In this document: positions 1 to 64,000 of the stretch, piece after piece
How positions within the stretch are numbered: position 1 is the stretch's first letter
How the letters are laid out: each line of letters opens with the position of its first letter
Assembly: GCA_964502885.1 (NCBI GenBank)
Contig: CAZCXU010000001.1
Location: forward strand, 17,994 to 81,993
Direction of reading: 5' to 3'
DNA from: an uncultured Gammaproteobacteria bacterium
GTDB lineage: Bacteria; Patescibacteriota; Microgenomatia; CAZETR01; Amesbacteraceae
DNA length: 64,000 nt
Notes under the pieces: generated by a model
What the model was told of the DNA's origin: nothing
The model's input: only the letters and a program-made list of their open reading frames with translations
The model's database searches: none
Translations under genes and position numbers: made by a program

Positions 1-645
1 GCCACAATCACAGTTTGGATTACAGACCTCGCCAAATTTTGGATCATGAGGGATGGAAGTAAATTCGTAGAAGATCTCTGAATCTGGTCCACCAGGTTCC
101 CCTTCGGGCATATTTTCAGGGACACCAGAACGGGACCACCAGTTTTTGTTGCTGGGATACTGAAAAATTCGCTCGCCAACCTTAGCGTTTATGCCTACTC
201 TAGAATAAATTTCCTGCCAGAGCGAAATTGATTCCGCATCAGGATCCAAGTTATTACCGGGATCGCCGGCAAAGACAGACACGTAAAGCTTTCGAGGATC
301 TAAACCTAGTTCTTGGGTGAGAAATTCAAAAACCCAGTGAAGTTGTTCGGTTTTAAAATAATCACCGAGTGACCAGTTGCCCAGCATTTCGAAGAAAGTG
401 ATATGACGATTGTCGCCAACTTCCTCAATATCCTGGGAGCGAAAACATTTTTGGGAATCAACGATACGAGTCCCCAATGGATGCGGCTGACCAAGCAAGT
501 AAGTGATCATTGGCTGCATGCCAGAGCCAGTAAAAAGAGTGGTGGGATCATTTTCCGGGACTAGAGGGGCGGATGGAACAATTTGATGCCCGCGGGCGGC
601 AAAAAAATCTAAATACTTCTTGCGTAGTTGTGAGCCTGAAATCAT
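1..645 (-). CDS. alaS: Alanine--tRNA ligase (AlaRS), N-terminal catalytic fragment. The gene continues past the window start.
   Basis: Manual translation of the reverse strand from ATG at 645 gives MISGSQLRKKYLDFFAARGHQIVPSAPLVPENDPTTLFTGSGMQPM...HITFFEMLGNWSLGDYFK...GEPGGPDSEIFYEF. These are the class II AlaRS motifs (FFEMLGNxSxGDYFK, GPxGPxSEIFYD). The frame stays open to position 1. The ORF track missed it because it is truncated at the edge. Confidence 0.85.
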   Translation of the reverse strand, partial: MISGSQLRKKYLDFFAARGHQIVPSAPLVPENDPTTLFTGSGMQPMITYLLGQPHPLGTRIVDSQKCFRSQDIEEVGDNRHITFFEMLGNWSLGDYFKTEQLHWVFEFLTQELGLDPRKLYVSVFAGDPGNNLDPDAESISLWQEIYSRVGINAKVGERIFQYPSNKNWWSRSGVPENMPEGEPGGPDSEIFYEFTSIPHDPKFGEVCNPNCDCG

Positions 646-662
646 GCGCTCATTATACCCGA

Positions 663-1010
663 TCAGGAACTACGAAGCGGAAGGCCGGCTTTTTTGAAAA
701 AACGGGGAAACCTGGATTCGGACAGGTGACTCTTTGAGGGGGTGATAACCTTGTCCGGAGTGGCAGCAATAATTTCGTCCTGTGTCTCGTGGACCAAATC
801 CTTGACCTCGGTAAAGAAAGAGTTGACTGCAGTTACGGGACGAACGGCAGACTCAGAAAGAGTCTGGGTGTTGTCTAGAATGCGATTTAGTTTTTTTACT
901 GTAATGCGCATATCGTGCAGTATATGAAAAATCTGAAAACCAATTGCTGATAGCATAATGGTAAATGTTGCTATGACTGCGGCGAGAAGAATCTGAATGA
1001 GGATCGTCAT
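663..1010 (-). CDS. Small N-terminally anchored membrane protein (DUF948-like), hypothetical
   Basis: 115 aa. One N-terminal TM helix (ILLAAVIATFTIMLSAIGF) followed by a polar, coiled-coil-like region. Lies between alaS and the RodZ-like gene on the same strand. Confidence 0.45.
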   Translation of the reverse strand: MTILIQILLAAVIATFTIMLSAIGFQIFHILHDMRITVKKLNRILDNTQTLSESAVRPVTAVNSFFTEVKDLVHETQDEIIAATPDKVITPSKSHLSESRFPRFFKKAGLPLRSS

Positions 1011-1024
1011 ATGTTTGGATTAAG

Positions 1025-1675
1025 TTAATCTGAATTTTGCGGCTCTGTCAAGGTGACACGACGCTCAATTTCCGTCGTTTTGCTGTTTTTGCCCACAGAA
1101 ATGATCCGAAAATTATTGTCTCCAGGTTTAAGGGGCATACGGATTGAAAACTCCCCACCCTTGTCCAGAGAAATTAAATTACCATTTATCGAAACAGCGG
1201 CTTCAGGATCGGTTCGACCAATTATTTCCACTGTGGAATGGGTTGTGCTTAAATCTCCGGCTGGTACGATGACCAAAAGCTGTGGCGGGCCGAGATACTG
1301 CCAAAACTGGAAACCCAGATAAACGGCAAACATGGTGAAGATGCTGACAACTGCGGCAATTACAGTGGATCTGGGAGTCCACATACTACTTTGAGAAACG
1401 GGGTCTACAAAACTGCGGGGGACGATTTGACCGAAACGATTTTCGATAAAATCGCGACGGAAAATAGCCATAAGCTGGTCAGGATTTTCGCCTAAGAATT
1501 GGCCATAATTTTTTATGAAACCCTTGGCAATGGTGGCATTTGGCAGTCCGCGGTAATTATCAGACTCAAGCAAACGTAAGAAGTCGATGCGAATACGAGT
1601 AACTTTGGCTGCCTGCTCTAATTCCAGCTTCTGAGACAAGCGGGCTGCCTGTAACATCTGACCTACGGTTTTCAT
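1025..1675 (-). CDS. RodZ-like HTH (XRE-type) membrane protein with a C-terminal DUF4115-like domain
   Basis: The N-terminus MKTVGQMLQAARLSQKLELEQAAKVTRIRIDFLRLLE is a typical RodZ/XRE helix-turn-helix. A central TM segment (AAVVSIFTMFAVYLGFQFW) follows. The 3-prime end overlaps ftsK by 4 nt. Confidence 0.65.
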   Translation of the reverse strand: MKTVGQMLQAARLSQKLELEQAAKVTRIRIDFLRLLESDNYRGLPNATIAKGFIKNYGQFLGENPDQLMAIFRRDFIENRFGQIVPRSFVDPVSQSSMWTPRSTVIAAVVSIFTMFAVYLGFQFWQYLGPPQLLVIVPAGDLSTTHSTVEIIGRTDPEAAVSINGNLISLDKGGEFSIRMPLKPGDNNFRIISVGKNSKTTEIERRVTLTEPQNSD

Positions 1676-3870
1676 GAATTAAGAGAGCTTTCGGTGATCT
1701 CGTCCGAAGCTGCCTCCCCACTACCCGGCATTTCATGAATGAGAATTTCTCTGGCTTTGGCACCATCTGCGGGACCAATGTACCCAGATTGCTGCAACTC
1801 ATCCAGGACACGGGCGGCACGGGCATATCCAATACTAAGTTTGCGCTGCAGGAATGAAGCGGATGCGTTGTTGTGCTGAAGAATCAAACGCAAAGCATCC
1901 TCGAATAAAGAGTCTCGTTCTTCTCCATTTGAAGAAATGAAACTGGCTCCGCGGCCTTTTTTGAGTCCGGTAGGAGTGGAGGTAATCTCTTCAGTGTAGT
2001 TGGGAGTAACACCTTGTCTTTTGAGGAAATCAATGAGCTGGCGGGTTTCTTTGTCAGAAACAAACGCACCCTGGATACGTGAGGGCTTGGCGGCATCCGG
2101 AGGAACATAGAGCATGTCTCCCCTACCCAATAGTTTCTCAGCACCGGGCTGGTCGATAATGACGCGAGAGTCGATCATGCTGGAAACGGCAAATGCGATT
2201 CGGGTGGGGATGTTTGCTTTGATTAAGCCGGTGATAATGTCGACTGATGGCCTCTGGGTAGCGATAACGAGATGGATACCAGTAGCCCGGGCCATCTGAG
2301 CAATTCTGGTGATAGCATCTTCAACTTCGACAGGAGCAAACAACATGATATCTGCCAACTCATCAATAAAGATAACCAGATACGGTAGAGCCTGGAAACC
2401 GGACAGTTCATTGTAGCTTTCAAGGTTGCGGACACCAACTTCCGAGAACAATTTGTAACGACGATCCATCTCATGAGTAGCCCATTTTAGAGCAGATAGT
2501 ACTTTTTCCGGCTCAACGATGACCGGAGAAATTAGATGGGGAATTCCGTTGTACCCAGTTAACTCAACCCGTTTGGGATCGACCATAATAAGATTCAGCT
2601 CCTGAGGACTACAACGAAAGAGAAGTGATGAGATAAAGGCGTTGATAAGTATAGATTTACCAGAACCTGTCTGCCCAGCGACAAGCACATGCGGCATGCG
2701 GGAAATGTCGCCAATAATCGGCTGGCCTGAAACATCCAGCCCCATAGCGACGGCCAATTTACTCTTGTGGTGCTTCATGCGCTCATCATCAAGAATTTTA
2801 CGCAAGCCCACGAACTCTGGAGCACGATTGGGCAGCTCGATACCAACCAGGGATTTGCCGGGGATAGGCGCTTCGATGCGAATTTGACCGGTTGGAGCAG
2901 CTAAAGCCAGAGCCAAATCATTTGAAAGAGCGCTAATTTTACTAAGCTTTGTGCCAATGGCTACCTGAAGACAATATTGGGTGACTGCAGGACCTCCGTT
3001 GACCTCGACCACTTTGGCTTCGATACCAAAAGCGTCAAGTGTCTGCTCGATAGTATCGGCATTTTCCTTGACGCTACCACGATCGGCTTTTCCGGAGATA
3101 TTTTCTGATAGCAGGGTAAGGGGTGGATAGTGCCAGGGAGCATTTGAAGCTGACTGCGGGGTAGTCATATGTGGCAAGTCGTGGCTTTCGGGTGAAGACA
3201 AAGTTGCCAGTTTGGATGAAGCCGCCTTGCCGCCGCCTTCCAATTTGGGATCTGATATACCTGTAGTGCGCATAGGAGTCGGCTTTACCGGCAGACCACT
3301 CTGAACCTGACCGGAAATCTTGATCTGCGGCGGACCTTCCGGGAATTTGCCAGTAAGAGTTTGTTTGCCGGGACGATTGAAGAGTTTTATAAAAAGATTA
3401 ACAACATCTTCGAAAGGGACGTTGGACATGATCATAAGACCGATCAAGGTGGTAATAGTCAGAAGCAGATATGAGCCCGGGGCGGAAATCAGAAAACTGG
3501 AGCTGCGCCACATCTGCAAGCCCAGAGACCCATCATGGGTCAAACCAGATAAGGCAATGATTGTAATAATACTGCCGATCAAGGTGTGAGGTTGGCCGAG
3601 CGAATTTTTGAATTTGATTACCAACATGCCACCCACTAAGAACGGAAAGGGCAAAAACAGCGACGGTAATAGTCCTACATTGGCCAGCAAAAAGGAATTG
3701 ATTTTGGTAAGAAGTAAACCCTGACGAATGAATGAGATCCAAATGAGGCCAGCTAGGAAAAAAAGCATCAGCGCTGAAATGGAATAAACGGTGTGTTTTT
3801 TTAGCTTGAATTTGAATTTGTTGCGGCCAAATGGCGAGGACTTACGACCCATAAATTTATTATATAGCAC
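1672..3870 (-). CDS. ftsK: DNA translocase FtsK/SpoIIIE
   Basis: 732 aa. N-terminal TM segments. Walker A motif VLVAGQTGSGKS and the FtsK motor signature. C-terminal gamma winged-helix region LRLILQHNNASASFLQRKLSIGYARAARVLDELQQSGYIG. Confidence 0.9.
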   Translation of the reverse strand: MLYNKFMGRKSSPFGRNKFKFKLKKHTVYSISALMLFFLAGLIWISFIRQGLLLTKINSFLLANVGLLPSLFLPFPFLVGGMLVIKFKNSLGQPHTLIGSIITIIALSGLTHDGSLGLQMWRSSSFLISAPGSYLLLTITTLIGLMIMSNVPFEDVVNLFIKLFNRPGKQTLTGKFPEGPPQIKISGQVQSGLPVKPTPMRTTGISDPKLEGGGKAASSKLATLSSPESHDLPHMTTPQSASNAPWHYPPLTLLSENISGKADRGSVKENADTIEQTLDAFGIEAKVVEVNGGPAVTQYCLQVAIGTKLSKISALSNDLALALAAPTGQIRIEAPIPGKSLVGIELPNRAPEFVGLRKILDDERMKHHKSKLAVAMGLDVSGQPIIGDISRMPHVLVAGQTGSGKSILINAFISSLLFRCSPQELNLIMVDPKRVELTGYNGIPHLISPVIVEPEKVLSALKWATHEMDRRYKLFSEVGVRNLESYNELSGFQALPYLVIFIDELADIMLFAPVEVEDAITRIAQMARATGIHLVIATQRPSVDIITGLIKANIPTRIAFAVSSMIDSRVIIDQPGAEKLLGRGDMLYVPPDAAKPSRIQGAFVSDKETRQLIDFLKRQGVTPNYTEEITSTPTGLKKGRGASFISSNGEERDSLFEDALRLILQHNNASASFLQRKLSIGYARAARVLDELQQSGYIGPADGAKAREILIHEMPGSGEAASDEITESSLNS

Positions 3871-3969
3871 CTGAGGTATATATTTCCGTCATACGGCAAT
3901 TTGTGTGTGGATACTCATCATTGGAGGAAAATGTCCGTCACTGCAAATCATAAATAATACGGGAGTTTT

Positions 3970-5631
3970 TTAGGATTCTACGACTACGGGAATTATCATC
4001 GGACGGCGGTGTGTCTGTTCGAAAAGAAAAGTCTCCAGAGATGTAGTAATAATCTGTCGTAAATGGCGTTCTGATTCGATTTTTCCAGATTTCCCCCCCA
4101 CGGACTGCTTTATCTTTTGTGAAGCCTGGGCAAGCAAGTTGGCACTGTATTTTTCAAAAACGAAACCACGGCTGATCAACTCAAGATCGATGATGCTGCC
4201 CAGGTTGTTTTGATCTACTTCAGCAATGGCCACGACCACACCTTCTTCAGCCAATTGCTGGCGATCGCGTAAGACTACATTGCCAACATCCCCAACACCC
4301 AAACCGTCTACCATAACGTTTCGCACCGGAACTGGAGCCCCCAAGGAAACGCCAGCAGGAGTAATTACTATTGAGTAGCTATTTTCCGGCAAAAGGATTT
4401 TGTCCGGAGAATAACCCATCTTCTGGGCGAGCCGCGAATACTGAACCATATGCCGATAAGTACCTCCGATTGGCAGTAAATACTGTGGACGAGTAAGCGA
4501 CATAAGTAGAAGCATGTCCTGCTGACCACCATGGCCCGAGACGTGTAAGTGATCGGTAATTTCGGAATAAATTACCTCGGCGCCCTGCTTGGAAAGAGCG
4601 TCAATAAGGGAATGAACTGCAGTCTCATTGCCGGGAATATAGTCTGAAGAGAACATGACTTTGTCGCCAGGGGCAATGCGAATATCCTTATGATCACCAG
4701 TAGCGACCCGCTCCATGGAGGAACCAGTTTGGGCTTGAGAACCAGCGATAAGAATACAGACATTTTTGGGAGGAAGCCGACGAACATCCTTGGTCTGGAT
4801 AAAGGCACTTTTTGGCAAATTGAAATAACCGAGTTTTCCTGCAATGTCGAGATTTCGATCGATGCTACGGCCGGATATGGCGATTTTTCGGCCATGGGCG
4901 ATTGCCGACTTGGCAGCCTGATACCAACGACTAATATTGCTGCTCATTGAAGTAACAATAAATTTTCCACGACAACTGGCAACTTCACGATCAAATGTTT
5001 CCTGCAGAGTCTGCTCCGATGGAGTATATCCGGCCCGCTCACTTCCGAGAGAATCTGACAGCAATAGGCGAATTCCGTCACTACCTGCCCTGGCAATACG
5101 GCGAACATCCGGCTGAACCCCATCAATTGGCGTAAAGTCAAATTTGAAATCGCTGCCGTGATAAACGGTACCAACCGGACTGTGAATGATTAAGTGGGTA
5201 GAGTCCGGAATAGAGTGAGTAATGCGCACTGATTCGACGGTAAATTTTCCCAGCTGCAGAGGCTGGCCAGGAATGAGAATGTTGATTTTCTTGGGCATAT
5301 TTTGGTACTCTGCGAGTTTGTCCATGATGAGGTTGGCCGGCAACTGACTGGCATATACAGGAATATTGGGTAGACGAGGCAGAATATAGGCTAGACCGCC
5401 CGTGTGATCTTCGTGACCGTGGGTAATAACCAAACCTCGAATACGAGATAGCTTGTCTTTGAGGTAGGTGATATCGGGAATTAAGATGTCCACCCCATAC
5501 ATATCCTCTGTGGGAAAACCCATGCCGCAATCGACAAGGAGAATATCGTCTTCCAGTTCGTAAACGAACATGTTTGAGGTGACTTTTCCGAAACCTCCAA
5601 GGGAAATTATTTTGAGAGTAGGATTTGCCAT
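3970..5631 (-). CDS. rnj: Ribonuclease J (metallo-beta-lactamase/beta-CASP RNase)
   Basis: 553 aa. N-terminal KIISLGGFGKVTSNMFVYE...LLVDCGMGFP and the HGHEDHTGGL zinc-binding motif. beta-CASP and C-terminal domains are present. Confidence 0.9.
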   Translation of the reverse strand: MANPTLKIISLGGFGKVTSNMFVYELEDDILLVDCGMGFPTEDMYGVDILIPDITYLKDKLSRIRGLVITHGHEDHTGGLAYILPRLPNIPVYASQLPANLIMDKLAEYQNMPKKINILIPGQPLQLGKFTVESVRITHSIPDSTHLIIHSPVGTVYHGSDFKFDFTPIDGVQPDVRRIARAGSDGIRLLLSDSLGSERAGYTPSEQTLQETFDREVASCRGKFIVTSMSSNISRWYQAAKSAIAHGRKIAISGRSIDRNLDIAGKLGYFNLPKSAFIQTKDVRRLPPKNVCILIAGSQAQTGSSMERVATGDHKDIRIAPGDKVMFSSDYIPGNETAVHSLIDALSKQGAEVIYSEITDHLHVSGHGGQQDMLLLMSLTRPQYLLPIGGTYRHMVQYSRLAQKMGYSPDKILLPENSYSIVITPAGVSLGAPVPVRNVMVDGLGVGDVGNVVLRDRQQLAEEGVVVAIAEVDQNNLGSIIDLELISRGFVFEKYSANLLAQASQKIKQSVGGKSGKIESERHLRQIITTSLETFLFEQTHRRPMIIPVVVES

Positions 5632-5651
5632 GCTAATGGTATTGTAATCGA

Positions 5652-6302
5652 CTAGAAAAGAGATTGCTGGGCTTTTTTGGCCAACTCTTCGACTGGAGCG
5701 CCTGTTTTCCCGTCAGTTTTCTGGGCTTGTAAATAAGCGTTTAATTTCTGGAAATCAGCTACAAATGCCGCCATCATATCTCCGGAACGAAGCGCAGCAG
5801 CGGGATGATACATGGGAAAAATTAGAATCGGATGGGTTACTTCCGGAAAGCGATAATTGCGCGGCTGACCATGTACACGAGATATGGAGGCATCAGGAAT
5901 AAATTTACCCATTGAGTAGCGCCCAAGAGTGACTATGATTTTAGGGCTAACAATCTGAATCTGACGATCCAACCAACCTTTGCAGGCGAGAATCTCCTCG
6001 GGCGTGGGGTCACGGTTTTCGGGAGGACGAAATTTGACGATGTTGGTAATAAATACTTCAGAACGGGTAAGATGGAGTGGATCGGTCAAAACTTTTTCCA
6101 ATAATTTCCCTGCTTGACCTACGAATGGGCGGCCCAGCTTATCTTCGTTGAAACCGGGAGCTTCTCCTATAAACATGATGCTGGCATTGGGATCGCCTTC
6201 TCCTGGAACGGAGCGAATACAATTGCGGGCGATGTCTAAATCTCTAAATGAGGCAATTTCGGAGGCAATCTGATCCAGAGCGGCTTTTTTGTCTAAATCC
6301 AT
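5652..6302 (-). CDS. Uracil-DNA glycosylase, family 4
   Basis: 216 aa. Motif MFIGEAPGFNEDKLGRPFVGQAGKLL is the UDG family 4 active-site signature. HPAAALR lies near the C-terminus. Confidence 0.85.
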   Translation of the reverse strand: MDLDKKAALDQIASEIASFRDLDIARNCIRSVPGEGDPNASIMFIGEAPGFNEDKLGRPFVGQAGKLLEKVLTDPLHLTRSEVFITNIVKFRPPENRDPTPEEILACKGWLDRQIQIVSPKIIVTLGRYSMGKFIPDASISRVHGQPRNYRFPEVTHPILIFPMYHPAAALRSGDMMAAFVADFQKLNAYLQAQKTDGKTGAPVEELAKKAQQSLF

Positions 6303-6305
6303 GAG

Positions 6306-7352
6306 TTAATATGTAGGGAGGTACTGTTTGACATTGTCTTCGGTAATCACAAATTCTTTACCCTTACCCTCTACTAATAATTTGGCAACCTTGCGGACTA
6401 TCCCCTCGATGGTTCTTTCCAGAGTACGAATACCGGCATCAAAACCCAGAGGACGAGTAATCTTGGCCCAGACGGAATCATCGAACTTGAGAGCACCGGT
6501 GGGAATTGCAGCTTTTTCGAGCTGAGCCGGAAGAATATATTCACGGGCAATGTGAATTTTTTCGTCATCGGAATATGATGGCATAAGAATGGGTTCAAGA
6601 CGGTCCATGACAGCCGTATTGATGTGGGTAGTGTTGTTTGCGGTGGCAATGAACATGACAGACGAGAGGTCAAACGGATAATCGATGTAATGATCGGAGA
6701 AAGAATTGTTTTGAGAGGGATCGAGAAGCTCGACCAATACACCCATAATTTCCCCCCTGGCGGTATCAGAAACACGATCGATTTCATCTAGTAATATGAC
6801 AGGATTTTTGACACCGGTACGACGCAGGCTCTTGATGATGTGTCCGGGCTCAGCTTCCCCATGAATCCGATACTGACCCCGTAGATCGAGAGCAGAATTC
6901 ATACCACCAAAAGGAATGCGGACAAATTTTCGTCCAAGTGCCTCGGCGATACTCTGAGCAATGGTAGTCTTTCCTGTACCCACAAGTCCGACTAACAACA
7001 GAATCGGAGCACGAAATCCGGAATCGGGCTTGCGACGATTGAGTATCATGACGGAAAGGTACTCCAAGAAACGTTCTTTGAGCGACTCCAGCCCATAATG
7101 GTGTTTGTCTAGAACCTGCTTTACGTGACCTAGATCGAGCAGATCTTCAGTCGCATTATTCCAGGGCAAGTGAGTAATCCAATCTATGTAATGAGAAATT
7201 TGTTCGTAGTCGGCACTGTAACTACCATGCTTGGCTTGTCTGCCCAGTCGTTCGATCATCTCCAGAGCGCGGGTTTTGAGATCAGTGGGCAAAACAGCCT
7301 GATCAACCTGGGCTTTGAGTTTTTGAATATCGAGAGTCAGTTCTTGATCCAC
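6306..7352 (-). CDS. Lon-like AAA+ ATPase module. It lacks both the LON N-domain and the S16 protease domain.
   Basis: 348 aa. It aligns along its whole length with the Lon AAA+ region: DKHHYGLESLKERFLEYLSV, Walker A LVGLVGTGKTT, RKFVRIPFGG, ILLDEIDRVS, LLDPSQNNSFSDHYIDYPFDLSSVMFIATAN, DRLEPI and DDEKIHIAREYILP. It ends exactly where the Lon protease domain would begin. UDG starts 3 nt downstream. Confidence 0.75.
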   Translation of the reverse strand: MDQELTLDIQKLKAQVDQAVLPTDLKTRALEMIERLGRQAKHGSYSADYEQISHYIDWITHLPWNNATEDLLDLGHVKQVLDKHHYGLESLKERFLEYLSVMILNRRKPDSGFRAPILLLVGLVGTGKTTIAQSIAEALGRKFVRIPFGGMNSALDLRGQYRIHGEAEPGHIIKSLRRTGVKNPVILLDEIDRVSDTARGEIMGVLVELLDPSQNNSFSDHYIDYPFDLSSVMFIATANNTTHINTAVMDRLEPILMPSYSDDEKIHIAREYILPAQLEKAAIPTGALKFDDSVWAKITRPLGFDAGIRTLERTIEGIVRKVAKLLVEGKGKEFVITEDNVKQYLPTY

Positions 7353-7381
7353 AATCTTATATTAGCAAACCGGAGCTATTG

Positions 7382-9592
7382 TTAGAAGCGACGGCGACCA
7401 CCGCGACCACCACGATCTCTGTCAAAACGTTTTGGGGCGTCAAACGGATCACCGGCATGACGATCGCCCCCACGGGAACCTTCTGTTTTAACTTTAACGG
7501 CTGGATTACCTTGATCATCAAATAACATACTAAGGTTGATGCGACCCTGAGAGTCTATCTCTGTAACCCAAACCTTGACTTTTTGTCCCTCTGAAACAAA
7601 TTGATTGGGATCCTGAACAAAACCCGGGTCCATCTGAGAAACATGGACCAATCCATCTTTTCCGGGGAGAATGTTCACAAAAGCACCAAAAGGCTGAATA
7701 CGGGCAACTGTGCCCTCATAAATTTCTCCGGGAATAACTTCTTTACCCAAACCGCTAATCCAAGCAACTGCTCGTGACGCACCATCAGGATCGGTTCCGG
7801 AGATAAAGACCGTACCGTCGTCCTTGACATCGATAGTCGTAGTAGTGGAAGCCATAAGAGCTTTGATATTTTTTCCGCCTGGACCAATCAGTTCACCGAT
7901 TTTTTCAACGGGAATCTGGGTGCGGATAATGCGAGGTGCGAGTGTAGAAATGTCTGATCTAGGAGCTGCGATAGCTGCGTGAATGACTTCGAGAATCTGT
8001 CCACGGGCAATCTTGGCTCTTTCAAAAGTCTCCTCACACATCTTTAGAGTAATACCGGGAACTTTGACGTCGAGCTGGATAGCGGTAACCCCGGTCTTGG
8101 TGCCTGCGACTTTGAAATCCATGTCTCCGTGATGATCTTCCATGCCGATAATGTCGGTAAGCAGAACATACTTGTTGCTCTTTTGGTAGTCGGGGGCTGT
8201 AACAAGCCCTATAGAAATACCAGCAACTGGCGCAAGGAGAGGAACGCCAGCATCCATGAGTGACAAAGTAGAGCCACAAGTGCTGGCCATGCTAGTAGAA
8301 CCATTTGAGCTCATGATTTCGGAAACAACACGAATGGCATATGGGAAGTCTGCTTCGGCAGGAATGACGGGCAAGAGTGCGCGTTCGGCTAATGCACCGT
8401 GACCAATTTCGCGACGGCTGGGACTGCCCATACGGCCAACTTCACCTGTGCTAAAAGGCGGGAAATTGTAGTGGTGAATATAACGCTTGGTTTCTTCGCC
8501 TTCGGCACTTTCGAGAGACTGATAGAGAGAGGGTGCGCCAAGGGTGGTGATCGTCAAAGCCTGAGTTTGGCCGCGTTGAAAAACGGCGGAACCATGGACT
8601 CGAGGGATTACGCCCACCTGAGCATCTAACGGACGAATTTCGTCGAATTTTCGACCATCTGGACGATGGGATTTTTCGAGGATGTTGCTACGAATTGTCT
8701 TGTGCAATAAATCTTCGACCAAACCCGACACATAGATTTTTTGGCTATCCTCAAGTCCATCAGCTGTGGCCTCAATGAGCTTGGAAAGTGTATTTCCTTC
8801 GTGAGAAGCGGCCTGAGTAATGAAAGCATCCATCGAAGGAGAGATGCGATCTTTTACCAGAGCTGCCACTTCGGCGGGAACTTCAACTGTGGGAAGTGCC
8901 AATTTCGTCTGACCAACCTCGGCCACCAATTCCTTGATCAAACCGATAATCTTTTGATTTTCGGTAAATCCTGCTTTCAGGCCTTCGAGAATGACTGATT
9001 CCGCAATCTGCTTTGCTCCGGCTTCGATCATGTCGATGAGATTTTCGGTGCTGCTGACGACAAGATCCAAAGTGACCCCTGACTGATTGCCATTTAGAGG
9101 ATTGACGACAACTTGGTTGTTTTCATCTACCCCAATACGAACTGTGGAAGTCGGTCCATTCCAGGGCAAGGGAGAAATGGCAATAGCGGCGGAAGCGGCT
9201 ATAGCTCCAACAATATCCGGATCATTGTCTTTGTCTGCAGAGAGAACCATAACGACGAGCTGAACATCACGACGAAAGTTTTTTGGGAATAGGGGGCGAA
9301 CAGTACGATCGATCAAGCGACCGGAAAGCGTCTCTGCATCTGTGGCACGACCTTCACGCTTCACCCAGCGGGAGCCTTTAATACGACCACCGGCATAAAG
9401 TCGCTCCTGGTACTCAACTGACAAAGGAAAATAATCCTTTTTGGTGTCTTCGTTGCCCATGGTGATAACCGCCATGACTGTAGTGTCGCCATATCGGGCG
9501 AGTACTGAAGATGTAGCTTGATGAGCGAAACGACCCACTTCTAATGAAAGTGTGCGTCCGGAAACTTCTAAGGACTTCTTGGTAATTTTCAT
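7382..9592 (-). CDS. pnp: Polyribonucleotide nucleotidyltransferase (PNPase)
   Basis: 736 aa. Two RNase PH domains, KH and S1 domains, and an RGG-rich C-terminal tail. Confidence 0.95.
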   Translation of the reverse strand: MKITKKSLEVSGRTLSLEVGRFAHQATSSVLARYGDTTVMAVITMGNEDTKKDYFPLSVEYQERLYAGGRIKGSRWVKREGRATDAETLSGRLIDRTVRPLFPKNFRRDVQLVVMVLSADKDNDPDIVGAIAASAAIAISPLPWNGPTSTVRIGVDENNQVVVNPLNGNQSGVTLDLVVSSTENLIDMIEAGAKQIAESVILEGLKAGFTENQKIIGLIKELVAEVGQTKLALPTVEVPAEVAALVKDRISPSMDAFITQAASHEGNTLSKLIEATADGLEDSQKIYVSGLVEDLLHKTIRSNILEKSHRPDGRKFDEIRPLDAQVGVIPRVHGSAVFQRGQTQALTITTLGAPSLYQSLESAEGEETKRYIHHYNFPPFSTGEVGRMGSPSRREIGHGALAERALLPVIPAEADFPYAIRVVSEIMSSNGSTSMASTCGSTLSLMDAGVPLLAPVAGISIGLVTAPDYQKSNKYVLLTDIIGMEDHHGDMDFKVAGTKTGVTAIQLDVKVPGITLKMCEETFERAKIARGQILEVIHAAIAAPRSDISTLAPRIIRTQIPVEKIGELIGPGGKNIKALMASTTTTIDVKDDGTVFISGTDPDGASRAVAWISGLGKEVIPGEIYEGTVARIQPFGAFVNILPGKDGLVHVSQMDPGFVQDPNQFVSEGQKVKVWVTEIDSQGRINLSMLFDDQGNPAVKVKTEGSRGGDRHAGDPFDAPKRFDRDRGGRGGRRRF

Positions 9593-9689
9593 AATTTAAG
9601 TTCTTTTGAGAAGCAAACAGGAGAAAAACTGTGAGGTACTTTCTGGTTTGTTCTTTTTTGTTCTGTTGGTTATATTAACAGACGGTGAG

Positions 9690-9959
9690 TTATTTGGAAA
9701 GGCCGAGTTTCTTACCCACGTCCTTGAAACGATCAAGGTCTTTCTTTTGTAAATAAGCAAGTAGTCTGCGGCGCTTGCTGACCATGCTGATCAATCCACG
9801 ACGAGAATGATTGTCTTTTTTGTGCAACTTCAGATGCTCTGCCAATTTGGTGATCTTTTCAGAGAGAAGAGCAATCTGGACTTCGGGAGAACCAGTGTCG
9901 CCTTTAACTACGGCAAATTTTTTGATGATCTCTTGTTTTGATTTGGTGTTTAGGGCCAT
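9690..9959 (-). CDS. rpsO: 30S ribosomal protein S15
   Basis: 89 aa. [37 protein letters not shown] is the conserved S15 core. It has the canonical position upstream of pnp. Confidence 0.95.
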
Positions 9960-10070
9960 ATTTTTGGACTAAAAAAAATTAAGATAGGGCCAACTTAGCG
10001 AGATGAGAAAGCCTCTCAAGCTGTGGCTAATTCTTAACTGAATATGCGAATTATATCACGCAATTGATTT

Positions 10071-10994
10071 TTAAGGAAGCATGGGCCCTTTGAAAACTTT
10101 GGGCTCATACCAATCTGCTGGAGGCTTACTAAGCGGCGGAGGTGGCTCAACTGCAGGAGCTGAATCGGTGCCATATCCTTGAAAACTGGAAACTACGGGC
10201 GGGGGTGTAGGCACTGAATGAAGTGTAGGAATAGATCCGACAGGATAGTCAGAGGGTGACAACTCGGAGTGTCTGACCGCACCATGATTCATCAGCAAGA
10301 AAGCGGCTTCGAAAGTGGAGGCAGTGACCTGATGATGAGTGAAGTTTCGGGTTGCTTTTTCGATACCTGCGAGTAAGTTGGTAGCGGAATCTGCGTCAAA
10401 CGCCAGTCCCAAATCTTTGGCTATATGGGCAACAACCTGAGATAGTGATGGGGAGGAAACGTCATGGAAATGATGGTTTGCGATTGGTTGAAACGACTCT
10501 TCATGGGAAATAGAGACAGATTGGACTCCGGCAGCGTGTTCATTGATCTGGGCAGCTATGGGACCCAGATCCTGGTGACTTTTGACTCCCAGGTAGACCA
10601 CCAAATCAGTTTTACTGGATCCGGCGACAAACTTGAGCTTCTGGTAATCCAAATCCGGGGCTGTATTTTTGGGGGTGATAACCAACTGCAACTCCCCTTT
10701 TTCGAGATTGTAACTCACCTTGTCGACGTGTTCGGTCTGACCAGGAAAAGAAATGACCAGGTTGCGACCCCCAAAAGTGTCAACAACCGTATCTATGCCT
10801 ACTAATCGATTGAATTCGACCAAGACAGCATCGGGGCTGACTACGCGAGTTTGTTTACCGGAATGGTCCAATACCAATTTCAATCCAAGCGAGGCGGCTA
10901 CAATATCAAAGCTGGCGCGCTGGGGTAAAACGAGGCTAATATGGTTTGAAGCTTCAAAGAGACTCCGAAGCGGGGAGAGATCATTTGCGAGCAT
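10071..10994 (-). CDS. NrnA/DHH-family-like protein with degenerate catalytic motifs and a Pro-rich C-terminal tail
   Basis: 307 aa. Order and spacing follow DHH/DHHA1 phosphoesterases, e.g. SATNLLAGIEKATRNFTH vs NrnA AELIYAGIVGDTGRF. The DxD, D and DHH motif positions read QRASFD, G and SHE. The C-terminal roughly 60 aa are Pro-rich. The position between infB and rpsO is typical of the nusA-infB-rbfA-truB neighbourhood. rbfA and truB are absent. Confidence 0.5.
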   Translation of the reverse strand: MLANDLSPLRSLFEASNHISLVLPQRASFDIVAASLGLKLVLDHSGKQTRVVSPDAVLVEFNRLVGIDTVVDTFGGRNLVISFPGQTEHVDKVSYNLEKGELQLVITPKNTAPDLDYQKLKFVAGSSKTDLVVYLGVKSHQDLGPIAAQINEHAAGVQSVSISHEESFQPIANHHFHDVSSPSLSQVVAHIAKDLGLAFDADSATNLLAGIEKATRNFTHHQVTASTFEAAFLLMNHGAVRHSELSPSDYPVGSIPTLHSVPTPPPVVSSFQGYGTDSAPAVEPPPPLSKPPADWYEPKVFKGPMLP

Positions 10995-10997
10995 AGA

Positions 10998-12398
10998 TTA
11001 TCCTGTAGTCGCGATTATATCGTCCCCGATCTTAAAGTCAACAAAGGGGCTGAACACGGCCCCAAATTCTGTGCCGATCTTTACCCTTTCGACTATCGTC
11101 TTGCCCTGGCGGAGAGAGCGGATTTTGGTCTTGCCAATGAGCTGTCCTGCTCGTTCTACTCTGATGAAACTTCCCTTTTCGATGGCTCCTTCGGTGCACT
11201 TACAGCCGGCAATTTTTTCGGATTCGATTTTGAAATCAGCGAGTACTTTTGCTTTGCCAAGAATCTGCTCAGTACTCACCGGGTGCAACTTTTTATCCAG
11301 ATAGTCAAAGAGTTCGTAAATAATACGGAATGTCGAAATACTGACTTTTTCGGACTCAGCAAGCTTGGCAACTCCCGAGGGAGTGCGAACATTGAAACCG
11401 AGAACTTCGGATCCGGAAGTGCGAGCAAGCATGATGTCATTTTCGGAAATGTCACCAGTACCGGAAGACACTATGGTGACGTCTGAGGGTAAACCGGCCA
11501 GAATTGCTTCCAGTGATCCGGCGACATCTGCTTTGATAATGAGATTCAATTTGGATCCACGAACAGAACCACCTGATGATCTGGGAGCGTTGGCTAAATT
11601 TACGGAGGATTGCAATGGGTGGTTGGAAATCTGGCTGCCTACTTCAATCACATGAGCCAACCCAAGAATTTCTACCGGCTGAGACGGCAAAGCAACGGAA
11701 ACAGTCTTGCCATCTGAATCTATGATGGCGCGAGCTTTTCCTATCGAATTGGTCTGAAAAACCTCTTGGCCAGTGTGTAATGATCCATTTTTGATAATTA
11801 AAGTTGCTAATGGGCCCTTTTTTGAGTCCATGCGGCTTTCTAGTACTGTAGCCTCCAGATCCGCGTCCGAATCGGCCATTGCCGGATTTAAACTATTTAT
11901 TAAAGTGATTATCTCTAAAAGATCGGGGACGCCCTGACCAGTCTTGGCGGAAATCTTTACTGCCGGAACACCACCACCAAAAGATTCAACCAGTACCCCA
12001 TCTTCGGCAAGCTGGGTAAGAACCCGGTCAGGATCTGCCGATGGGACATCAATCTTGTTGAGAGCAACTATGAAAGATAATCCAGACTCTTTGATAAAGG
12101 ATATTGATTGCCTGGTCTGGGGCATAACCCCGTCGTCTGCGGCGACTACCAATACGGCAATATCGGCAACCCGACTTCCACGGTGGCGCATTTCGGAAAA
12201 CGCCTGGTGACCTGGAGTGTCAATGAAAGTAACCGAAGTGGAACCGGGAAGTTCTAACTGAAAGGAGCGGATGTGCTGAGTGATGCCACCAGATTCGCGA
12301 GCGGCTACATTGGACTTTCTCAGATAATCCAGCAATGTAGTCTTGCCGTGATCTACATGGCCTAATATTACAACTATCGGCGGTCTAACGCTTTGCAT
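10998..12398 (-). CDS. infB: Translation initiation factor IF-2, short form that starts at the G domain
   Basis: 466 aa. [24 protein letters not shown]1 motif at the N-terminus, DTPGH, NKID, and a C-terminal beta-barrel. No N-terminal extension. Confidence 0.9.
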   Translation of the reverse strand: MQSVRPPIVVILGHVDHGKTTLLDYLRKSNVAARESGGITQHIRSFQLELPGSTSVTFIDTPGHQAFSEMRHRGSRVADIAVLVVAADDGVMPQTRQSISFIKESGLSFIVALNKIDVPSADPDRVLTQLAEDGVLVESFGGGVPAVKISAKTGQGVPDLLEIITLINSLNPAMADSDADLEATVLESRMDSKKGPLATLIIKNGSLHTGQEVFQTNSIGKARAIIDSDGKTVSVALPSQPVEILGLAHVIEVGSQISNHPLQSSVNLANAPRSSGGSVRGSKLNLIIKADVAGSLEAILAGLPSDVTIVSSGTGDISENDIMLARTSGSEVLGFNVRTPSGVAKLAESEKVSISTFRIIYELFDYLDKKLHPVSTEQILGKAKVLADFKIESEKIAGCKCTEGAIEKGSFIRVERAGQLIGKTKIRSLRQGKTIVERVKIGTEFGAVFSPFVDFKIGDDIIATTG

Positions 12399-12474
12399 TT
12401 GTGGAAACTAATTTGTTTTTAATAATTATTCCTAAGCTACAAACTCCAAACAAGGCAAGGTACCGTCGGTATAT

Positions 12475-13590
12475 TTAAATTGTCTCGTTTGACGTGGGGG
12501 CTTCGGAAGCAGCGATGGGGGCATTTTTGTCTTCGGAGACTTCGATGTGATAGCCCGTGAGCTTGCCAGCGAGTTTGGCGTTTTCTCCGTTGCGTCCGAT
12601 GGCTAAGGGCAGCTGGTCTGCCGGAACAAAAACGATCGCAGTCATGGTTTTTTCGTCAATCTTTACAGATATGTTGGCTGCTGGGGCAAGGGCAGATGCG
12701 ATGAATTTTTCGGGGTCTGTATTGTATTGGACGATATCTAATTTCTCTCCGTTTAGCTCACCAATGACAGCCTGAACACGAACACCCTTTTGACCTACAC
12801 AGGATCCAACAGGATCAACACCCGACTGAGTGGAGTAAACGGCAATTTTTGTGCGAGACCCCGGGTCTCGGGCAACGGCCTTGATTTCTACGGAGCCGGA
12901 ACTGACCTCGGGAACTTCACGACGAAATAGCTCTTTGATTAGGTTGTTGTCCGCACGAGAAACAACGACCTCTCGACCACGAACTGTGTCGCGAATGGTC
13001 TGAAGTAAGACAGTAAGACGCTGGTTGAGGTGATAATTTTCGGAGTGGATCTGTTCTGAGGGGGGCATGACGGCTTCAGCCTTGCCAACATCGATAATAA
13101 TGTCGCTACCCACAAAGCGAATAACCATACCTGTGGCCAATGTACCAAGGCGTCTTTCGTACTCGGCGACCACCACTGATTTTTCAGCTTCGCGAATTTT
13201 TTGCAAAATAACTTGTTTGGCGGTCTGGGCGGCAATGCGGCCGAACCCGGGAGGAGTGACATCCGTCTTTTTTGCGCCGGCTTTGGGAGTGAGAGTTACC
13301 TGACCTTCGACTTCAGATGTAGTCGTATCGGCTTCCATTTCGTAAATCTGAGCTTCACCTGTACCCGAATCTAGTTGAACTTCGTAATAATGATCTTCCT
13401 TATAATTTGCCGGGTAGTCTTTTTTAAAAGCAGCAAGAATTGCCTGCTTGATAGTATCCAGGACAACTTGGGGATCAATATTGCGTTCGTGGGCCACCTG
13501 ATTAAGAGCAGCTGAAAACTCAGTGCGAGGAGTGTTGGTGGTGGGACTGCTACGCATTTTTAAAAAAATGGCGGGATACTTTCCCACCAT
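12475..13590 (-). CDS. nusA: Transcription termination/antitermination factor NusA
   Basis: 371 aa. N-terminal RNAP-binding domain, S1 and two KH domains (GRNGENAKLAGKLTGYHIEV). An alternative start at ATG 13557 is possible. Confidence 0.9.
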   Translation of the reverse strand: MVGKYPAIFLKMRSSPTTNTPRTEFSAALNQVAHERNIDPQVVLDTIKQAILAAFKKDYPANYKEDHYYEVQLDSGTGEAQIYEMEADTTTSEVEGQVTLTPKAGAKKTDVTPPGFGRIAAQTAKQVILQKIREAEKSVVVAEYERRLGTLATGMVIRFVGSDIIIDVGKAEAVMPPSEQIHSENYHLNQRLTVLLQTIRDTVRGREVVVSRADNNLIKELFRREVPEVSSGSVEIKAVARDPGSRTKIAVYSTQSGVDPVGSCVGQKGVRVQAVIGELNGEKLDIVQYNTDPEKFIASALAPAANISVKIDEKTMTAIVFVPADQLPLAIGRNGENAKLAGKLTGYHIEVSEDKNAPIAASEAPTSNETI

Positions 13591-13619
13591 TAATAAGGGA
13601 TTTAAACATCCGCATTATA

Positions 13620-14504
13620 TCAAGATCGAGCGAATTCTTCCAGAAGCTGTTTTTGACGACGGTTGAGATTATCGGGAATTTTTATCACTAAATGAATGTA
13701 AAAATCCCCGCGATCATTTTTTGAGAAAGATGAAAGCCGGGCAATCCCCTTACCGGTAAGTCGAACCGTTGTGTTTGGCTGAGTTCCCGGACGGATCTTG
13801 ATCTTTAAATCTCCGTCCAATGTAGTCACGGAGACCTCGCCACCCAAAACAGCTGCCGTGAAAGGGATTTCCTGATTGACGTGGACATCTGCACCATCAC
13901 GTGTGAAGTGGGAATGAGGTTCCACTTCGAATGTAACATCAAAATCAGAGAAACGCAGGTGAGTGCCCGTGTCAGCACCGGCAGGGATTTTGATAGTGTG
14001 AGACTTACCATTGATCTCGACTTTTTGGGTACCACCTTTGACTGCGGTCAGAAATGGAATTCGCAGTGAGTAGTGGGCTTTGCGTGAACCGGCACGCCCA
14101 AAAGGATTACCCCCCCCGCCAAAAAACTGCTCGAAAATATCAAATGGATCTGAAAAACCCCCCATATCACCAAAGGGGTTTTGACCAGGAGTGCTGGAAT
14201 AGTAATAGGTATGCGAGCCAGCGCGACCACCTCCCCCGAAGCCAGAGAATGGGTTCCCTCCTGCTCCACCAAAGGAGGGGTCAAACGCAGCATGGCCAAA
14301 CTGATCATATGTGGAACGTTTCTTGGCATCTGAGAGAACCTGATAGGCTTCGTTGATTTCCTTAAATTTGCTTTCGGATTCGGCCGATTTATTGCGATCT
14401 GGATGCCACTGCAGAGCCAGCTTACGATAGGCGGTTTTGAGTTCCTGAGCCGTAGCGGATTTGGAAACGCCAAGAATATCATAGTAATCACGCTTGGTAG
14501 CCAT
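13620..14504 (-). CDS. dnaJ: J-domain chaperone DnaJ/CbpA type, without the Cys-rich zinc-finger domain
   Basis: 294 aa. [40 protein letters not shown] domain with HPD. A Gly/Phe-rich linker follows. There are no CxxCxGxG repeats. C-terminal substrate-binding domains are present. Confidence 0.85.
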
Positions 14505-14516
14505 ATTATTTTTGTT

Positions 14517-14543
14517 TTGGCAATTTTACAATGCGAGTGCTAA
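14517..14543. promoter_or_regulatory. CIRCE-like HrcA operator, 13 nt upstream of the dnaJ start codon. One half-site is perfect (GAGTGCTAA) and one is degenerate (TTGGCAATT).
   Basis: On the + strand, TTGGCAATT-N9-GAGTGCTAA, compared with CIRCE TTAGCACTC-N9-GAGTGCTAA. The right half-site is identical to the one in front of hrcA in this window. Confidence 0.45.
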
Positions 14544-14647
14544 TAATCCAATACCTTTCTATATTGCCACTTCCAAACATGATGACCATACACATCACAC
14601 AAAAATCTGAAATTTTTGTTTCGTGCCCACCAAAGCCATATATGGGA

Positions 14648-14676
14648 TTGTGGCAAATAGAAGATTCTGTTACAAT
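14648..14676 (+). promoter_or_regulatory. Sigma70-like promoter for fusA-tuf (TTGTGG-N17-TACAAT)
   Basis: TTGTGG at 14648-53, a 17-nt spacer, and TACAAT at 14671-76, about 28 nt upstream of the fusA ATG. Confidence 0.4.
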
Positions 14677-14704
14677 TTGCATCTGACGCTTTCGTCTTTT
14701 TTTT

Positions 14705-16843
14705 ATGGCCGACGTAAAAACTACTAATCGAAATGTCCCGCTAGATCGGGTACGAAACATTGGAATCATTGCCCATATTGATGCTGGAAAGACGACAACC
14801 TCTGAGCGAATTTTGTACTATACCGGAAAAAGCTACAAGATCGGGGATATTGATGATGGTGATACACAAATGGACTGGATGGAGCAGGAAAAAGAGAGAG
14901 GAATCACCATCGTATCTGCAGCAACAACAACTTTTTGGACTGTGCAAGACCCACATTCTCCAGTCCCCCACGCTTCGTACCGAATCAATTTGATCGATAC
15001 ACCAGGTCATGTGGATTTCACTGCGGAAGTCGAGCGATCATTGCGAGTACTGGATGGAGCTGTGACCGTGTTGGATGCGGAAGAAACCGTGCAATCGCAG
15101 ACTGAGACCGTGTGGAGACAGGCAGATAAATATAAGGTGCCGCGAATCATATTTGTAAATAAGAATGACAAATTGGGAGCTAACTTTGAAGGAACAATTA
15201 AAGCAGTGATCGACAGATTGGGAGCCAACCCAGCAGTGATGGCTTATCCTATTGGAGCCGAACACTCTTTTAAGGGCGTAGTTCTCCTCCTGGAAAGAAA
15301 AGCTTTGGTGTGGCAGGGAGACGAAACAGGAGCTAAGTATACGGAAGAAGAAGTCTCTGCTGATATGACTGAGAAAGTTGAGCAATGGAGAGCTAAGTTA
15401 GTGGAACAAATATGCGAAACAGACGACGCGCTTCTAGAAAAGTTTCTATCAGGCGAAGAACCCAGCATTCCAGAAATGAAAGAGGCTTTGAGGCGGGCCG
15501 TCATTGCCTATAAATTGGTACCGGTGTACTGCGGCGCTTCTTTAAGAAATAAGGGGGTACAGCCTGTGCTGGACGCCATCGTGGAATACCTGCCGAGCCC
15601 AGTGGATATGGATCATGTGACCGGCACGAATCCGCAAACGGGAGAAGAAGTAAAACGTAAGACTACTAATGAAGAAACTTTGTCGGGACTGGCCTTTAAG
15701 ATCCAAACCGATCCACATGTAGGCCGACTGACTTACTATAGAATCTACTCTGGGACTTTGACAGCCGGCCAATCAATTTATAACGCCTCGAAGCAAAAAG
15801 AGGAACGTGTGTCACGAATGCTTTTGATGCATGCCAACAAACGGGAAGAAATCGATAAGGCCTTCGCTGGGGAAATCGTGGCTTTGGTTGGGCTTAAAGA
15901 AACAACCACCGGAAACACGTTGTGTGATAGATCCAATCCGATTCTTTTGGAGTCAATCAGTTTTCCAGAACCAGTCATTTCACTAGCTATTGAGCCTAAA
16001 ACCAAATCTGACCAGGAGAAGATGGGATATGCCTTGGCTAAATTGTCGGATGAAGATCCAACTTTTATGATAAAGACTAACCATGAAACGGGTCAAACTA
16101 TTGTGGCGGGAATGGGTGAATTGCATTTGGAAATTATCGTGGATCGCATGAAGCGAGAATTTGGCGTAGAAGCAACAACAGGAGCGCCACAGGTTGCATA
16201 TAAAGAAACCATTAAGAAACTTACTGAGGGCGAGGGAAAATACATTCGACAATCTGGCGGTCGCGGGCAATATGGCCACTGTCTCATCAGAATGGAACCG
16301 CTACCCAGAGGATCGGGGTACGAGTGGGTAAACGCAATTAAAGGTGGTGCCATTCCGGGAGAATTCATTGCACCTATTGAAAAGGGTATTAAAGAAGCTA
16401 TGGAAAATGGAGCTTTGGCCGGTTTTCCGACAGTAGATGTGAGGGTAACTCTGTACGACGGGTCGTACCATGACGTTGATTCATCAGAAATGGCGTTTAA
16501 GATTGCTGGATCGATGGCTTTCCAGGCTGCAGCTAAACAAGGGGACTTAACACTTCTTGAGCCGGTTATGAAAGTTGAAGTGTCTACTCCTGATGATTTC
16601 ATGGGCGAGGTAATTGGGGACCTGTCTGCGAAAAGGGCACAGATTTTGGGGACCGATAAAAGGGGTCATCTGACAATTGTAAGAGCATATGTGCCTCTGT
16701 CAGAGTTGTCCGGATATGCAACCAGGTTGAGATCACTGACTCAAGGTAGAGCATCATATTATATGGAACCATCACACTATGATGAGGTTCCGCGTAATAT
16801 TGCTGAAGCGGTTGTGGCAAAGAGCGGTAAACATGCCAATTAA
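14705..16843 (+). CDS. fusA: Elongation factor G
   Basis: 712 aa. NIGIIAHIDAGKTTTSERIL, DTPGHVDF, and all five EF-G domains. Confidence 0.95.
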   Translation: MADVKTTNRNVPLDRVRNIGIIAHIDAGKTTTSERILYYTGKSYKIGDIDDGDTQMDWMEQEKERGITIVSAATTTFWTVQDPHSPVPHASYRINLIDTPGHVDFTAEVERSLRVLDGAVTVLDAEETVQSQTETVWRQADKYKVPRIIFVNKNDKLGANFEGTIKAVIDRLGANPAVMAYPIGAEHSFKGVVLLLERKALVWQGDETGAKYTEEEVSADMTEKVEQWRAKLVEQICETDDALLEKFLSGEEPSIPEMKEALRRAVIAYKLVPVYCGASLRNKGVQPVLDAIVEYLPSPVDMDHVTGTNPQTGEEVKRKTTNEETLSGLAFKIQTDPHVGRLTYYRIYSGTLTAGQSIYNASKQKEERVSRMLLMHANKREEIDKAFAGEIVALVGLKETTTGNTLCDRSNPILLESISFPEPVISLAIEPKTKSDQEKMGYALAKLSDEDPTFMIKTNHETGQTIVAGMGELHLEIIVDRMKREFGVEATTGAPQVAYKETIKKLTEGEGKYIRQSGGRGQYGHCLIRMEPLPRGSGYEWVNAIKGGAIPGEFIAPIEKGIKEAMENGALAGFPTVDVRVTLYDGSYHDVDSSEMAFKIAGSMAFQAAAKQGDLTLLEPVMKVEVSTPDDFMGEVIGDLSAKRAQILGTDKRGHLTIVRAYVPLSELSGYATRLRSLTQGRASYYMEPSHYDEVPRNIAEAVVAKSGKHAN

Positions 16844-16859
16844 TGGCATAAAATACCCC

Positions 16860-16888
16860 TTGCATAAATAATTCGCGTCGTTTACAAT
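16860..16888 (+). promoter_or_regulatory. Putative internal promoter upstream of tuf (TTGCAT-N17-TACAAT)
   Basis: TTGCAT at 16860-65, a 17-nt spacer, and TACAAT at 16883-88. AAGGA follows about 20 nt before the tuf ATG. Confidence 0.35.
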
Positions 16889-16927
16889 TTACAAAGTCTA
16901 AATTAAGGACTAATTTTTTTCGCAAAA

Positions 16928-18106
16928 ATGGCAACGTTTGTCCGCAGTAAACCACATGTAAATATCGGAACCATCGGTCACGTTGATCACGGTAAGACCA
17001 CTCTGACTTCCGCCATTACCATGGTATTGTCGAAAAAGGGTTGGGCTACTGCTAAGAAGTACGAAGATATTGATTCTGCACCGGAGGAGAGAGCCCGTGG
17101 AGTTACCATTAATCTTTCGCACCAAGAGTACGAAACTGAAAAAAGACACTATGCGCACATTGATGCTCCAGGTCACGCTGACTATATCAAAAACATGATT
17201 ACCGGAGCTGCTCAGATGGATGGCGCCATATTAGTAGTTTCAGCCCCAGATGGTCCAATGCCACAAACTCGTGAGCACATTTTGTTGGCTAATCAGGTAA
17301 ATGTTCCTGCTATTGTGGTCTTTCTAAATAAGTGCGATATGGTGGATGACGCTCAACTTTTGGATTTAGTTGAAATGGAAGTTCGTGAATTGTTGACAAA
17401 ATATGGTTTCCCTGGTGATGAAGTGCCAATTATAAGAGGTTCTGCTCTAAAAGCCACAGAGGGTGATCCAGAAGCGGAAAAGGCGATTCTTGACCTGATG
17501 GAAAAAGTGGATTCTTATGTTCCAGATCCTGTTCGCCAATTGGACAAGCCGTTTTTAATGCCTGTGGAAGACGTGTTTTCAATTAAAGGACGAGGAACTG
17601 TAGTGACGGGGAGAATTGATCGCGGAATTGTAAAGGTGAATGATACTGTGGAGATTGTCGGTATCAAGCCAACACAGACAACAGTTGTAACTGGTGTGGA
17701 GATGTTTAGAAAGCAATTGGATGAGGGTCAGGCCGGAGACAACGTCGGGCTGCTTCTCAGGGGTATTGATAAAGAAAAGGTAGAACGGGGCCAGGTTATT
17801 GCCAAGGTTGGATCAGTCACTCCACATACTGAGTTTGAAGCTCAGGTGTATATCCTGAAGAAGGAAGAGGGTGGTCGCCATACTTCGTTCTTCTCTGGTT
17901 ATCGCCCACAGTTCTATATTCGCACAACTGATGTAACAGGCGAGGTAACACTAGCTGCCGGTGTGGAAATGGTTATGCCTGGTGATAACGCCAAAATGAC
18001 AATTAAGCTCATTGCTCCAGTAGCTCTTGAAGAAGGTCTGCGATTTGCTATCCGCGAAGGCGGAAAAACTGTTGGAGCCGGTGTGGTAAGCAAGATCATT
18101 AGCTAA
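16928..18106 (+). CDS. tuf: Elongation factor Tu
   Basis: 392 aa. [48 protein letters not shown]. Confidence 0.95.
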
Positions 18107-18108
18107 TT

Positions 18109-18153
18109 GCCCGATCAGCTGGTGAGATGGGTTTAACGGTTCGGGCGTTTTTT
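18109..18153 (+). terminator. Possible intrinsic terminator after tuf (GCCCGA...TCGGGC stem followed by a T-run)
   Basis: GCCCGA at 18109-14 pairs with TCGGGC at 18141-46. The 26-nt loop contains a CAGCTG palindrome. TTTTTT follows at 18148-53. The long loop lowers confidence. Confidence 0.3.
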
Positions 18154-18163
18154 GTACATTAAT

Positions 18164-18472
18164 ATGGCAAAGGGAAGACTAAGAGTAAAACTAAAATCAT
18201 TTGACCATCGCGTCCTCGATGAGGCTGCTGCTAAGATATTGGAAGCCGCGTTTTCAACAGGAGCCAAAGTAGTTGGCCCAGTTCCCTTGCCTACTGATAG
18301 AAAATTGATAGTTGTAACAACTTCACCCCATGTAGATAAGAATGCCCGGGATCATTATGAAATGTTGGTTCATAAGCGACTGGTAGATATTGTGGATCCA
18401 ACTGGGAAAACAATTGATGCCCTGTCACACCTGGACTTGCCTGCGGGTGTGGATATTGAAGTTAAGATGTAA
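18164..18472 (+). CDS. rpsJ: 30S ribosomal protein S10
   Basis: MAKGRLRVKLKSFDHRVLDEAAAKILEAA... The ATG at 18164 matches the canonical S10 N-terminus. The ORF-track start at 18152 is an upstream TTG. Confidence 0.9.
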   Translation: MAKGRLRVKLKSFDHRVLDEAAAKILEAAFSTGAKVVGPVPLPTDRKLIVVTTSPHVDKNARDHYEMLVHKRLVDIVDPTGKTIDALSHLDLPAGVDIEVKM

Positions 18473-18485
18473 TTTGTGTTAAAAT

Positions 18486-18532
18486 AAGCACGTTTTGTAA
18501 GCAGAGAAACTTGCCTGAATTAGTGCTTACAA
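18486..18532 (+). promoter_or_regulatory. Mutually exclusive inverted repeats in the rpsJ-rplC spacer, forming a putative regulatory leader
   Basis: AAGCAC (18487-92) can pair with GTGCTT (18523-28). Alternatively TTGTAAGCA (18495-503) can pair with TGCTTACAA (18524-32). Both use the same right arm, which is an attenuator-like arrangement. Confidence 0.35.
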
Positions 18533-18567
18533 ATCTCGGCAGGCTAATTAGATCAAAATAATTAGAA

Positions 18568-18588
18568 GTGCCTCCGGGCGCTTTTTTT
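18568..18588 (+). terminator. Intrinsic-terminator-like hairpin plus U7 between rpsJ and rplC
   Basis: GUGCC-uccg-GGCGC forms a 5-bp GC-rich stem with one G-U pair and a tetraloop. TTTTTTT follows at 18582-88. It lies inside an otherwise conserved operon. The ORF-track rplC N-extension (GTG 18568) reads through this element. Confidence 0.4.
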
Positions 18589-18630
18589 GTTGAATATATG
18601 ATAAATAGCTTTTTTGCAAAAAAAACCAGA

Positions 18631-19170
18631 ATGACTATGGCCTTCTCCCCATCCGGGGATCAAATTGGCGTCACTGAGCTTTTTGTGCCACAAACCACAG
18701 TAAAGGACTTGCGATCAAAAGAAAAAAATGGATACGCTGCACTGAGATTAGAGATTGCAGACGGAAAAAAAACACTGATTAGAGAGGTGAGATCCGAAGA
18801 TAGTGTTGCGATTGGGACAGAGATAAAGTTTGAGGAAATTCTTAAACCTGGAGACATCGTGTCCGTGTCCGGCATTTCCAAAGGGAAGGGTTTCGCAGGT
18901 GTGGTTAAACGTCATAATTTTAAGGGCGGACCCAGAACTCATGGTCAATCAGATAGGGAAAGGGCTCCAGGAAGCAGTGGCTCAACCACTACACCAGGCC
19001 GAGTTTTTAAGGGAACCCGTAGAGCTGGACACATGGGCAATGTGAGGGTGATGATGAGAGGCCTAAAAGTACATGAGGTGGATGCTGCTAACCATAGAAT
19101 ATTTTTGATCGGATCTATTCCGGGATTTTCCAGAAAGGGTTCATTATTAACTATTAGAAAATCAAAATGA
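18631..19170 (+). CDS. rplC: 50S ribosomal protein L3 with a divergent N-terminus
   Basis: SKGKGFAGVVKRHNFKGGPRTHGQS...TPGRVFKGTRRAGHMGNVRV is the L3 core. The start was placed at ATG 18631 (MTMAFSPSGDQIG...) downstream of the terminator-like element. The usual GMTRIF N-terminal motif is replaced. Confidence 0.75.
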   Translation: MTMAFSPSGDQIGVTELFVPQTTVKDLRSKEKNGYAALRLEIADGKKTLIREVRSEDSVAIGTEIKFEEILKPGDIVSVSGISKGKGFAGVVKRHNFKGGPRTHGQSDRERAPGSSGSTTTPGRVFKGTRRAGHMGNVRVMMRGLKVHEVDAANHRIFLIGSIPGFSRKGSLLTIRKSK

Positions 19171-19811
19171 TTTCAGTAAATTCTTACACAGCAGGAGGAA
19201 AGCTCGGTGATAAAGTAAAGCTTCCCGAAGCAGTTTTTGGAGTTGAGGCTGCGCTTGATACGATTGCCCAGGCAATAAGAGTTTTTTTGGCGAATCAGAG
19301 GTCTGCCCGCGCAAAATCTAAAACCCGCAGTGAAGTTGCGAAGACAACAGCAAAGATGTATAGGCAAAAAGGAACAGGTCGAGCCCGTCACGGATCGTAC
19401 TCAGCACCGATTTTTGTTGGGGGTGGCGTGGCCCACGGACCGACAGGAAGGCAAAATTATAAATTATCAGTTCCAAAGCTTGCAAATAAAATTGCCTTGC
19501 TTGGTGCTCTGTCTATAAAAGCAAAAGGCGGAGAAGTGGCGGTAATTTCAATTAACGACAAGTTGGTGAAAACTAAAGAAGCGGGAGTTATTGTATCTGC
19601 AATAAATGAGAATAAAATGTTAAGAACTTTGGTCGTTGTTTCCAGTCAACAACGCGGGATACTGAAAGCGATGAGAAATCTACCTAAAGTGGAAGTTGTC
19701 ATGCCTAATCAATTGAATACTTATACGGTAGTAAAGAGTTCGAAGGTTTTGTTTACGAATGGCGCAATTGATGAATTAACAAACATATTCGGAGGAAAAA
19801 ATGCTAATTAA
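19167..19811 (+). CDS. rplD: 50S ribosomal protein L4
   Basis: 214 aa. KGTGRARHGS...GGGVAHGP L4 signature. Confidence 0.9.
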   Translation: MISVNSYTAGGKLGDKVKLPEAVFGVEAALDTIAQAIRVFLANQRSARAKSKTRSEVAKTTAKMYRQKGTGRARHGSYSAPIFVGGGVAHGPTGRQNYKLSVPKLANKIALLGALSIKAKGGEVAVISINDKLVKTKEAGVIVSAINENKMLRTLVVVSSQQRGILKAMRNLPKVEVVMPNQLNTYTVVKSSKVLFTNGAIDELTNIFGGKNAN

Positions 19812-20088
19812 ACACCCAATTATTTCAGAAAAAACCATGAGATTGGTTGGAGAGAACCGTTATACATTCGCGGTTGACCCTAAAGCTACAAAAATTGACA
19901 TCAAAAGAGTGGTAGAGAGGGTGTTTGGACATAAGGTTCTGAAAGTGCAAACCATTACGGTCTCGGGAAAAACCTACAGAACCGGCCGAAGATGGATCAT
20001 GCGGAGAAAGTCAGATTGGAAAAAAGCGATAGTAACCCTGGAACCTGGAAAGCAGATTGATTTATTTGAGGTCACCAAAGCAGCGTAA
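19801..20088 (+). CDS. rplW: 50S ribosomal protein L23
   Basis: 95 aa. PIISEKTMRL...YTFAVDPKATKIDIKRVVE L23 fold signature. Correct operon position. Confidence 0.9.
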   Translation: MLIKHPIISEKTMRLVGENRYTFAVDPKATKIDIKRVVERVFGHKVLKVQTITVSGKTYRTGRRWIMRRKSDWKKAIVTLEPGKQIDLFEVTKAA

Positions 20089-20091
20089 AAT

Positions 20092-20919
20092 ATGTCATTA
20101 AAACTGTACAAACCTATCACTGCCGGAATGAGGTTTTCCTCAGGTTTAGACTATTCAAACCTCAGCAAAAAACGACCAGAGAAAGCTTTGGTGCGTATTT
20201 TGCAAAAGCAAAGCGGGAGAAACTCATCCGGTAAGGTAACTACCCGACACCAGGGAGCACGCGAAAAGCGTTTCCTGCGTGAAATCGACTGGAAAAGAAA
20301 TCTTGATGGAGTAAAGGCAAAAGTAACAGCATTGGAATATGATCCAAACAGAACCGCAAATATTGCCTTGCTCTGTTATGAAAACGGAGAGAAAAGATAC
20401 ATTTTGGCACCTGAGGGCCTTGTTGTCGGACAAACAATTATGAGTGGCGAGACCGCTCCGCTAGTATCAGGCAACAGCTTGAACCTGGCCCACATTCCCG
20501 TGGGGACGATGGTTCATAATTTGGAGATCGTCCCGGGTAAGGGGGCACAAATGGTAAGAAGTGCGGGTGCAGCAGCCGTGGTATTTGGTTTCGAAGAAGA
20601 GTATGCTCTGGTAAAATTGCCATCTGGTGAGATCAGGCGGTTTTTGCCTACCTGCCGAGCGACAATCGGGCAACTTGGCAATACCGAATGGAAGAACATC
20701 AACTTTGGTAAAGCGGGAAGACGCAGGCACATGGGTATTCGCCCCACTGTCCGCGGCACCGCACAAAATCCCCGGAGCCATGCTCATGGCGGCGGAGAGG
20801 GACGAAGTGGAGAGGGTATGCACCCCAAGACTCCGTGGGGTAAGCCCGCCAGAGGCAAGAAAACCAGGGGTAAGTTTAAGTTTTCTAATAAATTTATTGT
20901 TCAAAGGAGAAAGAAATAA
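20092..20919 (+). CDS. rplB: 50S ribosomal protein L2
   Basis: 275 aa. Conserved L2 C-terminus ...[28 protein letters not shown]. Confidence 0.95.
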
Positions 20920-21203
20920 TGGCTAGATCAGCTAGAAAAGGACCATACATTGATAAAGCTTTGCTTAAAAAAGTAGCAAAGATGCGTCAAACTGGCAAAA
21001 AGGAGCCGGTAAAAACATGGGCTAGAGCCAGTCAAATTCCGCCGGAATTTGTGGGTTTTACATTCAGTGTTCATGCCGGTAATAAATTTGTCGACGTATT
21101 TGTCTCTGAATCAATGGTGGGCCACAGACTGGGAGAGTTTTCTCCAACCAGAACATTCAGAGGTCACGGCGCGATTGTTAAAAGAACTATGGATAAAACT
21201 TAA
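20919..21203 (+). CDS. rpsS: 30S ribosomal protein S19
   Basis: 94 aa. [19 protein letters not shown]...[16 protein letters not shown]. Confidence 0.95.
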
Positions 21204-21206
21204 CAT

Positions 21207-21575
21207 ATGGATAATCAATCAAATAAAATTATTTATGCTCGTTCGAGCTTTGTACACACTAGCCCAAGAAAACTTAGGTTGGTGGCGAGAGCTGTGGCCA
21301 AGCTTTCCCCTATGCAGGCAATTAATCAGTTGCGGGTTATGGATAAGAAAGCTGCTACCCCTATCTTAAAAGTAATGGAGCAAGGTGTGGCAAACGCCAA
21401 GAACAATTTTCAGATTTCTCCAGCAGCGCTCAAGATTGACTCTCTTCAGATAGAAGAAGGGCCGCGAGGAGGCAAAAAGACCGATAAATCTCATAGTGCA
21501 AGATTTGATCGTGGTATTAAAAGAAAGAGACTAGCTCATATTTTATTAAGATTAGCTTCCACAGAGGAAAAGTAA
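21207..21575 (+). CDS. rplV: 50S ribosomal protein L22
   Basis: 122 aa. ARSSFVHTSPRKLRLVARAV L22 N-terminus. Confidence 0.9.
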   Translation: MDNQSNKIIYARSSFVHTSPRKLRLVARAVAKLSPMQAINQLRVMDKKAATPILKVMEQGVANAKNNFQISPAALKIDSLQIEEGPRGGKKTDKSHSARFDRGIKRKRLAHILLRLASTEEK

Positions 21576-21576
21576 A

Positions 21577-22242
21577 ATGGGACAAAAAGTAAATCCAATA
21601 GCCTATCGCCTACCACTCGCAACAACGAGTAATTGGAAATCTCGATGGTTTACAACAAATCCCAGAAGATATCAGGAATACCTGGCATCTGATGTCATGC
21701 TTCGAGAAGCGCTCATGAAACGACTGTCGATAGCTTCGGTTTGCGATATTCAGATCGAAAGATCATTGAAAAGCATGAGAATCATCATTTATGTAACTCG
21801 ACCAGGTGTGGTAATTGGAAGAGGAGGTTCAGGTCTTGAAGATTTAAAGAAATTCATATATCAGGTTTTGGGATTTGCACGAAACATTGATAAGGCTCCA
21901 AAGATTGATCTGCAAGTTGAGGAAGTCAAAGAGCCGGATCTGAACGCCTATTTGGTTGCGTACAAGATCGCAGAGCAATTAGCCAAGAGGATGCCAGCAC
22001 GAAGAGTTGTGAAGAAAACAATGGAGCGCACAATGCAATCGAGAGCGCTTGGCATCAAGATACTACTGGCAGGCCGTATTGGAGGTGCAGAAATATCCAG
22101 AAAAGAACTCTACCAGACTGGATCGGTGCCGCTCCAAACTCTGCGAGCTGATATAGACTATGCACAGGTACCCGCTTTGACAAGATCAGGTTATATAGGA
22201 GTAAAAGTCTGGATCCACCGGGGAGAGAAAAAGACTAATTAA
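21577..22242 (+). CDS. rpsC: 30S ribosomal protein S3
   Basis: 221 aa. MGQKVNPIAYRL, KH domain, C-terminal domain. Confidence 0.95.
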   Translation: MGQKVNPIAYRLPLATTSNWKSRWFTTNPRRYQEYLASDVMLREALMKRLSIASVCDIQIERSLKSMRIIIYVTRPGVVIGRGGSGLEDLKKFIYQVLGFARNIDKAPKIDLQVEEVKEPDLNAYLVAYKIAEQLAKRMPARRVVKKTMERTMQSRALGIKILLAGRIGGAEISRKELYQTGSVPLQTLRADIDYAQVPALTRSGYIGVKVWIHRGEKKTN

Positions 22243-22245
22243 AGT

Positions 22246-22647
22246 ATGCAACCTAAAAAGCAAAAATATCGAAAGCAATTCCGTGGCCAGATGCCAGGAA
22301 AGTCTTACCGAGGGGCGGAAGTGTCTTTTGGGGAGTTCGGGCTGAAAGCTATGGACCGGGGGTGGTTATCTTCGAGGCAGATTGAGGCCGCAAGAAAGGC
22401 CATTGCAAAAGACGCCAAAAGAGGGGGGAAGTTGTGGATTCGAGTGTTTCCCGATAAACCCGTTACCAAGAAAGCTTTGGGGGTAAGAATGGGATCCGGT
22501 AAAGGTGATATCCATGAATATGTGGCTGTAATTAAGCCCGGAAGAATTTTATTTGAAACAGCTGGTATAACTCGTGATGTAGCAGAAGTGGCATTCAAAA
22601 ACGCTGCAGCAAAAATTCCGTTTAAAGTTAAATTAGTGAGTAAGTAA
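22246..22647 (+). CDS. rplP: 50S ribosomal protein L16
   Basis: 133 aa. MQPKKQKYRKQFRGQ...RMGSGKGD L16 signature. Confidence 0.95.
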   Translation: MQPKKQKYRKQFRGQMPGKSYRGAEVSFGEFGLKAMDRGWLSSRQIEAARKAIAKDAKRGGKLWIRVFPDKPVTKKALGVRMGSGKGDIHEYVAVIKPGRILFETAGITRDVAEVAFKNAAAKIPFKVKLVSK

Positions 22648-22651
22648 TAAT

Positions 22652-22900
22652 ATGGCAACAAAGAAGACTGATAACAAAAAACAACCCATCGTCAGGTGGG
22701 CAGATATGACTGTGCAGGAGCTGGCCTCAGCTCTCAAAGAAAAGCAGCTTCTTCTGGCAAAGAAAAAATTGGATTTAAAGACTGGCAAATTACCAAACCG
22801 TAAAGAGGTATTTTTCCTACGCAAAGAAATTGCGCGTATTCAGACATCTGCGACTTCAAAAATGAGGCTAAATAGTGTAAAATTGGAGGCTAAATCATGA
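22652..22900 (+). CDS. rpmC: 50S ribosomal protein L29
   Basis: 82 aa, helical. MTVQELASALKEKQLLLAKKKLDLKTGKL matches the L29 pattern. It sits between L16 and S17. Confidence 0.85.
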   Translation: MATKKTDNKKQPIVRWADMTVQELASALKEKQLLLAKKKLDLKTGKLPNRKEVFFLRKEIARIQTSATSKMRLNSVKLEAKS

Positions 22901-23142
22901 AAACTTTAACAGGTAAGGTGGTGTCCTGCAAAATGCAAAAAACTGCGGTAGTAGAGGTTGTAAGATTTGTAGCCCACCCAATGTATCAAAAACGAATTAG
23001 AAACACCAAGAAATTTCACGCACATTGTGAGATACCTGTGGAGAATGGTGACACCGTAAAACTGTCTGAATCAAAACCCATTTCAAAAACCAAAAACTGG
23101 ACAGTTATAAAAGTGCTGAAAGGTAAAAATGGTACAACTTAG
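22897..23142 (+). CDS. rpsQ: 30S ribosomal protein S17
   Basis: 81 aa. KTLTGKVVSCKMQKTAVVEVVRFVAHPMYQKRIRNTKKFHAH. Confidence 0.9.
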   Translation: MKTLTGKVVSCKMQKTAVVEVVRFVAHPMYQKRIRNTKKFHAHCEIPVENGDTVKLSESKPISKTKNWTVIKVLKGKNGTT

Positions 23143-23500
23143 AACAATGCTTAATCCCGCTGATAACAGTGGAGCGAAACGCCTGAGATTGATTCATGTC
23201 ATGGGAGCCTGGAAAAAGACGTACGCACACATTGGCGATGTCGTAACTGCGGTTGTAGACAAAGCTGACCCAAATGGAGTGGTAAAAGACTCTGAAGTGG
23301 TAAAGGCCGTTATAGTGCGCACAAGAAAAGAGACACGAAGGAAAGATGGAAGTTATGTGCGATTTGACGACAATGCTGCTGTAATAATTGATCCAAAGTC
23401 TGGCGACCCACGGGCCACTAGAGTTTTCGGACCAATAGCGCGTGAAGTAAAAGACGCAGGTTACTCAAAAATTGCCTCGCTTGCAGCAGAGGTTGTTTAA
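23129..23500 (+). CDS. rplN: 50S ribosomal protein L14
   Basis: 123 aa. MVQLRTMLNPADNSGAKRL aligns with the L14 N-terminus MIQQETRLKVADNSGAR. Confidence 0.9.
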   Translation: MVQLRTMLNPADNSGAKRLRLIHVMGAWKKTYAHIGDVVTAVVDKADPNGVVKDSEVVKAVIVRTRKETRRKDGSYVRFDDNAAVIIDPKSGDPRATRVFGPIAREVKDAGYSKIASLAAEVV

Positions 23501-23505
23501 CAAAT

Positions 23506-23814
23506 ATGAAATTTAAAAAGAATGATCAGATCCAAGTAATGTCCGGCAAAGACCGAGGCAAACAAGGCAAGATCGAAAAGGTTTTTACCAAAGAAGAAGT
23601 GGTGCTTGTGCGAGGAGTGGGTCTGTACAAGAAACATCGCAAGTCTCAGGGTGAAAATCGTCCAGGTGAGATATTAACCCTGGAGAGACCTATCGCCACC
23701 TCTAAACTTGCCCTGGTATGTCCCAAATGTAACGCACTAACGCGAGTGGGTTATTTAGTTAAAAATGATAAAAAGACACGAGTCTGCAAAAAATGTAAGG
23801 GGGAAATAAACTAA
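23506..23814 (+). CDS. rplX: 50S ribosomal protein L24
   Basis: 102 aa. KKNDQIQVMSGKDRGKQGKI KOW motif. Confidence 0.9.
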   Translation: MKFKKNDQIQVMSGKDRGKQGKIEKVFTKEEVVLVRGVGLYKKHRKSQGENRPGEILTLERPIATSKLALVCPKCNALTRVGYLVKNDKKTRVCKKCKGEIN

Positions 23815-23815
23815 T

Positions 23816-24358
23816 ATGAATATCAAGGATATTTATCACAATCAGGCTTTGCCGCAAGTGATGGAAGAGTTTGGCATTAAGAATGTTATGGCAGCTCCTA
23901 AAATCAAAAAGATCGTCCTTAACATCGGTCTAAAAGAGGCGGCACACGACAAGGGAGTCTTGGAAAAGGCCAAAGAGCAACTGATGGCCATCGCTGGACA
24001 AAAGCCAAAAGTTACCACGGCTAAACTGTCTATCGCCAGCTTTAAAGTGAGAGAGGGAGATCCAGTAGGGCTTACCGCAGTGCTACGAGGCAAGCGCATG
24101 TACGATTTCATGACCAAACTTATTCTAATAGCATTGCCGCGCGTGAGAGATTTTCAGGGAGTTTCAAAAAAGGCGTTTGACCAAGCTGGAAACTACACAC
24201 TGGGACTCTCTGAACAAACTGTTTTTCCGGAAATAGATTATTCTAAGGTTGATAAAATCCGAGGATTGGAGATTACTTTTGCGATTAAAAATAGTAATGC
24301 TAAAATTTCACACAAACTACTGTCCTTAATGGGCATGCCGTTTGAGAAGAAAGACTAA
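23816..24358 (+). CDS. rplE: 50S ribosomal protein L5
   Basis: 180 aa. L5 core with [17 protein letters not shown]. Confidence 0.95.
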
Positions 24359-24363
24359 ACAAT

Positions 24364-24552
24364 ATGGCTAAAACATCAAAAATAGTAAAACAGACCTTGG
24401 GAAATCTGAAGTATCCGACTCAGTTCCGCAATCGTTGCACACGGTGCGGCAGACCGAGAGGATATATTCGGATGTTTGGTTTGTGTCGACTTTGTTTCAG
24501 AGATTTGGCAAATCGAGGAGAGTTACCTGGAGTAAGAAAGGCGTCATGGTAA
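24364..24552 (+). CDS. rpsZ: 30S ribosomal protein S14, zinc-binding type Z
   Basis: 62 aa. [38 protein letters not shown] carries the CxxC...CxxC motif. Confidence 0.9.
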
Positions 24553-24926
24553 CAGACAGGTTGTCGGATTTCGTTACGAGAGTAAGAAATGCCTATCTGG
24601 CAGGATTGCCATCATTGTCAGTGCCCAGCACGAAGATGATTGAACAGGTGGCTAGGGTGTTGGTGGAAACTAAATATTTGGCATCGGCAGTAAAAGAAGA
24701 AGGAAATCTCCAAATAACATTGAGATATTCAGGAAAAACTCCGGCAATTACCGGCATTGAAAGAGTCAGTCGTCCCGGGGCCAGAATTTATCGTGGAGTG
24801 GACAACTTACCGAAAGTACTTGGCGGACTAGGAATTAACATATTGACCACACCTAAGGGAGTTATTTCTGATAAACAAGCCAAGAAGATTAATGCTGGCG
24901 GCGAAGTTATCGTCAAAGTCTGGTAA
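24546..24926 (+). CDS. rpsH: 30S ribosomal protein S8
   Basis: Start placed at ATG 24546 ([20 protein letters not shown], the canonical S8 N-terminus). It overlaps the S14 stop. The ORF-track start at 24435 lies inside rpsZ. Confidence 0.9.
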
Positions 24927-24930
24927 TCAT

Positions 24931-25467
24931 ATGTCAAGAATTGGTAAATCCCCAATAAAAATCCCTTCCAGCGTGCAATTTGAACTTGCGGATAGAGTTG
25001 TTTCCGTAGACGGCCCCAAAGGTCATCTAAAAATGCGGCTGCCTGATCATGTCGAGATAAAAAGAGAAGCAGAAATAGTTAATGTAGCAATTAGCAAACC
25101 TGAACACGCCAATTTGCACGGTCTAACAAGAACACTAATCCAAAACATGGTCACGGGCGTAGTAGACAACTGGACTCGCATCCTAGAATTGAACGGGACT
25201 GGATTTAGGGCGACTACTAACGGTTCAGACTTACAGTTAGCCCTGGGTTTTTCGCACCCAGTGACTATCAAGGCTCCGGAAGGAATAAGTTTTGAAGTGA
25301 AAGAAACAAAAATAACCGTTAGAGGGGCAGATAAGTCGCTAGTTGGAGAAATAGCTGCTAAAATTAGAGCCCTTAAACCAGCTGATCCGTATAAAGCAAA
25401 GGGCTTCAAGTATGACAACGAAGTTATCGTAAGAAAGGCCGGTAAGGCGGCAAAAGCAGGAGCCTAG
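24931..25467 (+). CDS. rplF: 50S ribosomal protein L6
   Basis: Start at ATG 24931 (MSRIGKSPIKIP), right after the S8 stop at 24924-26. 178 aa. Confidence 0.9.
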   Translation: MSRIGKSPIKIPSSVQFELADRVVSVDGPKGHLKMRLPDHVEIKREAEIVNVAISKPEHANLHGLTRTLIQNMVTGVVDNWTRILELNGTGFRATTNGSDLQLALGFSHPVTIKAPEGISFEVKETKITVRGADKSLVGEIAAKIRALKPADPYKAKGFKYDNEVIVRKAGKAAKAGA

Positions 25468-25471
25468 TACC

Positions 25472-25792
25472 ATGAAAATTGTAAGACAAAAACATCAGGA
25501 TACCAAGCGCTTTTCCCGCACGAAAGGTAAGCTTGAAACAACAAAACGAGCACACAAACTTCTTGTGAGGCGCAGTAATAAGTTTATCTATGCTCAAATT
25601 CTTGAGCTTTCGTCCGGAAAAACCTTAGCCGGGGTAAAAGCGGCAAAAGCCTCTGAGGCAGGAAAGCTGATAGCTGAAAAGGCCAAAGAACTGAAGGTGG
25701 AGGAAATTGTTTTTGATCGAGGATCAAAAAAATATCATGGGCAGATTAAGTTACTAGCAGATGCCGCCAGACAGGGAGGGTTGGTTTTCTAA
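25472..25792 (+). CDS. rplR: 50S ribosomal protein L18
   Basis: 106 aa. [16 protein letters not shown]18 signature. Confidence 0.9.
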
Positions 25793-25796
25793 AAAT

Positions 25797-26255
25797 ATGA
25801 ATACTTTTGAAAGACAACCAAGAGAATTTGACGAGAAAGTTGTACAAATTAATCGGGTAAGCAAAAAGACCAAGGGAGGAAATCGTGTCAGTTTTGCTGC
25901 ATTGATGGTGGTCGGAGATAAAAAGGGTCGAGTGGGTGTTGGTTTGGGGAAAGCTGTTGATGTCTCCTCCGCAATGAAGAAGGCCAGTATCGCGGCGCAA
26001 AAGAAAATGATAACAGTGGCAATGAGGGGGACAACTATTCCCCACGAAGTCAGAATAAAATTTGGCGCTGCGAGAATAATTCTGAAACCCGCTCCAGCCG
26101 GAAGTGGGGTTATTGCCGGAGGTTCGGTGAGAGCAGTTGTGGAAGCGGCCGGAATTAGAGATGTGATAGGCAAGATATTGGGAACCAATAACAAAATCAG
26201 CAATGTCTATGCGACTTTTGAAGCACTAACCCGCCTGAAACAAAAAACACTATGA
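25797..26255 (+). CDS. rpsE: 30S ribosomal protein S5
   Basis: Start at ATG 25797 ([28 protein letters not shown]), after the L18 stop. 152 aa. Confidence 0.9.
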
Positions 26256-26698
26256 ATTTAGCAAATTTACCTAAGATAGTGAGTCATAAATCCAAACGAG
26301 TTGGACGTGGAATAGGCTCCGGTAAAGGCGGCCACACCACTGGCCGTGGCAATAAAGGCCAAAAAGCTCGCGGTAATATGTCGCCGCTTTTTGAAGGCAC
26401 TAAAGCCAAGAAGTCGTTTATTAAAAGATTGCCTCTACTTCGAGGAAAGGGAAGAATGAAGCCTATTTCCGCAAAACCGACAATTATTAATCTGAGTGAC
26501 TTATCCTCGTGGAACAAAGAACAAAAAGTTAACTTAGCAAATTTAGTGAAGAACGGCCTGGTGAATGAACGCACAAACTCCGTAAAAGTACTTGGAAGCG
26601 GAGAAATCGGTAAGGCCCTGCAGTTTGAAAAGGTATTAGTTTCAGCGTCTGCCCTAAAAAAGATAGAATCAGCGGGTGGAAGCGTAAATAAAAAATAA
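26252..26698 (+). CDS. rplO: 50S ribosomal protein L15. It follows S5 directly, so there is no L30 gene.
   Basis: 148 aa. [26 protein letters not shown]. The S5 end overlaps the L15 start by 4 nt, which leaves no room for rpmD. Confidence 0.9.
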
Positions 26699-26707
26699 CG
26701 ATAAGTT

Positions 26708-27997
26708 ATGAAGAATGTTTTCTTGACCCTGAAACAGATATGGGGGGCGAGAGATTTAAAAAGAAAGATCCTGTTTTCAGCTGGGCTACTCCTAATTTAT
26801 AGGTTTCTGGCTCATGTTCCAGCTGCGGGAGTGGATCGTGATGCGTTGTCCAGTCTGTTTTCATCGTCGCAGATTCTGGGACTTTTGGATATTTTTTCCG
26901 GAGGTACTTTGGCGAATTTCAGCTTAGTTGCTTTGGGATTGGGACCATACATTAATGCTTCAATAGTAATGCAACTACTGACAGTAATATTCCCGAAACT
27001 TGAAGAGATGCAAAAAGAGGGAGAATCGGGAAGAGAAATTATTAATCAATACACCAGATTACTAGCGGTTCCAATTGCGATCGCGCAGGCTTTTGCAATG
27101 TACTTTTTATTAAAAAGCCAGGGAGTCATCGGGAATCTCGATGCGGTCAATCTTCTGGCCTTGATAACGACCATGACAGCTGGCACTATTCTGACAGTTT
27201 GGCTAGGAGAATTAATAACAGAGTATGGGGTCGGTAACGGAATTAGCTTACTTATCTTTGCCGGAATAGTGGGCAGACTTCCTGTAATAGTTGGTCAGAC
27301 AGCAATCACTTTGGAAACGATCGACCCAATAGCGCTGATGGCGTTTGGGTTGGTGGGATTAGTGGTAGTAGCGGCGGTAGTATTTATGAATGAAGCGTCC
27401 AGAAACATTGTCGTCCAATATGCAAAGAGAGTGAAGGCTGGAAAAACATATGGGGGGCAGTCTACGCATCTACCACTGCGAATTAATCAGGCGGGAGTTA
27501 TCCCGATAATATTTGCGGTATCTTTAGTGTTGCTACCCTCTATGTTGGGCCGTTTTTTTGAACAGTTGCCGAATCCAGCCATAGTTCAGGCGGCCAGAAA
27601 TGTGACGGCTTTTATGACCCCGGGCGGACTTCCTTATAACTTTATCTACTTTGCCTTGGTTGTGGGTTTTACATATTTTTATACAGCAATAGTATTTAAT
27701 CCGGAAAAAATTGCTGATGACTTAAAAAAGTATGGGGGTTTTATTCCCGGTGTTCGTCCTGGCGAGGCCACAGTTGCATATCTGTCTGGTGTTCTAAACC
27801 GGATCACCTTTGCCGGAGCTATATTCTTAGGGCTTATCGCCATACTTCCAGCAGTAATGCAGGAGGTGCTAAACGTGTCTTCGTTGTCTATCGGAGGAAC
27901 AGGTTTACTGATTGTCGTCTCGGTAGTACTCGAAACTACAAAATCACTGCAGTCACAACTTTTACAACGCAACTATGAGAACTTTTTACATATATGA
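26708..27997 (+). CDS. secY: Preprotein translocase subunit SecY
   Basis: 429 aa, 10 TM segments. [15 protein letters not shown] motif. Confidence 0.95.
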
Positions 27998-28647
27998 ATT
28001 TAGTCATATTGGGTCCGCAAGGATGTGGTAAGGGGACACAGGCGGAACTTTTAGAACAAAAGTATGGCCTGCTTCGTATTGAGACGGGAAAAATTCTTAG
28101 ACAAATAGCCAATTCCGACCATCCGCTCGCGAAACAGATCCGTGAAACAATGCTGTCTGGGAAATTGGTGTCAGATGAAATACTGGAGATGGTACTTACA
28201 GAAAAAATGTCCAGCAGAAAAACCGGGTTTATATTTGATGGTACACCCAGAGATTTAATTCAATATCACCTCATTCAACGGATACTACAAAACATGCAAT
28301 CCCGTCTGGATATGGTGATCGTCATAACAATAAGCGAAGAGGAGTCAATCCGAAGACTTTCTTCTAGAAGAACTTGTGAAAATTGTAACGAAATATTTAA
28401 TATTGTGACTAAGCCACCAAAAACCAGTGATGTTTGTGACGAATGCGGAGGTAAATTAGTTTTTCGAGAGGATGACACACCAGAATCCATTAAGCGACGT
28501 TTGGCAATTTACCATAAGAGTACTATTCCCGTGATTGAGACAGCAAAAACTGAGGGCAAGTATTTAGAAATTGACGGTGAACAGCCAATTGAAGTAATTC
28601 ATAATCAAATTGTTTCTGGCATAGAGGCAGCAGATATTAATGGATAA
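27994..28647 (+). CDS. adk: Adenylate kinase with a Cys4 zinc LID
   Basis: 217 aa. [19 protein letters not shown]-loop. The LID domain reads CENCNEIFN...CDECGGKL. Confidence 0.9.
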
Positions 28648-29398
28648 GTTTTCATTAAAAACGCCTGAGCAAATTCGCATAATGGCGGAGGGAGGCAAAA
28701 TACTGGGGATGATACGCAGAAAATTGGCAGGATTAGTGAATCCAGGCATAACAACTATGGATATTGAAAACCTCGCTAATGATCTGATATCCAAGTCGGG
28801 AGGACAGGCATCATTTAAAATGGTCCCGGGATATCATCATGCCACATGCATAAACGTAAATGAGGTGGTGGTACACGGTATTCCTGATCAAAGGAAGCTC
28901 AAGGAGGGAGATGTTGTGGGTATTGATGTGGGGTTGTTTTACAAGGGGTGGCATACTGATACTTCAGTGACTGTCGGGGTAGGAAAAGTCAATCAAGCCA
29001 CCAAGACTTTCTTGGATACTGGAGAAGCCGCGCTAATGGCGGCTATTGCTCAGGCCAGGCCAGGAAACCGAATCATGGACCTGTCGATACAAATGCAAGA
29101 CGGAGTAGAAAAAGCCGGATACGCCGCCGTGAGATCTCTGACCGGACACGGGATAGGTAGGCATCTACACGAAGAACCAGCAATCCCCTGCTTTCGCCTG
29201 GGAAACCGTTCAAATAGCCCACTTATTCAAAAAGGCATGGTGATTGCCGTAGAAATCATGTACAACGCCGGGGCCTGGGAAGTCGAGTATAAAAACGACG
29301 ACGGTTGGACAATAGTCACGGCCGATGGTAAAATATCGGGGCTGTTTGAGCATACTTTGGCTATTGGTGACGATGGCCCGGTAGTTTTGACAGATTAA
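28640..29398 (+). CDS. map: Methionine aminopeptidase type I
   Basis: 252 aa. Metal ligands are present in D...D...H...E...E order (GHGIGRHLHEEP). Confidence 0.9.
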   Translation: MDKFSLKTPEQIRIMAEGGKILGMIRRKLAGLVNPGITTMDIENLANDLISKSGGQASFKMVPGYHHATCINVNEVVVHGIPDQRKLKEGDVVGIDVGLFYKGWHTDTSVTVGVGKVNQATKTFLDTGEAALMAAIAQARPGNRIMDLSIQMQDGVEKAGYAAVRSLTGHGIGRHLHEEPAIPCFRLGNRSNSPLIQKGMVIAVEIMYNAGAWEVEYKNDDGWTIVTADGKISGLFEHTLAIGDDGPVVLTD

Positions 29399-29401
29399 AG
29401 A

Positions 29402-29641
29402 ATGGTAGACCAGAAAAATTTAGTAATTGAGGGAATGGTGGTAGAAAACCTGCCTAATACCATGTTTCGAATCAAAATCGAAACAGGTGGACCCTCAGAG
29501 CTGACTGGGCAGTTGGTGCTTTGCACAATTGCAGGCAGAATGAGACTAAATTATGTGCGTCTATTGCCTGGGGATCGGGTTAGATGTGAAATCAGCCCGC
29601 TAGATATGACCAGGGGTCGGATTATATATAAACTTAGATAA
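29402..29641 (+). CDS. infA: Translation initiation factor IF-1
   Basis: 79 aa, S1-like. GMVVENLPNTMFRIKIETGG...GRMRLNYVRLLPGDRVRCEISPLDMTRGRIIYK. Confidence 0.9.
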   Translation: MVDQKNLVIEGMVVENLPNTMFRIKIETGGPSELTGQLVLCTIAGRMRLNYVRLLPGDRVRCEISPLDMTRGRIIYKLR

Positions 29642-29645
29642 CTAA

Positions 29646-29759
29646 ATGAAAGTACAAGCATCCATTAAATCACGTTGCAGAAATTGCAAGATTATCAAAA
29701 GGAAAAGAGTTCTGTTTGTTATTTGCAGCAACCCAAAGCACAAGCAGAGACAAGGATAA
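29646..29759 (+). CDS. rpmJ: 50S ribosomal protein L36. Too short for the ORF track.
   Basis: Manual translation gives [37 protein letters not shown] (37 aa). This is the canonical L36 zinc ribbon, with C...C...C...H, in the expected position between infA and rpsM. Confidence 0.85.
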
Positions 29760-29761
29760 TT

Positions 29762-30178
29762 ATGCCAAGAATTGCCGGTATTGATATCCCCGAAAAGAAA
29801 CGCGTTGATATTTCCCTGACATATGTTTATGGCATAGGCAGAACAAATGTGGGAGAAGTGATTAAAGCTGCAAATATTGACCCCGCTAAAAGAGTTGCAT
29901 CTTTGACTTCTGAAGAATTACTGAGAATTCAGAAAGTTGTTGAGGGAATGAAGGTAGAAGGAGACCTGAGAAAACAAATTGCCGGTAACATTACCCGTCT
30001 AAAAGAGATTGGGTCGTATCGAGGTATGCGACACGCAAAGGGATTGCCCAGCAGAGGACAACGCACCCGAACTAATGCCAGAACAAAACGAGGCAAGAGA
30101 ATGACTATTGGCGCCCTTAAGAAAGAGGTGTTAGCTAAAGTTGAAGCAGCAAAGAAAGAAAAGACGGCTGCTAAATAA
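29762..30178 (+). CDS. rpsM: 30S ribosomal protein S13
   Basis: Start at ATG 29762 (MPRIAGIDIP). The ORF-track 5-prime extension overlaps rpmJ. Confidence 0.9.
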   Translation: MPRIAGIDIPEKKRVDISLTYVYGIGRTNVGEVIKAANIDPAKRVASLTSEELLRIQKVVEGMKVEGDLRKQIAGNITRLKEIGSYRGMRHAKGLPSRGQRTRTNARTKRGKRMTIGALKKEVLAKVEAAKKEKTAAK

Positions 30179-30181
30179 AAT

Positions 30182-30529
30182 ATGAATAACCAAGGTAAAG
30201 TGTTTGTCACAGCAACTTTCAACAACACACTGGTGTCAATTACAGATGCCTCTGGAAATGTTGTTGCCTGGGGTTCAGCTGGAGCTTCTGGATTTAAAGG
30301 GGCGAGGAAATCAACTCCATACGCTGCAACTACGGCCGTTGAAGCGACAGCAAGAAAAGCTCAATCTGCAGGCATTAAAGAAGTTGAAGTCTACCTAAAA
30401 GGACCAGGTGCGGGACGAGATGCCGCCCTAAGAGCACTGAAGGCCGCCGGAATGAAAATGTCTTTGATCGCTGATGTGACGCCCATGGCGCACAATGGAG
30501 CCAGACCCAAGAAAAAAAGGAGAGTTTAA
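30182..30529 (+). CDS. rpsK: 30S ribosomal protein S11
   Basis: 115 aa. [18 protein letters not shown]...[13 protein letters not shown]. Confidence 0.9.
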
Positions 30530-30536
30530 GGTGGGA

Positions 30537-31397
30537 ATGCTGTTTGCAAACGATTGGATAGATTATGAGCTGGTAGATTCCGGGCAAGGAGCAAAACTGG
30601 AAAGATGGGGACAGTTTTTGACAGTAAGACCAGATCCGCGGGCTATTTGGAAAAGAACACTTTCAAAAACGGAATGGGAAGAATGTGATGCACACTTTGT
30701 TAATAACGAAGATAGTGGTGAGTGGCAAATGCACAATTCCCCACCCACACCCTGGCAAATTTCATACAACGGACTAAAGTTCAATCTAAAACCCACAGAC
30801 TTCAGACATGTGGGAATATTTCCAGAACAAGCAGCCAACTGGAACTGGCTACAGGAAAGACTTCACAAAACGATTCTTAATGATAGACCTAGAGTATTGA
30901 ATCTGTTTGCATACACAGGTGGGGCTACATTAGCCTGTCTGAAAGCGGGTGCACATGTAACTCATGTAGACTCCTCAAAACCAGCTATGTTGTGGGCTTC
31001 AGAAAACGTAACACTGTCCAAACTCGACAAACAAAGCGTGAGGTGGATACAAGATGATGCAGTAAAATTTGTCAAACGAGAAATTCGCAGAGGCGTAAAA
31101 TACGATGGAATTATTATGGATCCGCCACGTTTTGGACATGGCACAAGAGGAGAAGTGTGGAAACTAGCTGACAACTTAAGTGAATTGATTCAGGATTGTG
31201 CCAACATATTATCCGATAATCCTGCTTTCTTTTTGGTAAATGCGTACACTGCCGATCTGTCACCTATTGCCATTGAGCATGTAATAAAAGATGCATTAAA
31301 ATTTGCGACTATTGAATCCGGAGAGGTGGGATTAAAAGAGACCGCATCAGGTAAAATCCTACCAGCGGGAATATTTGGCAGAGCGATCTTTGATTAA
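30537..31397 (+). CDS. Class I SAM-dependent rRNA methyltransferase, RlmI/RlmK-like catalytic domain without PUA
   Basis: 286 aa from ATG 30537. VLNLFAYTGGATLACLKAGA (SAM motif I), DSSKPA, and the active-site region GIIMDPPRFG. It occupies the position where rpsD-rpoA-rplQ normally follow rpsK. Confidence 0.7.
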   Translation: MLFANDWIDYELVDSGQGAKLERWGQFLTVRPDPRAIWKRTLSKTEWEECDAHFVNNEDSGEWQMHNSPPTPWQISYNGLKFNLKPTDFRHVGIFPEQAANWNWLQERLHKTILNDRPRVLNLFAYTGGATLACLKAGAHVTHVDSSKPAMLWASENVTLSKLDKQSVRWIQDDAVKFVKREIRRGVKYDGIIMDPPRFGHGTRGEVWKLADNLSELIQDCANILSDNPAFFLVNAYTADLSPIAIEHVIKDALKFATIESGEVGLKETASGKILPAGIFGRAIFD

Positions 31398-31464
31398 TTG
31401 GAATTGAAACCGAAAATATGATAATATCCTCTAGTAATTTGTTGGCTGATGGAGGTGACCCAGT

Positions 31465-31722
31465 ATAAACAATAAAAAATTATTCGTTGGCAATTTAAGT
31501 TGGAATGTCACCTCTGATCAATTAAGACAACTGTTTGAAAAAGCAGGAGAGGTAGTTGATGCAGTAGTTCTTTCAGACCGAGCGACTGGCAGGAGCAAAG
31601 GATTTGGTTTTGTCGAAATGAAATCTGATGAAGACGCACAAAAAGCAATTTCTATGTTTGCTGATCAGGACTTCGAAGGAAGAAAGATGACAGTAAATGT
31701 TGCCAGACCAAAAGCAAACTAA
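31465..31722 (+). CDS. RRM (RNA recognition motif) RNA-binding protein with no canonical start codon. ATA at 31465 is the candidate start.
   Basis: Manual translation gives (I)NNKKLFVGNLSWNVTSDQLRQLFEKAGEVVDAVVLSDRATGRSKGFGFVEMKSDEDAQKAISMFADQDFEGRKMTVNVARPKAN, with RNP2 LFVGNL and RNP1 KGFGFVEM. The frame opens after TGA at 31456-58. No ATG, GTG or TTG occurs before the RNP motifs. A perfect SD GGAGGTGA (31451-58) sits 6 nt before ATA 31465. Confidence 0.6.
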   Translation: MNNKKLFVGNLSWNVTSDQLRQLFEKAGEVVDAVVLSDRATGRSKGFGFVEMKSDEDAQKAISMFADQDFEGRKMTVNVARPKAN

Positions 31723-31741
31723 AAACTTAGTTAGGCAACAA

Positions 31742-31786
31742 GAAGAGAGGGGAAGTTTGGAATTAATTTACCACTTCCCCTTCTTC
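31742..31786. terminator. Bidirectional hairpin between the convergent RRM gene and dnaK
   Basis: GAAGAGAGGGGAAGT (31742-56) pairs with ACTTCCCCTTCTTC (31773-86), giving a 14-bp stem with one bulge and a 16-nt loop. The right arm overlaps the dnaK stop region. Confidence 0.5.
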
Positions 31787-33643
31787 GGGTTTGGTGGCAT
31801 CTGATGGAGAATTGGAGTTTTCGGAAGCTGCTTCTTTTGGATTCTGTGATTGTTGATAGGCACTACTGCCAAGTTTTTGCAACGCTTCAAGTAGGTCCTT
31901 GGACTTTGAGTCTAGTTCTGACTTATCTGCTGTTTCGAGAACATCCTTCAATGATTTCGCCCTGGCTTCAACTTCGGACTTTAGATCAGCGGGTACTTTG
32001 TCCCCCAAATCCTTGAGGGTTTTTTCGGAAGTAATAAGGAGGGAATCAGCCTGATTACGGGCCTCAATCTTGGCTTTCTTTTCTTCGTCCTCCTGTCGAT
32101 ATTTATCGGCTTCAGCACGCATCCGTTCAACTTCTTTTTCGTCTAAATTAGTTGAGTTGGTAATAGTGATGTGCTGAAGTTTTGCGGTGGCTTTGTCTTT
32201 TGCCGAAACTTTTAGAATGCCTGAAGCATCTATATCAAAGGTGACTTCAACCTGAGGAACGCCTCGTGGGGCCGGAGGGATACCGTCGAGAATAAAGCGG
32301 CCCAAAGTCTTGTTGTCAGTAGCCATAGGGCGTTCTCCTTGAAGTACATGGATTTCAACTGAAGTCTGACTGTCAGCTGCGGTAGAAAAAGTTTGAGATT
32401 TGCTGGTAGGAATGGTGGTATTTCTTTCTATAAGAGGAGTCATAACCCCACCCAAAGTCTCGAGTCCGAGTGTAAGGGGTGTCACATCCAAAAGAACTAC
32501 GTCTTTGACATCGCCAGTCAGAACCCCCCCCTGAATAGCCGCTCCAATAGCAACCACCTCATCCGGATTAACACTACGGTTTGGTTCTTTTCCAAAGAAT
32601 TTCTTTACGGTCTCAACAACCTTTGGCATCCGGGTCATGCCGCCGACCATAACGATTTCGTCGATATCCGAAACAGTTTTCTTGGCGTCTTTCAAACAAG
32701 CCTTTACAGGCTCTATAGTTTGACTAATTAAATCGTCTACAATTGACTCGAGCTTTGCGCGACTAATTTTCAGATTTAAATGAAGCGGTGTGCCGTCTTT
32801 TTGAGTGATATACGGCTGGCTTATTTCTGCCTCCATTGCCGATGAGAGCTCTATCTTGGCTTTTTCTGCAGCATCCCGGACTCGCTGCAGCGCTTGAGTG
32901 TCTTTTTTAAGATCAGCACCATATTCTTTTTTGAACTCATCGATGATCCAGTTCATGATTTTCTCGTCAAAATCATCACCACCCAAGTGCGTGTCACCGT
33001 TAGTGGCCTTTACTTCAAATACCCCATCACCCAGTTCGAGAATTGAGATGTCGAACGTGCCGCCCCCGAGATCGTAAACGGCCACCGTGTGAGCATTCTT
33101 TTTGTCTAAACCATAAGCTAACGCTGCCGCAGTCGGCTCATTGATTATGCGCTCAACTTTTAATCCGGCTATCTCTCCCGCCTGTTTGGTAGCCTGACGT
33201 TGGGAATCATCAAAATATGCCGGTACCGTAATGACAGCCCGATCAACCGCTGCTCCCAGATAGGCTTCGGCGTGCGCCTTCATGGTCTGAAGGGTCTTAG
33301 CAGAAATTTCCTGGGGTGTGTAAGATTTATCATTGACCTCAACAACCGCCATGCCATCTTTTCCAGAAACTATTCTGTAAGGCACCATCTCCTGAGTTCG
33401 CTTGACTTCTGGATCGGTAGCCTTGCGACCCATTAATCTTTTGACGCTATAGATTGTGTTTTTGGGATTAAGAATCATTTGGCGTTTTGCAACGTCACCA
33501 ACAAGATTCTTCACAGGCTCTACGACTGATGGAGTTACGTTTCGGCCAGTATCGGATGCAGGGATAACTTTTGTACCACCAGACTCCATCACAGCAACAC
33601 AGCTGTTGGTAGTACCGAGATCGATTCCTATAATTTTTGACAT
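31763..33643 (-). CDS. dnaK: Chaperone DnaK (Hsp70)
   Basis: Start at ATG 33643 ([18 protein letters not shown]), 5 nt after the grpE stop. The ORF-track extension to 33676 would overlap grpE. About 626 aa with full NBD and SBD. Confidence 0.95.
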
Positions 33644-33647
33644 ATGC

Positions 33648-34178
33648 TTAATTTGGTGCGGAATCAATTTTAACATCAGAATCAGCAGATGTGAATTTGT
33701 AGACTTTTACCTTTGCGGGCCGTAAGACAAAGTCACCCAAGCGATAACCTTTCAGAATTACTTCTGCAATAGTGTTGTCTTTTGAGTTTTCAGGGGTGGC
33801 CAATGTTTCGGAACATTCGTGCTGGGCGTGATCAAAAGTAGTGTTGTCATCGGGAGAGATAACGACCAATCCCTCCTCACTAAGAGCCTGATGGAACTGC
33901 TTAGCTGCCATCTGAACCCCTAGATCCGAATTGTGCGCAGCAGCCAATTCTATGATGTCCAGACTAGGAATTAGCCTGGCGATGAGATTTGCGTTGGCCA
34001 TGCGAGAAAATTCCCGGCGATCACTTTCGACTCGGCGGAGTAAGTTTTGATAGTCTGCCAACGCCCTCTTCCAATTTTCGTCCAGTACCTTTATTTGAGC
34101 CTGCAAATCAGACAATTCAGTTTTGGTTGTGTCGGTTTTCTTAGTACTCATATTTTTACCAGTTACTGTTGAGCTCAT
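33648..34178 (-). CDS. grpE: Nucleotide exchange factor GrpE
   Basis: 176 aa. [15 protein letters not shown] and the C-terminal beta domain. Operon position between hrcA and dnaK. Confidence 0.9.
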
Positions 34179-34887
34179 TAATTAAGTTTGAAAAATACCT
34201 TAAACTGGGGACAACGCGAGGGAAGTCGAGACGACACGGGCCCATAACAGCTAAAGACCCGCGGCGATTCTTTCCGGCGGCAAAATGAGCAAACGCAAGG
34301 CCCACTGGCTCAAAGTATGGCCAACCCAAGTCAGAACCAAAAACTATATGAACTGGATCCTGGCCATAATTTTTTTGAAAAAACAATTCGCTGAGGCGAT
34401 TTTGTTGATCAAGCAGTGACAGGACTGTGCGAGTCACGTCGATATCAAAAAACTCTGGAGTGTCGAGAATATTCGAAACGCCGGCGTAGTATATATCCCC
34501 CTGATCTGTTGCAGCGACAGCTAAGTTTCCCGTCTGTTGAGCCAAAGCAAGTGTGGCATGACGCATGAGCCGGTCAAAATCAAAACGGGAATCCCACATA
34601 CGCTCTTTAGCCGTAACCTCCTCAGCGACGCTGAGCTGCTTTTCCTGCATTAGATTGTCTACGTAATAACGCAATCCCATGGGAGTCGGAACCCTGCCAG
34701 CTGAGGTGTGAGGTTGCTTTAAGAGCCCCTCATCTGTTAAATGCGCCATTTCATTTCTGATGGTTGCGGGGGATACTCCTAAATTAAATTTTTTTTCAAT
34801 TTGTTCACTTGCAACTGGCTCTGCAGAAGAAATGTATTCCTCTACTATTGCTTTTAGAATTTGAGTTTGCCGATTGCTTAAGTTCAT
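34156..34887 (-). CDS. hrcA: Heat-inducible transcription repressor HrcA
   Basis: Start at ATG 34887 (MNLSNRQTQILKAIVEEYISSAEPVASEQI...ATIRNEMAHLTDEGLLKQPHTSAGRVPT). The ORF-track start at 34929 would read through the CIRCE element. Confidence 0.85.
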   Translation of the reverse strand: MNLSNRQTQILKAIVEEYISSAEPVASEQIEKKFNLGVSPATIRNEMAHLTDEGLLKQPHTSAGRVPTPMGLRYYVDNLMQEKQLSVAEEVTAKERMWDSRFDFDRLMRHATLALAQQTGNLAVAATDQGDIYYAGVSNILDTPEFFDIDVTRTVLSLLDQQNRLSELFFQKNYGQDPVHIVFGSDLGWPYFEPVGLAFAHFAAGKNRRGSLAVMGPCRLDFPRVVPSLRYFSNLINELNSNW

Positions 34888-34892
34888 ATGAA

Positions 34893-34919
34893 TTAGCAAT
34901 AAATTAACACGAGTGCTAA
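34893..34919. promoter_or_regulatory. CIRCE operator (TTAGCAATA-N9-GAGTGCTAA) immediately upstream of hrcA
   Basis: The right half-site GAGTGCTAA is perfect. The left half matches 7 of 9 positions. The spacer is 9 nt, as in CIRCE. It lies 5 nt from the hrcA ATG. Confidence 0.6.
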
Positions 34920-34969
34920 TCAATGTCAATACCAGTAAATTTTAGAAAAAACTAAAGTACAATAGAAGG

Positions 34970-36322
34970 ATGAAGGGACAAAGAGAGAAGGAGCCGCGAT
35001 ACTCATTCATCGTTGTAGTACTGATGGCACTGATGCTACCGGGACTTCTCAAACTTGCTAATGGAGCAATCAGGTATATGGCGGGGGCTGAAGGAAGACT
35101 GGCTTCAATAACCATAGATAGTGATGGTGAATTGGGAAATATGCCGAGAGTATGGGAGTCCCTTGCTCAAGGTGGAGAGAATTTGAGGACTTTTCTGGAT
35201 GGGGATATCGGAGATGTAATCCGGCTTAAACCAAAGTACATTCGCATAGATCATATATATGATGAGTTCAAGGTGGTGAGTCGAAGTAATGGGCAGCTTA
35301 TATATGACTGGACTGCACTTGATCATACTGTAGAGAGAATTGCATCTGTGGGGGCTAAGCCATTTTTTGCACTATCATATATGCCTCCAGCGATTTCCAA
35401 GGATGGTTCCATACTGGCTGAGCCAAACAATTGGAAGGATTGGGAGGCGGTTGTACAAAAAACAATTGAACACTTCAGCGGGGAACTGGGCATTGAGGAT
35501 GTGTACTATGAAGTATGGAATGAGCCAGACTTGTTTGGTAAGTGGACTATGGGAGGAAAAAAGGACTACAAAGTTCTTTATATGTACGCATCCAGAGGCG
35601 CGACAGCGGCCAAAAATGTAAAACCATTTAAAATCGGCGGTCCAGGTACATCCGGACTATATAAGAATTGGCTTGATCGTTTTTTCCCGTTTATTTTGTC
35701 AAACAAATTAAGATTGGATTTTTTTTCCTGGCACAGGTACGACTTAGACCTCACGAAATATGCACAGGATATTCGTAGTGTGGATGCCTGGCTGGAAAGA
35801 CATCCATACTTCTCCCGAGTTGAAAAGATTATCTCTGAGATGGGACCAAACAGTGAGATGGGCAACGAAAACGACACACATGTGGGAGCAGCCCACACCG
35901 TAGCCACAGCTAAGGAGCTGTTACAAAAAGTAGATATGGGTTTTAATTTTGCGGTAAATGGGAGCTGGGGAATACTGGGTAGACCAAGGTATAAAGCACT
36001 TGAATATCTGGCGTCTCTACCACAAACCCGACTTTCGCTCTCCGGCGAGGGTACTTGGGTTAAAGCAATAGCAGCTGCTGATAAAAACGCGTCAGAGGTT
36101 CGGGTGATATTGGTAAACTACGACCAAAAAGGGATTCACAACGAGGTGGTTCCTGTGAATTTCACAGGGCTCAAGGGAAGTAAATATAAACTAACAACTG
36201 AACTACTGGATGGCATGAGGCTAGATGAAGTAATTGCAACTACGAGCAGTTTGCTTCAATATAAGGTCCCCATGACCGCAAACTCAGTAGCCAGAGTGGT
36301 ACTCAGCGTCTTAGAAGACTAA
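34970..36322 (+). CDS. Membrane-anchored glycoside hydrolase, TIM-barrel GH39/GH5-like
   Basis: 450 aa. N-terminal signal anchor (MKGQREKEPRYSFIVVVLMALMLPG). DVYYEVWNEPDLFG carries the NEP acid/base catalytic motif of clan GH-A. TACAAT at 34958-63 is 6 nt upstream of the ATG. Confidence 0.6.
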   Translation: MKGQREKEPRYSFIVVVLMALMLPGLLKLANGAIRYMAGAEGRLASITIDSDGELGNMPRVWESLAQGGENLRTFLDGDIGDVIRLKPKYIRIDHIYDEFKVVSRSNGQLIYDWTALDHTVERIASVGAKPFFALSYMPPAISKDGSILAEPNNWKDWEAVVQKTIEHFSGELGIEDVYYEVWNEPDLFGKWTMGGKKDYKVLYMYASRGATAAKNVKPFKIGGPGTSGLYKNWLDRFFPFILSNKLRLDFFSWHRYDLDLTKYAQDIRSVDAWLERHPYFSRVEKIISEMGPNSEMGNENDTHVGAAHTVATAKELLQKVDMGFNFAVNGSWGILGRPRYKALEYLASLPQTRLSLSGEGTWVKAIAAADKNASEVRVILVNYDQKGIHNEVVPVNFTGLKGSKYKLTTELLDGMRLDEVIATTSSLLQYKVPMTANSVARVVLSVLED

Positions 36323-38109
36323 TCTATTTTGAGGATGGAAAGAAACGCTTCCTGGGGTAAATCTACTTTACCGACCCGTTTCATTCTGGCCTTACCCTTC
36401 TTTTGTTTTTTGAGAAGCTTATCCTTACGGGTTTGATCTCCCCCATAAAGCTTGGCAGTGACATCCTTACGAAAAGCTTTCAGGTCTGCCCTGGCTACAA
36501 CGTGGCTACCGATAGCCGCCTGTATAACAACTTCATATTGCTGCCGAGGAATAATCTCTTTAAGTCTCTCGACCAGTTGTCGTCCCATTCCCTGGCTCTG
36601 AAACTTGGGGACTATCTGGGAAAGAGAATCTATTCGCTCCTGTGAAATGAGAATGTCGAGACGAATCAAATCCGATGGCACAAATCCGATAATTTCATAA
36701 TCCAAAGTAGCAAATCCCTGGGAAACACTCTTCAGTTGATCGTAAAACTTGCGAATCAATTCGACTAGGGGGAGTTGATAGGTCAGACGCACTAGGCTTC
36801 CTAGGTATGTCATGTCCAGCATTACTCCCCTATGATTTTGACAAAGCTGCATGGTTGCACCCACATAGGTGACCGGAACAAAAACGTTTAATAGCAGAAC
36901 AGGTTCACGAATCTCGCGAACAAATGACATATCCGGCAAATCCATAGCACGAGAAATGTGGATAATTTCACCCGTAGTGGTAAGCACCTCATATTCTACA
37001 GATGGGGCTACTGCGATAAGGTCTATATTGAATTCCCGCTCGAGTCGCTCTTGGACTATATCGGCATGTAAAAGCCCCAATAAGCCCAGGCGAAAACCAT
37101 TACCCAACGCAGGGGAAAATTCCGGCTGATAAGCAATCGAACTGTCCTGAAGTTTTAGTTTATCCAGCGCGTCACGCAACAAATTGATTTCAGCACCATC
37201 CAATGGGTAAAAACTGACAAATACGACAGGTTTGATCGGCTGATATCCTGGCAACTGCTGAATAGCTGGAGCATCTTCAGAAGTCAGAGTGTCTCCTACG
37301 TTAATCAGGGATGGATCGCGTAATCCGGTGACGATGTAACCAACTTCGCCAGCAGACAAGCCGGGAGCGCTTTTGCGGAACGGCACAAAGAACCCCACTT
37401 CAATTGCAGAAAGATGAGCAGAAGTCCCCAGCAAACGAAGTTTTTGACCAGCAGTAATTACCCCATCGACCAACCGGATCCAGGCTAGCACCCCCAAATG
37501 CGGATCATAACTAGAATTAAACACCAAGGCCCGAGGAGAAGAAGATATTGATGCGTCCCCGTGTGGCGCGGGAATACGCTTAACTATTTCACTGAGTAGC
37601 TCAGGAATACCGACCCCGGTTTTGGCTGATATTTTTAGTATCGAATCTGGTTCGAAATGAAAAACGTCGACCATCTGGCGCACTGTTTCTGCAACGTTGG
37701 CTGTTGAGACGTCAATTTTATTGATAACAGGTACAATCGCCAGATTTTGCTTTATGGCCTGTTGATAATGAGCGAGTGTCTGCGCCTGAACTCCCTGCGT
37801 GGAATCTACCAAAAGAATGACCCCCTCACAGGCTGCAAGCGAGCGACTGACTTCGTAAGAAAAATCCACATGTCCAGGAGTATCAATAAGATTAAAGATA
37901 TAGTTCTGCCCTGCCTCATTGTAGATCATTCTGACCGGAGCAAGTTTTATAGTGATTCCCCGCTCACGTTCAATGGGGTTACTGTCCAAAAGCTGCTCCT
38001 GCATTTCACGCTTGGATACGGTGTGCGTCTCCTCGAGAAGACGATCTGCTAGCGTGGATTTGCCATGATCAATATGGGCAACGATGGCAAAATTACGAAT
38101 GCTGTTCAC
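36319..38109 (-). CDS. lepA: Elongation factor 4 (LepA)
   Basis: 596 aa. IRNFAIVAHIDHGKSTLADRLL, DTPGHVDF, and the LepA-specific C-terminal domain. Confidence 0.95.
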   Translation of the reverse strand: MNSIRNFAIVAHIDHGKSTLADRLLEETHTVSKREMQEQLLDSNPIERERGITIKLAPVRMIYNEAGQNYIFNLIDTPGHVDFSYEVSRSLAACEGVILLVDSTQGVQAQTLAHYQQAIKQNLAIVPVINKIDVSTANVAETVRQMVDVFHFEPDSILKISAKTGVGIPELLSEIVKRIPAPHGDASISSSPRALVFNSSYDPHLGVLAWIRLVDGVITAGQKLRLLGTSAHLSAIEVGFFVPFRKSAPGLSAGEVGYIVTGLRDPSLINVGDTLTSEDAPAIQQLPGYQPIKPVVFVSFYPLDGAEINLLRDALDKLKLQDSSIAYQPEFSPALGNGFRLGLLGLLHADIVQERLEREFNIDLIAVAPSVEYEVLTTTGEIIHISRAMDLPDMSFVREIREPVLLLNVFVPVTYVGATMQLCQNHRGVMLDMTYLGSLVRLTYQLPLVELIRKFYDQLKSVSQGFATLDYEIIGFVPSDLIRLDILISQERIDSLSQIVPKFQSQGMGRQLVERLKEIIPRQQYEVVIQAAIGSHVVARADLKAFRKDVTAKLYGGDQTRKDKLLKKQKKGKARMKRVGKVDLPQEAFLSILKID

Positions 38110-38144
38110 GGGGCTAATTTTACCATCAATAAGGCTCTGTGAAT

Positions 38145-39818
38145 TTAAAATCCAGGACCGTTGGCGTGGCCGATCAATGGCTCACGGGTACGTGATAAGC
38201 CGCTTTTACGGAATAAAGCGTGTCGACTGAGTGTCGAAAAAATAGTTCGAAGCTGTTCCACATGGAATAAATATGAAAAAAGCAAATAGACAGCAATGCC
38301 TATTGCCGAACTTATCACTGTTAGCATAAGCAATGGAATGGTGCGAGTGGTATCAAATACAAAACGGTCAAGCAAACGCATAGGAATCCAAAGACTTATG
38401 CCTGAGATCAGACCTGTCACAAATAACTTTCCTACTGAAGTAAAAAAATGAGATAAACTCCAGCGGTCCATTCCTATCCTTCCTGAGAGAATTTGAAAAA
38501 GGATAATACTCTCAATCAGTGATGATGCAGAAATACCTACAGCCAGTCCAAAAATTCCCAAAGACGTAAGATTTACAAGCAATACTGTTATTGATGTATT
38601 AAGAACTGCGCCTGCGATTCCAACCACTAAGGGAGTTTTTGTATCGTGGAGAGCGTAAAAACCACGAATAACCAACTGGGACACAGCTGAAAAGATTGAT
38701 GACAGACAAAGGATTGCAAGTAATTTCCCGGTAGTAATGGTGGCTATCCACGGAAATGACTTGGCACCGAAAACCAAGCGGACAATGGGAATGCGCAGAA
38801 CAATGAAGATAATGGTAATGGGGAGAGCCATAAAAACTATCTGCAAAAGCGAGTCCAAAAGGGTGCGGCGAAATGTCTTTTTGTCTGGTTCAGAAGCCAG
38901 GTGAGACAAAGCCGGAAGGGCAGCCTGGCCAATCGTGACTCCAAAAAGAGAAACAGGCAATGCGTACAGAAGTCTAGCAACATTAAACATCGTCAAAGAA
39001 CCGTGGCTCAATAGAGAGGCCAGTATTACAGCGACTAGCTGCTCTATCTGGTCGATACCCAAAGCCAATGCCCGTGGGGGCAACAGACGAAAAATTTCAA
39101 AAACATGAGGATTTCGGTAATTGAAAGATCTTATGGGGCGAAATCCCAATTTCACCGCAACGGGTATCTGTATGGCCATATGCAAAAATGCCCCAAATAC
39201 GACACCTATCGCCGGACCATAAATTCCCATAATTGGGGATAGAAATAGTGTGCCCATTATGATGCCGAGATTGTAAAGAATGGGAGCGATAGCAGGAATT
39301 AAAAAACGTTGATGCGATTGAATAATTCCTGTCATGAATCCGGAAATGCTGAAAAAAATCTGAGCAACTAACATCACACGAAGTACGCCAGTCATTGTGA
39401 TAATCTGCTGCTCGTTGAATCCGGGAGCTATTAGACGGCTGAGGGGATTGGCGAAGACAAAGATCAAGAGAGAAATTACCACAAATATCGCAAGCACCAG
39501 ATTCAGGGAAGTGCCAGCAACCAGCCAGAGATCCCTATCTTTTTTTGACAAAAGACGGGTGAATACCGGAATAAAAGCCGCTGAAAGAGATCCGATGACA
39601 AGTAATTGGAAGATCGTGTCCGGAATCACAAAAGCTGCGTAATATACGTCCAAAAGAGAAGTCTTGTCACCGAAGAACACACTGATAAGAAGCCTGGTCT
39701 TCAATAGTCCAATAAGATGCGAGGCAGCGAATGTGATCATAATAATGATGGCAGCCGAGAGAATGCTTGTCTGACGACGCAAAAAGAGACTACTTCCGTT
39801 TTTGAAAAGTTCTTTCAT
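38145..39818 (-). CDS. murJ: Lipid II flippase MurJ (MviN)
   Basis: Start at ATG 39818 (MKELFKNGSS...), 558 aa with 14 TM segments. The ORF-track extension to 40040 would run antisense across the whole of rpsT, so it was rejected. Confidence 0.8.
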   Translation of the reverse strand: MKELFKNGSSLFLRRQTSILSAAIIIMITFAASHLIGLLKTRLLISVFFGDKTSLLDVYYAAFVIPDTIFQLLVIGSLSAAFIPVFTRLLSKKDRDLWLVAGTSLNLVLAIFVVISLLIFVFANPLSRLIAPGFNEQQIITMTGVLRVMLVAQIFFSISGFMTGIIQSHQRFLIPAIAPILYNLGIIMGTLFLSPIMGIYGPAIGVVFGAFLHMAIQIPVAVKLGFRPIRSFNYRNPHVFEIFRLLPPRALALGIDQIEQLVAVILASLLSHGSLTMFNVARLLYALPVSLFGVTIGQAALPALSHLASEPDKKTFRRTLLDSLLQIVFMALPITIIFIVLRIPIVRLVFGAKSFPWIATITTGKLLAILCLSSIFSAVSQLVIRGFYALHDTKTPLVVGIAGAVLNTSITVLLVNLTSLGIFGLAVGISASSLIESIILFQILSGRIGMDRWSLSHFFTSVGKLFVTGLISGISLWIPMRLLDRFVFDTTRTIPLLMLTVISSAIGIAVYLLFSYLFHVEQLRTIFSTLSRHALFRKSGLSRTREPLIGHANGPGF

Positions 39819-39861
39819 GTGTGATATTATATGGCGGTTATATTGCAAATAATAGAAGGTT

Positions 39862-40098
39862 ATGCCGATATTACGAAACGCCATCCGCAAGCTGAGATCA
39901 GATAAGCGCAGATCAGCGGTCAACCAGAAAGTAAGAAGAAAAGCCAAGGAGACTGTTTCTTCGATGAGAAAAAAACCGACAGTAAAAACATTGGAATCCC
40001 TGTTTTCAGCTTTAGACAAAGCGGTTAAAGGTAGAGTCATTCACAAAAATAAGGCTGCAAGACTGAAGTCCCGACTTTCCAAGTTGATGAAGAAATAA
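39862..40098 (+). CDS. rpsT: 30S ribosomal protein S20
   Basis: 78 aa. MPILRNAIRKLRSDKRRSAVNQKVRRKAKETVSS...AARLKSRLSKLMKK is a typical S20. AGAAGG lies just upstream of the ATG. Confidence 0.9.
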   Translation: MPILRNAIRKLRSDKRRSAVNQKVRRKAKETVSSMRKKPTVKTLESLFSALDKAVKGRVIHKNKAARLKSRLSKLMKK

Positions 40099-40119
40099 AG
40101 CTATTGGTATACTGAGATA

Positions 40120-40647
40120 ATGCCTGCCCACTCCAGAGTTAATCTATTGCCTCCCTCGGAGTTTGAACTGAGCTTTTGGGGTAGGTTTTTAAGATGGGCA
40201 GTAACTACCGGCAGATATATCATTGTGCTAGCTGAATTGTTGGTAATACTAGCGTTTTTGTCCAGATTCAAGCTGGATGAAGACTTAAGAAATATCAATG
40301 AGCAAATAAACGGGCAGGTAAATTTTCTTGAACGCACATACAGGCAGGAATCAGAGTTTCGACAGCTCCAAAATAAAATTGCTTTAACTAAAAAATATCT
40401 GAACCTGCGCCCCTCGCCCTATGAAAGCCTGGATTACCTTGACAAGAGGCTGCCCGATGAAGTGGTGATAAGAACATGGAATATTAATATGGGGGAGTTC
40501 TCCTTTTCTGCCGAAACACAGAATGAGAAGGCCATGGGTAAAATAATGGCTACGATGTCTGGAGATAAAAAATGGAAAAGCATTGACGTGACGCAACTAT
40601 ACGGTGAAAAAGTCTCAGGAATTAAATTTTCAATTACAGCCAAGTAA
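40120..40647 (+). CDS. PilN-like type IV pilus assembly protein
   Basis: 175 aa. The N-terminal RVNLLPPSEFE is the INLLP PilM-binding motif of PilN. A single TM segment follows, then a coiled-coil/ferredoxin-like periplasmic part. Confidence 0.55.
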   Translation: MPAHSRVNLLPPSEFELSFWGRFLRWAVTTGRYIIVLAELLVILAFLSRFKLDEDLRNINEQINGQVNFLERTYRQESEFRQLQNKIALTKKYLNLRPSPYESLDYLDKRLPDEVVIRTWNINMGEFSFSAETQNEKAMGKIMATMSGDKKWKSIDVTQLYGEKVSGIKFSITAK

Positions 40648-40652
40648 GTCTT

Positions 40653-41306
40653 ATGGCACTTGATTATAAAAGCAGTTTAAGCAGATACCGGAGGTATTTA
40701 CAGATGGTATCAAACAAACCACTGTGGACAGCCAGTCTGTGGGTAATTTTCTCTTTGGTACTGCTTATTGTGCTGGTGATATGGGCACTGCGTCCAACAT
40801 TAGTAACTATATCAGGATTGATGGGCAAGATAGAGAGTCAGAGAAACATCAGCAAACAACTAGAAGATAAAATCGCAACAGTGCAACAAGCGTTTGCAGA
40901 AATGGACTCAGTGGCTACGTCAATGCCGCTTTTAGAAGCAGCCGTCCCCGCTGAGGCTCAGTGGAATCAATTGGCCGGAGATCTGGAAAAAATTGCAACA
41001 GACAGCAGCTTGGCCCTCATAGGTATTACCATAGCAGAGATAGCAAATGATGTGAGTGAATTGAAGATTGACCCAGCGATGTCTGCTGCGTCCAGAGCAC
41101 AAATGCTACCTGCAGGAATTATTCCCGTTAGTTTTATTTTTTCAGCATCAGGGAATTATGCTGATGTAAAAAACGCAGTGCGGCAAATTGAATCTTTGGC
41201 ACGAAAGCCTCTGCTGCGTTCGGTTTCTATTACTCCAAACAAGGAAGGTAATCTGGATTTAACGATAATAGGTGAAGCAATATTTATTAAACCAAACGAG
41301 CCATGA
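40653..41306 (+). CDS. PilO-like type IV pilus assembly protein
   Basis: 217 aa. Short cytoplasmic N-terminus, one TM segment, a coiled coil and a C-terminal domain. It immediately follows the PilN-like gene. Confidence 0.45.
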   Translation: MALDYKSSLSRYRRYLQMVSNKPLWTASLWVIFSLVLLIVLVIWALRPTLVTISGLMGKIESQRNISKQLEDKIATVQQAFAEMDSVATSMPLLEAAVPAEAQWNQLAGDLEKIATDSSLALIGITIAEIANDVSELKIDPAMSAASRAQMLPAGIIPVSFIFSASGNYADVKNAVRQIESLARKPLLRSVSITPNKEGNLDLTIIGEAIFIKPNEP

Positions 41307-41521
41307 AAAAAAGAGGATTAGACAAGGATCTTGTGCTACTATTAATTACGACCTTGATTATGTTGTGTACCTGGGTAGGGCTTGAGGTCTATCGCTCGTA
41401 CGCACATAGCCCCGTAGAGCCCGAGGTGGAGAAACATCTAAAAATGCTTGATCCCACTTTGGATAAAACGGTGTTTTCTTTGTTATCAGAAGAGGAGAAG
41501 AACTCTGATGAGAAACCGTGA
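41303..41521 (+). CDS. Small single-TM protein, hypothetical
   Basis: 72 aa. TM helix LVLLLITTLIMLCTWVGL. Translationally coupled to the PilO-like gene. Its 3-prime end overlaps the next gene. Confidence 0.35.
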   Translation: MKKRGLDKDLVLLLITTLIMLCTWVGLEVYRSYAHSPVEPEVEKHLKMLDPTLDKTVFSLLSEEEKNSDEKP

Positions 41522-42983
41522 GATAAAAATTCCCACACTATTTGGACTGTTGCTGGCAATTGGCGGCCTGGCGAGTGGGATAGTGATGGTACAGAGTCAG
41601 CTGAGACAAAGAGCTGAGGCTGCATCGGCACTTGCACCTAACTCCGTTGTCATTTCAAATGTAACTGAGAATAGTTTTTCAGTGTCATGGACTACCGACA
41701 GGGCTGTAAATGGAAGAGTGGTGTTTTCAAAAAAGGGAGAGAGTGTGTCGAATACAATTGCAGATGATCGCGATCGAGCAAACGGATCGATTGAAACGTA
41801 CTTTACCCACTTTGTAACGGTTGATAATTTGGAGCCACAAACAGAGTATGAGTTTCAGATTAACTCGGGGGGGGAGTTTTTTGGAGTCACAAAAGACGTA
41901 CCGTATCAGATAGCCACTGCAAAGAAGATAGATAGTAAGCCAGATGCAGATGTGGCTTATGGTGAGATAAAGACAGCAACCGGGGAACCGGCGGTTGGAG
42001 CGCTAGTTTATGTTGAAGCTCCCGGAGGAATTGTCCAGTCTACTATCGTTACCAAACAAAGCGGATCTTTTGTAATCCCCTTGTCCACCGTGAGAAAAGC
42101 CGACTTGTCAGGATATCTAGATTATGACCGCTCAAACACTTTGATCACAATCCGAGTTGATAATGGGGCTTTGGGAAAAACCACAGCAACTCTATATACA
42201 TCAGATGATAGCCCTGTCCCTGAATTGGTTCTGGGAAATACATACGATTTTGCTTCCGAGACAGGGAACCGCCAAGAGACAAAATCGTCTGGCATGAACT
42301 ACTCAGATACCCAAACTGACACCCAGACTGAATCAGAATCCCAATCCATTTCAGTGCCTGTTACTGGCCTACAGCTTACTTCCCCCATGGATGGTGAGGG
42401 GGTTAATGCGAATATGCCCGTTATTATCGGGAAAGCGCCGGCAGGAACCGAAATAACTATTGAGGTCCACTCTGAAAATCAAATCAAAACAACTGTGGCC
42501 GCTGATGAAAATGGCACATTTTCATACAATGTAAGTACCCCACTTGAGCCCGGGGAACACACCATTACTATTTCGGCGGTGGTCGGAGGAGTGTTACAAA
42601 GAGTTACAAGAACTTTTACTGTCTATGCTGAGGGGGAAAGTTATTTGCCCGCTTATTCGGCGACTCCTTCAGCGACTTTGGCTCCCTCCATCTTTCCTTC
42701 CCCAACCATTACCAATACTCCACGGCCTACGGCAACCCCACGACCAACGGCAACACCAAGACCAACTAATACACCAAGACCCACAACAACCCCAAAGCCG
42801 GAAATAACTGTTACACCCACCGTGATCCTGCAACCGTCCCCCACTATTGAACCGATAATTTCTCAAGCCCCCGATAATTTGCCGGAGTCCGGCACTCTTG
42901 ACCACTCACTATTATTGATACTATTGGGAGTAGGATTGATACTTTCCGGCGTTTGGTGGCACAAGACTACGACTTTGCGGTAA
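41508..42983 (+). CDS. Secreted surface protein with FN3-like and CarboxypepD_reg-like domains, a Thr/Pro-rich linker and a C-terminal LPESG sorting signal
   Basis: Start at ATG 41508, with a GGAG SD 10 nt upstream (MRNREIKIPTLFGLLLAIGGLASGIVMV signal anchor). FN3-like region (SVSWTTDRAVNGRVVF...LEPQTEYEF). PT repeats TPRPTA TPRPTA TPRPTN TPRPTT TPKP. The C-terminus reads NLPESG followed by a 17-aa hydrophobic stretch and HKTTTLR. Confidence 0.7.
   Translation: MRNREIKIPTLFGLLLAIGGLASGIVMVQSQLRQRAEAASALAPNSVVISNVTENSFSVSWTTDRAVNGRVVFSKKGESVSNTIADDRDRANGSIETYFTHFVTVDNLEPQTEYEFQINSGGEFFGVTKDVPYQIATAKKIDSKPDADVAYGEIKTATGEPAVGALVYVEAPGGIVQSTIVTKQSGSFVIPLSTVRKADLSGYLDYDRSNTLITIRVDNGALGKTTATLYTSDDSPVPELVLGNTYDFASETGNRQETKSSGMNYSDTQTDTQTESESQSISVPVTGLQLTSPMDGEGVNANMPVIIGKAPAGTEITIEVHSENQIKTTVAADENGTFSYNVSTPLEPGEHTITISAVVGGVLQRVTRTFTVYAEGESYLPAYSATPSATLAPSIFPSPTITNTPRPTATPRPTATPRPTNTPRPTTTPKPEITVTPTVILQPSPTIEPIISQAPDNLPESGTLDHSLLLILLGVGLILSGVWWHKTTTLR
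42716..42799 (+). repeat. Imperfect 18-nt tandem repeat of about 4.7 copies, encoding (TPRPTx)n inside the surface protein
   Basis: ACTCCACGGCCTACGGCA / ACCCCACGACCAACGGCA / ACACCAAGACCAACTAAT / ACACCAAGACCCACAACA / ACCCCAAAGCCG. Confidence 0.6.
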
Positions 42984-43010
42984 AATTTGATTGTGAAGGA
43001 TATTGGGAAA

Positions 43011-43583
43011 ATGGCACCAATTAAGATCGGGTTGGATTTCGATGGGGTTGTGGCGTACAACCCACTTAGAGCGACCAGAGCTGTGGTTTCGTTTTTTAAA
43101 AAAAATGTTCTAAAAAAAAGAAAATTAAGTTTTTTTGTACCTAAAAACAAGGTACAAACATGGTTATGGATTATGCTGCATGAAAGCAGCCTGTTCCCTT
43201 CGGCCGGAAAGGGTTTACTTAGACAAATGTCAGGGAATCCGAGGTATGAATTTTATCTGATTACCGGCAGGTATGACTGCCTTGGCTTCCAAGTCAGAAA
43301 ATGGTTGAACAAGTTTGACATGGATGGAGTATTCAAGGAGATCTTTGTAAACGAAGAGAAAGAGCAGCCGCATTTGTTCAAATCGCGGATGATTGAGCAG
43401 CTGAATCTAGATGTATACGTTGAAGACAACTGGGACATAGTCAACTTTCTCAAAGACAAATTCGGGAAGAAAATTTATTGGGTATGCAACTTACTGGATA
43501 GACATGTGCATTACGAAAAAAAATTTCCGAGTTTAAAAGAAGCACTGGAAGACTGCCTGAGCCTAGAACCTAATGAGCCATGA
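43011..43583 (+). CDS. HAD-superfamily hydrolase, 5-prime(3-prime)-deoxyribonucleotidase-like
   Basis: KIGLDFDGVV is the HAD motif I DxDGV. About 190 aa. Start placed at ATG 43011, which has GAAGGA upstream. The ORF-track TTG at 42987 is possible. Confidence 0.5.
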   Translation: MAPIKIGLDFDGVVAYNPLRATRAVVSFFKKNVLKKRKLSFFVPKNKVQTWLWIMLHESSLFPSAGKGLLRQMSGNPRYEFYLITGRYDCLGFQVRKWLNKFDMDGVFKEIFVNEEKEQPHLFKSRMIEQLNLDVYVEDNWDIVNFLKDKFGKKIYWVCNLLDRHVHYEKKFPSLKEALEDCLSLEPNEP

Positions 43584-44692
43584 AGGTGTTGTTTAGTTTG
43601 AGTTATTATTTTCCATATATTTCCGGGCTGAGTGATTATGTCAAAAGATTAGCGGAGAGCATGTGTGGCACAGACATTTTGCCGGAGATAATTTGCACTA
43701 AACATCTTTCTTATCTCGCAGACAGAGAAATAATAAACGGTGTTTCTGTAAACAGATTAAATAAGATCGGAAAAATGGGAAAATGGATAGTACCCCTTTT
43801 GAACCCCTTAAGGATTTTCCGAATATTTCAAAATACCGATAAGGTTGTCATCAATCTTCCCCAACCAGAAGCGATAATTTATAGCATACTTGCAAAACTT
43901 TTGGGTAAAAAAATAATTGCTATTTATCATTGTGATTATGTTTTTGGATCTGATAATTTATCTTCAATATTAAACTTTTGTTTAAGATCAGTTAATTCAA
44001 TATGTCTAAATCTTGCGGATTCGGTGGTTGTTAACTCTTTTGACTATGCTTACAACTCCAGTCTGTTGAAAAATTACTTAAAGAAAGTACAGGAAATATT
44101 CCCCGTGATAGGTTTGGAGTCAGGCAAAAAAATTAATAAACGTTCTTGCTCTCCAAAAATGAGAATTGGATATTTGGGAAGAATTTCTCGTGAAAAAGGC
44201 ATACATATCTTACTGCGGGCAATAAGTTCATCGGGTAATGCTGGCAAATTTTCATTGATAATGGCTGGACCGCGAGATACCATAGGAGAGGAAAGCTACT
44301 TAAGAGAGATTAGCCAGTTAATCACTGATACGAATATTGATGTTAAGAATATGGGCTTCCTCCCCGATCAGGCAAAAAGAGATTTCTTTAACAATATTGA
44401 CGTGTTGGTAATTCCAGCAACAAATTCCAGCGAATCATTTGGAATAGTTCAAGTTGAGGCGATGCAGCACGGGATACCGGTATTGGCTAGTGACTTACCA
44501 GGAGTCAGACAGGTTATAGCTGAGACGGCAGCAGGACTGCTTGTAAAAGCGGGAGACCATTGCGACTGGGCTGAAAAGTTGGAGATGGCTTTAAGCTCAA
44601 TTCAAAAGTATCGCAAGAATACACATAAGGTGTTTAAGAAGTTTAATGGGCTGATAGAATTCAAAAAGTGGAAGACTTTGTTGAATTCTTGA
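43580..44692 (+). CDS. Glycosyltransferase family 4 (GT-B fold)
   Basis: 370 aa. ISREKGIHILLRA...ESFGIVQVEAMQHGIPVLASDLPG is the GT4 EX7E region. Confidence 0.8.
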   Translation: MKVLFSLSYYFPYISGLSDYVKRLAESMCGTDILPEIICTKHLSYLADREIINGVSVNRLNKIGKMGKWIVPLLNPLRIFRIFQNTDKVVINLPQPEAIIYSILAKLLGKKIIAIYHCDYVFGSDNLSSILNFCLRSVNSICLNLADSVVVNSFDYAYNSSLLKNYLKKVQEIFPVIGLESGKKINKRSCSPKMRIGYLGRISREKGIHILLRAISSSGNAGKFSLIMAGPRDTIGEESYLREISQLITDTNIDVKNMGFLPDQAKRDFFNNIDVLVIPATNSSESFGIVQVEAMQHGIPVLASDLPGVRQVIAETAAGLLVKAGDHCDWAEKLEMALSSIQKYRKNTHKVFKKFNGLIEFKKWKTLLNS

Positions 44693-46355
44693 AAATACTG
44701 ACACGGGGATGGTCATACACAGTATATGACTCATCGGCATAGTCATCTACTAAGCTTATGCCAATGGGACAATCTGATATGTTTTCCGCAATTCTGCCAT
44801 AATGAAGAGCCGGCGGTACAATACAGTAATTTATGAATGGAATGGGAAGATTGGGACGGGAAGTAAAAGAACGGACGTGAACAAATGGAGAATTGCCTAA
44901 AAACAGCTTAGAGTAAAAAAGACTTGATTGAGGGTAAAGCTTGGGAACTGTTGAAATGGAGCCATAAAGCCGGTTGCTTGATAGTATGAGATAGTCCAAC
45001 GAGGCTAGTTTTTTATCTAAATTTTGCCACTTTTCGGGACTATCAGGTTCATAAAAAGGCAATTCAATAACTTTAAAACGTCCGTCATTGATTAGCGGCA
45101 GACAGTCGTCCCAATACTCACAACTCAAAGTTGATCCTGATGGGATGTTCTCATAAATCCAGGAGCTGGCTTGAACCCGAGTGTGTGGAACAGAATAAAT
45201 AGACAAAAACATAACTCCAGGCAAAACCATAATTACTGAGGCCGCAACAGATAAACCCAATCGTTTTTTTGTAAACAAGGGGACAAGAAATGGGCCGGCG
45301 ATAATTGCAGCCAGAGGAAGAATTGGATAAAAATAACGCAACGGCCTAGCAAATTGAATATCCTGAAACACAAACAAAATTATGACCATTATTGCTAAGA
45401 TGCGAGGTAAAGAATCTTTACCCACAAGGAAGCGGGCGAGCGAGAAAAGGATAATTACTGAAAGAAACGGACCTACGCCGACAAAGAACAAATTGGGGAG
45501 AGAGTAAGTCAATGGTTTTGTTTCAAACCACTGAACGGACGGGGGAAACATTACTTCTTTTTTTTCTAAAGACTTAAGAGTGTTCAGATTTGCAATTATT
45601 TTCGGATTGGGATGTATTAAATTGATGAAGTAATATGGTGCAGCTAGGCGAAAAGTGATTAAGCTCGATAATCCAAATAGAAATAAATTAATCACCACAG
45701 TTTTCCACCCCACATCCCGCTTTTTAATAAGTAACAAAAGGACGAAAAAAGGGGTGAATGCAATGGCTGAAACTTTGGAGGCAAGTGCGAGGGCGAAAGA
45801 CGCTCCTCCCACTACAGACAACCATCTTTGAGAAGTGTTTTGAGAAAGACGCAGGAGGAGATAGAGTGCAAGCAACAAAAAGGACACCAGAAAAGTATCT
45901 ACTGCAAAAAAGTGCGACAACTGGATGGGAATAACCAATGACGCATATACAAATGCCGACAACATACCACTTTTCCAGCTGGAGAATATAAATCTTGCAA
46001 CAAGAAAGACCAAAATGACGATAACGGTATCCAGTACCGCTGAGATACTTCGACCTACCAGCGGTAGGGAAAAATATGAGTCCATCCCAAGAACTGAAGC
46101 GAGCGATTTTGTCAAAATAACTGGGTACGTACCATAGACATAGAAATCGTGTCCCGCATTGTGAGGATTGCTTTTAGATCCGGACGTGGACAGGTAATCC
46201 GATAAGGAAGATGGAAGATTTATCGACTGACTGACCATGACCAAAAAACGTTCATCTGGATGAAGATGTTGCCCCTGGTCCCAGTTCAATCCCCAAAAAC
46301 GACTAATGACAACGAAAAGCAGCAATAGTGCCCAAGATAACACTTTCATCCTCAT
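44661..46355 (-). CDS. GT-C membrane glycosyltransferase, PMT/ArnT-like (GT39/GT83 family)
   Basis: 564 aa, polytopic. The first extracytoplasmic loop carries HPDERFL, the DE motif of PMT/ArnT enzymes. Translationally coupled to the upstream membrane gene by a 4-nt overlap. Confidence 0.7.
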   Translation of the reverse strand: MRMKVLSWALLLLFVVISRFWGLNWDQGQHLHPDERFLVMVSQSINLPSSLSDYLSTSGSKSNPHNAGHDFYVYGTYPVILTKSLASVLGMDSYFSLPLVGRSISAVLDTVIVILVFLVARFIFSSWKSGMLSAFVYASLVIPIQLSHFFAVDTFLVSFLLLALYLLLRLSQNTSQRWLSVVGGASFALALASKVSAIAFTPFFVLLLLIKKRDVGWKTVVINLFLFGLSSLITFRLAAPYYFINLIHPNPKIIANLNTLKSLEKKEVMFPPSVQWFETKPLTYSLPNLFFVGVGPFLSVIILFSLARFLVGKDSLPRILAIMVIILFVFQDIQFARPLRYFYPILPLAAIIAGPFLVPLFTKKRLGLSVAASVIMVLPGVMFLSIYSVPHTRVQASSWIYENIPSGSTLSCEYWDDCLPLINDGRFKVIELPFYEPDSPEKWQNLDKKLASLDYLILSSNRLYGSISTVPKLYPQSSLFYSKLFLGNSPFVHVRSFTSRPNLPIPFINYCIVPPALHYGRIAENISDCPIGISLVDDYADESYTVYDHPRVSIFKNSTKSSTF

Positions 46356-47965
46356 AGACAGTTGCGGGAGACTGAGTAAATTTTCTGATTCCCTAACGGA
46401 GAGATGTAATCCGCAATAAACTCATCATTCCAAAGGGGCCAATTTACAGGAAGAAAGTCTTCAGGTTGAGTATTCAGCTCGACATAGTCAATTGATCGTG
46501 TGATCAAGCGGTTGCAGGCATCATGTTTGGATGTTGAGGAATAAATTGCTGCTGTATCATTTTCCCTATCAGTCTGATCATATCCGTAAGACCACGTGAA
46601 GTAAGGATAACCGTTATATATTTTCCTTCCGGCCAAAGAAGCCGGATGGTAAAACCAAGTACTGTTTAAGACGACAGAGTCAGCGGCAGTCTTGAGGAGA
46701 AAAAAATTTGCAACAGGATCGCGATTGTAATCGGGGATGTGAAGACGAATATCATTTTTAATCGGAAAATAATCTACAACACCGCCAGAGATCAAGGCGA
46801 CAAATATGGTAGTGGCTAGAATCTTGTATCTTGTGTCCCTATGCAAAAATTTAACAATCAAGTTGGCTGAAAAAACTCCTGCAATAGTTAAGAAGAAGTT
46901 AAGAAGTTTGTGGTTGTTTATAATATCCGGGGACAACTGAAATGTATAAGCCAACAAAAAAATCGTAAGAGCCGGAAGAATAATCAATCTTGAGCATTTG
47001 GGAGCAAAATAAAGACCAACTGGCAAAAGAACAAAATGCAAACCATAGTTGTAAATCGCGTACTTAGCCAACGAGAATATAGTTATCGGCGGTGGTGTCA
47101 AAAAACCAAAGTTAAGGGAGACTGACGAAGACACGTTAACGGTTAATAGATATAGAATTAACCAAGGGATAGCTCCCAACAGGGATACAAACAAAAACAA
47201 ACGCTCCGGACGCAGAATGAGAGCCCACAAATAAAAGACAGCGCCAATTATGAAAGCGGCCTGATTGAGCAGTAATAAACTTCCAAGCAGAAAGCCGGAT
47301 ATCAATTTGCTGCGAGTGTTTGGGATATATAGCAAATAAACAAGGATAATTGTGGTGGCGAATGCCAATCCCAAATGCCTCTGGTTGGTAAAAATGTTAA
47401 GATTCCAAAAGGCAGAAACTTCTCCTCCATCCCAAGGACCAAATGAGACAAATTTTGAACTGTGAATTAACTGATCGAGATATCCAGATAAAGATGAAGC
47501 GCTCTGAATAAATATGGGTAAAGTAAGAGAGGAATTAAAAAAAATAAACACCATAGCCACGATCCCTACAAGAAATGACCGAAAAAGACGAGACGCAAAA
47601 ATTCCCAAACCCAAAGCGAAAGCACATAACCCCAATGCGCTTTGAACATTAAGGGCAATATCAATCCTCAACCCTAGTCGCTCAAGCACCCCAACAAAAA
47701 GATAAAAAAGATAGTGGTACCTGATTGGCTCTCCTGGAAAAAGTGGATACTGGGGCGGCCAGTTGACGGCAGCAGAAAATGAACGAATTAGGGGTATGTG
47801 ACTACCAAAGTCACTGTAAGCTTTTGAGGCAATTAGCAGATCTCCGTCATCCGAATAGGTAAAAGTATGAAACATTAACCAAAAACAAAAAATAAATACT
47901 GCCAGGATGGCAAGTGGCCACAATATATACCTACTGTTATGTGTAAGCTTTTTCAACATCAACAT
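46352..47965 (-). CDS. Polytopic membrane protein, putative GT-C-type glycosyltransferase of unknown family
   Basis: 537 aa. At least 12 TM segments in the N-terminal two-thirds and a soluble C-terminal domain. It is the first gene of a 2-gene operon with the GT39-like gene. Confidence 0.45.
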   Translation of the reverse strand: MLMLKKLTHNSRYILWPLAILAVFIFCFWLMFHTFTYSDDGDLLIASKAYSDFGSHIPLIRSFSAAVNWPPQYPLFPGEPIRYHYLFYLFVGVLERLGLRIDIALNVQSALGLCAFALGLGIFASRLFRSFLVGIVAMVFIFFNSSLTLPIFIQSASSLSGYLDQLIHSSKFVSFGPWDGGEVSAFWNLNIFTNQRHLGLAFATTIILVYLLYIPNTRSKLISGFLLGSLLLLNQAAFIIGAVFYLWALILRPERLFLFVSLLGAIPWLILYLLTVNVSSSVSLNFGFLTPPPITIFSLAKYAIYNYGLHFVLLPVGLYFAPKCSRLIILPALTIFLLAYTFQLSPDIINNHKLLNFFLTIAGVFSANLIVKFLHRDTRYKILATTIFVALISGGVVDYFPIKNDIRLHIPDYNRDPVANFFLLKTAADSVVLNSTWFYHPASLAGRKIYNGYPYFTWSYGYDQTDRENDTAAIYSSTSKHDACNRLITRSIDYVELNTQPEDFLPVNWPLWNDEFIADYISPLGNQKIYSVSRNCL

Positions 47966-48040
47966 ATTCTAACCCGGGAATGGCAACTAATGAACTATTT
48001 ATGGTCATATCAAAATAGTATGACTTGATATCTCACTCAA

Positions 48041-48073
48041 ATATCGGACATTTTGTCTTCTGTTCGCTATAAT
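48041..48073 (+). promoter_or_regulatory. Promoter module upstream of the YYY gene, homologous (about 27 of 32 positions) to the tandem module upstream of the FemAB pair
   Basis: ATCGGACATTTTGTCTTCTGTTCGCTATAATT compared with ATCTGACATTTAGTTTTGTGCTCGCTATAATT. The -35-like GGACA is followed by a 17-nt spacer and TATAAT at 48068-73. TATAAT is 6 nt before GTG 48080. Confidence 0.45.
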
Positions 48074-48079
48074 TAAACG

Positions 48080-50179
48080 GTGGAATACGGCGAATTGTTT
48101 AAGTGGTGGGCAACAGTGTTTATTCTGGGGTGGGCGGCTTGGCCCTTGGCCAGCAAATTGTTTGAGAGCTTTCCAGGACGTGGGTATTTACTGGCCAAGG
48201 GTATGGGTTTAATACTAGTAAGCTTCGCCGTCTGGGTACTCGCCAGCCTGAAAATTGCAGAATTTGGAGTATCTTCAGTGTGGTTTTTTTGTCTTTTAAT
48301 GGCAGTTTTGGCATGGACACGAATGAAAAATCCCCTAACCAAGAATTGGCGTGAGGTCATGTGGTTGGAGATGATTTTTGCGATCGTATTTGTAGGGTGG
48401 TCCTGGATAAAAGCTCACGAACCGAGCATTAATGGGCTGGAAAAATTTATGGATTATGGTTTTGCCATGGCGATTAATAACTCTACACACTTTCCACCTC
48501 CGGATATCTGGTTCTCCGGACAACCGATTAACTACTATTACTTCGGACATCTGATGTTGGCAGTGTTGAGTAAGTTGTCCACCGTGAATTTGGATTATGG
48601 TTTTAACTTGATGCTCGCTACTATCGCCGCCTTTTGTTTTACGATCTCATATTCAATAGGCCATTATCTGGCACGTTCCCTAGATAGGAGCAAACAAACG
48701 CTGTTGGCACTTCTGGTAGCAGTGCTGGTTACTTTTTCGGGAAACCTACATACTATTTATGCATTTACCAAGGGGTACTGGGGTGAGGAAAACCCGCCGG
48801 CGTTTTGGACAATTCTGGCGCCCTTGTCGGATCTAAGTCTATCTTTTGGGAATTACTGGTATCCAAATGCGACGAGGTTTATACCGTTTACAATCCATGA
48901 GTTCCCCAGTTATTCATTTGTGGTATCCGATATCCATGGCCATGTACTATCTATACCAGTAGCACTGCTGCTGATAGCATTGTTTTTAAAAATTTATCAG
49001 CAGAAGGAAAGACGTTCAGGTATAGATATTGCGGTATATGCATTTGGATGTGGAATTGCGTTTATGACAAACGCCCTGGATGGATTGATATACATATGCC
49101 TACTGGGATTTACAATAGCTGTCCAAGAATTTGAAATTTGGAGACAGACAAAAAAAGTTAATTACCCGGCACTGATCAAAATTGGAGTAGTGGGGACGGT
49201 AATGTTTTTTTTAACAACAGGATTATTTCTTGCAAACTTTGAATCGTTTGTCTCTGGGGTGGCAGTCAATTGTCCACCTGCGGCGTGGGTGGGCAAAAAA
49301 GTCGGCCCGCTCATATTTGAAACGGCAGATAAATGTCAAAAGTCCCCCATTTGGATGATGCTTATTCTTTGGGGATTTTTTGTATATAACTTTATCGGCT
49401 TGTACTGGCTTATAGACGAGAAAGAGCAATTCAGAAAGATTGCGATTATAAGTTTTGTGTTTTCAGGCTTGTTAATTCTATTCCCTGAATTTTTTTACTT
49501 CAAAGATATTTATCCACAACACTTCCGCAGTAACACAATGTTCAAACTTGGATATCAAGCTTTTATGCTCATGTCTATCTGGTCCGGATGGGTGATTGTA
49601 AAAATCTATCAGGTGAAACTTCGAACCTGGAAGCACAAGATATTTTTGATCGGAACTGTTCCCCTACTGGTATTGGTGCTTATTTATCCATATTTTTCGG
49701 TTAAATCATACTTTAATTCATTAAATGAAAATAAAGGCTTGTCGGGAACCTCCTGGTTACAACAAAAGTACCCAGAAAACTGGGCAGTCATTAGATGGCT
49801 ACGGCAGACGATAACCGATCCCCACACGGTGGTTTTGGAAGCACAAGGCGATAGTTATCAGGATCCGGTATCGGGAAAACCATATAACCAAATTTCCACC
49901 TTTACAGGACTGCCTACCGTTGCTGGATGGTTTGTACACGAGTGGCTATGGAGGGGCTATGAATCAATCGCTCTCAGGGCCGCTGATGTGAGAACCATTT
50001 ACGATTCCCCCGATATTGAGACTACTAGAACGTTAATAAAAAAATACGAGATCAAATACATAGTTGTTGGGGAAATGGAAAGAGAAAAATATCCGACGCT
50101 AAAACAGGAAAAGTTTGAAAAATTAGGAGGAAGAGTGGTTTATTCAGCGGGCAATACAAGCATCTACAAAATTGACTAA
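48080..50179 (+). CDS. YYY-domain (Chlor_Arch_YYY/DUF2298) polytopic membrane protein, GT-C/oligosaccharyltransferase-like
   Basis: 699 aa. More than 12 TM segments. Signature GQPINYYYFGHLM. Large C-terminal soluble domain. The apparent start is GTG 48080. Confidence 0.65.
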   Translation: MEYGELFKWWATVFILGWAAWPLASKLFESFPGRGYLLAKGMGLILVSFAVWVLASLKIAEFGVSSVWFFCLLMAVLAWTRMKNPLTKNWREVMWLEMIFAIVFVGWSWIKAHEPSINGLEKFMDYGFAMAINNSTHFPPPDIWFSGQPINYYYFGHLMLAVLSKLSTVNLDYGFNLMLATIAAFCFTISYSIGHYLARSLDRSKQTLLALLVAVLVTFSGNLHTIYAFTKGYWGEENPPAFWTILAPLSDLSLSFGNYWYPNATRFIPFTIHEFPSYSFVVSDIHGHVLSIPVALLLIALFLKIYQQKERRSGIDIAVYAFGCGIAFMTNALDGLIYICLLGFTIAVQEFEIWRQTKKVNYPALIKIGVVGTVMFFLTTGLFLANFESFVSGVAVNCPPAAWVGKKVGPLIFETADKCQKSPIWMMLILWGFFVYNFIGLYWLIDEKEQFRKIAIISFVFSGLLILFPEFFYFKDIYPQHFRSNTMFKLGYQAFMLMSIWSGWVIVKIYQVKLRTWKHKIFLIGTVPLLVLVLIYPYFSVKSYFNSLNENKGLSGTSWLQQKYPENWAVIRWLRQTITDPHTVVLEAQGDSYQDPVSGKPYNQISTFTGLPTVAGWFVHEWLWRGYESIALRAADVRTIYDSPDIETTRTLIKKYEIKYIVVGEMEREKYPTLKQEKFEKLGGRVVYSAGNTSIYKID

Positions 50180-51231
50180 GGTTTCCCCAAACTGGTGCTC
50201 ACGAAGTTAAAAATTTCAGTGAATTTTGAGTCTTTTGGAATGAGCACCCACTGATTCTGATATTTTGCCGAAAGAGGAGGATTGATCAAAAGCCCAGAAT
50301 CAATTAGCGAAATCTGACGAACGGGAGCACTTCGAAGTTTCATGGCCGCCTGAAAAAGTGTGGAATAGTAAGGGCTCTCAATGTCAGAGGAAACACTATC
50401 GGCAGCAAGAGCCACTAAACTTTTGTATATGGAGGTATTTTTGAGATTATTAAGCGACAGCAGTTTGTCGGCAAAACCCCTAAGAACTTTGGTCTGACGC
50501 TTTGAACGGGCAAAGTCGGTCCCCTCTTCCACGTCCTCTGAATGCCGGGAGCGAACAAACTTAAGAGCCATCTCTCCATCCAGATGGGCGTCCCCAGCCT
50601 CAAAGGTGATACTTTCATAACGACAGGAGTATTTAATATCACCCCCACAAGTGTCGTTTTCTCTACCAGGGATAGGATACAGATTGTCAGTAAAAGTCTT
50701 ATCTATGGTTATATCTACGCCGCCAATAATATCTATGGCTTTAGAAAACGTGGAGAAGTCTATGTTGAGAGCGAAATGAACCGGTTGATTTATTACCTCA
50801 GTGACTGCAGCTTTTGCCATAAGGAGTCCTCCAGCAGTTGCTGCCTTTTCATATCCAAAGAAATAGGCATGATTTATCTTTGCTTTAAGTGAGTTTACCC
50901 AGAGGTCGCGAGGAATTGGAATAAGAGCTATATCTGGGGAATTTTGATTTACAGAAATAAAAATCATAGTGTCCGAGAGATTTGATCCGTCATGGCCTTC
51001 GCCACCAGAACCAAGAATCAAGAAATTAGTACGACCACCCGACTGAGGAAGTGGGCGACCGGTTACCATTTCCCAAGTCAAATGTCGACCTGAGGTACGC
51101 TCAAAAAGAAAGTAACCACCGATTAGAACCGAGGCGGTAAGTCCTAATATGAGGATCCTTGCCAGCCAAACATGGGACAGCAATTGGCGTTTGAACCGAT
51201 TGTAAAAAGAACCAATTCTGCTAATCTGCAT
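50176..51231 (-). CDS. LytR-CpsA-Psr (LCP) family glycopolymer-to-peptidoglycan ligase
   Basis: Start at ATG 51231 (MQISRIG...); the ORF-track TTG at 51273 is less likely. N-terminal TM segment. LCP core TNFLILGSGGEGHDGSNLSDTMIFISV...IPRDLWV. Confidence 0.8.
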   Translation of the reverse strand: MQISRIGSFYNRFKRQLLSHVWLARILILGLTASVLIGGYFLFERTSGRHLTWEMVTGRPLPQSGGRTNFLILGSGGEGHDGSNLSDTMIFISVNQNSPDIALIPIPRDLWVNSLKAKINHAYFFGYEKAATAGGLLMAKAAVTEVINQPVHFALNIDFSTFSKAIDIIGGVDITIDKTFTDNLYPIPGRENDTCGGDIKYSCRYESITFEAGDAHLDGEMALKFVRSRHSEDVEEGTDFARSKRQTKVLRGFADKLLSLNNLKNTSIYKSLVALAADSVSSDIESPYYSTLFQAAMKLRSAPVRQISLIDSGLLINPPLSAKYQNQWVLIPKDSKFTEIFNFVSTSLGKP

Positions 51232-51250
51232 ATATGTATTTTTAAGGAGT

Positions 51251-53113
51251 ATGGAGATTTTAACCGAACTCAATCCAGTTCAACAAGAAGCGGTAAGTTT
51301 TGATACCAATACCCCGCTGGCGATTTTGGCCGGAGCGGGCAGCGGAAAAACTAGAATCCTTACACATCGAGTGGCATATTTTGTTAAGGAACTGGGGATA
51401 GACAGACAAAACATATTGCTACTGACTTTTACAAACAAAGCTGCAGGAGAAATGTTGTACCGGGTTTCGAAACTGACCGGGGATGCTGCCAGATCGGGCA
51501 TAGCGGGGGGGACTTTTCATAGCTTTGGCGTTAAAGTGCTGAGAGAGTTTGGTGGAGTTGCGGGAATTCGGGCAAATTTTTCTATATTCGATGAGTCTGA
51601 CCAGTTGGATACTATTAAAAGAGCGATGGAGTCTGGTGGAGTTGACCCTAAAACAGTCAAGCCATCAAGTGTGGCTGGGGCTATTTCGGAAGCAAAGAAT
51701 AACCTTATCTCACCCAATGACTATGCTTCTTTTGCGAGAGGGAGTTTTTCACAAGGAGTGGCAAAAGTATATCTTGTTTACGAACAAATGCTTCGCAGAT
51801 ACAATGCATTTGATTTTGATGATTTACTTGTCCGATCCGTACAACTCATCAAAACCTATCCACAAGTGAAACAGGCATTGCAGGAAAGATACACACATAT
51901 ATTGATTGATGAGTACCAAGATACGAATAAGGCCCAATATGAACTTACAAAGATGCTCGCCGAACCGGGGCACCTAACCGTAGTGGGAGATGCGTCACAA
52001 GCCATTTATTCATGGAGGGGAGCAGATTACAAAAATTTGCTGTATCTCAAACAGGATTTTCCGAACTTAAAAGTTATCCGACTGGAGCAAAATTATCGCT
52101 CTACACAAAACCTACTTGACGCGGCAAATGCCGTCATAGCGAAAAATACCTCTCATCCCATACTGGAATTGTGGACGGAAAATCCGACTGGGGAAAAAAT
52201 TAAAATAACTGAATACCCTTCTGAATACGAAGAAGCACGAGCCATAGCCGACGAAATCAATGTCCTTTCCCAGATGAAAAAGACTTCACTGCAGGATGTG
52301 GCGGTTTTGTATAGAACAAATGCGCAATCTCGGGTATTAGAGGAGGCACTGCTCCAAGCAGGCATTCCATATCACCTGGTGGGGGGTGTGAGATTTTATG
52401 AGAGAAAAGAAATAAAAGACGTATTGGCTTATGCAAAAATATTGGTAAACCCAAGCGATGAAGTATCCAGAAAACGAGCTGGGAAACTGGGCAAAGCTCG
52501 GTTGGCACGGCTAGAAGAGAAGAAAATTGATGTCACGCGATTTACCACTCTGGAAGTTTTATCTCAAATATTTAAGTTGACCGGGTATCTGGAAACATAT
52601 GACAGCAACAGCGAGGAGGACGCGGTGAGACTTGAAAATATTGACGAGCTTAAGAGCGTAGCTTTGCTGTATCCCAAGATCGATGAGTTCCTGCAGCAAA
52701 TTACTTTGACAGAAAAGGAGGCTAAGAAAAAAATGGGCAGATCAAGGAATGAAATGGGGGCTGTCACCATGATGACTTTACATGCTTCTAAGGGGCTTGA
52801 ATTTGATGTGGTTTTTCTGGTGGGAATGGAGGAAGGATTGTTTCCTCACAGCAGAGCATTAAACGACCCGGAACAGATGGAGGAAGAGAGAAGATTGTGT
52901 TATGTAGGGATGACCAGAACACGCAAAAAACTTTATATCACCTATGCCAGAAACAGGCTTATTTTTGGACAAAGATCGCCGGGGATCGTGTCCAGATTTG
53001 TGGCAGATATTCCAGAAAAAGTAATTGATAATTTCCAGGTACTTCTTACGGCAAAAAAAGTTGATCAAAGCTGGGGATTTGATGAAAACGGAGAGTGGCG
53101 GTGGCAACCTTGA
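51251..53113 (+). CDS. UvrD/PcrA-family DNA helicase, compact
   Basis: 620 aa. LNPVQQEAVS...LAGAGSGKTRIL (motif I), DEYQDTN (II), and the remaining helicase motifs, ending in the 2B/C-terminal region. Confidence 0.9.
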   Translation: MEILTELNPVQQEAVSFDTNTPLAILAGAGSGKTRILTHRVAYFVKELGIDRQNILLLTFTNKAAGEMLYRVSKLTGDAARSGIAGGTFHSFGVKVLREFGGVAGIRANFSIFDESDQLDTIKRAMESGGVDPKTVKPSSVAGAISEAKNNLISPNDYASFARGSFSQGVAKVYLVYEQMLRRYNAFDFDDLLVRSVQLIKTYPQVKQALQERYTHILIDEYQDTNKAQYELTKMLAEPGHLTVVGDASQAIYSWRGADYKNLLYLKQDFPNLKVIRLEQNYRSTQNLLDAANAVIAKNTSHPILELWTENPTGEKIKITEYPSEYEEARAIADEINVLSQMKKTSLQDVAVLYRTNAQSRVLEEALLQAGIPYHLVGGVRFYERKEIKDVLAYAKILVNPSDEVSRKRAGKLGKARLARLEEKKIDVTRFTTLEVLSQIFKLTGYLETYDSNSEEDAVRLENIDELKSVALLYPKIDEFLQQITLTEKEAKKKMGRSRNEMGAVTMMTLHASKGLEFDVVFLVGMEEGLFPHSRALNDPEQMEEERRLCYVGMTRTRKKLYITYARNRLIFGQRSPGIVSRFVADIPEKVIDNFQVLLTAKKVDQSWGFDENGEWRWQP

Positions 53114-53136
53114 GTTGTGTGGTCCCGACAAAACTT

Positions 53137-53260
53137 AATGACTATATATCTTGCACAAAATCTGACATTTAGTTTTGTGCTCGCTATAAAGTCATGACGA
53201 GACAGAAAATGACTATATATCTTGCACAAAATCTGACATTTAGTTTTGTGCTCGCTATAA
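53137..53260 (+). repeat. Perfect 53-bp direct repeat of 2 copies with a 71-bp period. Each copy contains an 8-bp inverted repeat and a promoter-like module.
   Basis: Copy 1 at 53137-53189 and copy 2 at 53208-53260 are both AATGACTATATATCTTGCACAAAATCTGACATTTAGTTTTGTGCTCGCTATAA. Inside each, GCACAAAA-N12-TTTTGTGC. Confidence 0.85.
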
Positions 53261-53261
53261 T
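53233..53261 (+). promoter_or_regulatory. Promoter for the FemAB-like pair (cTGACA-N17-TATAAT), 6 nt upstream of ATG 53268. A duplicate lies 71 bp upstream with TATAAA.
   Basis: CTGACA at 53233-38, a 17-nt spacer, and TATAAT at 53256-61. The -35 lies in the loop of the GCACAAAA/TTTTGTGC inverted repeat, which suggests an operator. The upstream copy is at 53162-53190. Confidence 0.5.
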
Positions 53262-53267
53262 TCAGGA

Positions 53268-54248
53268 ATGGAGAGCTGGGTTGAGGCAGATTTTGACCAT
53301 AAGAATGAGTGGAATGCACTAGCAGGACATCCGTTACAGTCCTGGGAATGGGGAGAGTTTAGAGGAAAAAGACAAAAAGTTAGTCGGCTGGCTCTATCAG
53401 ATGGAGGTAACTACAAAAGAGTTATCAATGTGATCTGGACCCGGCTGGGAAGGCTGCCATGGCAAATCGGATATGCACCCATGATAAAGCTGCCAAATAA
53501 ACAAGATCTATCTGGTCTTATCGCTGCCGCAAAAGCCAACCGAGCAATATTTGTGAGAATCGAACCTCTTCCGGGCCAGAATGGACTGGAGCTACAAGAA
53601 TTTGAACAGATAAAGGGAGAGCTAAAAACCGGCAGATCATTGTTTAAAAAGAAAACTCGGGTTGTAAACCTAACTTTAAATGAAGAGGATCTACTTAAAC
53701 AAATGCATCCTAAAGGCAGATACAATATTCGGGTAGGATTAAAGCACGGGGTGAAAGTCAGTCAGGAAACAGATTTGGACAGTTTCAATAAGTATTTGCA
53801 GTTAATGTTTTCCGGAACTGCAAAACGGCAAAAAATTTTTATGCATAATTATACGTACCATCAGCAGATGTGGGATAGTTTGAGCGGATCAGGGATAGCC
53901 AAACTATTTCTTGCAAGAGTCGGCAAGGACGCGGTGGCGGCGGCAATTCTATATTGCTTTAAAGAAACCGCTTATTATGCTTATGGGGCGTCTGAGCTTG
54001 AACATAAAGAGGCAATGGCACCTACCGGGTTGTTGTGGGAAATGATTAGGTGGGCCAAGAGCAAAGGATTCAAATATTTTGATATGTGGGGAAGCGAAAG
54101 CGGAAAAGGTTTCTCCAGATTTAAGGAGCAATTTGGAGGCAATGAGATAGAGTTGCCTGGAAGTTTTGATTTACCAACCAGCCCGCTATATCGATTATTT
54201 AGAATTGCAGAAGAACTCAGGTGGAAAATAATTCACAACTGGAAGTAG
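53268..54248 (+). CDS. FemAB-family peptidoglycan interpeptide-bridge aminoacyltransferase (FemX-like)
   Basis: 326 aa. N-terminal Q-S-W-E-W-G-E-F pattern. LFLARVGKDAVAAAILYCFKETAYYAYGAS...GLLWEMIRWAKSKGFKYFDMWG is the FemAB GNAT-like acceptor region. Confidence 0.7.
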   Translation: MESWVEADFDHKNEWNALAGHPLQSWEWGEFRGKRQKVSRLALSDGGNYKRVINVIWTRLGRLPWQIGYAPMIKLPNKQDLSGLIAAAKANRAIFVRIEPLPGQNGLELQEFEQIKGELKTGRSLFKKKTRVVNLTLNEEDLLKQMHPKGRYNIRVGLKHGVKVSQETDLDSFNKYLQLMFSGTAKRQKIFMHNYTYHQQMWDSLSGSGIAKLFLARVGKDAVAAAILYCFKETAYYAYGASELEHKEAMAPTGLLWEMIRWAKSKGFKYFDMWGSESGKGFSRFKEQFGGNEIELPGSFDLPTSPLYRLFRIAEELRWKIIHNWK

Positions 54249-55069
54249 TCGAAGACTTAAGACAAACAAAAGAATACGGAGAATATATGGAGTCTTTGGG
54301 GTGGAAAGTCGCTGAATTAGGCAGGTGTGGCAAAATATTTCTTCGGCCATTGGGGCCCTTAAAACTCGCTAAGTTTCAGAGGTTTACAAAAATTCCGGAG
54401 ATTAACCTTTTGGATGAGCTAATGAATAAAGAGCGGGTGGTCATGTGCAAGTTAGAGCCAAGTGAAAAAATACAAGAAACCGAGTTGAACAGTTTTACTG
54501 CGGCTGGATTTAAAAAAGACAAATGGCCACTGCTTGCCAGCAAGACTTTAAGAGTTGACCTACGACCCGCGACTGAGGTTATTTTTTCAAAATTTAAAAA
54601 GGATGCCAGGTACTGCATACGTAAGGTGCAGGAGGATAGGTACAAGATAAGTGACGATGACACTGAGCTGTTTTATTTTATATGGAAAAAAAGTTCGAAA
54701 CGAAAAAATCTATGGATCCCAAGTAAAAACGAATATGATAATTTTGTCAGAGTGTGGGGGAAAAAAGTTCTTTGTATAACGATAGGCGAAATGGCGGGGG
54801 TGGTAATTATTGTCCACAAACAGACGGCTTTTTATTACTATGCGGGGGCAACAAAAGAAGGAACGGACAAGAACCTCCCCTATTTAGCGGTGTGGTCTGG
54901 AATGCAAGAAGCCAAGAAACGAGGCGCAAAGACGTGGGATTTTGAGGGCATCTTTGATACCCGATGGCCGAACAAGAGATGGCTGGGTTTTTCTCATTTC
55001 AAGAAAAGTTTCGGGGGGCAGGATGTGGAATATCCCGGTTCATTTGAAAAATGGCGATGGCCATTTTAG
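54221..55069 (+). CDS. Second, shorter FemAB-family paralog
   Basis: 282 aa. YGEYMESLGWKVAELG N-terminal pattern. VVIIVHKQTAFYYYAGATKE...LAVWSGMQEAKKRGAKTWDFEGI. Overlaps the upstream paralog by 28 nt. An alternative start is ATG 54287. Confidence 0.6.
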   Translation: MENNSQLEVVEDLRQTKEYGEYMESLGWKVAELGRCGKIFLRPLGPLKLAKFQRFTKIPEINLLDELMNKERVVMCKLEPSEKIQETELNSFTAAGFKKDKWPLLASKTLRVDLRPATEVIFSKFKKDARYCIRKVQEDRYKISDDDTELFYFIWKKSSKRKNLWIPSKNEYDNFVRVWGKKVLCITIGEMAGVVIIVHKQTAFYYYAGATKEGTDKNLPYLAVWSGMQEAKKRGAKTWDFEGIFDTRWPNKRWLGFSHFKKSFGGQDVEYPGSFEKWRWPF

Positions 55070-55070
55070 G

Positions 55071-57974
55071 CTATGGTTCAGAAATTGAGAGGTCGCACAG
55101 ATAGTGATAGTCGCATCCTGACTGACATATTTGAGACTGTGAGCATGTGAAATCTGATCTAGATATCTCTTCTGCCTTTGCCAAGATTTCAGCTTTGGCT
55201 CTTTCGAGTTGATCAGCTGTCAGAACAACACTAACTTTTTCCTGGGTATCGAGATAGTAAAGTGAAAGCTTTATTTTATCGATCGACTTTCCATACGGAT
55301 GGCAGGTAAGACCGGTGGCCGCCAGTGCGTAAAATGATAACTGCAAATTCGATTGTGCCTCCTTTGGGGTTAGGTGTTTTGAGCTGGTTTTATAATCAAT
55401 AATCTCCAGGGAACCATCTGGGAGTATATCGACCCGGTCAATTTTTCCACCTACAGTTATCATGCCCAGCGGCAACTTAAAATTGTCTTCAAGTCTCAGA
55501 ACCTGGGAGATAGGAGGGGTGTTTTCCAAGAATTCAGTTAAATACTGCTTGCCCTTGGCAAAATATAGATTAGCATGGGCCGCATTCTCATAACCGACTT
55601 TTATCCAGTTTTTGGCGTAGAGCTCAAAGATGTTTGGATTTAGGGAAGACTTTAGATCAGTGAAATATTCATTCAATGTCTTATGTATGGTATTGCCAAA
55701 GCTTGAGGCAGCAGAAGGAGGAGAGGAAATTTTTAATATATATTTAGCTTTATAGTGGAGAGGGCAAGTATCAAATGTCTGGATCTGCGAATAACTTAAG
55801 TAGGCCACCTTGTGCAGTGGTGTTGTCGAATGTATTTTGGACACTTCTTTGGGCGCAAAATGCCAATCAAGAAGCGGAAGTTGAGTTGACGGCTGAGCCG
55901 CCGACAAAGCTGTTTCAAGCGAGCCGTACATCTCAGAAATAAATTGGGAAATTTTCCTAGTTCTTTTACCCAGTCCATATATATCAGAACTGGTGGTAAA
56001 AAGTCGTTCTTTGGCGCGGGTGATAGCGACATAAAAAAGCCGACGTTCTTCGTATAGATGCTGATCAACAGTCGGCAGGCTTTCCTTAATAAGATTCTCG
56101 GGAATAGGAAACGAATCTTTCCTGTCTTGTGACGGGAAACGTCCGGAAATCAGATTTACCACAAACACAACCGGAAACTCCAACCCCTTGGAAGCGTGAA
56201 CTGTTAGAATATTTACTACATCCGCAGTCCCCCATTCTTCATGCGAAGAGGCAGTAGTATCTGATATTAACTGTGAATTTTCTACCCATACCAAGGTATC
56301 GGCAACCGTAACAATGCCCAACTCTTCAAGGTTTTTCAGCTGGTTGAAAAAGTTGAATATATTTATTGCTTTGTCAGCATCGGAACTGGTACCAGCGTTT
56401 AATAATGATTCCAATCTACCAAAATGCCTAAGATATTCGTAAAGAAGCTGTCCGGAAGACTGGGAAAGTGATTCGCGGGTCTGTTTATCTATGAGCGCCA
56501 ATAGTGCCGAAATACTCTTTTCCGATGCCGGTGAGAGCTTGTCTGCCTGGCCATCCAGAGATCGGCAATATTCAATAAGAGACTGCTGCTGAGCAGCAGC
56601 CAAATTTGTGAGAGCATACAGTTCCTTTGGCTGAAGTCCCACTTCAGATGAGGAGAGAAGACGAAAGAATGCTTGGTTATCATGCGGGCTTTGAATTATC
56701 TGTAGGTATGCGATCAGATCTTTTACTTCTGGTGTCTCCAACAACCGAGATTGGCCAAGAAACTGAAACGGTATGTTGAAACGTTTGAATGCGTCGGTAA
56801 AAAGGTGGGCGTGTGAATTCGCCCTGACTAGCACAGCAAAATCCTTATATGAATAATGCCCAGGTTCATCTTCCATCAGCTCCTTAATCTTTTGGACCAC
56901 TGCAAATGCTTCGTCTGCGCCCCGGGAAAAGTGCATATGTTGCGGCGCGATAGTACGCCCACGATTGACAGCGATCAGGTGTTTGTCGATATTGGCCTGA
57001 GATTCGAGACGGTAGGGATTATTGAACTGGATCAGACGATAAGCCGCGTCGAGGATGGGCTGAGAAGAACGGTAATTTTTTGTAAGAACAATTACCTTTG
57101 CGGCAGGATACTGTGACTGGAAACTTAGGATGTTTGTTAGAGATGCTCCCCGCCAGCGGTAAATAGCCTGATCATCATCAGCCACGACAGTAAGATTTGG
57201 CGAGGAGCCGGCTAACAAACCAACTAGATGATTTTGAGCGAAATTTGTGTCCTGGAATTCATCAACCAAGATGTATTTATATTTATGTTGATACTTTTTA
57301 AGAATATTTGGGCGTTTTTGGAATAAAACCAAACTGTAATAAATTAGGTCGGAAAAGGTAAACAGGCCCTTTGACTGCTTAAGTTTTTGAAAGAAATCAT
57401 AAGATCTGGATAGTTCCTGATATCTTAGCTTTTCCAGCTCAACATCCTGACCCACGGGAGATATGGAGAACTGATTGTTAACCCATTGGATATATTCGCC
57501 AGGAGAAATATTCTCATCCTGAAGCCGATCGATGTGGGAAAGCAGGTCGGTAACAAATTTGTATGGATTACCCAGGGGACGGAAATAATCAAGCTCCAAC
57601 TCAAAAAAATGTTTGGTGAGCAAAGCCGCTGATTCAGAAGTGGTCATAAGAGTGTAGTTTGGATCCAGACCAATCTCGACCAACTCAGACCGAAGAATGC
57701 GATCACAAAAAGAGTGGAATGTAGTGGCCTGAGGAAGAGATGAGGTGAGCGGGAAAGCTGTCTCAAGTCGAGATTGCATTTCAGCGGCGGCCTTATCGGT
57801 GAATGTTAAGGCGAGAATCTCCTCTGAGCGAGCAAGCCCCGACTCAACCAAAAACTTTATTCTCTCGATAATTACCGTGGTTTTGCCGGTACCCGCCCCG
57901 GCGACAATCAGCAGCGGACCAGAGCCAAAACTGACCGCTTCCAACTGACGTTCATTTAATTGTGATTGAGGCAT
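55071..57974 (-). CDS. UvrD-family helicase with a fused C-terminal PD-(D/E)XK, Cas4/AddB-like nuclease carrying four Cys
   Basis: 967 aa. The N-terminus LNERQLEAVSFGSGPLLIVAGAGTGKTT and DEFQDTN identify the helicase. The C-terminus carries C-x-C...C-x5-C (CPLHYKAKY...CSQSQICQSGCDYHYLC), typical of Fe-S RecB-family nucleases. Confidence 0.8.
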   Translation of the reverse strand: MPQSQLNERQLEAVSFGSGPLLIVAGAGTGKTTVIIERIKFLVESGLARSEEILALTFTDKAAAEMQSRLETAFPLTSSLPQATTFHSFCDRILRSELVEIGLDPNYTLMTTSESAALLTKHFFELELDYFRPLGNPYKFVTDLLSHIDRLQDENISPGEYIQWVNNQFSISPVGQDVELEKLRYQELSRSYDFFQKLKQSKGLFTFSDLIYYSLVLFQKRPNILKKYQHKYKYILVDEFQDTNFAQNHLVGLLAGSSPNLTVVADDDQAIYRWRGASLTNILSFQSQYPAAKVIVLTKNYRSSQPILDAAYRLIQFNNPYRLESQANIDKHLIAVNRGRTIAPQHMHFSRGADEAFAVVQKIKELMEDEPGHYSYKDFAVLVRANSHAHLFTDAFKRFNIPFQFLGQSRLLETPEVKDLIAYLQIIQSPHDNQAFFRLLSSSEVGLQPKELYALTNLAAAQQQSLIEYCRSLDGQADKLSPASEKSISALLALIDKQTRESLSQSSGQLLYEYLRHFGRLESLLNAGTSSDADKAINIFNFFNQLKNLEELGIVTVADTLVWVENSQLISDTTASSHEEWGTADVVNILTVHASKGLEFPVVFVVNLISGRFPSQDRKDSFPIPENLIKESLPTVDQHLYEERRLFYVAITRAKERLFTTSSDIYGLGKRTRKISQFISEMYGSLETALSAAQPSTQLPLLDWHFAPKEVSKIHSTTPLHKVAYLSYSQIQTFDTCPLHYKAKYILKISSPPSAASSFGNTIHKTLNEYFTDLKSSLNPNIFELYAKNWIKVGYENAAHANLYFAKGKQYLTEFLENTPPISQVLRLEDNFKLPLGMITVGGKIDRVDILPDGSLEIIDYKTSSKHLTPKEAQSNLQLSFYALAATGLTCHPYGKSIDKIKLSLYYLDTQEKVSVVLTADQLERAKAEILAKAEEISRSDFTCSQSQICQSGCDYHYLCDLSISEP

Positions 57975-57998
57975 ATTTGATGATGATATTATTCCAGC

Positions 57999-58583
57999 AT
58001 GATTATATGCGGATTAGACGAAGTAGGAAGAGGGCCACTGGCGGGGCCTCTAGTGGCAGCTGGTGTAATTTTAGGAAGAAAAGTCGTCGGTCTCAATGAT
58101 AGTAAAAAACTTAACCCCAACCAGAGAAGAATACTGTACGAAGAAATTATTAACACATGTAAAGTTTACGCCGTTGAAGTTTTTTCCGTAGAAGAAATCG
58201 ACCGGGTAGGAATAGGGCAAGCTAACAAGACGATATTTGAAATGCTTATTAAAAAAATAGCGGCTGACAAATATATAGTCGACGGAAACTTAAGAATAAC
58301 GGGAGACACAAGAAACCGTCCAAATATTGAATCCGTCATCAAGGCAGATGCAAAGTTTCCGGAGGTAATGGCGGCTTCGATAGTAGCTAAAGTCACCCGA
58401 GACGGGATAATGCGCAATCTACATAAAGAGTATCCAGAATACGGATGGGAAACAAATGTAGGCTACGGAACAAAAAAACATATCAGCGCAATAATTTCAT
58501 TCGGAACAACCCCCCACCACCGAATCAAATTTGTTCAGACTGCGGTGACAAACCGCCTGACGACTTTGACGAGTCATCTTTAA
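57999..58583 (+). CDS. rnhB: Ribonuclease HII
   Basis: 194 aa. MIICGLDEVGRGPLAGPLVAAGVIL carries the DEVGRG catalytic motif. Confidence 0.9.
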   Translation: MIICGLDEVGRGPLAGPLVAAGVILGRKVVGLNDSKKLNPNQRRILYEEIINTCKVYAVEVFSVEEIDRVGIGQANKTIFEMLIKKIAADKYIVDGNLRITGDTRNRPNIESVIKADAKFPEVMAASIVAKVTRDGIMRNLHKEYPEYGWETNVGYGTKKHISAIISFGTTPHHRIKFVQTAVTNRLTTLTSHL

Positions 58584-59571
58584 GACCAGAGAGGAGCTGA
58601 GCATGATTAAGTTTGGCCCCCAAAGACGAAGTCCGCACGGACACCTGAGACATCTGATTATAAGCATTGGTCACATGCCGTCCCAACACTCCCAAGCTAT
58701 CCTCGATTTGAGAGTAGTCTCCTTGAATGCTTTTTATAAGCTTTAGTAGTTCAAAAGACTTGTCCTGCAACTGCTTGCTTTGGTACGCCATCAACACACC
58801 TTTAAGATATGCGTATAAAGTAGCAGGTGAAACGGGAATGATGCGTTTTTGAGATGCAAAGTCGGTCAGTTCTGAATTGGAAGCAATTTCATAAAAGACA
58901 GATTCACTAGGGATGTACATGAAAGCGATGTCGACAGTGCCCTCGTCTGGATTAATGTATTTCTCAGAAATTGAGGAGGTGTGTTTTTTTACGTCCTGGA
59001 TAAAGTCCTTTTTGGCCCGTTCACGCTGTACTTCTTCTGAAGAAGAAAAAATTAAACGAAAGTTTGACATAGGAAACTTGGAATCAATGCACAACAGGCC
59101 GGCGGCAGTGACAATGGCCGCGTCAACCCGGTTTCCTGACCTAAAAGAATGCTGGACCTTGTAAAGATGCGTCGGAAGTATCTGTTTGAGCATATCGACC
59201 AGGATTTGTTCGCCTAAATTACCCCGAAGTTTCGGGTGATTTAAAAATTCTTGGATATCTTTTATTCCCTTACCAAATTCAGTCATCTCTCCCAAATTTC
59301 GTTGAACCTGAGAGATTAAGGTAGCTGCTGTGTCCAGCCGAGAGTTGAGTTGTTGCGAGTTCTCACGAAGCGCCCTAGATATTTCAAAGGAAGAGCCTCT
59401 CAGGGCTTCGTTCATGTTTCTGTTGGTGTTATCAAGCGAATTCTGCATTGACTGCAACCAGGGCAAGAGATCCACCCCAGGGGACTTTGTCAGCCACTTA
59501 CGGATAAAAAAGAGGCTCACGGAAAAACTAAGCAAAATGACGCACGAGAGGAAAAGAATATCAGTATTCAT
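58525..59571 (-). CDS. rmuC: DNA recombination protein RmuC
   Basis: 348 aa. N-terminal TM segment, a long coiled coil, KLRGNLGEQILVDMLKQ (matching the RmuC TRGQWGE region), and a C-terminal nuclease-like domain. Its 3-prime end overlaps rnhB by 59 nt in convergent orientation. Confidence 0.75.
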   Translation of the reverse strand: MNTDILFLSCVILLSFSVSLFFIRKWLTKSPGVDLLPWLQSMQNSLDNTNRNMNEALRGSSFEISRALRENSQQLNSRLDTAATLISQVQRNLGEMTEFGKGIKDIQEFLNHPKLRGNLGEQILVDMLKQILPTHLYKVQHSFRSGNRVDAAIVTAAGLLCIDSKFPMSNFRLIFSSSEEVQRERAKKDFIQDVKKHTSSISEKYINPDEGTVDIAFMYIPSESVFYEIASNSELTDFASQKRIIPVSPATLYAYLKGVLMAYQSKQLQDKSFELLKLIKSIQGDYSQIEDSLGVLGRHVTNAYNQMSQVSVRTSSLGAKLNHAQLLSGLKDDSSKSSGGLSPQSEQI

Positions 59572-59625
59572 GGAAGTTGGTTATATTATATATGGGTGAG
59601 GAAAAGAAGCCGAAAATCTATTGGA

Positions 59626-59892
59626 ATGGTGGGCGGACTTACCTGCATTACGGGAGTGTTTGTAGTATTGTGGACTACAAAACCAGATCTTCTGGTAAAA
59701 GAGATTCTGGTAATCGGCATGTTGTGGGTGGGGTTATTTTTGGTCTCTGCCTGGATATTTGTAAATCGAAAGGTGGGGTTAGCATTGTCCACAGGAGCTG
59801 TTGCATTGATTATTATGAGCCGAATAGAGATCCTAGACTGGCTGACGGGTCTATTGACAATAATAATTGTCTTAGGCATAAGCCTTTTGTAA
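59626..59892 (+). CDS. Small 3-TM membrane protein, hypothetical
   Basis: ATG 59626 gives MVGGLTCITGVFVVLWTT... The ORF-track GTG is at 59596. Three hydrophobic helices. Competing overlapping ORFs (59577..59933 on +, 59586..60044 on -) look less protein-like. Confidence 0.35.
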   Translation: MVGGLTCITGVFVVLWTTKPDLLVKEILVIGMLWVGLFLVSAWIFVNRKVGLALSTGAVALIIMSRIEILDWLTGLLTIIIVLGISLL

Positions 59893-59944
59893 ATCCGCGC
59901 GATTCGTCTCTGTGCATGGCGATTAGTATATAATCGAAGCGATT

Positions 59945-60349
59945 TTGTATGAATGTATGCAACTCTCAAAAGAAAAGGTAAATCATAATCTGGAAAAACA
60001 GCTGAAATCTGTTTTTTTTCAAATGATCGTTGACATTGATACAACGAAGGACGCAGAAACGATTTTTTCGGATATTTTGAGTGAAACCGAGATGGTGGCG
60101 ATAGTCAAAAGATTGGGAGTGGCTTATTGGTTGAGTAAAAAAAGAAGTTACGCAGTGATTAAATCAAGTCTGAAGGTGTCGTCAGCGACAATCGCATCAC
60201 AGCAACATGAGTTAAAAAAGGCCGGGTGGCAACTTACTATGAAAAAAATAATGGCAGATGAATGGGCTACTCGGTGGGAGCAAAGGATTAAACAATTATG
60301 GAAAATGCCGGGGGCTACTAAATTAAAAATCGACCGTCGGAGTAAATGA
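59945..60349 (+). CDS. TrpR/YerC-YecD-family helix-turn-helix regulator
   Basis: 134 aa. AIVKRLGVAYWLSKKRSYAVIKSSLKVSSATIASQ resembles the YerC/TrpR-like HTH (yerC ...GKTYHEIETETGASTATISRV). Confidence 0.55.
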   Translation: MYECMQLSKEKVNHNLEKQLKSVFFQMIVDIDTTKDAETIFSDILSETEMVAIVKRLGVAYWLSKKRSYAVIKSSLKVSSATIASQQHELKKAGWQLTMKKIMADEWATRWEQRIKQLWKMPGATKLKIDRRSK

Positions 60350-61538
60350 CTTTCCGTTCTCCTGATGCAAGAATTGCGGAAACTGTGCGGTTGGTGGTAC
60401 TAATTATATCAGTGTGAATTGCCGAGTCGTTGAAGCCCAATTTGCGCCAATCAGAAACTTTGAGGTCTGATTGTTTTTTTGAATAACAATCATGATAACT
60501 ACTACCTAATGCAATGTGGGTGTTCCCAAACGGACCGGAAATGTTTTCGTCGTAAAGAGTTTCTGCCATAAAGTGATCTATGCGCGAAATTCGACTATCG
60601 GTAAGAGAGAACTCTCCAAGCCGGTTTGCTCCGGGAACGGAAATCATCTGTTTGAGCAATTCTTCATTGATGTCCGCATGGGATTCAACTACGACCCCGG
60701 CAACAAAGCGTAAAAATACGTTGGTAATCAAACTTCCATATCGATACAATGGCTGGTTAAAACGAATCCAACCATCAGTTCCCCGCCAGTCAGGGGATGT
60801 AAAAATCTCGAATGAGGGGATATTTCTTCCTGACCCCCCTAGCCATTGACGATCTGCGCCTATGGTTATCCATAAATCGGCGTCTTCACCCTCAATGTGG
60901 AGCCTGGAAATCCGCAATCGGTTCAGTGAATTGCGTAGTTTTTCCAGATGGGCAAATATTTCGCGCCATTTAGCGACAGGGTCAGGATGATCTAGAAAAC
61001 AAGCCTTAATGATTTGATCCCAATATGCTTCCAGACTGAGTCCGGCTTCTTTGGCCATTGCAGGTGTTCCATAGGCAGCCAGTGTCCATGTGTAACCCAA
61101 ATTAGCCTCTTTCCTGTCCAGCCAGTTTTTAAAAGGTTTTGCCGATCTTATACGGGTCATTATCTTTTGAGGTTCGATGCCCTCCAGCTCCCGCTTATCG
61201 GATTCAGAAATAATAGTAATTGAGTGATTGATGTCATCGGCAAGCCCTCGATAAAAACGTTTGGGAAAAAATTTCAGCTGATCGATCGAAGAGAGTTCGA
61301 AAAATTCGCGTGACACATCATCGGGAGAATAGAAGGTCAAACAATGACCTCCCGATCTGAGAATCTGATTTCTTACAGCAACATATAATGGCTTTGCTGA
61401 CTCACACGCTTGTAACCTAACCACTTCTCCTGTATGCAGGCCATTGCCAGAATTTAAGGCAAAATTGACTAAAACTTTGGCATATTTATTTAGAACTGAA
61501 TCCGACGGTACATAACCTTCATGCATGATGAAGCTCAT
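60318..61538 (-). CDS. Aminopeptidase, M29 (PepS/AmpS thermophilic metalloprotease) family
   Basis: Start at ATG 61538 (MSFIMHEGYVPSDSVLNKYAKVLVNFALNSGNG). About 406 aa with M29 core regions throughout. The ORF-track TTG/ATG at 61649 lies inside tatD. Confidence 0.75.
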   Translation of the reverse strand: MSFIMHEGYVPSDSVLNKYAKVLVNFALNSGNGLHTGEVVRLQACESAKPLYVAVRNQILRSGGHCLTFYSPDDVSREFFELSSIDQLKFFPKRFYRGLADDINHSITIISESDKRELEGIEPQKIMTRIRSAKPFKNWLDRKEANLGYTWTLAAYGTPAMAKEAGLSLEAYWDQIIKACFLDHPDPVAKWREIFAHLEKLRNSLNRLRISRLHIEGEDADLWITIGADRQWLGGSGRNIPSFEIFTSPDWRGTDGWIRFNQPLYRYGSLITNVFLRFVAGVVVESHADINEELLKQMISVPGANRLGEFSLTDSRISRIDHFMAETLYDENISGPFGNTHIALGSSYHDCYSKKQSDLKVSDWRKLGFNDSAIHTDIISTTNRTVSAILASGERKVIYSDGRFLI

Positions 61539-61636
61539 TATATCTCCATATGGAACCTTTACCACACGATATTGCCTTATGCATATGAGGAATTGGTACG
61601 CACCATTCGTGCCATCTTTTAGTCTAAAATGTGTCA

Positions 61637-62413
61637 ATGATCGATACACACTGTCATTTGACAGATCCGCAGTTGTTTGGCGAAAGAGATCAGGTAATAA
61701 AAAGAGGTGTGGAAGCAGGAATAAAAGGTTTCATAAATAATGGAGCCGGAACAGAGTCATCCATGCAGGGGATAAGAATCGCCGAAGAGTTTCCTGGGGT
61801 ATACACGACAGTAGGCATCCACCCTGAAGAAATTGCAGAATGGAAAAGACTTGGCGATACTGAAACCAAAAGAATTTTACTTGAATTGTGCAGTCACAAA
61901 AAAGTTGTAGCCATAGGCGAGGCTGGTTTTGATATTTATGAGACTACAACAGCCGCAGATGTTGAGGAACAAAAAAAACTATTTGAGATTAATGTGTGGC
62001 TAGCAGAACAAACTGGGTTACCTATGGTAATCCACAATAGGAATGCTGATACTGAACTAATCAGCGCTCTAAAAGACAGAAAGCTGACAGGACAACTACA
62101 TTGTTTTGTAGGCAGTGAAGAATATGCAGTAAAAATGATAAATATGGGTTTTTATGTTTCTCTCGGCGGAATTCTGACGTTTAAGAAATCAACTGCCCTT
62201 CGAGAGACGGCTAAAAATCTTCCCATTGAACGTATTCTTATAGAGACAGATGCTCCGTATCTAGCGCCAGAGCCACTACGCGGACAAAGAAATGAGCCCA
62301 AGAATGTTAAAATCGTGATGGAGGCTTTTGCCCAACTAAAATCGATCACACTGGATGAGGTCTCCAAAGTTACCCAGGAAAACGCCAGATGCCTGTTCCC
62401 AAAATTAATTTGA
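61637..62413 (+). CDS. tatD: TatD-family metal-dependent hydrolase (DNase)
   Basis: ATG 61637 gives MIDTHCHLTD, the canonical TatD HxH start. 258 aa. Confidence 0.9.
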   Translation: MIDTHCHLTDPQLFGERDQVIKRGVEAGIKGFINNGAGTESSMQGIRIAEEFPGVYTTVGIHPEEIAEWKRLGDTETKRILLELCSHKKVVAIGEAGFDIYETTTAADVEEQKKLFEINVWLAEQTGLPMVIHNRNADTELISALKDRKLTGQLHCFVGSEEYAVKMINMGFYVSLGGILTFKKSTALRETAKNLPIERILIETDAPYLAPEPLRGQRNEPKNVKIVMEAFAQLKSITLDEVSKVTQENARCLFPKLI

Positions 62414-63873
62414 CCAGAAAAAGATTTTTTGAAATTGTTCCGGGATTTGTAAGCTGGAACTTGATCCTGTTTCTCGTTTGGGGAGGGTACTTCTTTCCAG
62501 AATTCACTGCATATTTTATATTGGCATTCGACGTCTTCTGGGTGTGGAAGGGGTTATCTCTTACCATTGCCGCAATCATTGCTCACTTGGGGATTAAGTC
62601 AGCCGAAAAATTAAACTGGATGGAGGAAGTAAGACTTTTTGGAGATTGGAAAAAAGTAAAACATGTAGTGATTATTCTGGTGGCTAACGAACCGGTAGAA
62701 GTCTATCGACGAGGAGTCGAGGAACTGCTAAAGCAAACAATTCCACTGAACCAAATAGCAGTAGTTATGGCGACAGAAGAACGATTTCCAAATGCGAAGA
62801 TTGAATGCGAAAAAATGGCGAAAACCCTGGGGAATAAATTTGGAGCATTTTTAATCACAACACACCCTGCAAATATCGTAGGGGAGATAAAAGGCAAATC
62901 CTCTAATGAGGCCTGGGGGGCAAAACGGGCTAAGGAGATTCTGGTTGACCAGTTGGGGTGGGATATTAACTATATGACGGTGACCTCAAACGACTCAGAT
63001 CTGGTGTTGCATCCACAGTATCTGGCATGTTTAACATATAAGTTTTTAGATGATCCAAACCGTTATGAAAGATTTTGGCAACCGGCGGTAGTCTTTTATA
63101 ACAATATCTGGAGAATTCCGGCAATGACGAGAATTGTGAATGTTTTTTCAAATGTTTGGCAAATAGGTGTTTTGGTTAGAAAAGACAGATTAATAAACTT
63201 TTCAAATTACTCCATGTCATTCTCGATGTTAGATAAAATTGGATACTGGGACACTGATGTTATTCCGGAGGATTATCGAATTTTCTTTAAAGCGTTTTTT
63301 AAACTTCAAGGAAGAGTTGAAGTCGAACCAATATTCCTACCATCCAGTGCTGATGCAGCAGAATCCACCTCAACATGGAAAACATTCGTCAATGAGTATG
63401 AGCAAAAAAAGAGGTGGGCGTGGGGGGTCTCGGATCTGCCAGTATTTATTGAAATGTACTTAATACAGCCCCGCGTGTCTTTTGTGAATAAGACTTTAAG
63501 GATTCTTCGAGTAATGCAAGATCATCTTCTGTGGCCGGTAAATTGGTTTATTGTTACGGTTGGGGTTTCTATTGTCACACTGATAAATCCTGTGTTTAAA
63601 CGGACTGCGCTGGGTTTTATGCTTCCCAAGATGTCATCAGGAATTCTTACAGTGACACTATTGTTTTTAGTGATATTGCTTATTATTGAATTCCGCCACC
63701 GACCAGCCCGACCCAAGGATGTGCCGAGATGGAAAATGTGGCTGGCACCATTTGAATTCATACTAATGCCGCTATCCGGGTTTTTCTTCAACGCTCTCCC
63801 CGGACTTGACGCACACACACGATTAATGATGGGGAAGTATTTGGAATATCGAATAACGGACAAGGTGAAGTAA
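62389..63873 (+). CDS. Processive GT2-family membrane glycosyltransferase (cellulose/chitin/hyaluronan-synthase-like) with D, DxD and QxxRW motifs
   Basis: 494 aa. 2 N-terminal TM segments, a GT-A domain (VTSNDSDLVL DxD; QKKRWAWG QxxRW), and 3-4 C-terminal TM segments. Overlaps the tatD end by 25 nt. Confidence 0.8.
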   Translation: MPVPKINLTRKRFFEIVPGFVSWNLILFLVWGGYFFPEFTAYFILAFDVFWVWKGLSLTIAAIIAHLGIKSAEKLNWMEEVRLFGDWKKVKHVVIILVANEPVEVYRRGVEELLKQTIPLNQIAVVMATEERFPNAKIECEKMAKTLGNKFGAFLITTHPANIVGEIKGKSSNEAWGAKRAKEILVDQLGWDINYMTVTSNDSDLVLHPQYLACLTYKFLDDPNRYERFWQPAVVFYNNIWRIPAMTRIVNVFSNVWQIGVLVRKDRLINFSNYSMSFSMLDKIGYWDTDVIPEDYRIFFKAFFKLQGRVEVEPIFLPSSADAAESTSTWKTFVNEYEQKKRWAWGVSDLPVFIEMYLIQPRVSFVNKTLRILRVMQDHLLWPVNWFIVTVGVSIVTLINPVFKRTALGFMLPKMSSGILTVTLLFLVILLIIEFRHRPARPKDVPRWKMWLAPFEFILMPLSGFFFNALPGLDAHTRLMMGKYLEYRITDKVK

Positions 63874-64000
63874 AAGAACAATAATCGCAGGCACAGGATC
63901 GCTGTAGAATTTTTTGGGTATTGCCCGCAAATAGACAGATGTGACATTTTGTTTTGGTATCGGCTATAGTTATTTTTAATATGCTGTTGAATTTTAAACA

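Follow-up and report, generated by a model that had tools for sequence, protein, structure and literature searches.

What a Lon ATPase module does when it is encoded as a gene of its own, without the protease domain, is the question raised by the locus analysed here, which lies in a 64-kb stretch of DNA (referred to below as the window). The gene (6306..7352, on the minus strand, as are all the genes and motifs located below) starts with GTG, ends with TAA and encodes a stand-alone AAA+ ATPase of 348 aa derived from LonA, which we call Lon-AAA. An earlier note on this DNA had proposed either a domain loss leaving an unfoldase or chaperone, or a split arrangement with a partner protease, and had pointed to an unexpected operonic link with the gene that follows, encoding a family 4 uracil-DNA glycosylase (UDG).

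Comparison with profiles and structures bore out the whole-length alignment of the protein to the Lon ATPase region that had been noticed. The LonA profile TIGR00763 was matched at positions 255-571 of 795 with 330.3 bits, below its equivalog cutoff of 608.05 bits, and residues 10-345 corresponded to positions 252-579 of 784 in NF008053, the E. coli-type Lon model (score 268.8, versus a cutoff of 891). Pfam matches were AAA and Lon_lid, with none to LON/LAN (PF02190) or Lon_C at E <= 0.01. The AAA+ parts of solved LonA structures could be aligned end to end with the protein, that of B. subtilis (3m6a) with E = 7e-81; PDB matches at E <= 1e-20 were exclusively LonA/LONP1, with no LonB or LonC among them, and the NCBIfam models for LonB and LonC gave no match at E <= 0.01. 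An AF2 model of Lon-AAA (pLDDT 87.8) was superimposed on 6n2i, the 235-584 fragment of E. coli Lon, with TM 0.88/0.91.

The limits of the protein are equally well defined. The open reading frame cannot be extended in the 5' direction because there is an in-frame TAA four codons upstream of the GTG start. At the other end, the C-terminus lies 3 residues past the Lon-type lid or alpha subdomain (residues 262-345, 6318..6569, Pfam Lon_lid), at the site where LonA has the linker to its protease domain, so that the stop at the AAA+/S16 boundary was confirmed. The stop codon TAA (6308-6306) is followed by CTC (6305-6303) and then by the UDG start codon, ATG at 6302. The claim that there is no N-domain held only in part: the globular LAN domain is absent, while about 110 N-terminal residues (residues 1-110, 7023..7352) are retained, beginning at position 255 of TIGR00763 and forming five helices in the AF2 model. 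They correspond to the C-terminal three-helix part of the HI(CC) region of LonA plus the linker helices, an equivalence that is taken from EcLon 235-584 as described (PMC6722904). No paralogous second copy was found in the 64-kb window.

All the residues for ATP binding and hydrolysis in a ring are kept. The Walker A motif GLVGTGKTT (residues 122-130, 6963..6989) contains K128, and the Walker B motif ILLDEIDR (residues 186-193, 6774..6797) contains D189 and E190; together with sensor-1 Asn239 (6636..6638), the trans arginine finger Arg251 (6600..6602) and sensor-2 Arg309 (6426..6428), these residues were invariant in the 99 members of the family included in the alignment. The pore loops present a different picture. 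Tyr397 and Trp431 of Meiothermus taiwanensis LonA (MtaLonA) touch the substrate, and degradation needs both (PMC8503904). Pore-loop 1 of Lon-AAA (RGQYRIHGEAEPG, residues 158-170, 6843..6881) has His164 at the position of the substrate-gripping Tyr of LonA, and pore-loop 2 (SDTARGE, residues 195-201, 6750..6770) has Ala198 in place of the LonA aromatic residue that is Trp431 in MtaLonA. The first position was Tyr in 60 out of 60 LonA sequences, versus His in 18, Phe in 18, Ser in 13, Arg in 9, Leu in 8, Tyr in 8 and other residues in the rest of the 99 Lon-AAA members; the second was F, Y or W in 46 of the 60 LonA sequences, versus Ala in 57, Ser in 14 and Gly in 10 of the members. This makes the unfoldase part of the earlier proposal doubtful; a chaperone or remodeller is favoured. 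The flanks of the loops, on the other hand, show strongly conserved, family-specific residues (S161, R/K162, E168, I202 and M203), and therefore the channel is under selection for something. Some threading ability may persist, given that Phe or Tyr is still found at the pore-loop 1 position in about a quarter of the members. Motifs specific for the clade are GLVGTGKTT, RGxS[RK]xxx[DE]AEPG and [DE]IMG, and the pI of the family, with a median of 6.2, does not differ from that of LonA modules.

The domain loss holds for the whole family and is not a peculiarity of this genome. More than 120 protein clusters with 64-100 % identity to the query were found; among the 120 listed, 113 have a length of 344-352 aa (range 317-395). 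Matching stretches in GTDB species genomes numbered at least 473; the best 80 were examined, and all 80 of these species-level genomes contained an ORF of 340-438 aa. Proteins from all 85 loci studied, as well as the short representatives, terminate at most 6 aa from the lid, some of them with nothing but low-complexity tails, the ORFs of the best 80 reaching at most 6 aa beyond the end of the query, and neither an S16 nor a LAN domain was detected in the Lon-AAA proteins of these 80 genomes and 85 loci. Deeper representatives (38-58 % identity) range from 343 to 669 aa, their extensions consisting only of low-complexity sequence. The hosts belong to Microgenomates lineages and WWE3, and two of the deeper relatives are annotated as Candidatus Dojkabacteria. 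As for the phylogenetic comparison with LonA, the family was monophyletic against 8 full-length LonA proteins in a neighbour-joining tree; the closest full-length representatives were from Anaerolineales, Veillonellaceae and Clostridiales, and Lon-AAA is therefore without a close full-length relative. A full-text literature search returned no description of a Lon lacking the protease, in CPR bacteria or elsewhere. The family, conserved but so far undescribed, is found across a large branch of the tiny-celled CPR bacteria (Patescibacteria), that of Microgenomates, WWE3 and Dojkabacteria. In several sources its members are labelled 'Lon protease' or 'ATP-dependent Lon protease', which is wrong as a functional statement.

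The gene is located in a compact co-directional array. Upstream, at 29 nt, is the gene for PNPase (pnp, 7382..9592), preceded by a segment (9690..14504) that comprises rpsO (9690-9959), a gene for a 307-aa protein without assigned function (10071-10994), a short infB (10998-12398), nusA (12475-13590) and dnaJ (13620-14504). Downstream, the UDG gene (5652..6302) is indeed 3 nt away, and its product was assigned to family 4 by TIGR00758, with 177.5 bits against a cutoff of 125.3, and also matched the UDG model of Pfam (1e-33); RNase J (rnj, 3970..5631) comes 20 nt after it, and FtsK (1672..3870) is the next gene of the conserved array. No promoter- or terminator-like site above chance was found in the interval between pnp and rnj, whose gaps are 29, 3 and 20 nt. 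Co-transcription within a housekeeping array dnaJ-nusA-infB-x-rpsO-pnp-[Lon-AAA]-(udg)-rnj-ftsK is probable. Among the 63 species compared, pnp was upstream of the Lon-AAA gene in 44 (directly adjoining in 32), and 54 had rnj downstream of it in the same orientation. In 10 of 80 loci, which make up a separate clade, the Lon-AAA gene is head-to-head with groES-groEL; this is a single inherited rearrangement, and the adjacency is compatible with a role in proteostasis. The pnp/rnj neighbourhood would be just as compatible with a role related to RNA. CIRCE-like sites were present in the window upstream of dnaJ and at hrcA, with none adjoining the Lon-AAA gene, nor were any found in the intergenic regions between groES and Lon-AAA genes.

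The alternative that the ring still works as a protease motor, docking on an S16 or other self-compartmentalised peptidase encoded separately, as in ClpX/ClpP and HslU/HslV, would agree with the full conservation of the ATPase machinery, with the end of the protein exactly at the linker to the LonA protease domain, and with the aromatic C-terminal residue seen in Amesbacteria and several relatives (Y in 35 and F in 5 of 46) and in deeper representatives ending in QMY, QAW or NYY, which could be a docking tail. However, the extreme C-terminus varies across the wider family, the substrate-recognition LAN domain is gone as well, and the loss or lack of constraint of both substrate-gripping aromatics fits poorly with feeding a protease. 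Moreover, the partner protease suggested in the earlier note found no support. A regular expression for the DGPSAG-type motif gave nothing in the window or in the 85 loci; tblastn with four S16 domains (that of E. coli Lon and three taken from full-length matches) produced in the window only a chance match in dnaK (E = 0.24), and no LAN similarity was seen there; S16 and LAN searches of the 85 loci, with flanks of about 10 kb that add up to some 1.5 Mb in around 80 species, gave no match. A database search with an S16 domain was uninformative, its matches being confined to pieces of canonical Lon proteins of Chloroflexi, Deltaproteobacteria and other groups. The flanks represent about 2 % of each genome, so this local absence is weak evidence against the split, to which it can be added that the halves of a recent split usually still adjoin in some genomes. 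Altogether we regard a split Lon as unlikely. The idea that a full-length lon was truncated to a pseudogene, or only looks truncated through an error of sequencing or assembly, has nothing but the unusual length in its favour and can be safely discarded, since more than 120 clusters, and 85 independent loci drawn from many assemblies, agree in length and end point. The catalytic residues are invariant, none of the reading frames of the window or the 85 loci shows S16 similarity, and a complete UDG gene begins 3 nt past the stop, all of which disposes of the frameshifted or adjacent protease domain that had been considered. A defence-related reading was also dropped: the kinship with BrxL that the earlier note had asked about found no backing in PADLOC, which yielded no BrxL match and only weak generic AAA+ matches, the best being DolB (5e-8).

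The constancy of pnp and rnj around the gene raises the alternative of an ATPase directed to RNA or RNPs, which would act with PNPase and RNase J to remodel them in the manner of the DEAD-box helicases of degradosomes. Besides the counts and gaps given above, the same arrangement exists in WWE3 loci, which form a separate deep branch; the tip of pore-loop 1 is His or Arg in 27 of 99 members and residue 162 is basic in 95 of 99; and 6n2i was deposited as 'DNA-binding ATP-dependent protease La'. LonA AAA+ modules do bind nucleic acids. On the other side, the array also holds the functionally unrelated ftsK, udg, dnaJ and alaS, so that gene order may simply be inherited, and B. subtilis and other Firmicutes have what we take to be a similar order (rpsO-pnpA ... 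rnjB ... spoIIIE) without the Lon-AAA gene. The loop tip is variable rather than conserved as basic, with the conserved acidic residues D/E166 and E168 following it, the pI is no more basic than that of LonA modules, and in one whole clade the gene sits beside groESL, having left the neighbourhood of pnp and rnj. Such an activity is improbable in our view, and its stronger form, in which the Lon-derived ring is the ATP-dependent part of an RNA-decay machine co-expressed with PNPase and RNase J (syntenic with it in most of the Microgenomates and WWE3 loci examined), is slightly more doubtful still; if true, it would mean that ultra-small bacteria have turned a protease motor into a factor of RNA metabolism. 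The operonic link to UDG, which in its extreme version would be a DNA-repair unit of translationally coupled genes where the ATPase loads, remodels or regulates the glycosylase, turned out not to be specific. Apart from the 3-nt gap in the window, it could be invoked that 20 of the 63 species have UDG somewhere between Lon-AAA and rnj, patchily over the tree and including WWE3, and that the association is therefore old. Nevertheless, UDG is directly adjoining in only 7 of the 63, and rnj follows the Lon-AAA gene directly, with no UDG between, in 29, pnp and rnj being the steadier neighbours; a metallophosphoesterase gene separates the two in one genome, where the AAA+ protein shares 65 % identity with the query, and in another locus (L008) UDG comes after ftsK. 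We know of no ATPase requirement for family 4 UDGs, which are single-subunit enzymes. A repair unit is thus very unlikely: UDG belongs to the array only facultatively, and its adjacency is probably inherited gene order with no functional pairing, the 3-nt spacing reflecting the compactness of that order and not a Lon-UDG functional unit.

The reading that we favour, with moderate confidence, is that Lon-AAA is a free-standing, non-proteolytic, ATP-hydrolysing remodeller or chaperone derived from LonA, which probably does not thread its substrates. What remains of LonA is the C-terminal three-helix part of its helical region together with the nucleotide-binding domain and the lid; the LAN domain and the S16 domain with its Ser-Lys dyad have been lost, and so have, in both pore loops, the conserved aromatics. 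The protein would be expected to assemble into a Lon-like hexamer and to hydrolyse ATP, while processive threading of polypeptides into a degradation chamber would have been given up, and most likely it would use ATP to chaperone or remodel proteins or protein complexes, a function corresponding to the proteolysis-independent side of Lon. Whether the isolated module forms a closed, stable ring is uncertain; in crystals, its E. coli counterpart (fragment 235-584, with bound ADP) adopts an open, helical hexameric arrangement (PMC6722904). The persistence of the motor under strong purifying selection, without protease, substrate-recognition domain or translocating pore-loop residues, makes this family a natural system to learn what the Lon ATPase ring does alone, be it a chaperone, a regulatory or a nucleic-acid-linked activity, and leads to the relevant question of how the reduced genomes of CPR bacteria carry out Lon-type quality control.

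Lon is by definition a single-chain ATPase and protease (PMC9569914, PMC3391209). Among known systems, the closest to Lon-AAA is LonA (E. coli Lon, B. subtilis LonA, M. taiwanensis LonA and human LONP1), with around 40 % identity over the 348 aa. Both share the three-helix bundle, the nucleotide-binding domain, the pre-sensor-1 insert, the Lon-specific lid and the ATPase residues, whereas Lon-AAA lacks the LAN N-domain and the Ser-Lys peptidase (S16) domain of LonA and has not conserved its pore-loop aromatics. The limited-proteolysis product of E. coli Lon solved as 6N2I is almost co-extensive with the protein, but it is a laboratory fragment with canonical pore loops, while Lon-AAA is a natural, conserved gene product in which these loops are altered. 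LonB is marked by a transmembrane insert in the AAA+ module; Lon-AAA belongs neither to it nor to the sporulation LonB type, and no LonB model matched. ClpX and HslU, single-module ATPases of the same broad AAA+ group, are like Lon-AAA encoded without a peptidase domain; they have aromatic pore loops, docking elements (the IGF loop, a C-terminal tail) and a peptidase gene that is usually adjacent, none of which was seen in Lon-AAA. BrxL resembles it in being related to Lon outside classical proteolysis, although the context of Lon-AAA is one of housekeeping genes (pnp, udg, rnj, ftsK) and not a defence island as for BrxL. Finally, LonC (e.g. MtaLonC) is also a member of the Lon family that gave up one of the two Lon activities (PMC3391209, PMC13069640), and it constitutes the reciprocal case: in LonC the ATPase module is inactive and the protease persists, whereas Lon-AAA has dispensed with the protease and kept the ATPase.

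The Lon-AAA gene occupies positions 6306-7352 of the minus strand and encodes a 348-aa protein, with a GTG start, a TAA stop at 6308-6306 and an in-frame TAA four codons upstream that bars any 5' extension of the reading frame. Only the three bases CTC separate the stop from the ATG (6302) of the gene for a family-4 uracil-DNA glycosylase (UDG; udg, 5652-6302, minus strand; TIGR00758, 177.5 bits, cutoff 125.3; Pfam UDG, 1e-33). The Pfam content of Lon-AAA is limited to AAA and Lon_lid, with no other specific domain, and it covers only positions 255-571 of 795 in the LonA equivalog TIGR00763 (330 bits, cutoff 608) and 252-579 of 784 in the E. coli-type Lon model. The whole length of the protein aligned with the AAA+ region of experimentally determined LonA structures (E = 7e-81 for B. 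subtilis 3m6a), and an AlphaFold2 model obtained with 46 family sequences as input (pLDDT 87.8, pTM 0.80) gave its best superpositions with LonA/LONP1 chains. This model is nearly co-extensive with PDB 6n2i (TM 0.88/0.91), the 235-584 fragment of E. coli Lon, consisting of the C-terminal portion of the helical domain HI(CC) together with the complete AAA+ module (PMC6722904). The ORF and the profile, structure and model matches therefore bear out the description in the earlier note of a stand-alone Lon AAA+ module, without N-domain or protease domain, 3 nt before a UDG gene. Regarding the N-domain, the globular substrate-binding domain (LAN) is indeed missing, but the protein retains around 110 residues of the helical region that precedes AAA+. 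No second copy of the gene was found in the window.

The conservation of Lon-AAA extends over a radiation at class level or deeper. More than 120 clusters sharing 64-100 % identity with it were retrieved from 5.8 billion proteins; among the 120 listed, 113 are 344-352 aa long (range 317-395), none contains Lon_C, and those with a name are Candidatus Amesbacteria, under the labels 'Lon protease', 'ATP-dependent Lon protease' or 'AAA family ATPase'. Further short relatives (38-58 % identity, 343-669 aa) came from scanning 1.84 billion representatives in full with HMMER, their extra length consisting of terminal (N or C) low-complexity sequence rich in Q/P/S/T and not of peptidase; two of these deeper relatives are annotated as Candidatus Dojkabacteria. 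When one genome per GTDB species was scanned, at least 473 stretches matched, the best 80 of them from Ames-, Shapiro-, Gottesman-, Roizman-, Woese-, Levy- and Daviesbacteria and WWE3. The ORF had 340-438 aa in all 85 loci and stopped within 6 aa of the query's C-terminus, which, along with the absence of LAN and S16 (the peptidase domain of LonA), supports the domain loss previously proposed. In a neighbour-joining tree the short proteins grouped into a single clade, with a long stem between them and the eight full-length LonA included, and the hosts of the nearest full-length LonA (around 43 % identical) belong to unrelated phyla. No NCBIfam model captures the family, and no description of a family like it was found in the full-text literature.

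Several database entries showed other features. Seven deeper representatives (P0130, P0139, P0142, P0143, P0149, P0165 and P0167) carry long Q/P/S/T/N-rich low-complexity extensions of up to around 320 aa, mostly N-terminal and C-terminal in P0165 and P0167, which occupy exactly the places of the LAN and protease domains of LonA. The top-scoring representatives for the query, P0121-P0134 and P0150 (889-3865 aa, not in the window), contain two or three Lon-type AAA+ modules in tandem, with 2-3 Walker A motifs, and several terminate in an S16-type motif; they may be either 'tandem-AAA+ Lon' proteins or the product of fused gene calls. Among the loci, many TPA MAG records (L010-L013, L016, L021, L022, L025-L027 and others) are titled 'uncultured Gammaproteobacteria' or 'Pseudomonadales' despite a Microgenomates-typical array, and of L072 and L058, with that type of array too, one is titled 'Candidatus Methanoperedens sp.' and the other 'Saccharibacteria'. 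This is probably due to mislabelled taxonomy or mis-binned contigs.

Residues were compared between 99 family members and 60 full-length LonA sequences. Walker A Lys128, Walker B Asp189-Glu190, sensor-1 Asn239, the arginine finger Arg251 and sensor-2 Arg309 were each present in 99/99 and 60/60 sequences, respectively, and the ATPase engine of the family is under strict selection. The pore-loop-1 position 164 is Tyr in 60/60 LonA, whereas in the family it is His (18), Phe (18), Ser (13), Arg (9), Leu (8), Tyr (8) or others; likewise, the aromatic position of pore loop 2 (198; Phe 25, Tyr 17 and Trp 4 in LonA) is Ala in 57 members, Ser in 14 and Gly in 10. The window protein has His164 and Ala198. 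The equivalent residues of Meiothermus LonA, Tyr397 and Trp431, make contact with the substrate during translocation, and degradation depends on them (PMC8503904). The flanks of the pore loops are not decaying, and show family-specific conservation (Ser161 in 85 of the 99 members, Arg/Lys162 in 95, Glu168 in 94, Ile202 in 86 and Met203 in 98). The three elements to which Lon owes its processive proteolysis are missing, namely LAN for substrate binding, the pore-loop aromatics acting as paddles, and the chamber formed by S16. With the pore-loop aromatics replaced, the suggestion that the protein is an unfoldase becomes doubtful.

In the window, Lon-AAA is part of a tight, co-directional array (dnaJ, nusA, a short infB, an unknown 307-aa gene, rpsO, pnp, Lon-AAA, udg, rnj and ftsK). 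The gaps from pnp to Lon-AAA, Lon-AAA to udg and udg to rnj are 29, 3 and 20 nt, and no promoter- or terminator-like sites were found in them. For counts of synteny, 63 species-level loci had sufficient flanking sequence. In 44 of them PNPase is encoded upstream (immediately adjacent in 32), and RNase J downstream on the same strand, at any spacing, in 54: directly after Lon-AAA in 29, after UDG alone in 7, after other gene(s) and UDG in 13 and after other gene(s) without UDG in 5; in 9 loci there is no RNase J within 4.5 kb. The stable neighbours of Lon-AAA are these two RNases. Such variable downstream arrangements, together with a metallophosphoesterase gene separating Lon-AAA from udg in a genome with a 65 %-identical AAA+ protein, make UDG a facultative member of the array, and the operonic link to it turned out to be incidental synteny. 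UDG may be an ancestral member, because it is also present in WWE3 loci, on a separate deep branch.

In one clade (10 of 80 loci, including Roizmanbacteria: L015, L016, L019, L023, L026, L058, L064, L070, L082 and L084), Lon-AAA and groES-groEL are arranged head-to-head, and the gene downstream of Lon-AAA, RNaseH_like (PF04308), is convergent with it; this convergent gene was present in the three loci checked (L015, L023 and L082) and Pfam-verified in L015. Since these loci form a single clade, the arrangement represents one inherited rearrangement. No CIRCE element was found beside Lon-AAA, either in the pnp-rnj context or in the intergenic region shared with groES. The window contains two inverted repeats that resemble CIRCE (TTAGCA..N9..GAGTGCTAA, with 2-3 mismatches; chance expectation 0.03), one at 14517-14543, just upstream of dnaJ, where the long minus-strand array starts, and one at 34893-34919, at the start of hrcA-grpE-dnaK.

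Other genes of the window were also inspected. The 307-aa protein (10071-10994, minus strand), encoded between infB and rpsO in the place of rbfA and truB in many bacteria, has a proline-rich C-terminal tail and no Pfam match, and appears at the same position in most related Microgenomates loci (tblastn). IF2 (10998-12398, minus strand) has just 466 aa, with the GTPase, domain II and IF-2 domains and without the long N-terminal region; this short form (462-467 aa) is also found in related loci. The C-terminus of PNPase (7382-7480, minus strand) has an Arg/Gly-rich tail after the S1 domain (...GSRGGDRHAGDPFDAPKRFDRDRGGRGGRRRF), which may be an extra RNA-binding extension. Family-4 UDGs typically have a four-Cys [4Fe-4S] ligand set; that of the window, which ends in a charged 25-aa tail, contains only two cysteines (C28 and C107) and is therefore unable to carry it. 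A 967-aa UvrD-type helicase fused to a PD-(D/E)XK nuclease (AddA-like; 55071-57974, minus strand) adjoins rmuC (58525-59571, minus strand), and a GH39-family glycoside hydrolase gene (34970-36322, plus strand) lies beside the hrcA-grpE-dnaK operon.

On these data, Lon-AAA is an AAA+ module derived from LonA, with its ATP site intact, neither peptidase nor LAN, and unconstrained pore-loop tips. It would form a Lon-like hexamer and hydrolyse ATP, would not thread substrates into a protease, and could act as an ATP-driven chaperone or remodeller, which would correspond to what Lon does independently of proteolysis; such a role is compatible, if weakly, with the pairing with groESL in one clade. 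Taken as a whole, a conserved, protease-less ATPase of LonA origin acting as chaperone or remodeller is a reading to which we give slightly better than even chances, its descriptive part being near certain and its functional part tentative. That all of this reflects an artefact or a pseudogene is hardly conceivable, with the same length and end point in more than 120 clusters and 85 loci.

A peptidase partner acting in trans seems unlikely. No S16-like sequence was found in any frame of the 64-kb window by motif regex or by tblastn with four S16 domains, the lone weak match (E = 0.24) being inside dnaK; nor was S16 or LAN similarity found in around 1.5 Mb of sequence flanking the 85 loci (around 2 % of each genome). 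This argues against a recent gene split, and the split or partner arrangement raised in the earlier note is locally unsupported. We give equally low credence to the most novel of the readings, in which Lon-AAA would act on RNA or RNPs together with its stable neighbours PNPase and RNase J: the array mixes functionally unrelated housekeeping genes, the charge of the family is unremarkable (median pI 6.2), and B. subtilis presumably has a similar rpsO-pnpA ... rnjB ... spoIIIE order without a Lon-AAA gene, so that synteny alone is weak evidence for it. A DNA-repair role linked to UDG, directly downstream here and facultative across the loci, is very improbable. The family would moderately surprise AAA+ protease specialists, and it offers a clean natural system.

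With respect to known systems, Lon-AAA is the AAA+ module of LonA by sequence and fold, but it fails four of the five defining features tested (LAN domain, S16 domain, pore-loop aromatics and curated score), and 'Lon protease' is not a suitable label for it in classification or annotation. Identity with LonB or LonC was discarded, with no model or structure match and the ATPase of Lon-AAA intact, as was identity with BrxL. LonC is the reciprocal case, keeping the protease with a dead ATPase, while Lon-AAA keeps the ATPase and has no protease. The EcLon 235-584 fragment was made in the laboratory, and Lon-AAA is its natural counterpart.

Follow-up and report, generated by a model that had tools for sequence, protein, structure and literature searches.

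What separates rpsJ from rplC in a genome of the Candidate Phyla Radiation (CPR), and to which operon does the intervening sequence belong? Between the S10 and L3 genes of the 64-kb stretch of DNA analyzed here (the window), the initial annotation placed an attenuator internal to the S10 operon, on the premise that the two genes are normally adjacent. The premise holds in part: the rpsJ-rplC gap has a median of 31 nt across 144 loci of numerous phyla (it is 32 nt in Escherichia coli), but 44 of the 144 gaps are at least 100 nt long. We consider it fairly probable that the spacer is an operon boundary, carrying a promoter and a leader of about 105 nt that would give autogenous feedback by attenuation.

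Gene order and limits of the spacer

The source contig has its affinity with CPR/Microgenomates and is Amesbacteria-like. Among genome records, the nearest is that of a Candidatus Amesbacteria MAG, with S10 and L3 proteins 90% and 61% identical, respectively, to those of the window. The window S10 shares 90 to 97% identity with Amesbacteria S10 proteins, and the named homologues at 86 to 96% are all from Amesbacteria.

The features of the locus are collected in Table 1. Genes fusA, tuf, and rpsJ lie upstream of the spacer, and 3′ of it comes an uninterrupted cluster of ribosomal protein (r-protein) genes, the rplC-to-rpsK operon, with 26 genes including secY over ~12.8 kb in an S10-spc-alpha-like arrangement. 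The rpsE-rplO interval (window positions 25761 to 26698) is devoid of rpmD (L30), and rpsK is followed by a gene for a SAM-dependent methyltransferase (30182 to 31397), not by rpsD-rpoA-rplQ. There is no rpsL or rpsG upstream of fusA, and the genes 5′ of fusA are on the opposite strand. The whole 64 kb spans the main r-protein clusters, yet no tRNA, rRNA, or known leader is found in it at the Rfam gathering score.

Table 1. Genes, predicted promoter elements, and RNA elements around the rpsJ-rplC spacer (window positions)
Feature	Position	Strand	Description and evidence
fusA	14705-16843	+	Gene order
tuf	16928-18106	+	Gene order
rpsJ (S10)	18164-18472	+	Last gene of the putative upstream fusA-tuf-rpsJ unit; stop TAA 18470-72; ORF list
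-35-like hexamer TTGAAG	18456-18461	+	Promoter scan; weak evidence alone
Extended -10 element TGTTAAAAT (TGnTAnAAT)	18477-18485	+	Predicted; promoter scan and conservation in relatives
P1 hairpin	18494-18533	+	Arms 18494-18503/18524-18533 (10 nt, perfect); folding and covariation
Pseudoknot 5′ strand GCCUG	18513-18517	+	Inside the P1 loop; pairs with 18540-44
Pseudoknot 3′ strand CAGGC	18540-18544	+	GGC invariant in 13 sequences; downstream nnGGC segment in relatives
A/U-rich linker hairpin CUAAUUA/UAAUUAG	18544-18565	+	Folding; variable linker
Intrinsic-terminator-like hairpin	18564-18588	+	Stem 18564-72/18577-85, core GUGCC/GGCGC, loop UCCG, U7 18582-88
rplC (L3)	18598-19170	+	Corrected start ATG 18598, 190 aa; homologue alignments

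The spacer had been described as 158 bp long (18473 to 18630) and followed by an L3 gene with a replaced N terminus. Its actual length is 125 nt (18473 to 18597), since positions 18598 to 18630 are coding and L3 starts at ATG 18598. From this codon the protein begins with MINSFFAKKTRMTMAF..., the canonical L3 N terminus. The tblastn alignment of L3 to the nearest genome begins at residue 1, relatives likewise align from residue 1, and L3 homologues (190 to 193 aa) cover 99 to 100% of the 190-aa version. The supposed replacement is thus an artifact of start codon annotation.

The L3 frame is open from 18568, and two other starts were considered and ruled out: ATG 18631 (179 aa; deposited annotation P0001), because homologues align from 18598, and GTG 18568, because the frame of this GTG relative to the L3 ATG differs among relatives. 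The corresponding GUG, located in the terminator stem described below, shares the L3 frame in some relatives but not in L175, L183, or L189, and the conserved GUG-CCn-nnn-GGC-ACU-UUU-UUU is often miscalled as an L3 N-terminal extension, “VPSGTFFV.” Since the frame is broken in these three loci and the terminator of L196 has a different stem sequence, conservation of the stem reflects RNA structure and not coding. L3 starts are systematically misannotated in the clade, either at a GTG within the terminator stem or at an internal ATG (P0001, P0008, P0019, P0021, P0053, and others); the deposited window record, starting at 18631, loses 11 L3 residues.

That the spacer is structured was confirmed, as positions 18470 to 18600 fold at -35.5 kcal/mol (z = -3.3), with 0 of 200 shuffles as good. 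The z score is -2.3 for the exact interval of the initial annotation and also -2.3 for the minus strand.

A conserved module beside rplC

Homologues of S10 and L3 were taken from the protein database and their contigs were fetched by exact-protein look-up. Another 12 distinct upstream regions were obtained in this way, with L3 proteins only 55 to 64% identical to that of the window. A scan of the genome collection with L3 found one close relative, and a scan of the metagenome collection found nothing closer than 45% identity. The resulting 13 distinct sequences (the window and 12 others, all Amesbacteria-like contigs) share one layout without exception: an extended -10 element (degenerate in L200), P1, a pseudoknot, a variable linker, the terminator, and the L3 ATG.

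The spacer holds a probable promoter for rplC, as judged from sequence conservation. In the first 10 relatives, the -10 columns T9, G10, T12, A13, A15, A16, and T17 are invariant; with all 13 sequences aligned, T9, G10, A13, A16, and T17 remain so, and conservation is 90% or more at T12 and A15. The element is clear in 12 of the 13 sequences, 8 to 16 nt upstream of P1, and the divergent L200 has a poorer box there. Matches to TGNTANAAT are not enriched in the window (15 versus 12 expected). Since the -35-like hexamer, 18 nt upstream of the -10, falls within the rpsJ reading frame, the last codons of rpsJ overlap the -35 region of the predicted rplC promoter. Transcription is predicted to start at about 18490 to 18492, i.e., ~7 nt after the -10.

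Next comes P1, whose loop in the window is 20 nt long (GAGAAACUUGCCUGAAUUAG, 18504 to 18523), with positions GA.A.A..GCC...A.UA conserved in relatives. There, P1 starts 8 to 16 nt after the -10 and has a loop of 17 to 20 nt (consensus GAGAAAnUUGCCnnAUUAg). Its 8 core pairs are 88 to 91% paired, and 4 or 5 of them, depending on the alignment, show compensatory changes; the window itself carries a private one, from G-C to A-U. The second conserved interaction, missed by the initial annotation, is, from comparison of the sequences, an H-type pseudoknot between the P1 loop and a downstream segment. Covariation is seen in its two variable pairs (UA/AU/CG and AU/GC/UA): as the two nucleotides 3′ of GCC change, so do the two 5′ of GGC, giving the combinations GCC-UG/CA-GGC, GCC-UU/AA-GGC, GCC-UA/UA-GGC, and GCC-AAC/GUU-GGC. 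In L183 and L195, the pseudoknot is in a shifted register (UGGCC/GGCCA). The linker that follows varies in length and sequence among relatives, some of which have no hairpin there.

The last element, a GC-rich stem with a tetraloop and U7 at 18568 to 18588, is borne out exactly as first described (GUGCC 18568-72, UCCG 18573-76, GGCGC 18577-81, U7 18582-88), and A-U and G-U pairs lengthen its stem to 18564-85, for a total of 9 pairs, 4 of them G-C, around a 4-nt loop. A GC-rich stem, a short loop, and a U-run directly after it are the sequence marks of an intrinsic terminator, and this hairpin is the top terminator-like site between 14000 and 30000. It is found in all 13 sequences, where 91 to 94% of its cells pair and compensatory changes occur (UA/UG/CG and AU/GC). 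In relatives, the GC hairpin is directly followed by U6-8 and, after 1 to 17 nt, by the L3 ATG (a gap of ~10 nt in the window; in L201, U7 abuts the ATG). The rplC start codon is devoid of an SD sequence. The 1 to 17 nt between the U-run and the ATG are too few for a promoter, so that rplC can be expressed only if polymerase reads through the hairpin-U7, and an obligatory read-through of this kind defines an attenuator. Termination at this site is itself a prediction, as are the promoter and the transcription start.

Covariation was assessed over 8 pairs of P1, 5 of the pseudoknot, and 8 of the terminator. In the model-fitted alignment, 91.5% of cells were paired (33 to 47% in slid controls), with 9 compensatory pairs and a covariation score of 0.282 versus 0.157 for shuffles; in a plain MAFFT alignment, 89.0% were paired (34 to 47% in slid controls), with 10 compensatory pairs and a score of 0.272 versus 0.155. 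The score was reached by 0 of 500 shuffles in either alignment, a positive outcome for the conservation test that had been proposed for the locus. The relatives form one clade, so that these counts are not fully independent events. RNAalifold independently recovers P1 and the terminator.

Not everything proposed for the spacer withstood this comparison. It had been said to hold two mutually exclusive hairpins sharing one arm. Both exist and share their 3′ arm, one (I1) being P1 and the other (I3) pairing 18485-18491 with 18523-18529 (7 nt), but a switch between them is not a conserved mechanism: I3 is 60.5% paired across relatives as against 57% for shuffles, of which 47 in 500 do as well. I3 was therefore rejected as peculiar to the window genome; its 5′ arm shares positions with the -10 box and with the predicted start. 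One could ask whether the whole structure arose by chance in an A/T-rich spacer, as would hold for the proposed pair of alternative hairpins. Neither I3 nor the A/U-rich linker hairpin is conserved, and terminator-like sites are not enriched between 14 and 30 kb (18 versus 15.2 expected). Such an origin is nevertheless barely credible for P1, the pseudoknot, and the terminator, which 13 sequences retain, with compensatory changes, despite L3 proteins only ~55 to 64% identical.

The module is also linked to rplC. In L175-180, L189-194, L196, L200, and L201, unrelated ORFs of 60 to 148 aa lie between rpsJ and the promoter, and the module stays beside rplC; in L169-174, the genes that come after rpsJ are unrelated and do not include rplC. 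Since the module keeps its place at rplC even where rpsJ has been separated from that gene, and since the -10 box is conserved, we take the spacer to be an operon boundary. The element would be the 5′ leader of the rplC-to-rpsK operon, rpsJ would belong to fusA-tuf-rpsJ, and the placement inside the operon suggested at first is probably wrong. The rpsJ-rplC junction appears as a hot spot of insertion and rearrangement in Amesbacteria, where the inserted ORFs are mutually unrelated and have no Pfam matches. In one lineage, the gene after rpsJ is tmk, on the opposite strand, and rplC is located elsewhere.

A complete small RNA (sRNA) unit has these same parts, namely a promoter, a structured RNA, and a terminator, and the segment could be a stable trans-acting RNA of ~95 nt that happens to neighbor rplC. 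At E ≤ 10, the only Rfam 15 matches in the window are indeed sRNAs, far below threshold and driven by the terminator. We find an independent sRNA very improbable, since the element lies directly 5′ of rplC and in the same orientation in all 13 sequences with no promoter downstream, which makes it a leader by position, and since the covariance model of the module (R1) finds no second copy within the 64 kb.

Candidate mechanism of control and its alternatives

R-protein leaders (r-leaders) are found in the 5′ UTR of r-protein mRNAs, have a conserved structure backed by covariation, and repress their operon when bound by one of its own r-proteins. The element studied here lies directly 5′ of rplC in 13/13 sequences, after a predicted transcription start, and its structure is 89 to 91.5% paired with 9 to 10 compensatory pairs. 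By analogy with known leaders, autogenous r-protein control by attenuation appears to be its most likely function. Transcription would begin at the leader's own predicted promoter and proceed through the P1/pseudoknot domain, the variable linker, and the terminator to rplC. An r-protein encoded by the operon, once in excess over rRNA, would bind the pseudoknot domain and favor termination at the hairpin-U7, and its binding might also hinder 30S loading at the adjacent SD-less start. With no r-protein bound, RNA polymerase would read through into rplC. The candidate ligand is L4 by precedent, with L3 or L6 as alternatives.

No convincing conserved anti-terminator was found: pairing of the pseudoknot 3′ strand region with the terminator 5′ arm gave a mean z of -0.9, and no single sequence was significant. 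Folds of truncated transcripts do pair these two regions, with duplex energies weakly better than those of shuffles. A NusA/pause-type mechanism, as in E. coli, would be an equally possible switch. The weak pairing potential could also be the expression platform of a riboswitch, P1/pseudoknot being the aptamer for a small molecule (a nucleotide, or an alarmone reporting the growth state) that gates the terminator. The compact architecture, a pseudoknot and then a terminator, and the high conservation of single-stranded loop nucleotides would fit this explanation. We hold it to be quite improbable, given that no Rfam family matches (E ≤ 10 in the window, E ≤ 1 in relatives), that the well-studied leaders of r-protein operons all bind r-proteins, and that the distribution is restricted to a narrow clade, as for r-leaders.

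Resemblance to rRNA bears on the ligand of an autogenous leader, since r-leaders frequently, though not always, mimic the rRNA site of their protein. The best two-segment match, in permuted order, was that of the base of P1 and the flanks of its loop to E. coli 23S positions 2736 to 2772 (helix 97), which scored 22/26 against what is a foreign rRNA. With one indel allowed, 3 of 200 column shuffles reach the score (p ~0.015, a post hoc and marginal value), and an ungapped two-segment mimicry test was not significant. Helix 97 is contacted by uL6 (PMC4199504, PMC9687910), and the marginal resemblance would point to L6 rather than L4. Another lead, 23S 272-287 near the L4/L24 region, was discounted because the leader positions involved covary with the pseudoknot. 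The boldest proposal would make P1/pseudoknot a growth-state riboswitch directly gating the 26-gene r-protein/secY operon, in a CPR bacterium with few of the conventional regulators, and no r-protein operator at all; in a milder version, it would be an operator for uL6 or uL3, never before seen as autoregulators, built as a circularly permuted mimic of helix 97. We regard this proposal as a long shot.

The absence of a clear anti-terminator also agrees with a constitutive boundary, in which the hairpin-U7 is a leaky terminator or insulator setting the ratio of tuf-rpsJ to downstream expression, the promoter tops up the latter, and P1/pseudoknot is a ligand-free element of stability, processing, or folding. 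The junction does behave as an inter-operon boundary, with its insertions and rearrangements, and a similar hairpin with U6 comes after tuf. Nevertheless, a plain terminator needs no 50-nt pseudoknotted domain with an invariant loop at a fixed upstream place, a promoter firing into a constitutive terminator ~95 nt further on would be wasteful, and the terminator adjoins rplC and not the 3′ end of the upstream gene. On these grounds, we judge a constitutive boundary unlikely.

The autogenous attenuation that we prefer is compatible with, and does not exclude, a translational operator, in which a regulator bound to P1/pseudoknot controls 30S access and the hairpin and U-run form a structured, U-rich (S1-type) initiation region. 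The start codon follows the U-run within 1 to 17 nt (abutting it in L201), the SD-less rplC, fusA, and rpsJ have a hairpin and a U-run just 5′ (rpsO has a U-run), and control by the E. coli S10 leader likewise includes a translational arm (PMC3616713). We think it rather unlikely as the explanation, as the hairpin and U-run lie ~50 nt from the ATG in L003 and L084 and a 9-bp GC-rich stem directly followed by U7 is a canonical intrinsic terminator. Because of the recurrence before SD-less fusA, rpsJ, and rpsO, the U-run may also, or instead, serve translation initiation.

A hairpin and a U-run right before an SD-less first cistron are thus also seen in the window at fusA and at rpsJ; rpsO has the U-run alone. 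Upstream of fusA (14668 to 14707, + strand), an extended -10 element (TGTTACAAT, 14668-76) precedes a tiny hairpin GACG-CUUU-CGUC and U8 abutting the ATG at 14705. The tuf-rpsJ spacer (18107 to 18163, + strand) contains a hairpin GCCCGA (18109-14)/UCGGGC (18141-46) followed by U6, ending 10 nt before the rpsJ ATG; it folds no better than shuffles (z = -1.0), and rpsJ must be read through from tuf, as a promoter would not fit behind the hairpin. Upstream of rpsO (9960 to 10058, - strand; ATG 9959-9957) lie an extended -10 element (TGATATAAT, 10058-10050), a leader of ~90 nt with nested stems and U8, and an SD-less ATG. The rpsO product is S15 (Pfam E = 2e-34), and the region upstream may be an S15 autoregulatory leader. 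Its fold has a z of -1.4, and its weak match to model R1 (16.8 bits) reflects the shared layout.

Known leaders, distribution, and significance

The likeness to the E. coli L4/S10 leader suggested by the initial annotation is sustained as a resemblance of layout, with a structured element and a terminator-like hairpin directly before rplC. The E. coli leader responds to L4 through a Rho-independent terminator and a required upstream hairpin; it controls both transcription and translation and has no classical anti-terminator (PMC3616713). Like that leader, the element precedes the L3-L4-L23-L2... genes and has its terminator shortly before the first cistron, with a structured element directly upstream. 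Unlike it, the element is downstream of rpsJ and before rplC, whereas that of E. coli precedes rpsJ, and it consists of a pseudoknot and not of five hairpins; L4 is here only a candidate ligand. Model R1 did not match the E. coli S10 leader even with filters off, and there is no detectable homology to its HD-HG hairpins.

A comparable position is that of an L4 r-leader candidate of Archaeoglobi, found upstream of rplC-rplD-rplW-rplB, with its ligand assigned by precedent and rated uncertain by its authors (Eckert & Weinberg 2020, PMC7247131). Both elements are directly upstream of rplC, leave S10 outside the operon, and have a ligand by precedent only. The archaeal motif is unrelated, and Rfam 15 gives no match here. 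Motifs described in Firmicutes and Peptostreptococcaceae as rpsJ/S10 r-leaders (PMC7247131, PMC11109978) resemble the present element as lineage-restricted, structured leaders of the S10 cluster that emerged from comparative genomics; they differ in lying upstream of rpsJ, and no Rfam match connects them.

Two further comparisons concern gene order and the terminator. An rpsJ placed after tuf, with a separate L3 operon, is known from archaea, cyanobacteria, and Thermotoga. The split of fusA-tuf-rpsJ from rplC... in the window is of the same kind; there it is a matter of gene order, and here a conserved module of promoter, leader, and terminator marks it. In its E. coli version, the L20 site is an rRNA-mimicking pseudoknot. 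In Bacillus subtilis, the infC-rpmI-rplT leader is controlled by L20 through transcription attenuation with a conditional intrinsic terminator (PMC1865079). The B. subtilis leader and the present element share a terminator in the leader of an r-protein operon and differ in operon, protein, and fold, and B. subtilis has a defined anti-terminator/terminator alternative, which could not be demonstrated for the present element.

Run on ~190 loci of other lineages, model R1 found no convincing member beyond the Amesbacteria-like set; L081, L002, and L082 match it through the hairpin and U-run only. This part of the module is more widespread. Among loci with a spacer of 40 to 1,000 nt between recognizable rpsJ and rplC, a GC hairpin with U5-9 was present upstream of rplC in every scanned Microgenomates-like or Saccharibacteria locus (L001-L003, L007, L034, L081-84, and L114) and in 0 of ~50 comparable loci from other phyla. 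The hairpin and U-run were also seen by eye in L004, which has no recognizable rpsJ and fell outside the scan. From these sequences, rplC leaders of the terminator type seem to be the rule in this part of the CPR, with a sensor domain specific to the lineage, a pattern typical of r-leaders.

Rfam 15 had no match at the gathering score over the whole window, and nothing at E ≤ 1 in the leader region of the 12 relatives. Applied to the E. coli S10 (L4) leader itself (L205, NC_000913.3 3452800-3453800), it returned no family, so that a negative Rfam result is no test of membership there. No rplC leader in CPR/Patescibacteria, nor a description of this RNA motif, was found in the literature searched. 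The element is a new RNA motif of a well-known kind, that of r-protein leaders and attenuators, and not a member of the S10-leader family.

Most of the known autogenous r-protein leaders come from a small number of cultivated phyla, each motif being narrowly distributed, and we found none for the CPR in Rfam 15 or in the literature searched. The anatomy of the leader corrects the systematic misannotation of L3 starts in the clade, and with a compact RNA of ~50 nt the protein partner is directly testable. Conservation of the module suggests that, in this clade, the rpsJ-rplC junction truly separates two transcription units, as it does in archaea and cyanobacteria. If the candidate leader is true, it would by itself control the whole r-protein cluster of ~12.8 kb in organisms whose genomes are tiny and whose regulators are few.

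Follow-up and report, generated by a model that had tools for sequence, protein, structure and literature searches.

The question raised by this locus is whether genes for a stalked surface protein, three GT-C-type membrane glycosyltransferases and enzymes of the peptidoglycan wall stand together as parts of a single pathway. A preliminary description had taken the block 40120-55069 for an island and had suggested that its genes make up an assembly line for a surface glycoprotein or for cell-wall decoration. The block lies in a window of 64,000 nt (the whole stretch of DNA that was analysed) from a Microgenomates genome. We compared it with about 100 related loci, which came from a genome scan and protein look-ups (the first two sets) and from metagenomes. 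On balance, we favour a looser arrangement: a conserved Microgenomates chromosomal neighbourhood of three separable units, i.e., a pilN-pilO-orf72-surf operon, a variable glycosylation cassette and a set of backbone genes. The features are:

38145..40040, minus strand: murJ (lipid II flippase family); Pfam MurJ 252.6 bits
40120..40647, plus strand: pilN-like, bitopic, N-terminal VNLLP motif; profile match to PilN
40653..41306, plus strand: pilO-like, bitopic; profile match to PilO
41303..41521, plus strand: orf72, small bitopic membrane protein, 72 aa; direct sequence reading
41508..42983, plus strand: surf, 491 aa; Pfam domains, AF2 model, 82 homologues
42720..42795, plus strand: 18-bp tandem repeat encoding (TPRPTx)n of the stalk; Tandem Repeats Finder, period 18, 2.6-3.5 copies
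42879..42983, plus strand: C-terminal sorting signal, LPESG (residues 458-462), hydrophobic segment, HKTTTLR tail; alignment A5
43011..43583, plus strand: HAD-superfamily phosphatase-like, 190 aa; motifs I-IV invariant in family alignment
43580..44692, plus strand: GT4 glycosyltransferase, GT-B fold, cytoplasmic; Pfam Glycos_transf_1 93.5 bits, over cut-off
44661..46355, minus strand: PMT_2/ArnT-like GT-C, 564 aa, HPDERF (DE) motif in first loop; PF13231 45.6 bits, over cut-off, PF02366 25.0 bits
46352..47965, minus strand: Unk537, GT-C of unnamed family; GT-C fold, OST-like C-terminal globular domain
48080..50179, plus strand: 699-aa GT-C-like membrane protein of the DUF2298 / Chlor_Arch_YYY family; PF10060 302.9 bits, over cut-off, TIGR03662 460 bits (cut-off 300)
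50176..51273, minus strand: LCP (LytR-CpsA-Psr) glycopolymer-to-peptidoglycan ligase family, N-terminal TM; PF03816 95.5 bits, over cut-off, TIGR00350 81.7 versus 62.3
51251..53113, plus strand: UvrD/PcrA-type helicase, 620 aa, not an envelope gene; PF00580 273.7 bits, PF13361 235.6 bits
53268..54248, plus strand: FemAB-family aminoacyl-tRNA-dependent peptidyltransferase, copy 1; PF02388 98.9 bits, over cut-off
54221..55069, plus strand: FemAB-family protein, copy 2; PF02388 59.2 bits, over cut-off

The gene content agrees with the preliminary description, which had named PilN/PilO, the surface protein, HAD, GT4, three GT-C-like proteins including a YYY/DUF2298 member, LCP and tandem FemAB; it had overlooked the UvrD/PcrA helicase inside the block and the 72-aa gene after pilO. 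The term island has to be dropped, because the GC content is similar (0.40-0.43 in the block, 0.41-0.48 in the rest of the window), the block contains neither a tRNA nor a mobility gene, and distant relatives keep the same gene order. No result that the description had itself named as contrary to it, such as a gene order lost in relatives or membrane proteins that turn out to be transporters, was obtained: HMMs and structural comparison place all three polytopic proteins as GT-C-type.

The most constant unit is the first. The order pilN>pilO>small gene>surf was found in 12/12 surf-containing loci of the genome scan and protein look-ups and in all 32 metagenome loci with enough downstream DNA, and it holds down to 25% Surf identity. 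In the window, the ATG of orf72 overlaps the pilO stop (ATGA) and its last 14 nt are shared with the start of surf; similar 4-nt start/stop overlaps are seen in the quartets of L020, L022 and L024. An earlier reading of surf from a TTG at 41448 was rejected; the true start is the ATG at 41508. For orf72 there is no Pfam match; homologues of 65-156 aa occupy the corresponding position in L003, L004 and L020-L025 (alignment A6; W24 and L61 invariant), and a gene of this type was recovered by HMM in all quartet loci. The divergent murJ is the conserved left neighbour, being found upstream of pilN in 35/40 metagenome loci and in most other fetched pilN-bearing loci. Judged by gene order and overlaps, the four genes appear to form an invariant, translationally coupled operon, usually divergent from murJ.

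The first two proteins are remote members of their families. Against Pfam PilN the PilN-like protein reaches E=0.014, which is under the cut-off; a profile of six sequences (alignment A2) matches Myxococcus xanthus PilN (3jc8_Na) with E=2.2e-6. The PilO-like protein scores 19.9 bits, short of the Pfam PilO cut-off of 22, and its profile (alignment A3) matches PilO of 3jc8 (3jc8_Oa) at 1.4e-10 and 2rjz at 6.7e-6. The arrangement thus resembles the PilMNOPQ subcomplex of type IVa pili (M. xanthus, 3jc8) in its tandem PilN/PilO-like bitopic genes, both of which match by profile, and in an INLLP-type N-terminal motif, here VNLLP, which we take to be the PilM-binding motif of PilN. It differs in that the window has no adjoining pilM, PilP lipoprotein or PilQ secretin; instead, the small bitopic protein and a three-beta-sandwich stalk protein with a sortase signal follow downstream. 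In L081, L088, L095 and L073, too, pilM is missing from the upstream position, which AddA occupies. PilM and the remaining pilus genes would have to sit elsewhere in the genome. In CPR bacteria, T4P families have been reported to be present and PilQ to be absent (PMC6744442). In the type IV pilus machine, PilN and PilO are the bitopic alignment proteins; orf72 is a putative new small bitopic partner in the PilNO unit.

Surf itself begins with a conserved membrane helix (IPT-x-x-GLL). Three beta-sandwich domains follow, then a disordered stalk (about 90 residues), LPESG and, behind a TM segment, the basic tail. In the AF2 model (pLDDT 81.6) the domains span residues 45-136, 149-247 and 289-372. 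Foldseek returned only generic tandem FN3/Ig matches and no pilus-specific signature. Of the domains proposed earlier, the FN3-like one is borne out, with fn3 and Pur_ac_phosph_N over their Pfam cut-offs and Big_6 barely so; CarboxypepD_reg, like Big_13, stays under the cut-off. The (TPRPTx)n linker noted before is encoded by the tandem repeat, and Thr/Pro-rich stalks are conserved across the family of 82 homologues. The sorting signal, too, had been recognised correctly. P459 is near-invariant and G462 invariant (alignment A5), and at the C-terminus of about 70 of the 82 homologues [LIVM]Px[S/T/A]G precedes a TM segment and basic tail. With TIGR01167, the tail of the L001 orthologue passes (20.8 bits versus a cut-off of 15.9) and that of the window falls short. 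As stated in the preliminary description, no window ORF carries a sortase motif; nor was a sortase seen in any fetched related locus. Sortases are, as reported, near-ubiquitous in Microgenomates (PMC6744442). Surf would be held in the membrane by its N-terminal helix, with the three domains projecting on the stalk, and the terminal sortase-type signal makes a covalent bond between its C-terminus and the peptidoglycan cross-bridge probable. Because the quartet is invariant while the glycosyltransferase cassette varies by lineage, the constant partner of Surf seems to be PilN/PilO and not the GT-C enzymes. In a cell that lacks an outer membrane as well as PilP/PilQ, Surf may serve to tie the PilNO platform to the wall or to space it. 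Synteny alone could also reflect co-expression of unrelated envelope genes.

The cassette, between surf and LCP, behaves as a lineage-variable, separable module, as far as gene neighbourhoods can tell. It reads HAD-GT4-PMT2-Unk537-DUF2298 in the window, L001, L002 and L029, FAD-Unk537-DUF2298 in L003, L004 and L007, and FAD-PMT2-PMT2-DUF2298 in L020, L023 and L024. It is absent from L021, L022 and L025. In L008, L010-L013 and L015 a separate arrangement lacks pilNO, and neither surf nor LCP lies within 10 kb of it. The flavoprotein of the relatives is amine-oxidase-like and presumably of another kind than the DprE1-type flavoenzyme responsible for the arabinose donor.

The HAD call stands on motifs I-IV (DxDGV, T93, K132 and EDNxD, all invariant), though no HMM matches and the family is without a Pfam model. 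A public record with 100% identity (P0206) begins at the same ATG, 43011; some JGI records title homologues "uncharacterized HAD superfamily protein". The HAD and GT4 genes overlap at stop and start, and the GT4 protein passes none of the NCBIfam equivalog cut-offs. The next protein had been described as a PMT/ArnT-like GT39 with a DE motif. The PMT_2 match and the motif, invariant in the family alignment, are confirmed; the GT39 label was rejected, the Pmt equivalog NF058602 giving 24 bits versus a cut-off of 800 and a PMT_4TMC domain being absent. Unk537 overlaps the start of this gene by 4 nt and therefore probably forms an operon with it. Pfam and TIGR models do not detect Unk537, the second and formerly unassigned polytopic protein. 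In a profile-profile comparison (Prob 97.3) it aligns with DUF2298 almost end to end, EL1 D motif and C-terminal domain included, and it is thus a remote paralogue of that family. The 699-aa protein is a full member of DUF2298 / Chlor_Arch_YYY (PF10060, TIGR03662), with EKFMD and NYY(Y/T)FGH invariant across the family; the searched literature holds no characterised member.

Fusions of HAD with GT4 (L010, L013) and of the FAD oxidase with PMT_2 (L023) point to coupling inside the cassette. Its predicted role is extracytoplasmic glycosylation by HAD and GT4 as a cytoplasmic pair, the PMT_2/ArnT-like GT-C and two YYY-type GT-Cs, DUF2298 and Unk537, the latter a family not recognised before. The GT-C enzymes would take polyprenyl-phosphate-linked sugars on the outside of the membrane and pass them to an acceptor, for which the candidates are the Thr/Pro-rich stalks of Surf and other secreted proteins, pilins, or a glycan of the wall or linked to lipid. 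A small GT2 of the polyprenyl-phosphate-sugar synthase type is present in relatives and absent from the window's cassette.

Do Surf and the cassette belong together after all? According to the assembly-line reading, the PMT-like and YYY GT-Cs O-glycosylate the Thr/Pro stalk, a sortase anchors Surf to the FemAB cross-bridge and LCP adds a polymer. Surf and the GT-C enzymes may be functionally linked, because the cassette lies directly downstream of surf in 10/13 surf-containing loci of the first two sets; it adjoins surf and shares its strand in the window, L001-L004, L007, L020, L023 and L024 and in many metagenome loci. The conserved stalks fit as well, as do the TM core and C-terminal domain that Unk537 has in common with protein-modifying oligosaccharyltransferases; STT3/AglB/PglB (GT66) are among the closest known systems. 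In actinobacteria, protein O-mannosylation is achieved by Pmt (GT39) and Ppm1 (GT2). The likeness consists in a GT-C with a loop-1 DE motif adjoining a secreted Thr/Pro-stalk protein, and in distant relatives a PMT plus PMT_4TMC protein is found next to a 242-aa GT2, a pair which presumably resembles the Pmt/Ppm1 couple that O-mannosylates such stalks. The window's protein, however, is PMT_2/ArnT-like, fails the Pmt equivalog, lacks PMT_4TMC and has no Ppm1-like GT2 in its cassette. For GT-C enzymes in a T4P setting there is a precedent in Pseudomonas aeruginosa: TfpW of the group IV pili, a GT-C pilin D-arabinofuranosyltransferase, is encoded beside T4P genes and modifies the pilus protein on Ser/Thr (bioRxiv 10.1101/2020.04.19.049825); the window, in contrast, has no pilin gene. 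Moreover, L021, L022 and L025 have surf but no adjoining GT-C, the six separate loci listed above have the cassette but neither surf nor LCP, UvrD and TIM are interspersed among the envelope genes, and LCP and FemAB keep their place in L025, which has no GT-C at all. With surf tied to pilN-pilO-orf72 and the cassette varying, a single line is rather improbable.

Similarly doubtful is a wall glycopolymer or lipoglycan locus, in which a lipid-linked glycan is begun by GT4 and HAD on the cytoplasmic side, lengthened outside by the three GT-Cs with sugars from polyprenyl-phosphate donors and ligated to peptidoglycan by LCP, Surf and PilNO being unrelated neighbours. Such is the logic of mycobacterial arabinogalactan (AftA-D/Emb plus Lcp1) or lipomannan (PimA/B GT4 plus GT-C mannosyltransferases, Mpt), and the likeness of a GT4 and several GT-Cs with an adjoining LCP is evident. 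In the window, L001-L004, L007, L020 and L023, LCP and DUF2298 are convergent and overlap by 4 nt; the structural matches of Unk537 include AftA, AftB, AftD and EmbA, and a lineage-varying content between conserved flanks would be typical of surface-polysaccharide loci. Yet the cassette lacks an initiating phosphoglycosyl transferase (WecA-type), a Wzx or ABC exporter and a polymerase, and galactan synthase and the DPA pathway are likewise missing here. The link between cassette and LCP is also inconstant: LCP persists in L025 without the cassette and is not beside it in L008 and L010-L013.

We thus return to the neighbourhood of separable units. Its backbone is LCP-(TIM)-UvrD-FemAB, the helicase sitting between LCP and FemAB in the window and being syntenic in all relatives. 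LCP, the two FemAB proteins and murJ would serve peptidoglycan and the attachment of wall polymers; UvrD and AddA are unrelated. That envelope and housekeeping genes share nothing but the frozen gene order of small genomes with few rearrangements would agree with an order that extends over plainly unrelated genes (DnaK-GrpE-HrcA-GH39-LepA-MurJ ... LCP-TIM-UvrD-FemAB-AddA), but is very improbable, since the start/stop overlaps (pilO-orf72-surf, HAD-GT4, Unk537-PMT2) and the fusions indicate genuine operons, with functional coupling of the genes in each module.

FemAB copy 1 matches the FemX equivalog weakly (41.6 bits versus 500). The best promoter-like site of the region, with 11/12 matches, lies before this gene at 53233-53261.

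The block at 40120-55069 had been described as one cell-envelope assembly line. The evidence supports a modular reading instead: a quartet of genes around pilN and pilO is constant, a slot filled with glycosyltransferase genes is variable, and wall genes form the backbone. The genes of the preliminary description are all present where it had placed them, but it had overlooked a UvrD/PcrA helicase of 620 aa between LCP and FemAB as well as a 72-aa ORF between pilO and surf, the gene of the stalk protein, whose true start is 41508. Apart from pilN, pilO, HAD and GT4, the genes that concern us here are:

41303-41521, plus strand: orf72, a bitopic membrane protein of 72 aa, in ATGA overlap with pilO and overlapping the start of surf by 14 nt
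41508-42983, plus strand: surf, a 491-aa stalk protein with LPESG signal
44661-46355, minus strand: PMT2, a PMT_2/ArnT-like GT-C protein
46352-47965, minus strand: Unk537, a GT-C protein of an unnamed family
48080-50179, plus strand: DUF2298, a YYY protein of 699 aa
50176-51273, minus strand: LCP
51251-53113, plus strand: UvrD/PcrA helicase, flanking the FemAB pair on one side
53268-55069, plus strand: two FemAB proteins
55071-57974, minus strand: AddA-type helicase-nuclease (UvrD + PD-(D/E)XK), on the other side of the pair

From gene overlaps and the three best-placed promoter-like sites, five transcription units are suggested: pilN to GT4 (plus), Unk537 to PMT2 (minus), DUF2298 (plus), LCP (minus) and UvrD through both FemAB genes (plus). 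The promoter and terminator scans did not rise above shuffled expectation; the three sites fall in intergenic gaps, and their position alone is suggestive.

Nor is the block an island, as had been claimed. The window is gene-dense and AT-leaning (GC 0.40-0.48), the block having a GC of 0.40-0.43 versus 0.41-0.48 in the remainder. Its flanks are housekeeping DNA (FtsK, RNase J, PNPase, EF-G, a ribosomal-protein region, DnaK-GrpE-HrcA, LepA, RNase HII, RmuC, TatD). Scans of the window for tRNA genes and Rfam families were both empty, and its gene matches comprise neither integrase nor transposase. The nearest genomes are Microgenomates (CPR), with Candidatus Amesbacteria GW2011_GWB1_47_19 as top match. 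Since composition is not deviant and gene order is syntenic in relatives, the idea of a horizontally acquired genomic island was rejected. Across Microgenomates, the flanks and most of the block keep their synteny, and variation is confined to the glycosyltransferase slot.

Three sets of related loci, all analysed with family HMMs, underlie the comparison: eighteen genome loci found with Unk537, six loci found via distant Surf homologues, and eighty metagenome loci found with a PilN profile. In the neighbourhood check, the order of quartet and backbone was kept in the relatives and the slot differed by lineage. The quartet pilN-pilO-small ORF-surf stands in the same order in all 12 surf-holding loci of the first two sets and in all 32 metagenome loci having enough downstream DNA. 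The order holds even at 25% Surf identity, and start/stop overlaps are frequent. A small gene homologous to orf72 occupies the same position in all related loci; orf72 itself matches no Pfam family. In most loci the divergent upstream neighbour is murJ (35 of 40 metagenome loci).

As single sequences, PilN and PilO stay below their Pfam cut-offs (PF05137, 15.9 versus 22.8 bits; PF04350, 19.9 versus 22 bits). The family profiles, in turn, specifically match solved structures: that of PilN from M. xanthus (E 2.2e-6) and those of PilO (E 1.4e-10 for M. xanthus, and 6.7e-6). Precomputed Pfam matches on the homologues in L021, L023 and L025 are concordant, and by sequence the two proteins belong to PilN (PF05137) and PilO (PF04350). 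The N-terminus of PilN retains a VNLLP motif, which we take to be the PilM-binding motif. No pilM was seen beside pilN: where identified, the upstream gene is murJ, rpsT, LepA or AddA, none of them pilM-sized. This is judged by the size of the upstream gene, with ORF-by-ORF inspection in four loci in which that gene is AddA. On this basis the genes do not sit in a PilMNO(PQ) operon, neither pilM nor other type IV pilus (T4P) genes having been seen beside them. For CPR bacteria, the families PilM, PilN, PilO, PilB and PilC have been reported, and no PilQ (PMC6744442).

The surface protein with FN3-type and Ig-type domains is real, and its TPRPTx linker proves to be encoded by an 18-bp tandem repeat. 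In the AF2 model of Surf (pLDDT 81.6), a long helix at the N-terminus is followed by three beta-sandwich domains, a disordered stretch of about 90 residues and a helix at the C-terminus; fold searches returned generic FN3/Ig tandems alone and no pilus-specific match. The 82 homologues share an N-terminal (K/R)IPT(I/L)xGLL membrane helix and a Pro/Thr/Ser-rich stalk. The C-terminal layout described for the window protein, LPESG followed by a hydrophobic segment and a basic tail, is indeed there, and about 70 of the 82 homologues have [LIVM]Px[S/T/A]G, then a transmembrane segment and usually basic residues. In the family alignment P459 is nearly invariant and G462 invariant. When the NCBIfam sorting-signal models were run on five C-terminal tails of the family, that of the L001 orthologue alone passed LPXTG_anchor (TIGR01167, 20.8 bits, cut-off 15.9); the window's LPESG tail gave no match. 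A VPDSG variant in L003 had raised the idea of an exosortase system, which was abandoned because no PEP-CTERM or VPDSG-CTERM model matched any of the five tails. The window was correctly said to hold no sortase: a regex scan of its ORFs for TLxTC gave no relevant match, and the same scan of L001-L025 gave nothing relevant either. Sortases are reported to be near-ubiquitous in Microgenomates (PMC6744442), and a closed genome of this group has one (PMC7143001). In L007, surf is followed by a Pro-rich, Cys-rich secreted protein of 404 aa (6782-7996, plus strand). Second Surf-like genes in tandem occur in L007, L061, L069, L081, L088, L094 and L097.

We regard the quartet as an operon, all products of which are membrane-anchored. 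Surf would sit in the membrane with its N-terminus and be linked by sortase to peptidoglycan with its C-terminus. Synteny and anatomy suggest a role in linking the PilNO platform to the wall or in spacing the two. In this Microgenomates lineage pilN and pilO always come with genes for a tiny membrane protein and a stalk protein with sortase signal, and this constancy suggests a way in which a pilus platform might be held at the wall of a cell lacking an outer membrane.

The second module, an extracytoplasmic glycosylation cassette, lies between surf and LCP. GT4, PMT_2, DUF2298/Chlor_Arch_YYY, LCP and both FemAB proteins all score above curated cut-offs; the 48080-50179 protein reaches 302.9 bits with PF10060 (cut-off 27.8) and 460.3 bits with TIGR03662 (cut-off 300.25) and is a DUF2298 member. 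Unk537, the start of which differs in the window from that of the public record, matches no Pfam or NCBIfam model, those of DUF2298/Chlor_Arch_YYY included. At least 846 homologues were found, none of them named and all, it appears, from Microgenomates. An AF2 model from a 35-sequence alignment (pLDDT 92.7, pTM 0.92) predicts a multi-pass membrane module with GT-C fold; the top 28 Foldseek matches are all GT-C proteins (DPY19, STT3, AglB, PglB, AftA, ArnT, AftD, AftB). Homology with DUF2298 becomes visible solely at the profile-profile level, there over nearly the full length (Prob 97.3, E 2.7e-11), which makes the two remote paralogues. To the PMT_2 family, the comparison showed no relation (hhalign Prob 2.5). 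S51-D52-F53, directly after TM1, is invariant in the 35 sequences, and D52 corresponds in the alignment to the D of the DUF2298 motif EKFMD; in the predicted topology this acidic residue would lie in the first extracytoplasmic loop. Among the other invariant motifs are NQRHL, D-x-x-NNHK (inside SPDIINNHK) and Y-x-YF-x-(W)SYG(Y).

Fold and kinship therefore uphold the presence of three GT-C-like membrane transferases, two of which belong to one YYY-type group. A large unannotated family thus appears to be a GT-C transferase family related to DUF2298, with a predicted C-terminal domain otherwise seen in oligosaccharyltransferases. The searched literature contained no functional study of DUF2298, Chlor_Arch_YYY or Patescibacteria GT-C proteins, and the assignment is the first lead on what the uncharacterised YYY/DUF2298 group does.

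The third GT-C protein had been called a GT39 with DE motif. The motif is present and invariant, but membership of Pmt (GT39) is not supported: the protein scores 24.2 bits with the Pmt equivalog NF058602 (cut-off 800) and has no match to PMT_4TMC (PF16192), hence not the PMT + PMT_4TMC architecture. PF02366 is marginal (25.0 versus 22.7 bits), and PMT_2 fits best (45.6 bits). For the HAD protein, neither Pfam nor NCBIfam gave a match, and its profile had no genuine match among PDB sequences, those to I-MsoI and SecA being spurious. Motifs I-IV (D17xD19GV, T93, K132, E146-D147-N148..D150) are invariant in 7 sequences and, with the JGI naming of the homologues, point to the HAD superfamily.

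The content of the slot differs widely. The window and Amesbacteria-like loci have HAD-GT4-PMT2-Unk537-DUF2298; L003, L004 and L007 have FAD-oxidase-Unk537-DUF2298; L020, L023 and L024 have FAD-oxidase-PMT_2-PMT_2-(HAD)-DUF2298. L021, L022 and L025 have no such cassette, L025 retaining LCP-TIM-UvrD-FemAB-FemAB. A second arrangement (L008, L010-L013, L015) reads FemAB-UvrD-TIM-PMT(with PMT_4TMC)-small GT2-FAD-oxidase-Unk537-HAD-GT4-PMT2-DUF2298, with no pilNO, surf or LCP within 10 kb. A hypervariable glycosyltransferase slot of this kind, with conserved flanks, is what marks a locus for surface glycans on which diversifying pressure acts, and it bears on host or phage recognition in episymbionts. 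In L001, the closest genome, LCP and DUF2298 are separated by the gene of a 548-aa protein with a CrtC-type lipocalin domain (6120-7766, plus strand), and PMT2 and GT4 by those of a methyltransferase and one more PMT_2 protein, of 502 aa.

In most relatives, a FAD amine-oxidase-like flavoprotein (about 415-440 aa) is encoded directly 5' of Unk537 or a PMT_2 GT-C; it is found neither in the window nor in L001 or L002. Its coordinates, among others, and those of two gene fusions are:

L003, 8725-9972: FAD flavoprotein
L004, 8647-9951: FAD flavoprotein
L007, 8543-9847: FAD flavoprotein
L008, 8698-9987: FAD flavoprotein
L020, 11371-12654: FAD flavoprotein
L023, 10555-13479: FAD-oxidase::PMT_2 fusion, 974 aa
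L010, 11572-13251: HAD::GT4 fusion in one ORF, about 560 aa
L013, 11566-13266: HAD::GT4 fusion in one ORF, about 560 aa

The HAD::GT4 fusion indicates that HAD and GT4 work in one pathway, for example by making a glycosyl phosphate and then removing its phosphate, and both fusions together argue for coupling inside the cassette. The flavoprotein suggests a redox step, with either the lipid-linked sugar or the lipid as substrate. GT-C enzymes use polyprenyl-phosphate sugars outside the membrane. By analogy, those of the cassette would act with such donors on the outside of the membrane, and the HAD/GT4 pair in the cytoplasm. A small GT2, a candidate donor synthase, occurs in the relatives' cassettes and not in that of the window. 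In L008 (6732-8717), as also in L010, L011, L013 and L015, a 417-aa PMT + PMT_4TMC protein is directly followed by a 242-aa GT2, a pairing akin to Pmt/Ppm1, which O-mannosylates proteins in actinobacteria; the window yielded no homologue.

The third module comprises LCP (PF03816 95.5 bits, TIGR00350 81.7 bits), the two FemAB proteins (98.9 and 59.2 bits) and murJ, a peptidoglycan-related backbone. Interspersed with it are genes that have no relation to it: UvrD and AddA and, in the relatives, also TIM. Family membership is clear; the equivalog cut-offs of TagU, LytR and FemX are not reached by the LCP and FemAB proteins. The order LCP-(TIM)-UvrD-FemAB-AddA is kept across Microgenomates for no obvious functional reason.

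What the cassette decorates can be seen in two ways. In favour of protein stalks as acceptors, the cassette adjoins surf in most loci, Unk537 has OST-like features, and relatives encode a PMT paired with a small GT2; the link between surf and cassette is, however, not constant. In favour of a wall polymer or lipoglycan, LCP lies next to the cassette and there is similarity to AftA, AftD and Emb, yet the LCP link is not constant either. A farther-reaching proposal, which we consider rather unlikely as a whole, makes orf72 and Surf unrecognised parts of the T4P machine of the monoderm Microgenomates and, at the same time, the YYY GT-Cs protein glycosyltransferases. The membrane-inserted, sortase-anchored stalk protein would then couple the PilN/PilO platform to peptidoglycan in place of PilP/PilQ, and the oligosaccharyltransferases would have in DUF2298 and Unk537 a sister group that glycosylates protein stalks or pilins.

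The superfamilies of all parts were known already, as were CPR pili and sortases. What is new is that a large family without annotation is placed in GT-C and given an OST-like C-terminal domain, that PilN, PilO, orf72 and Surf make up an invariant quartet, and that the glycosyltransferase slot is variable; none of this was found described in the searched literature. Nearly all that is known of the envelope of Microgenomates and other CPR bacteria, which are uncultivated, comes from gene lists.

Some minor observations concern the window at large. Over 1-64000, GC skew is positive in nearly all 2-kb bins whatever the gene strand, the cumulative skew reaching 3.1; AT skew is mostly positive. A published account of a closed Microgenomates genome reports a strong disparity in strand composition (PMC7143001). 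In many loci the pilNO operon has a GH39 glycoside hydrolase as a conserved neighbour (34970-36322 in the window, plus strand; order GH39-LepA-MurJ), and GH39 is reported among the genes of the closed genome Ch65 (PMC7143001). At the right edge, a membrane GT2 of 494 aa (62389-63873, plus strand; Glyco_trans_2_3, 43 bits) may make a polysaccharide processively and is not a small donor synthase of Ppm1/GtrB type.
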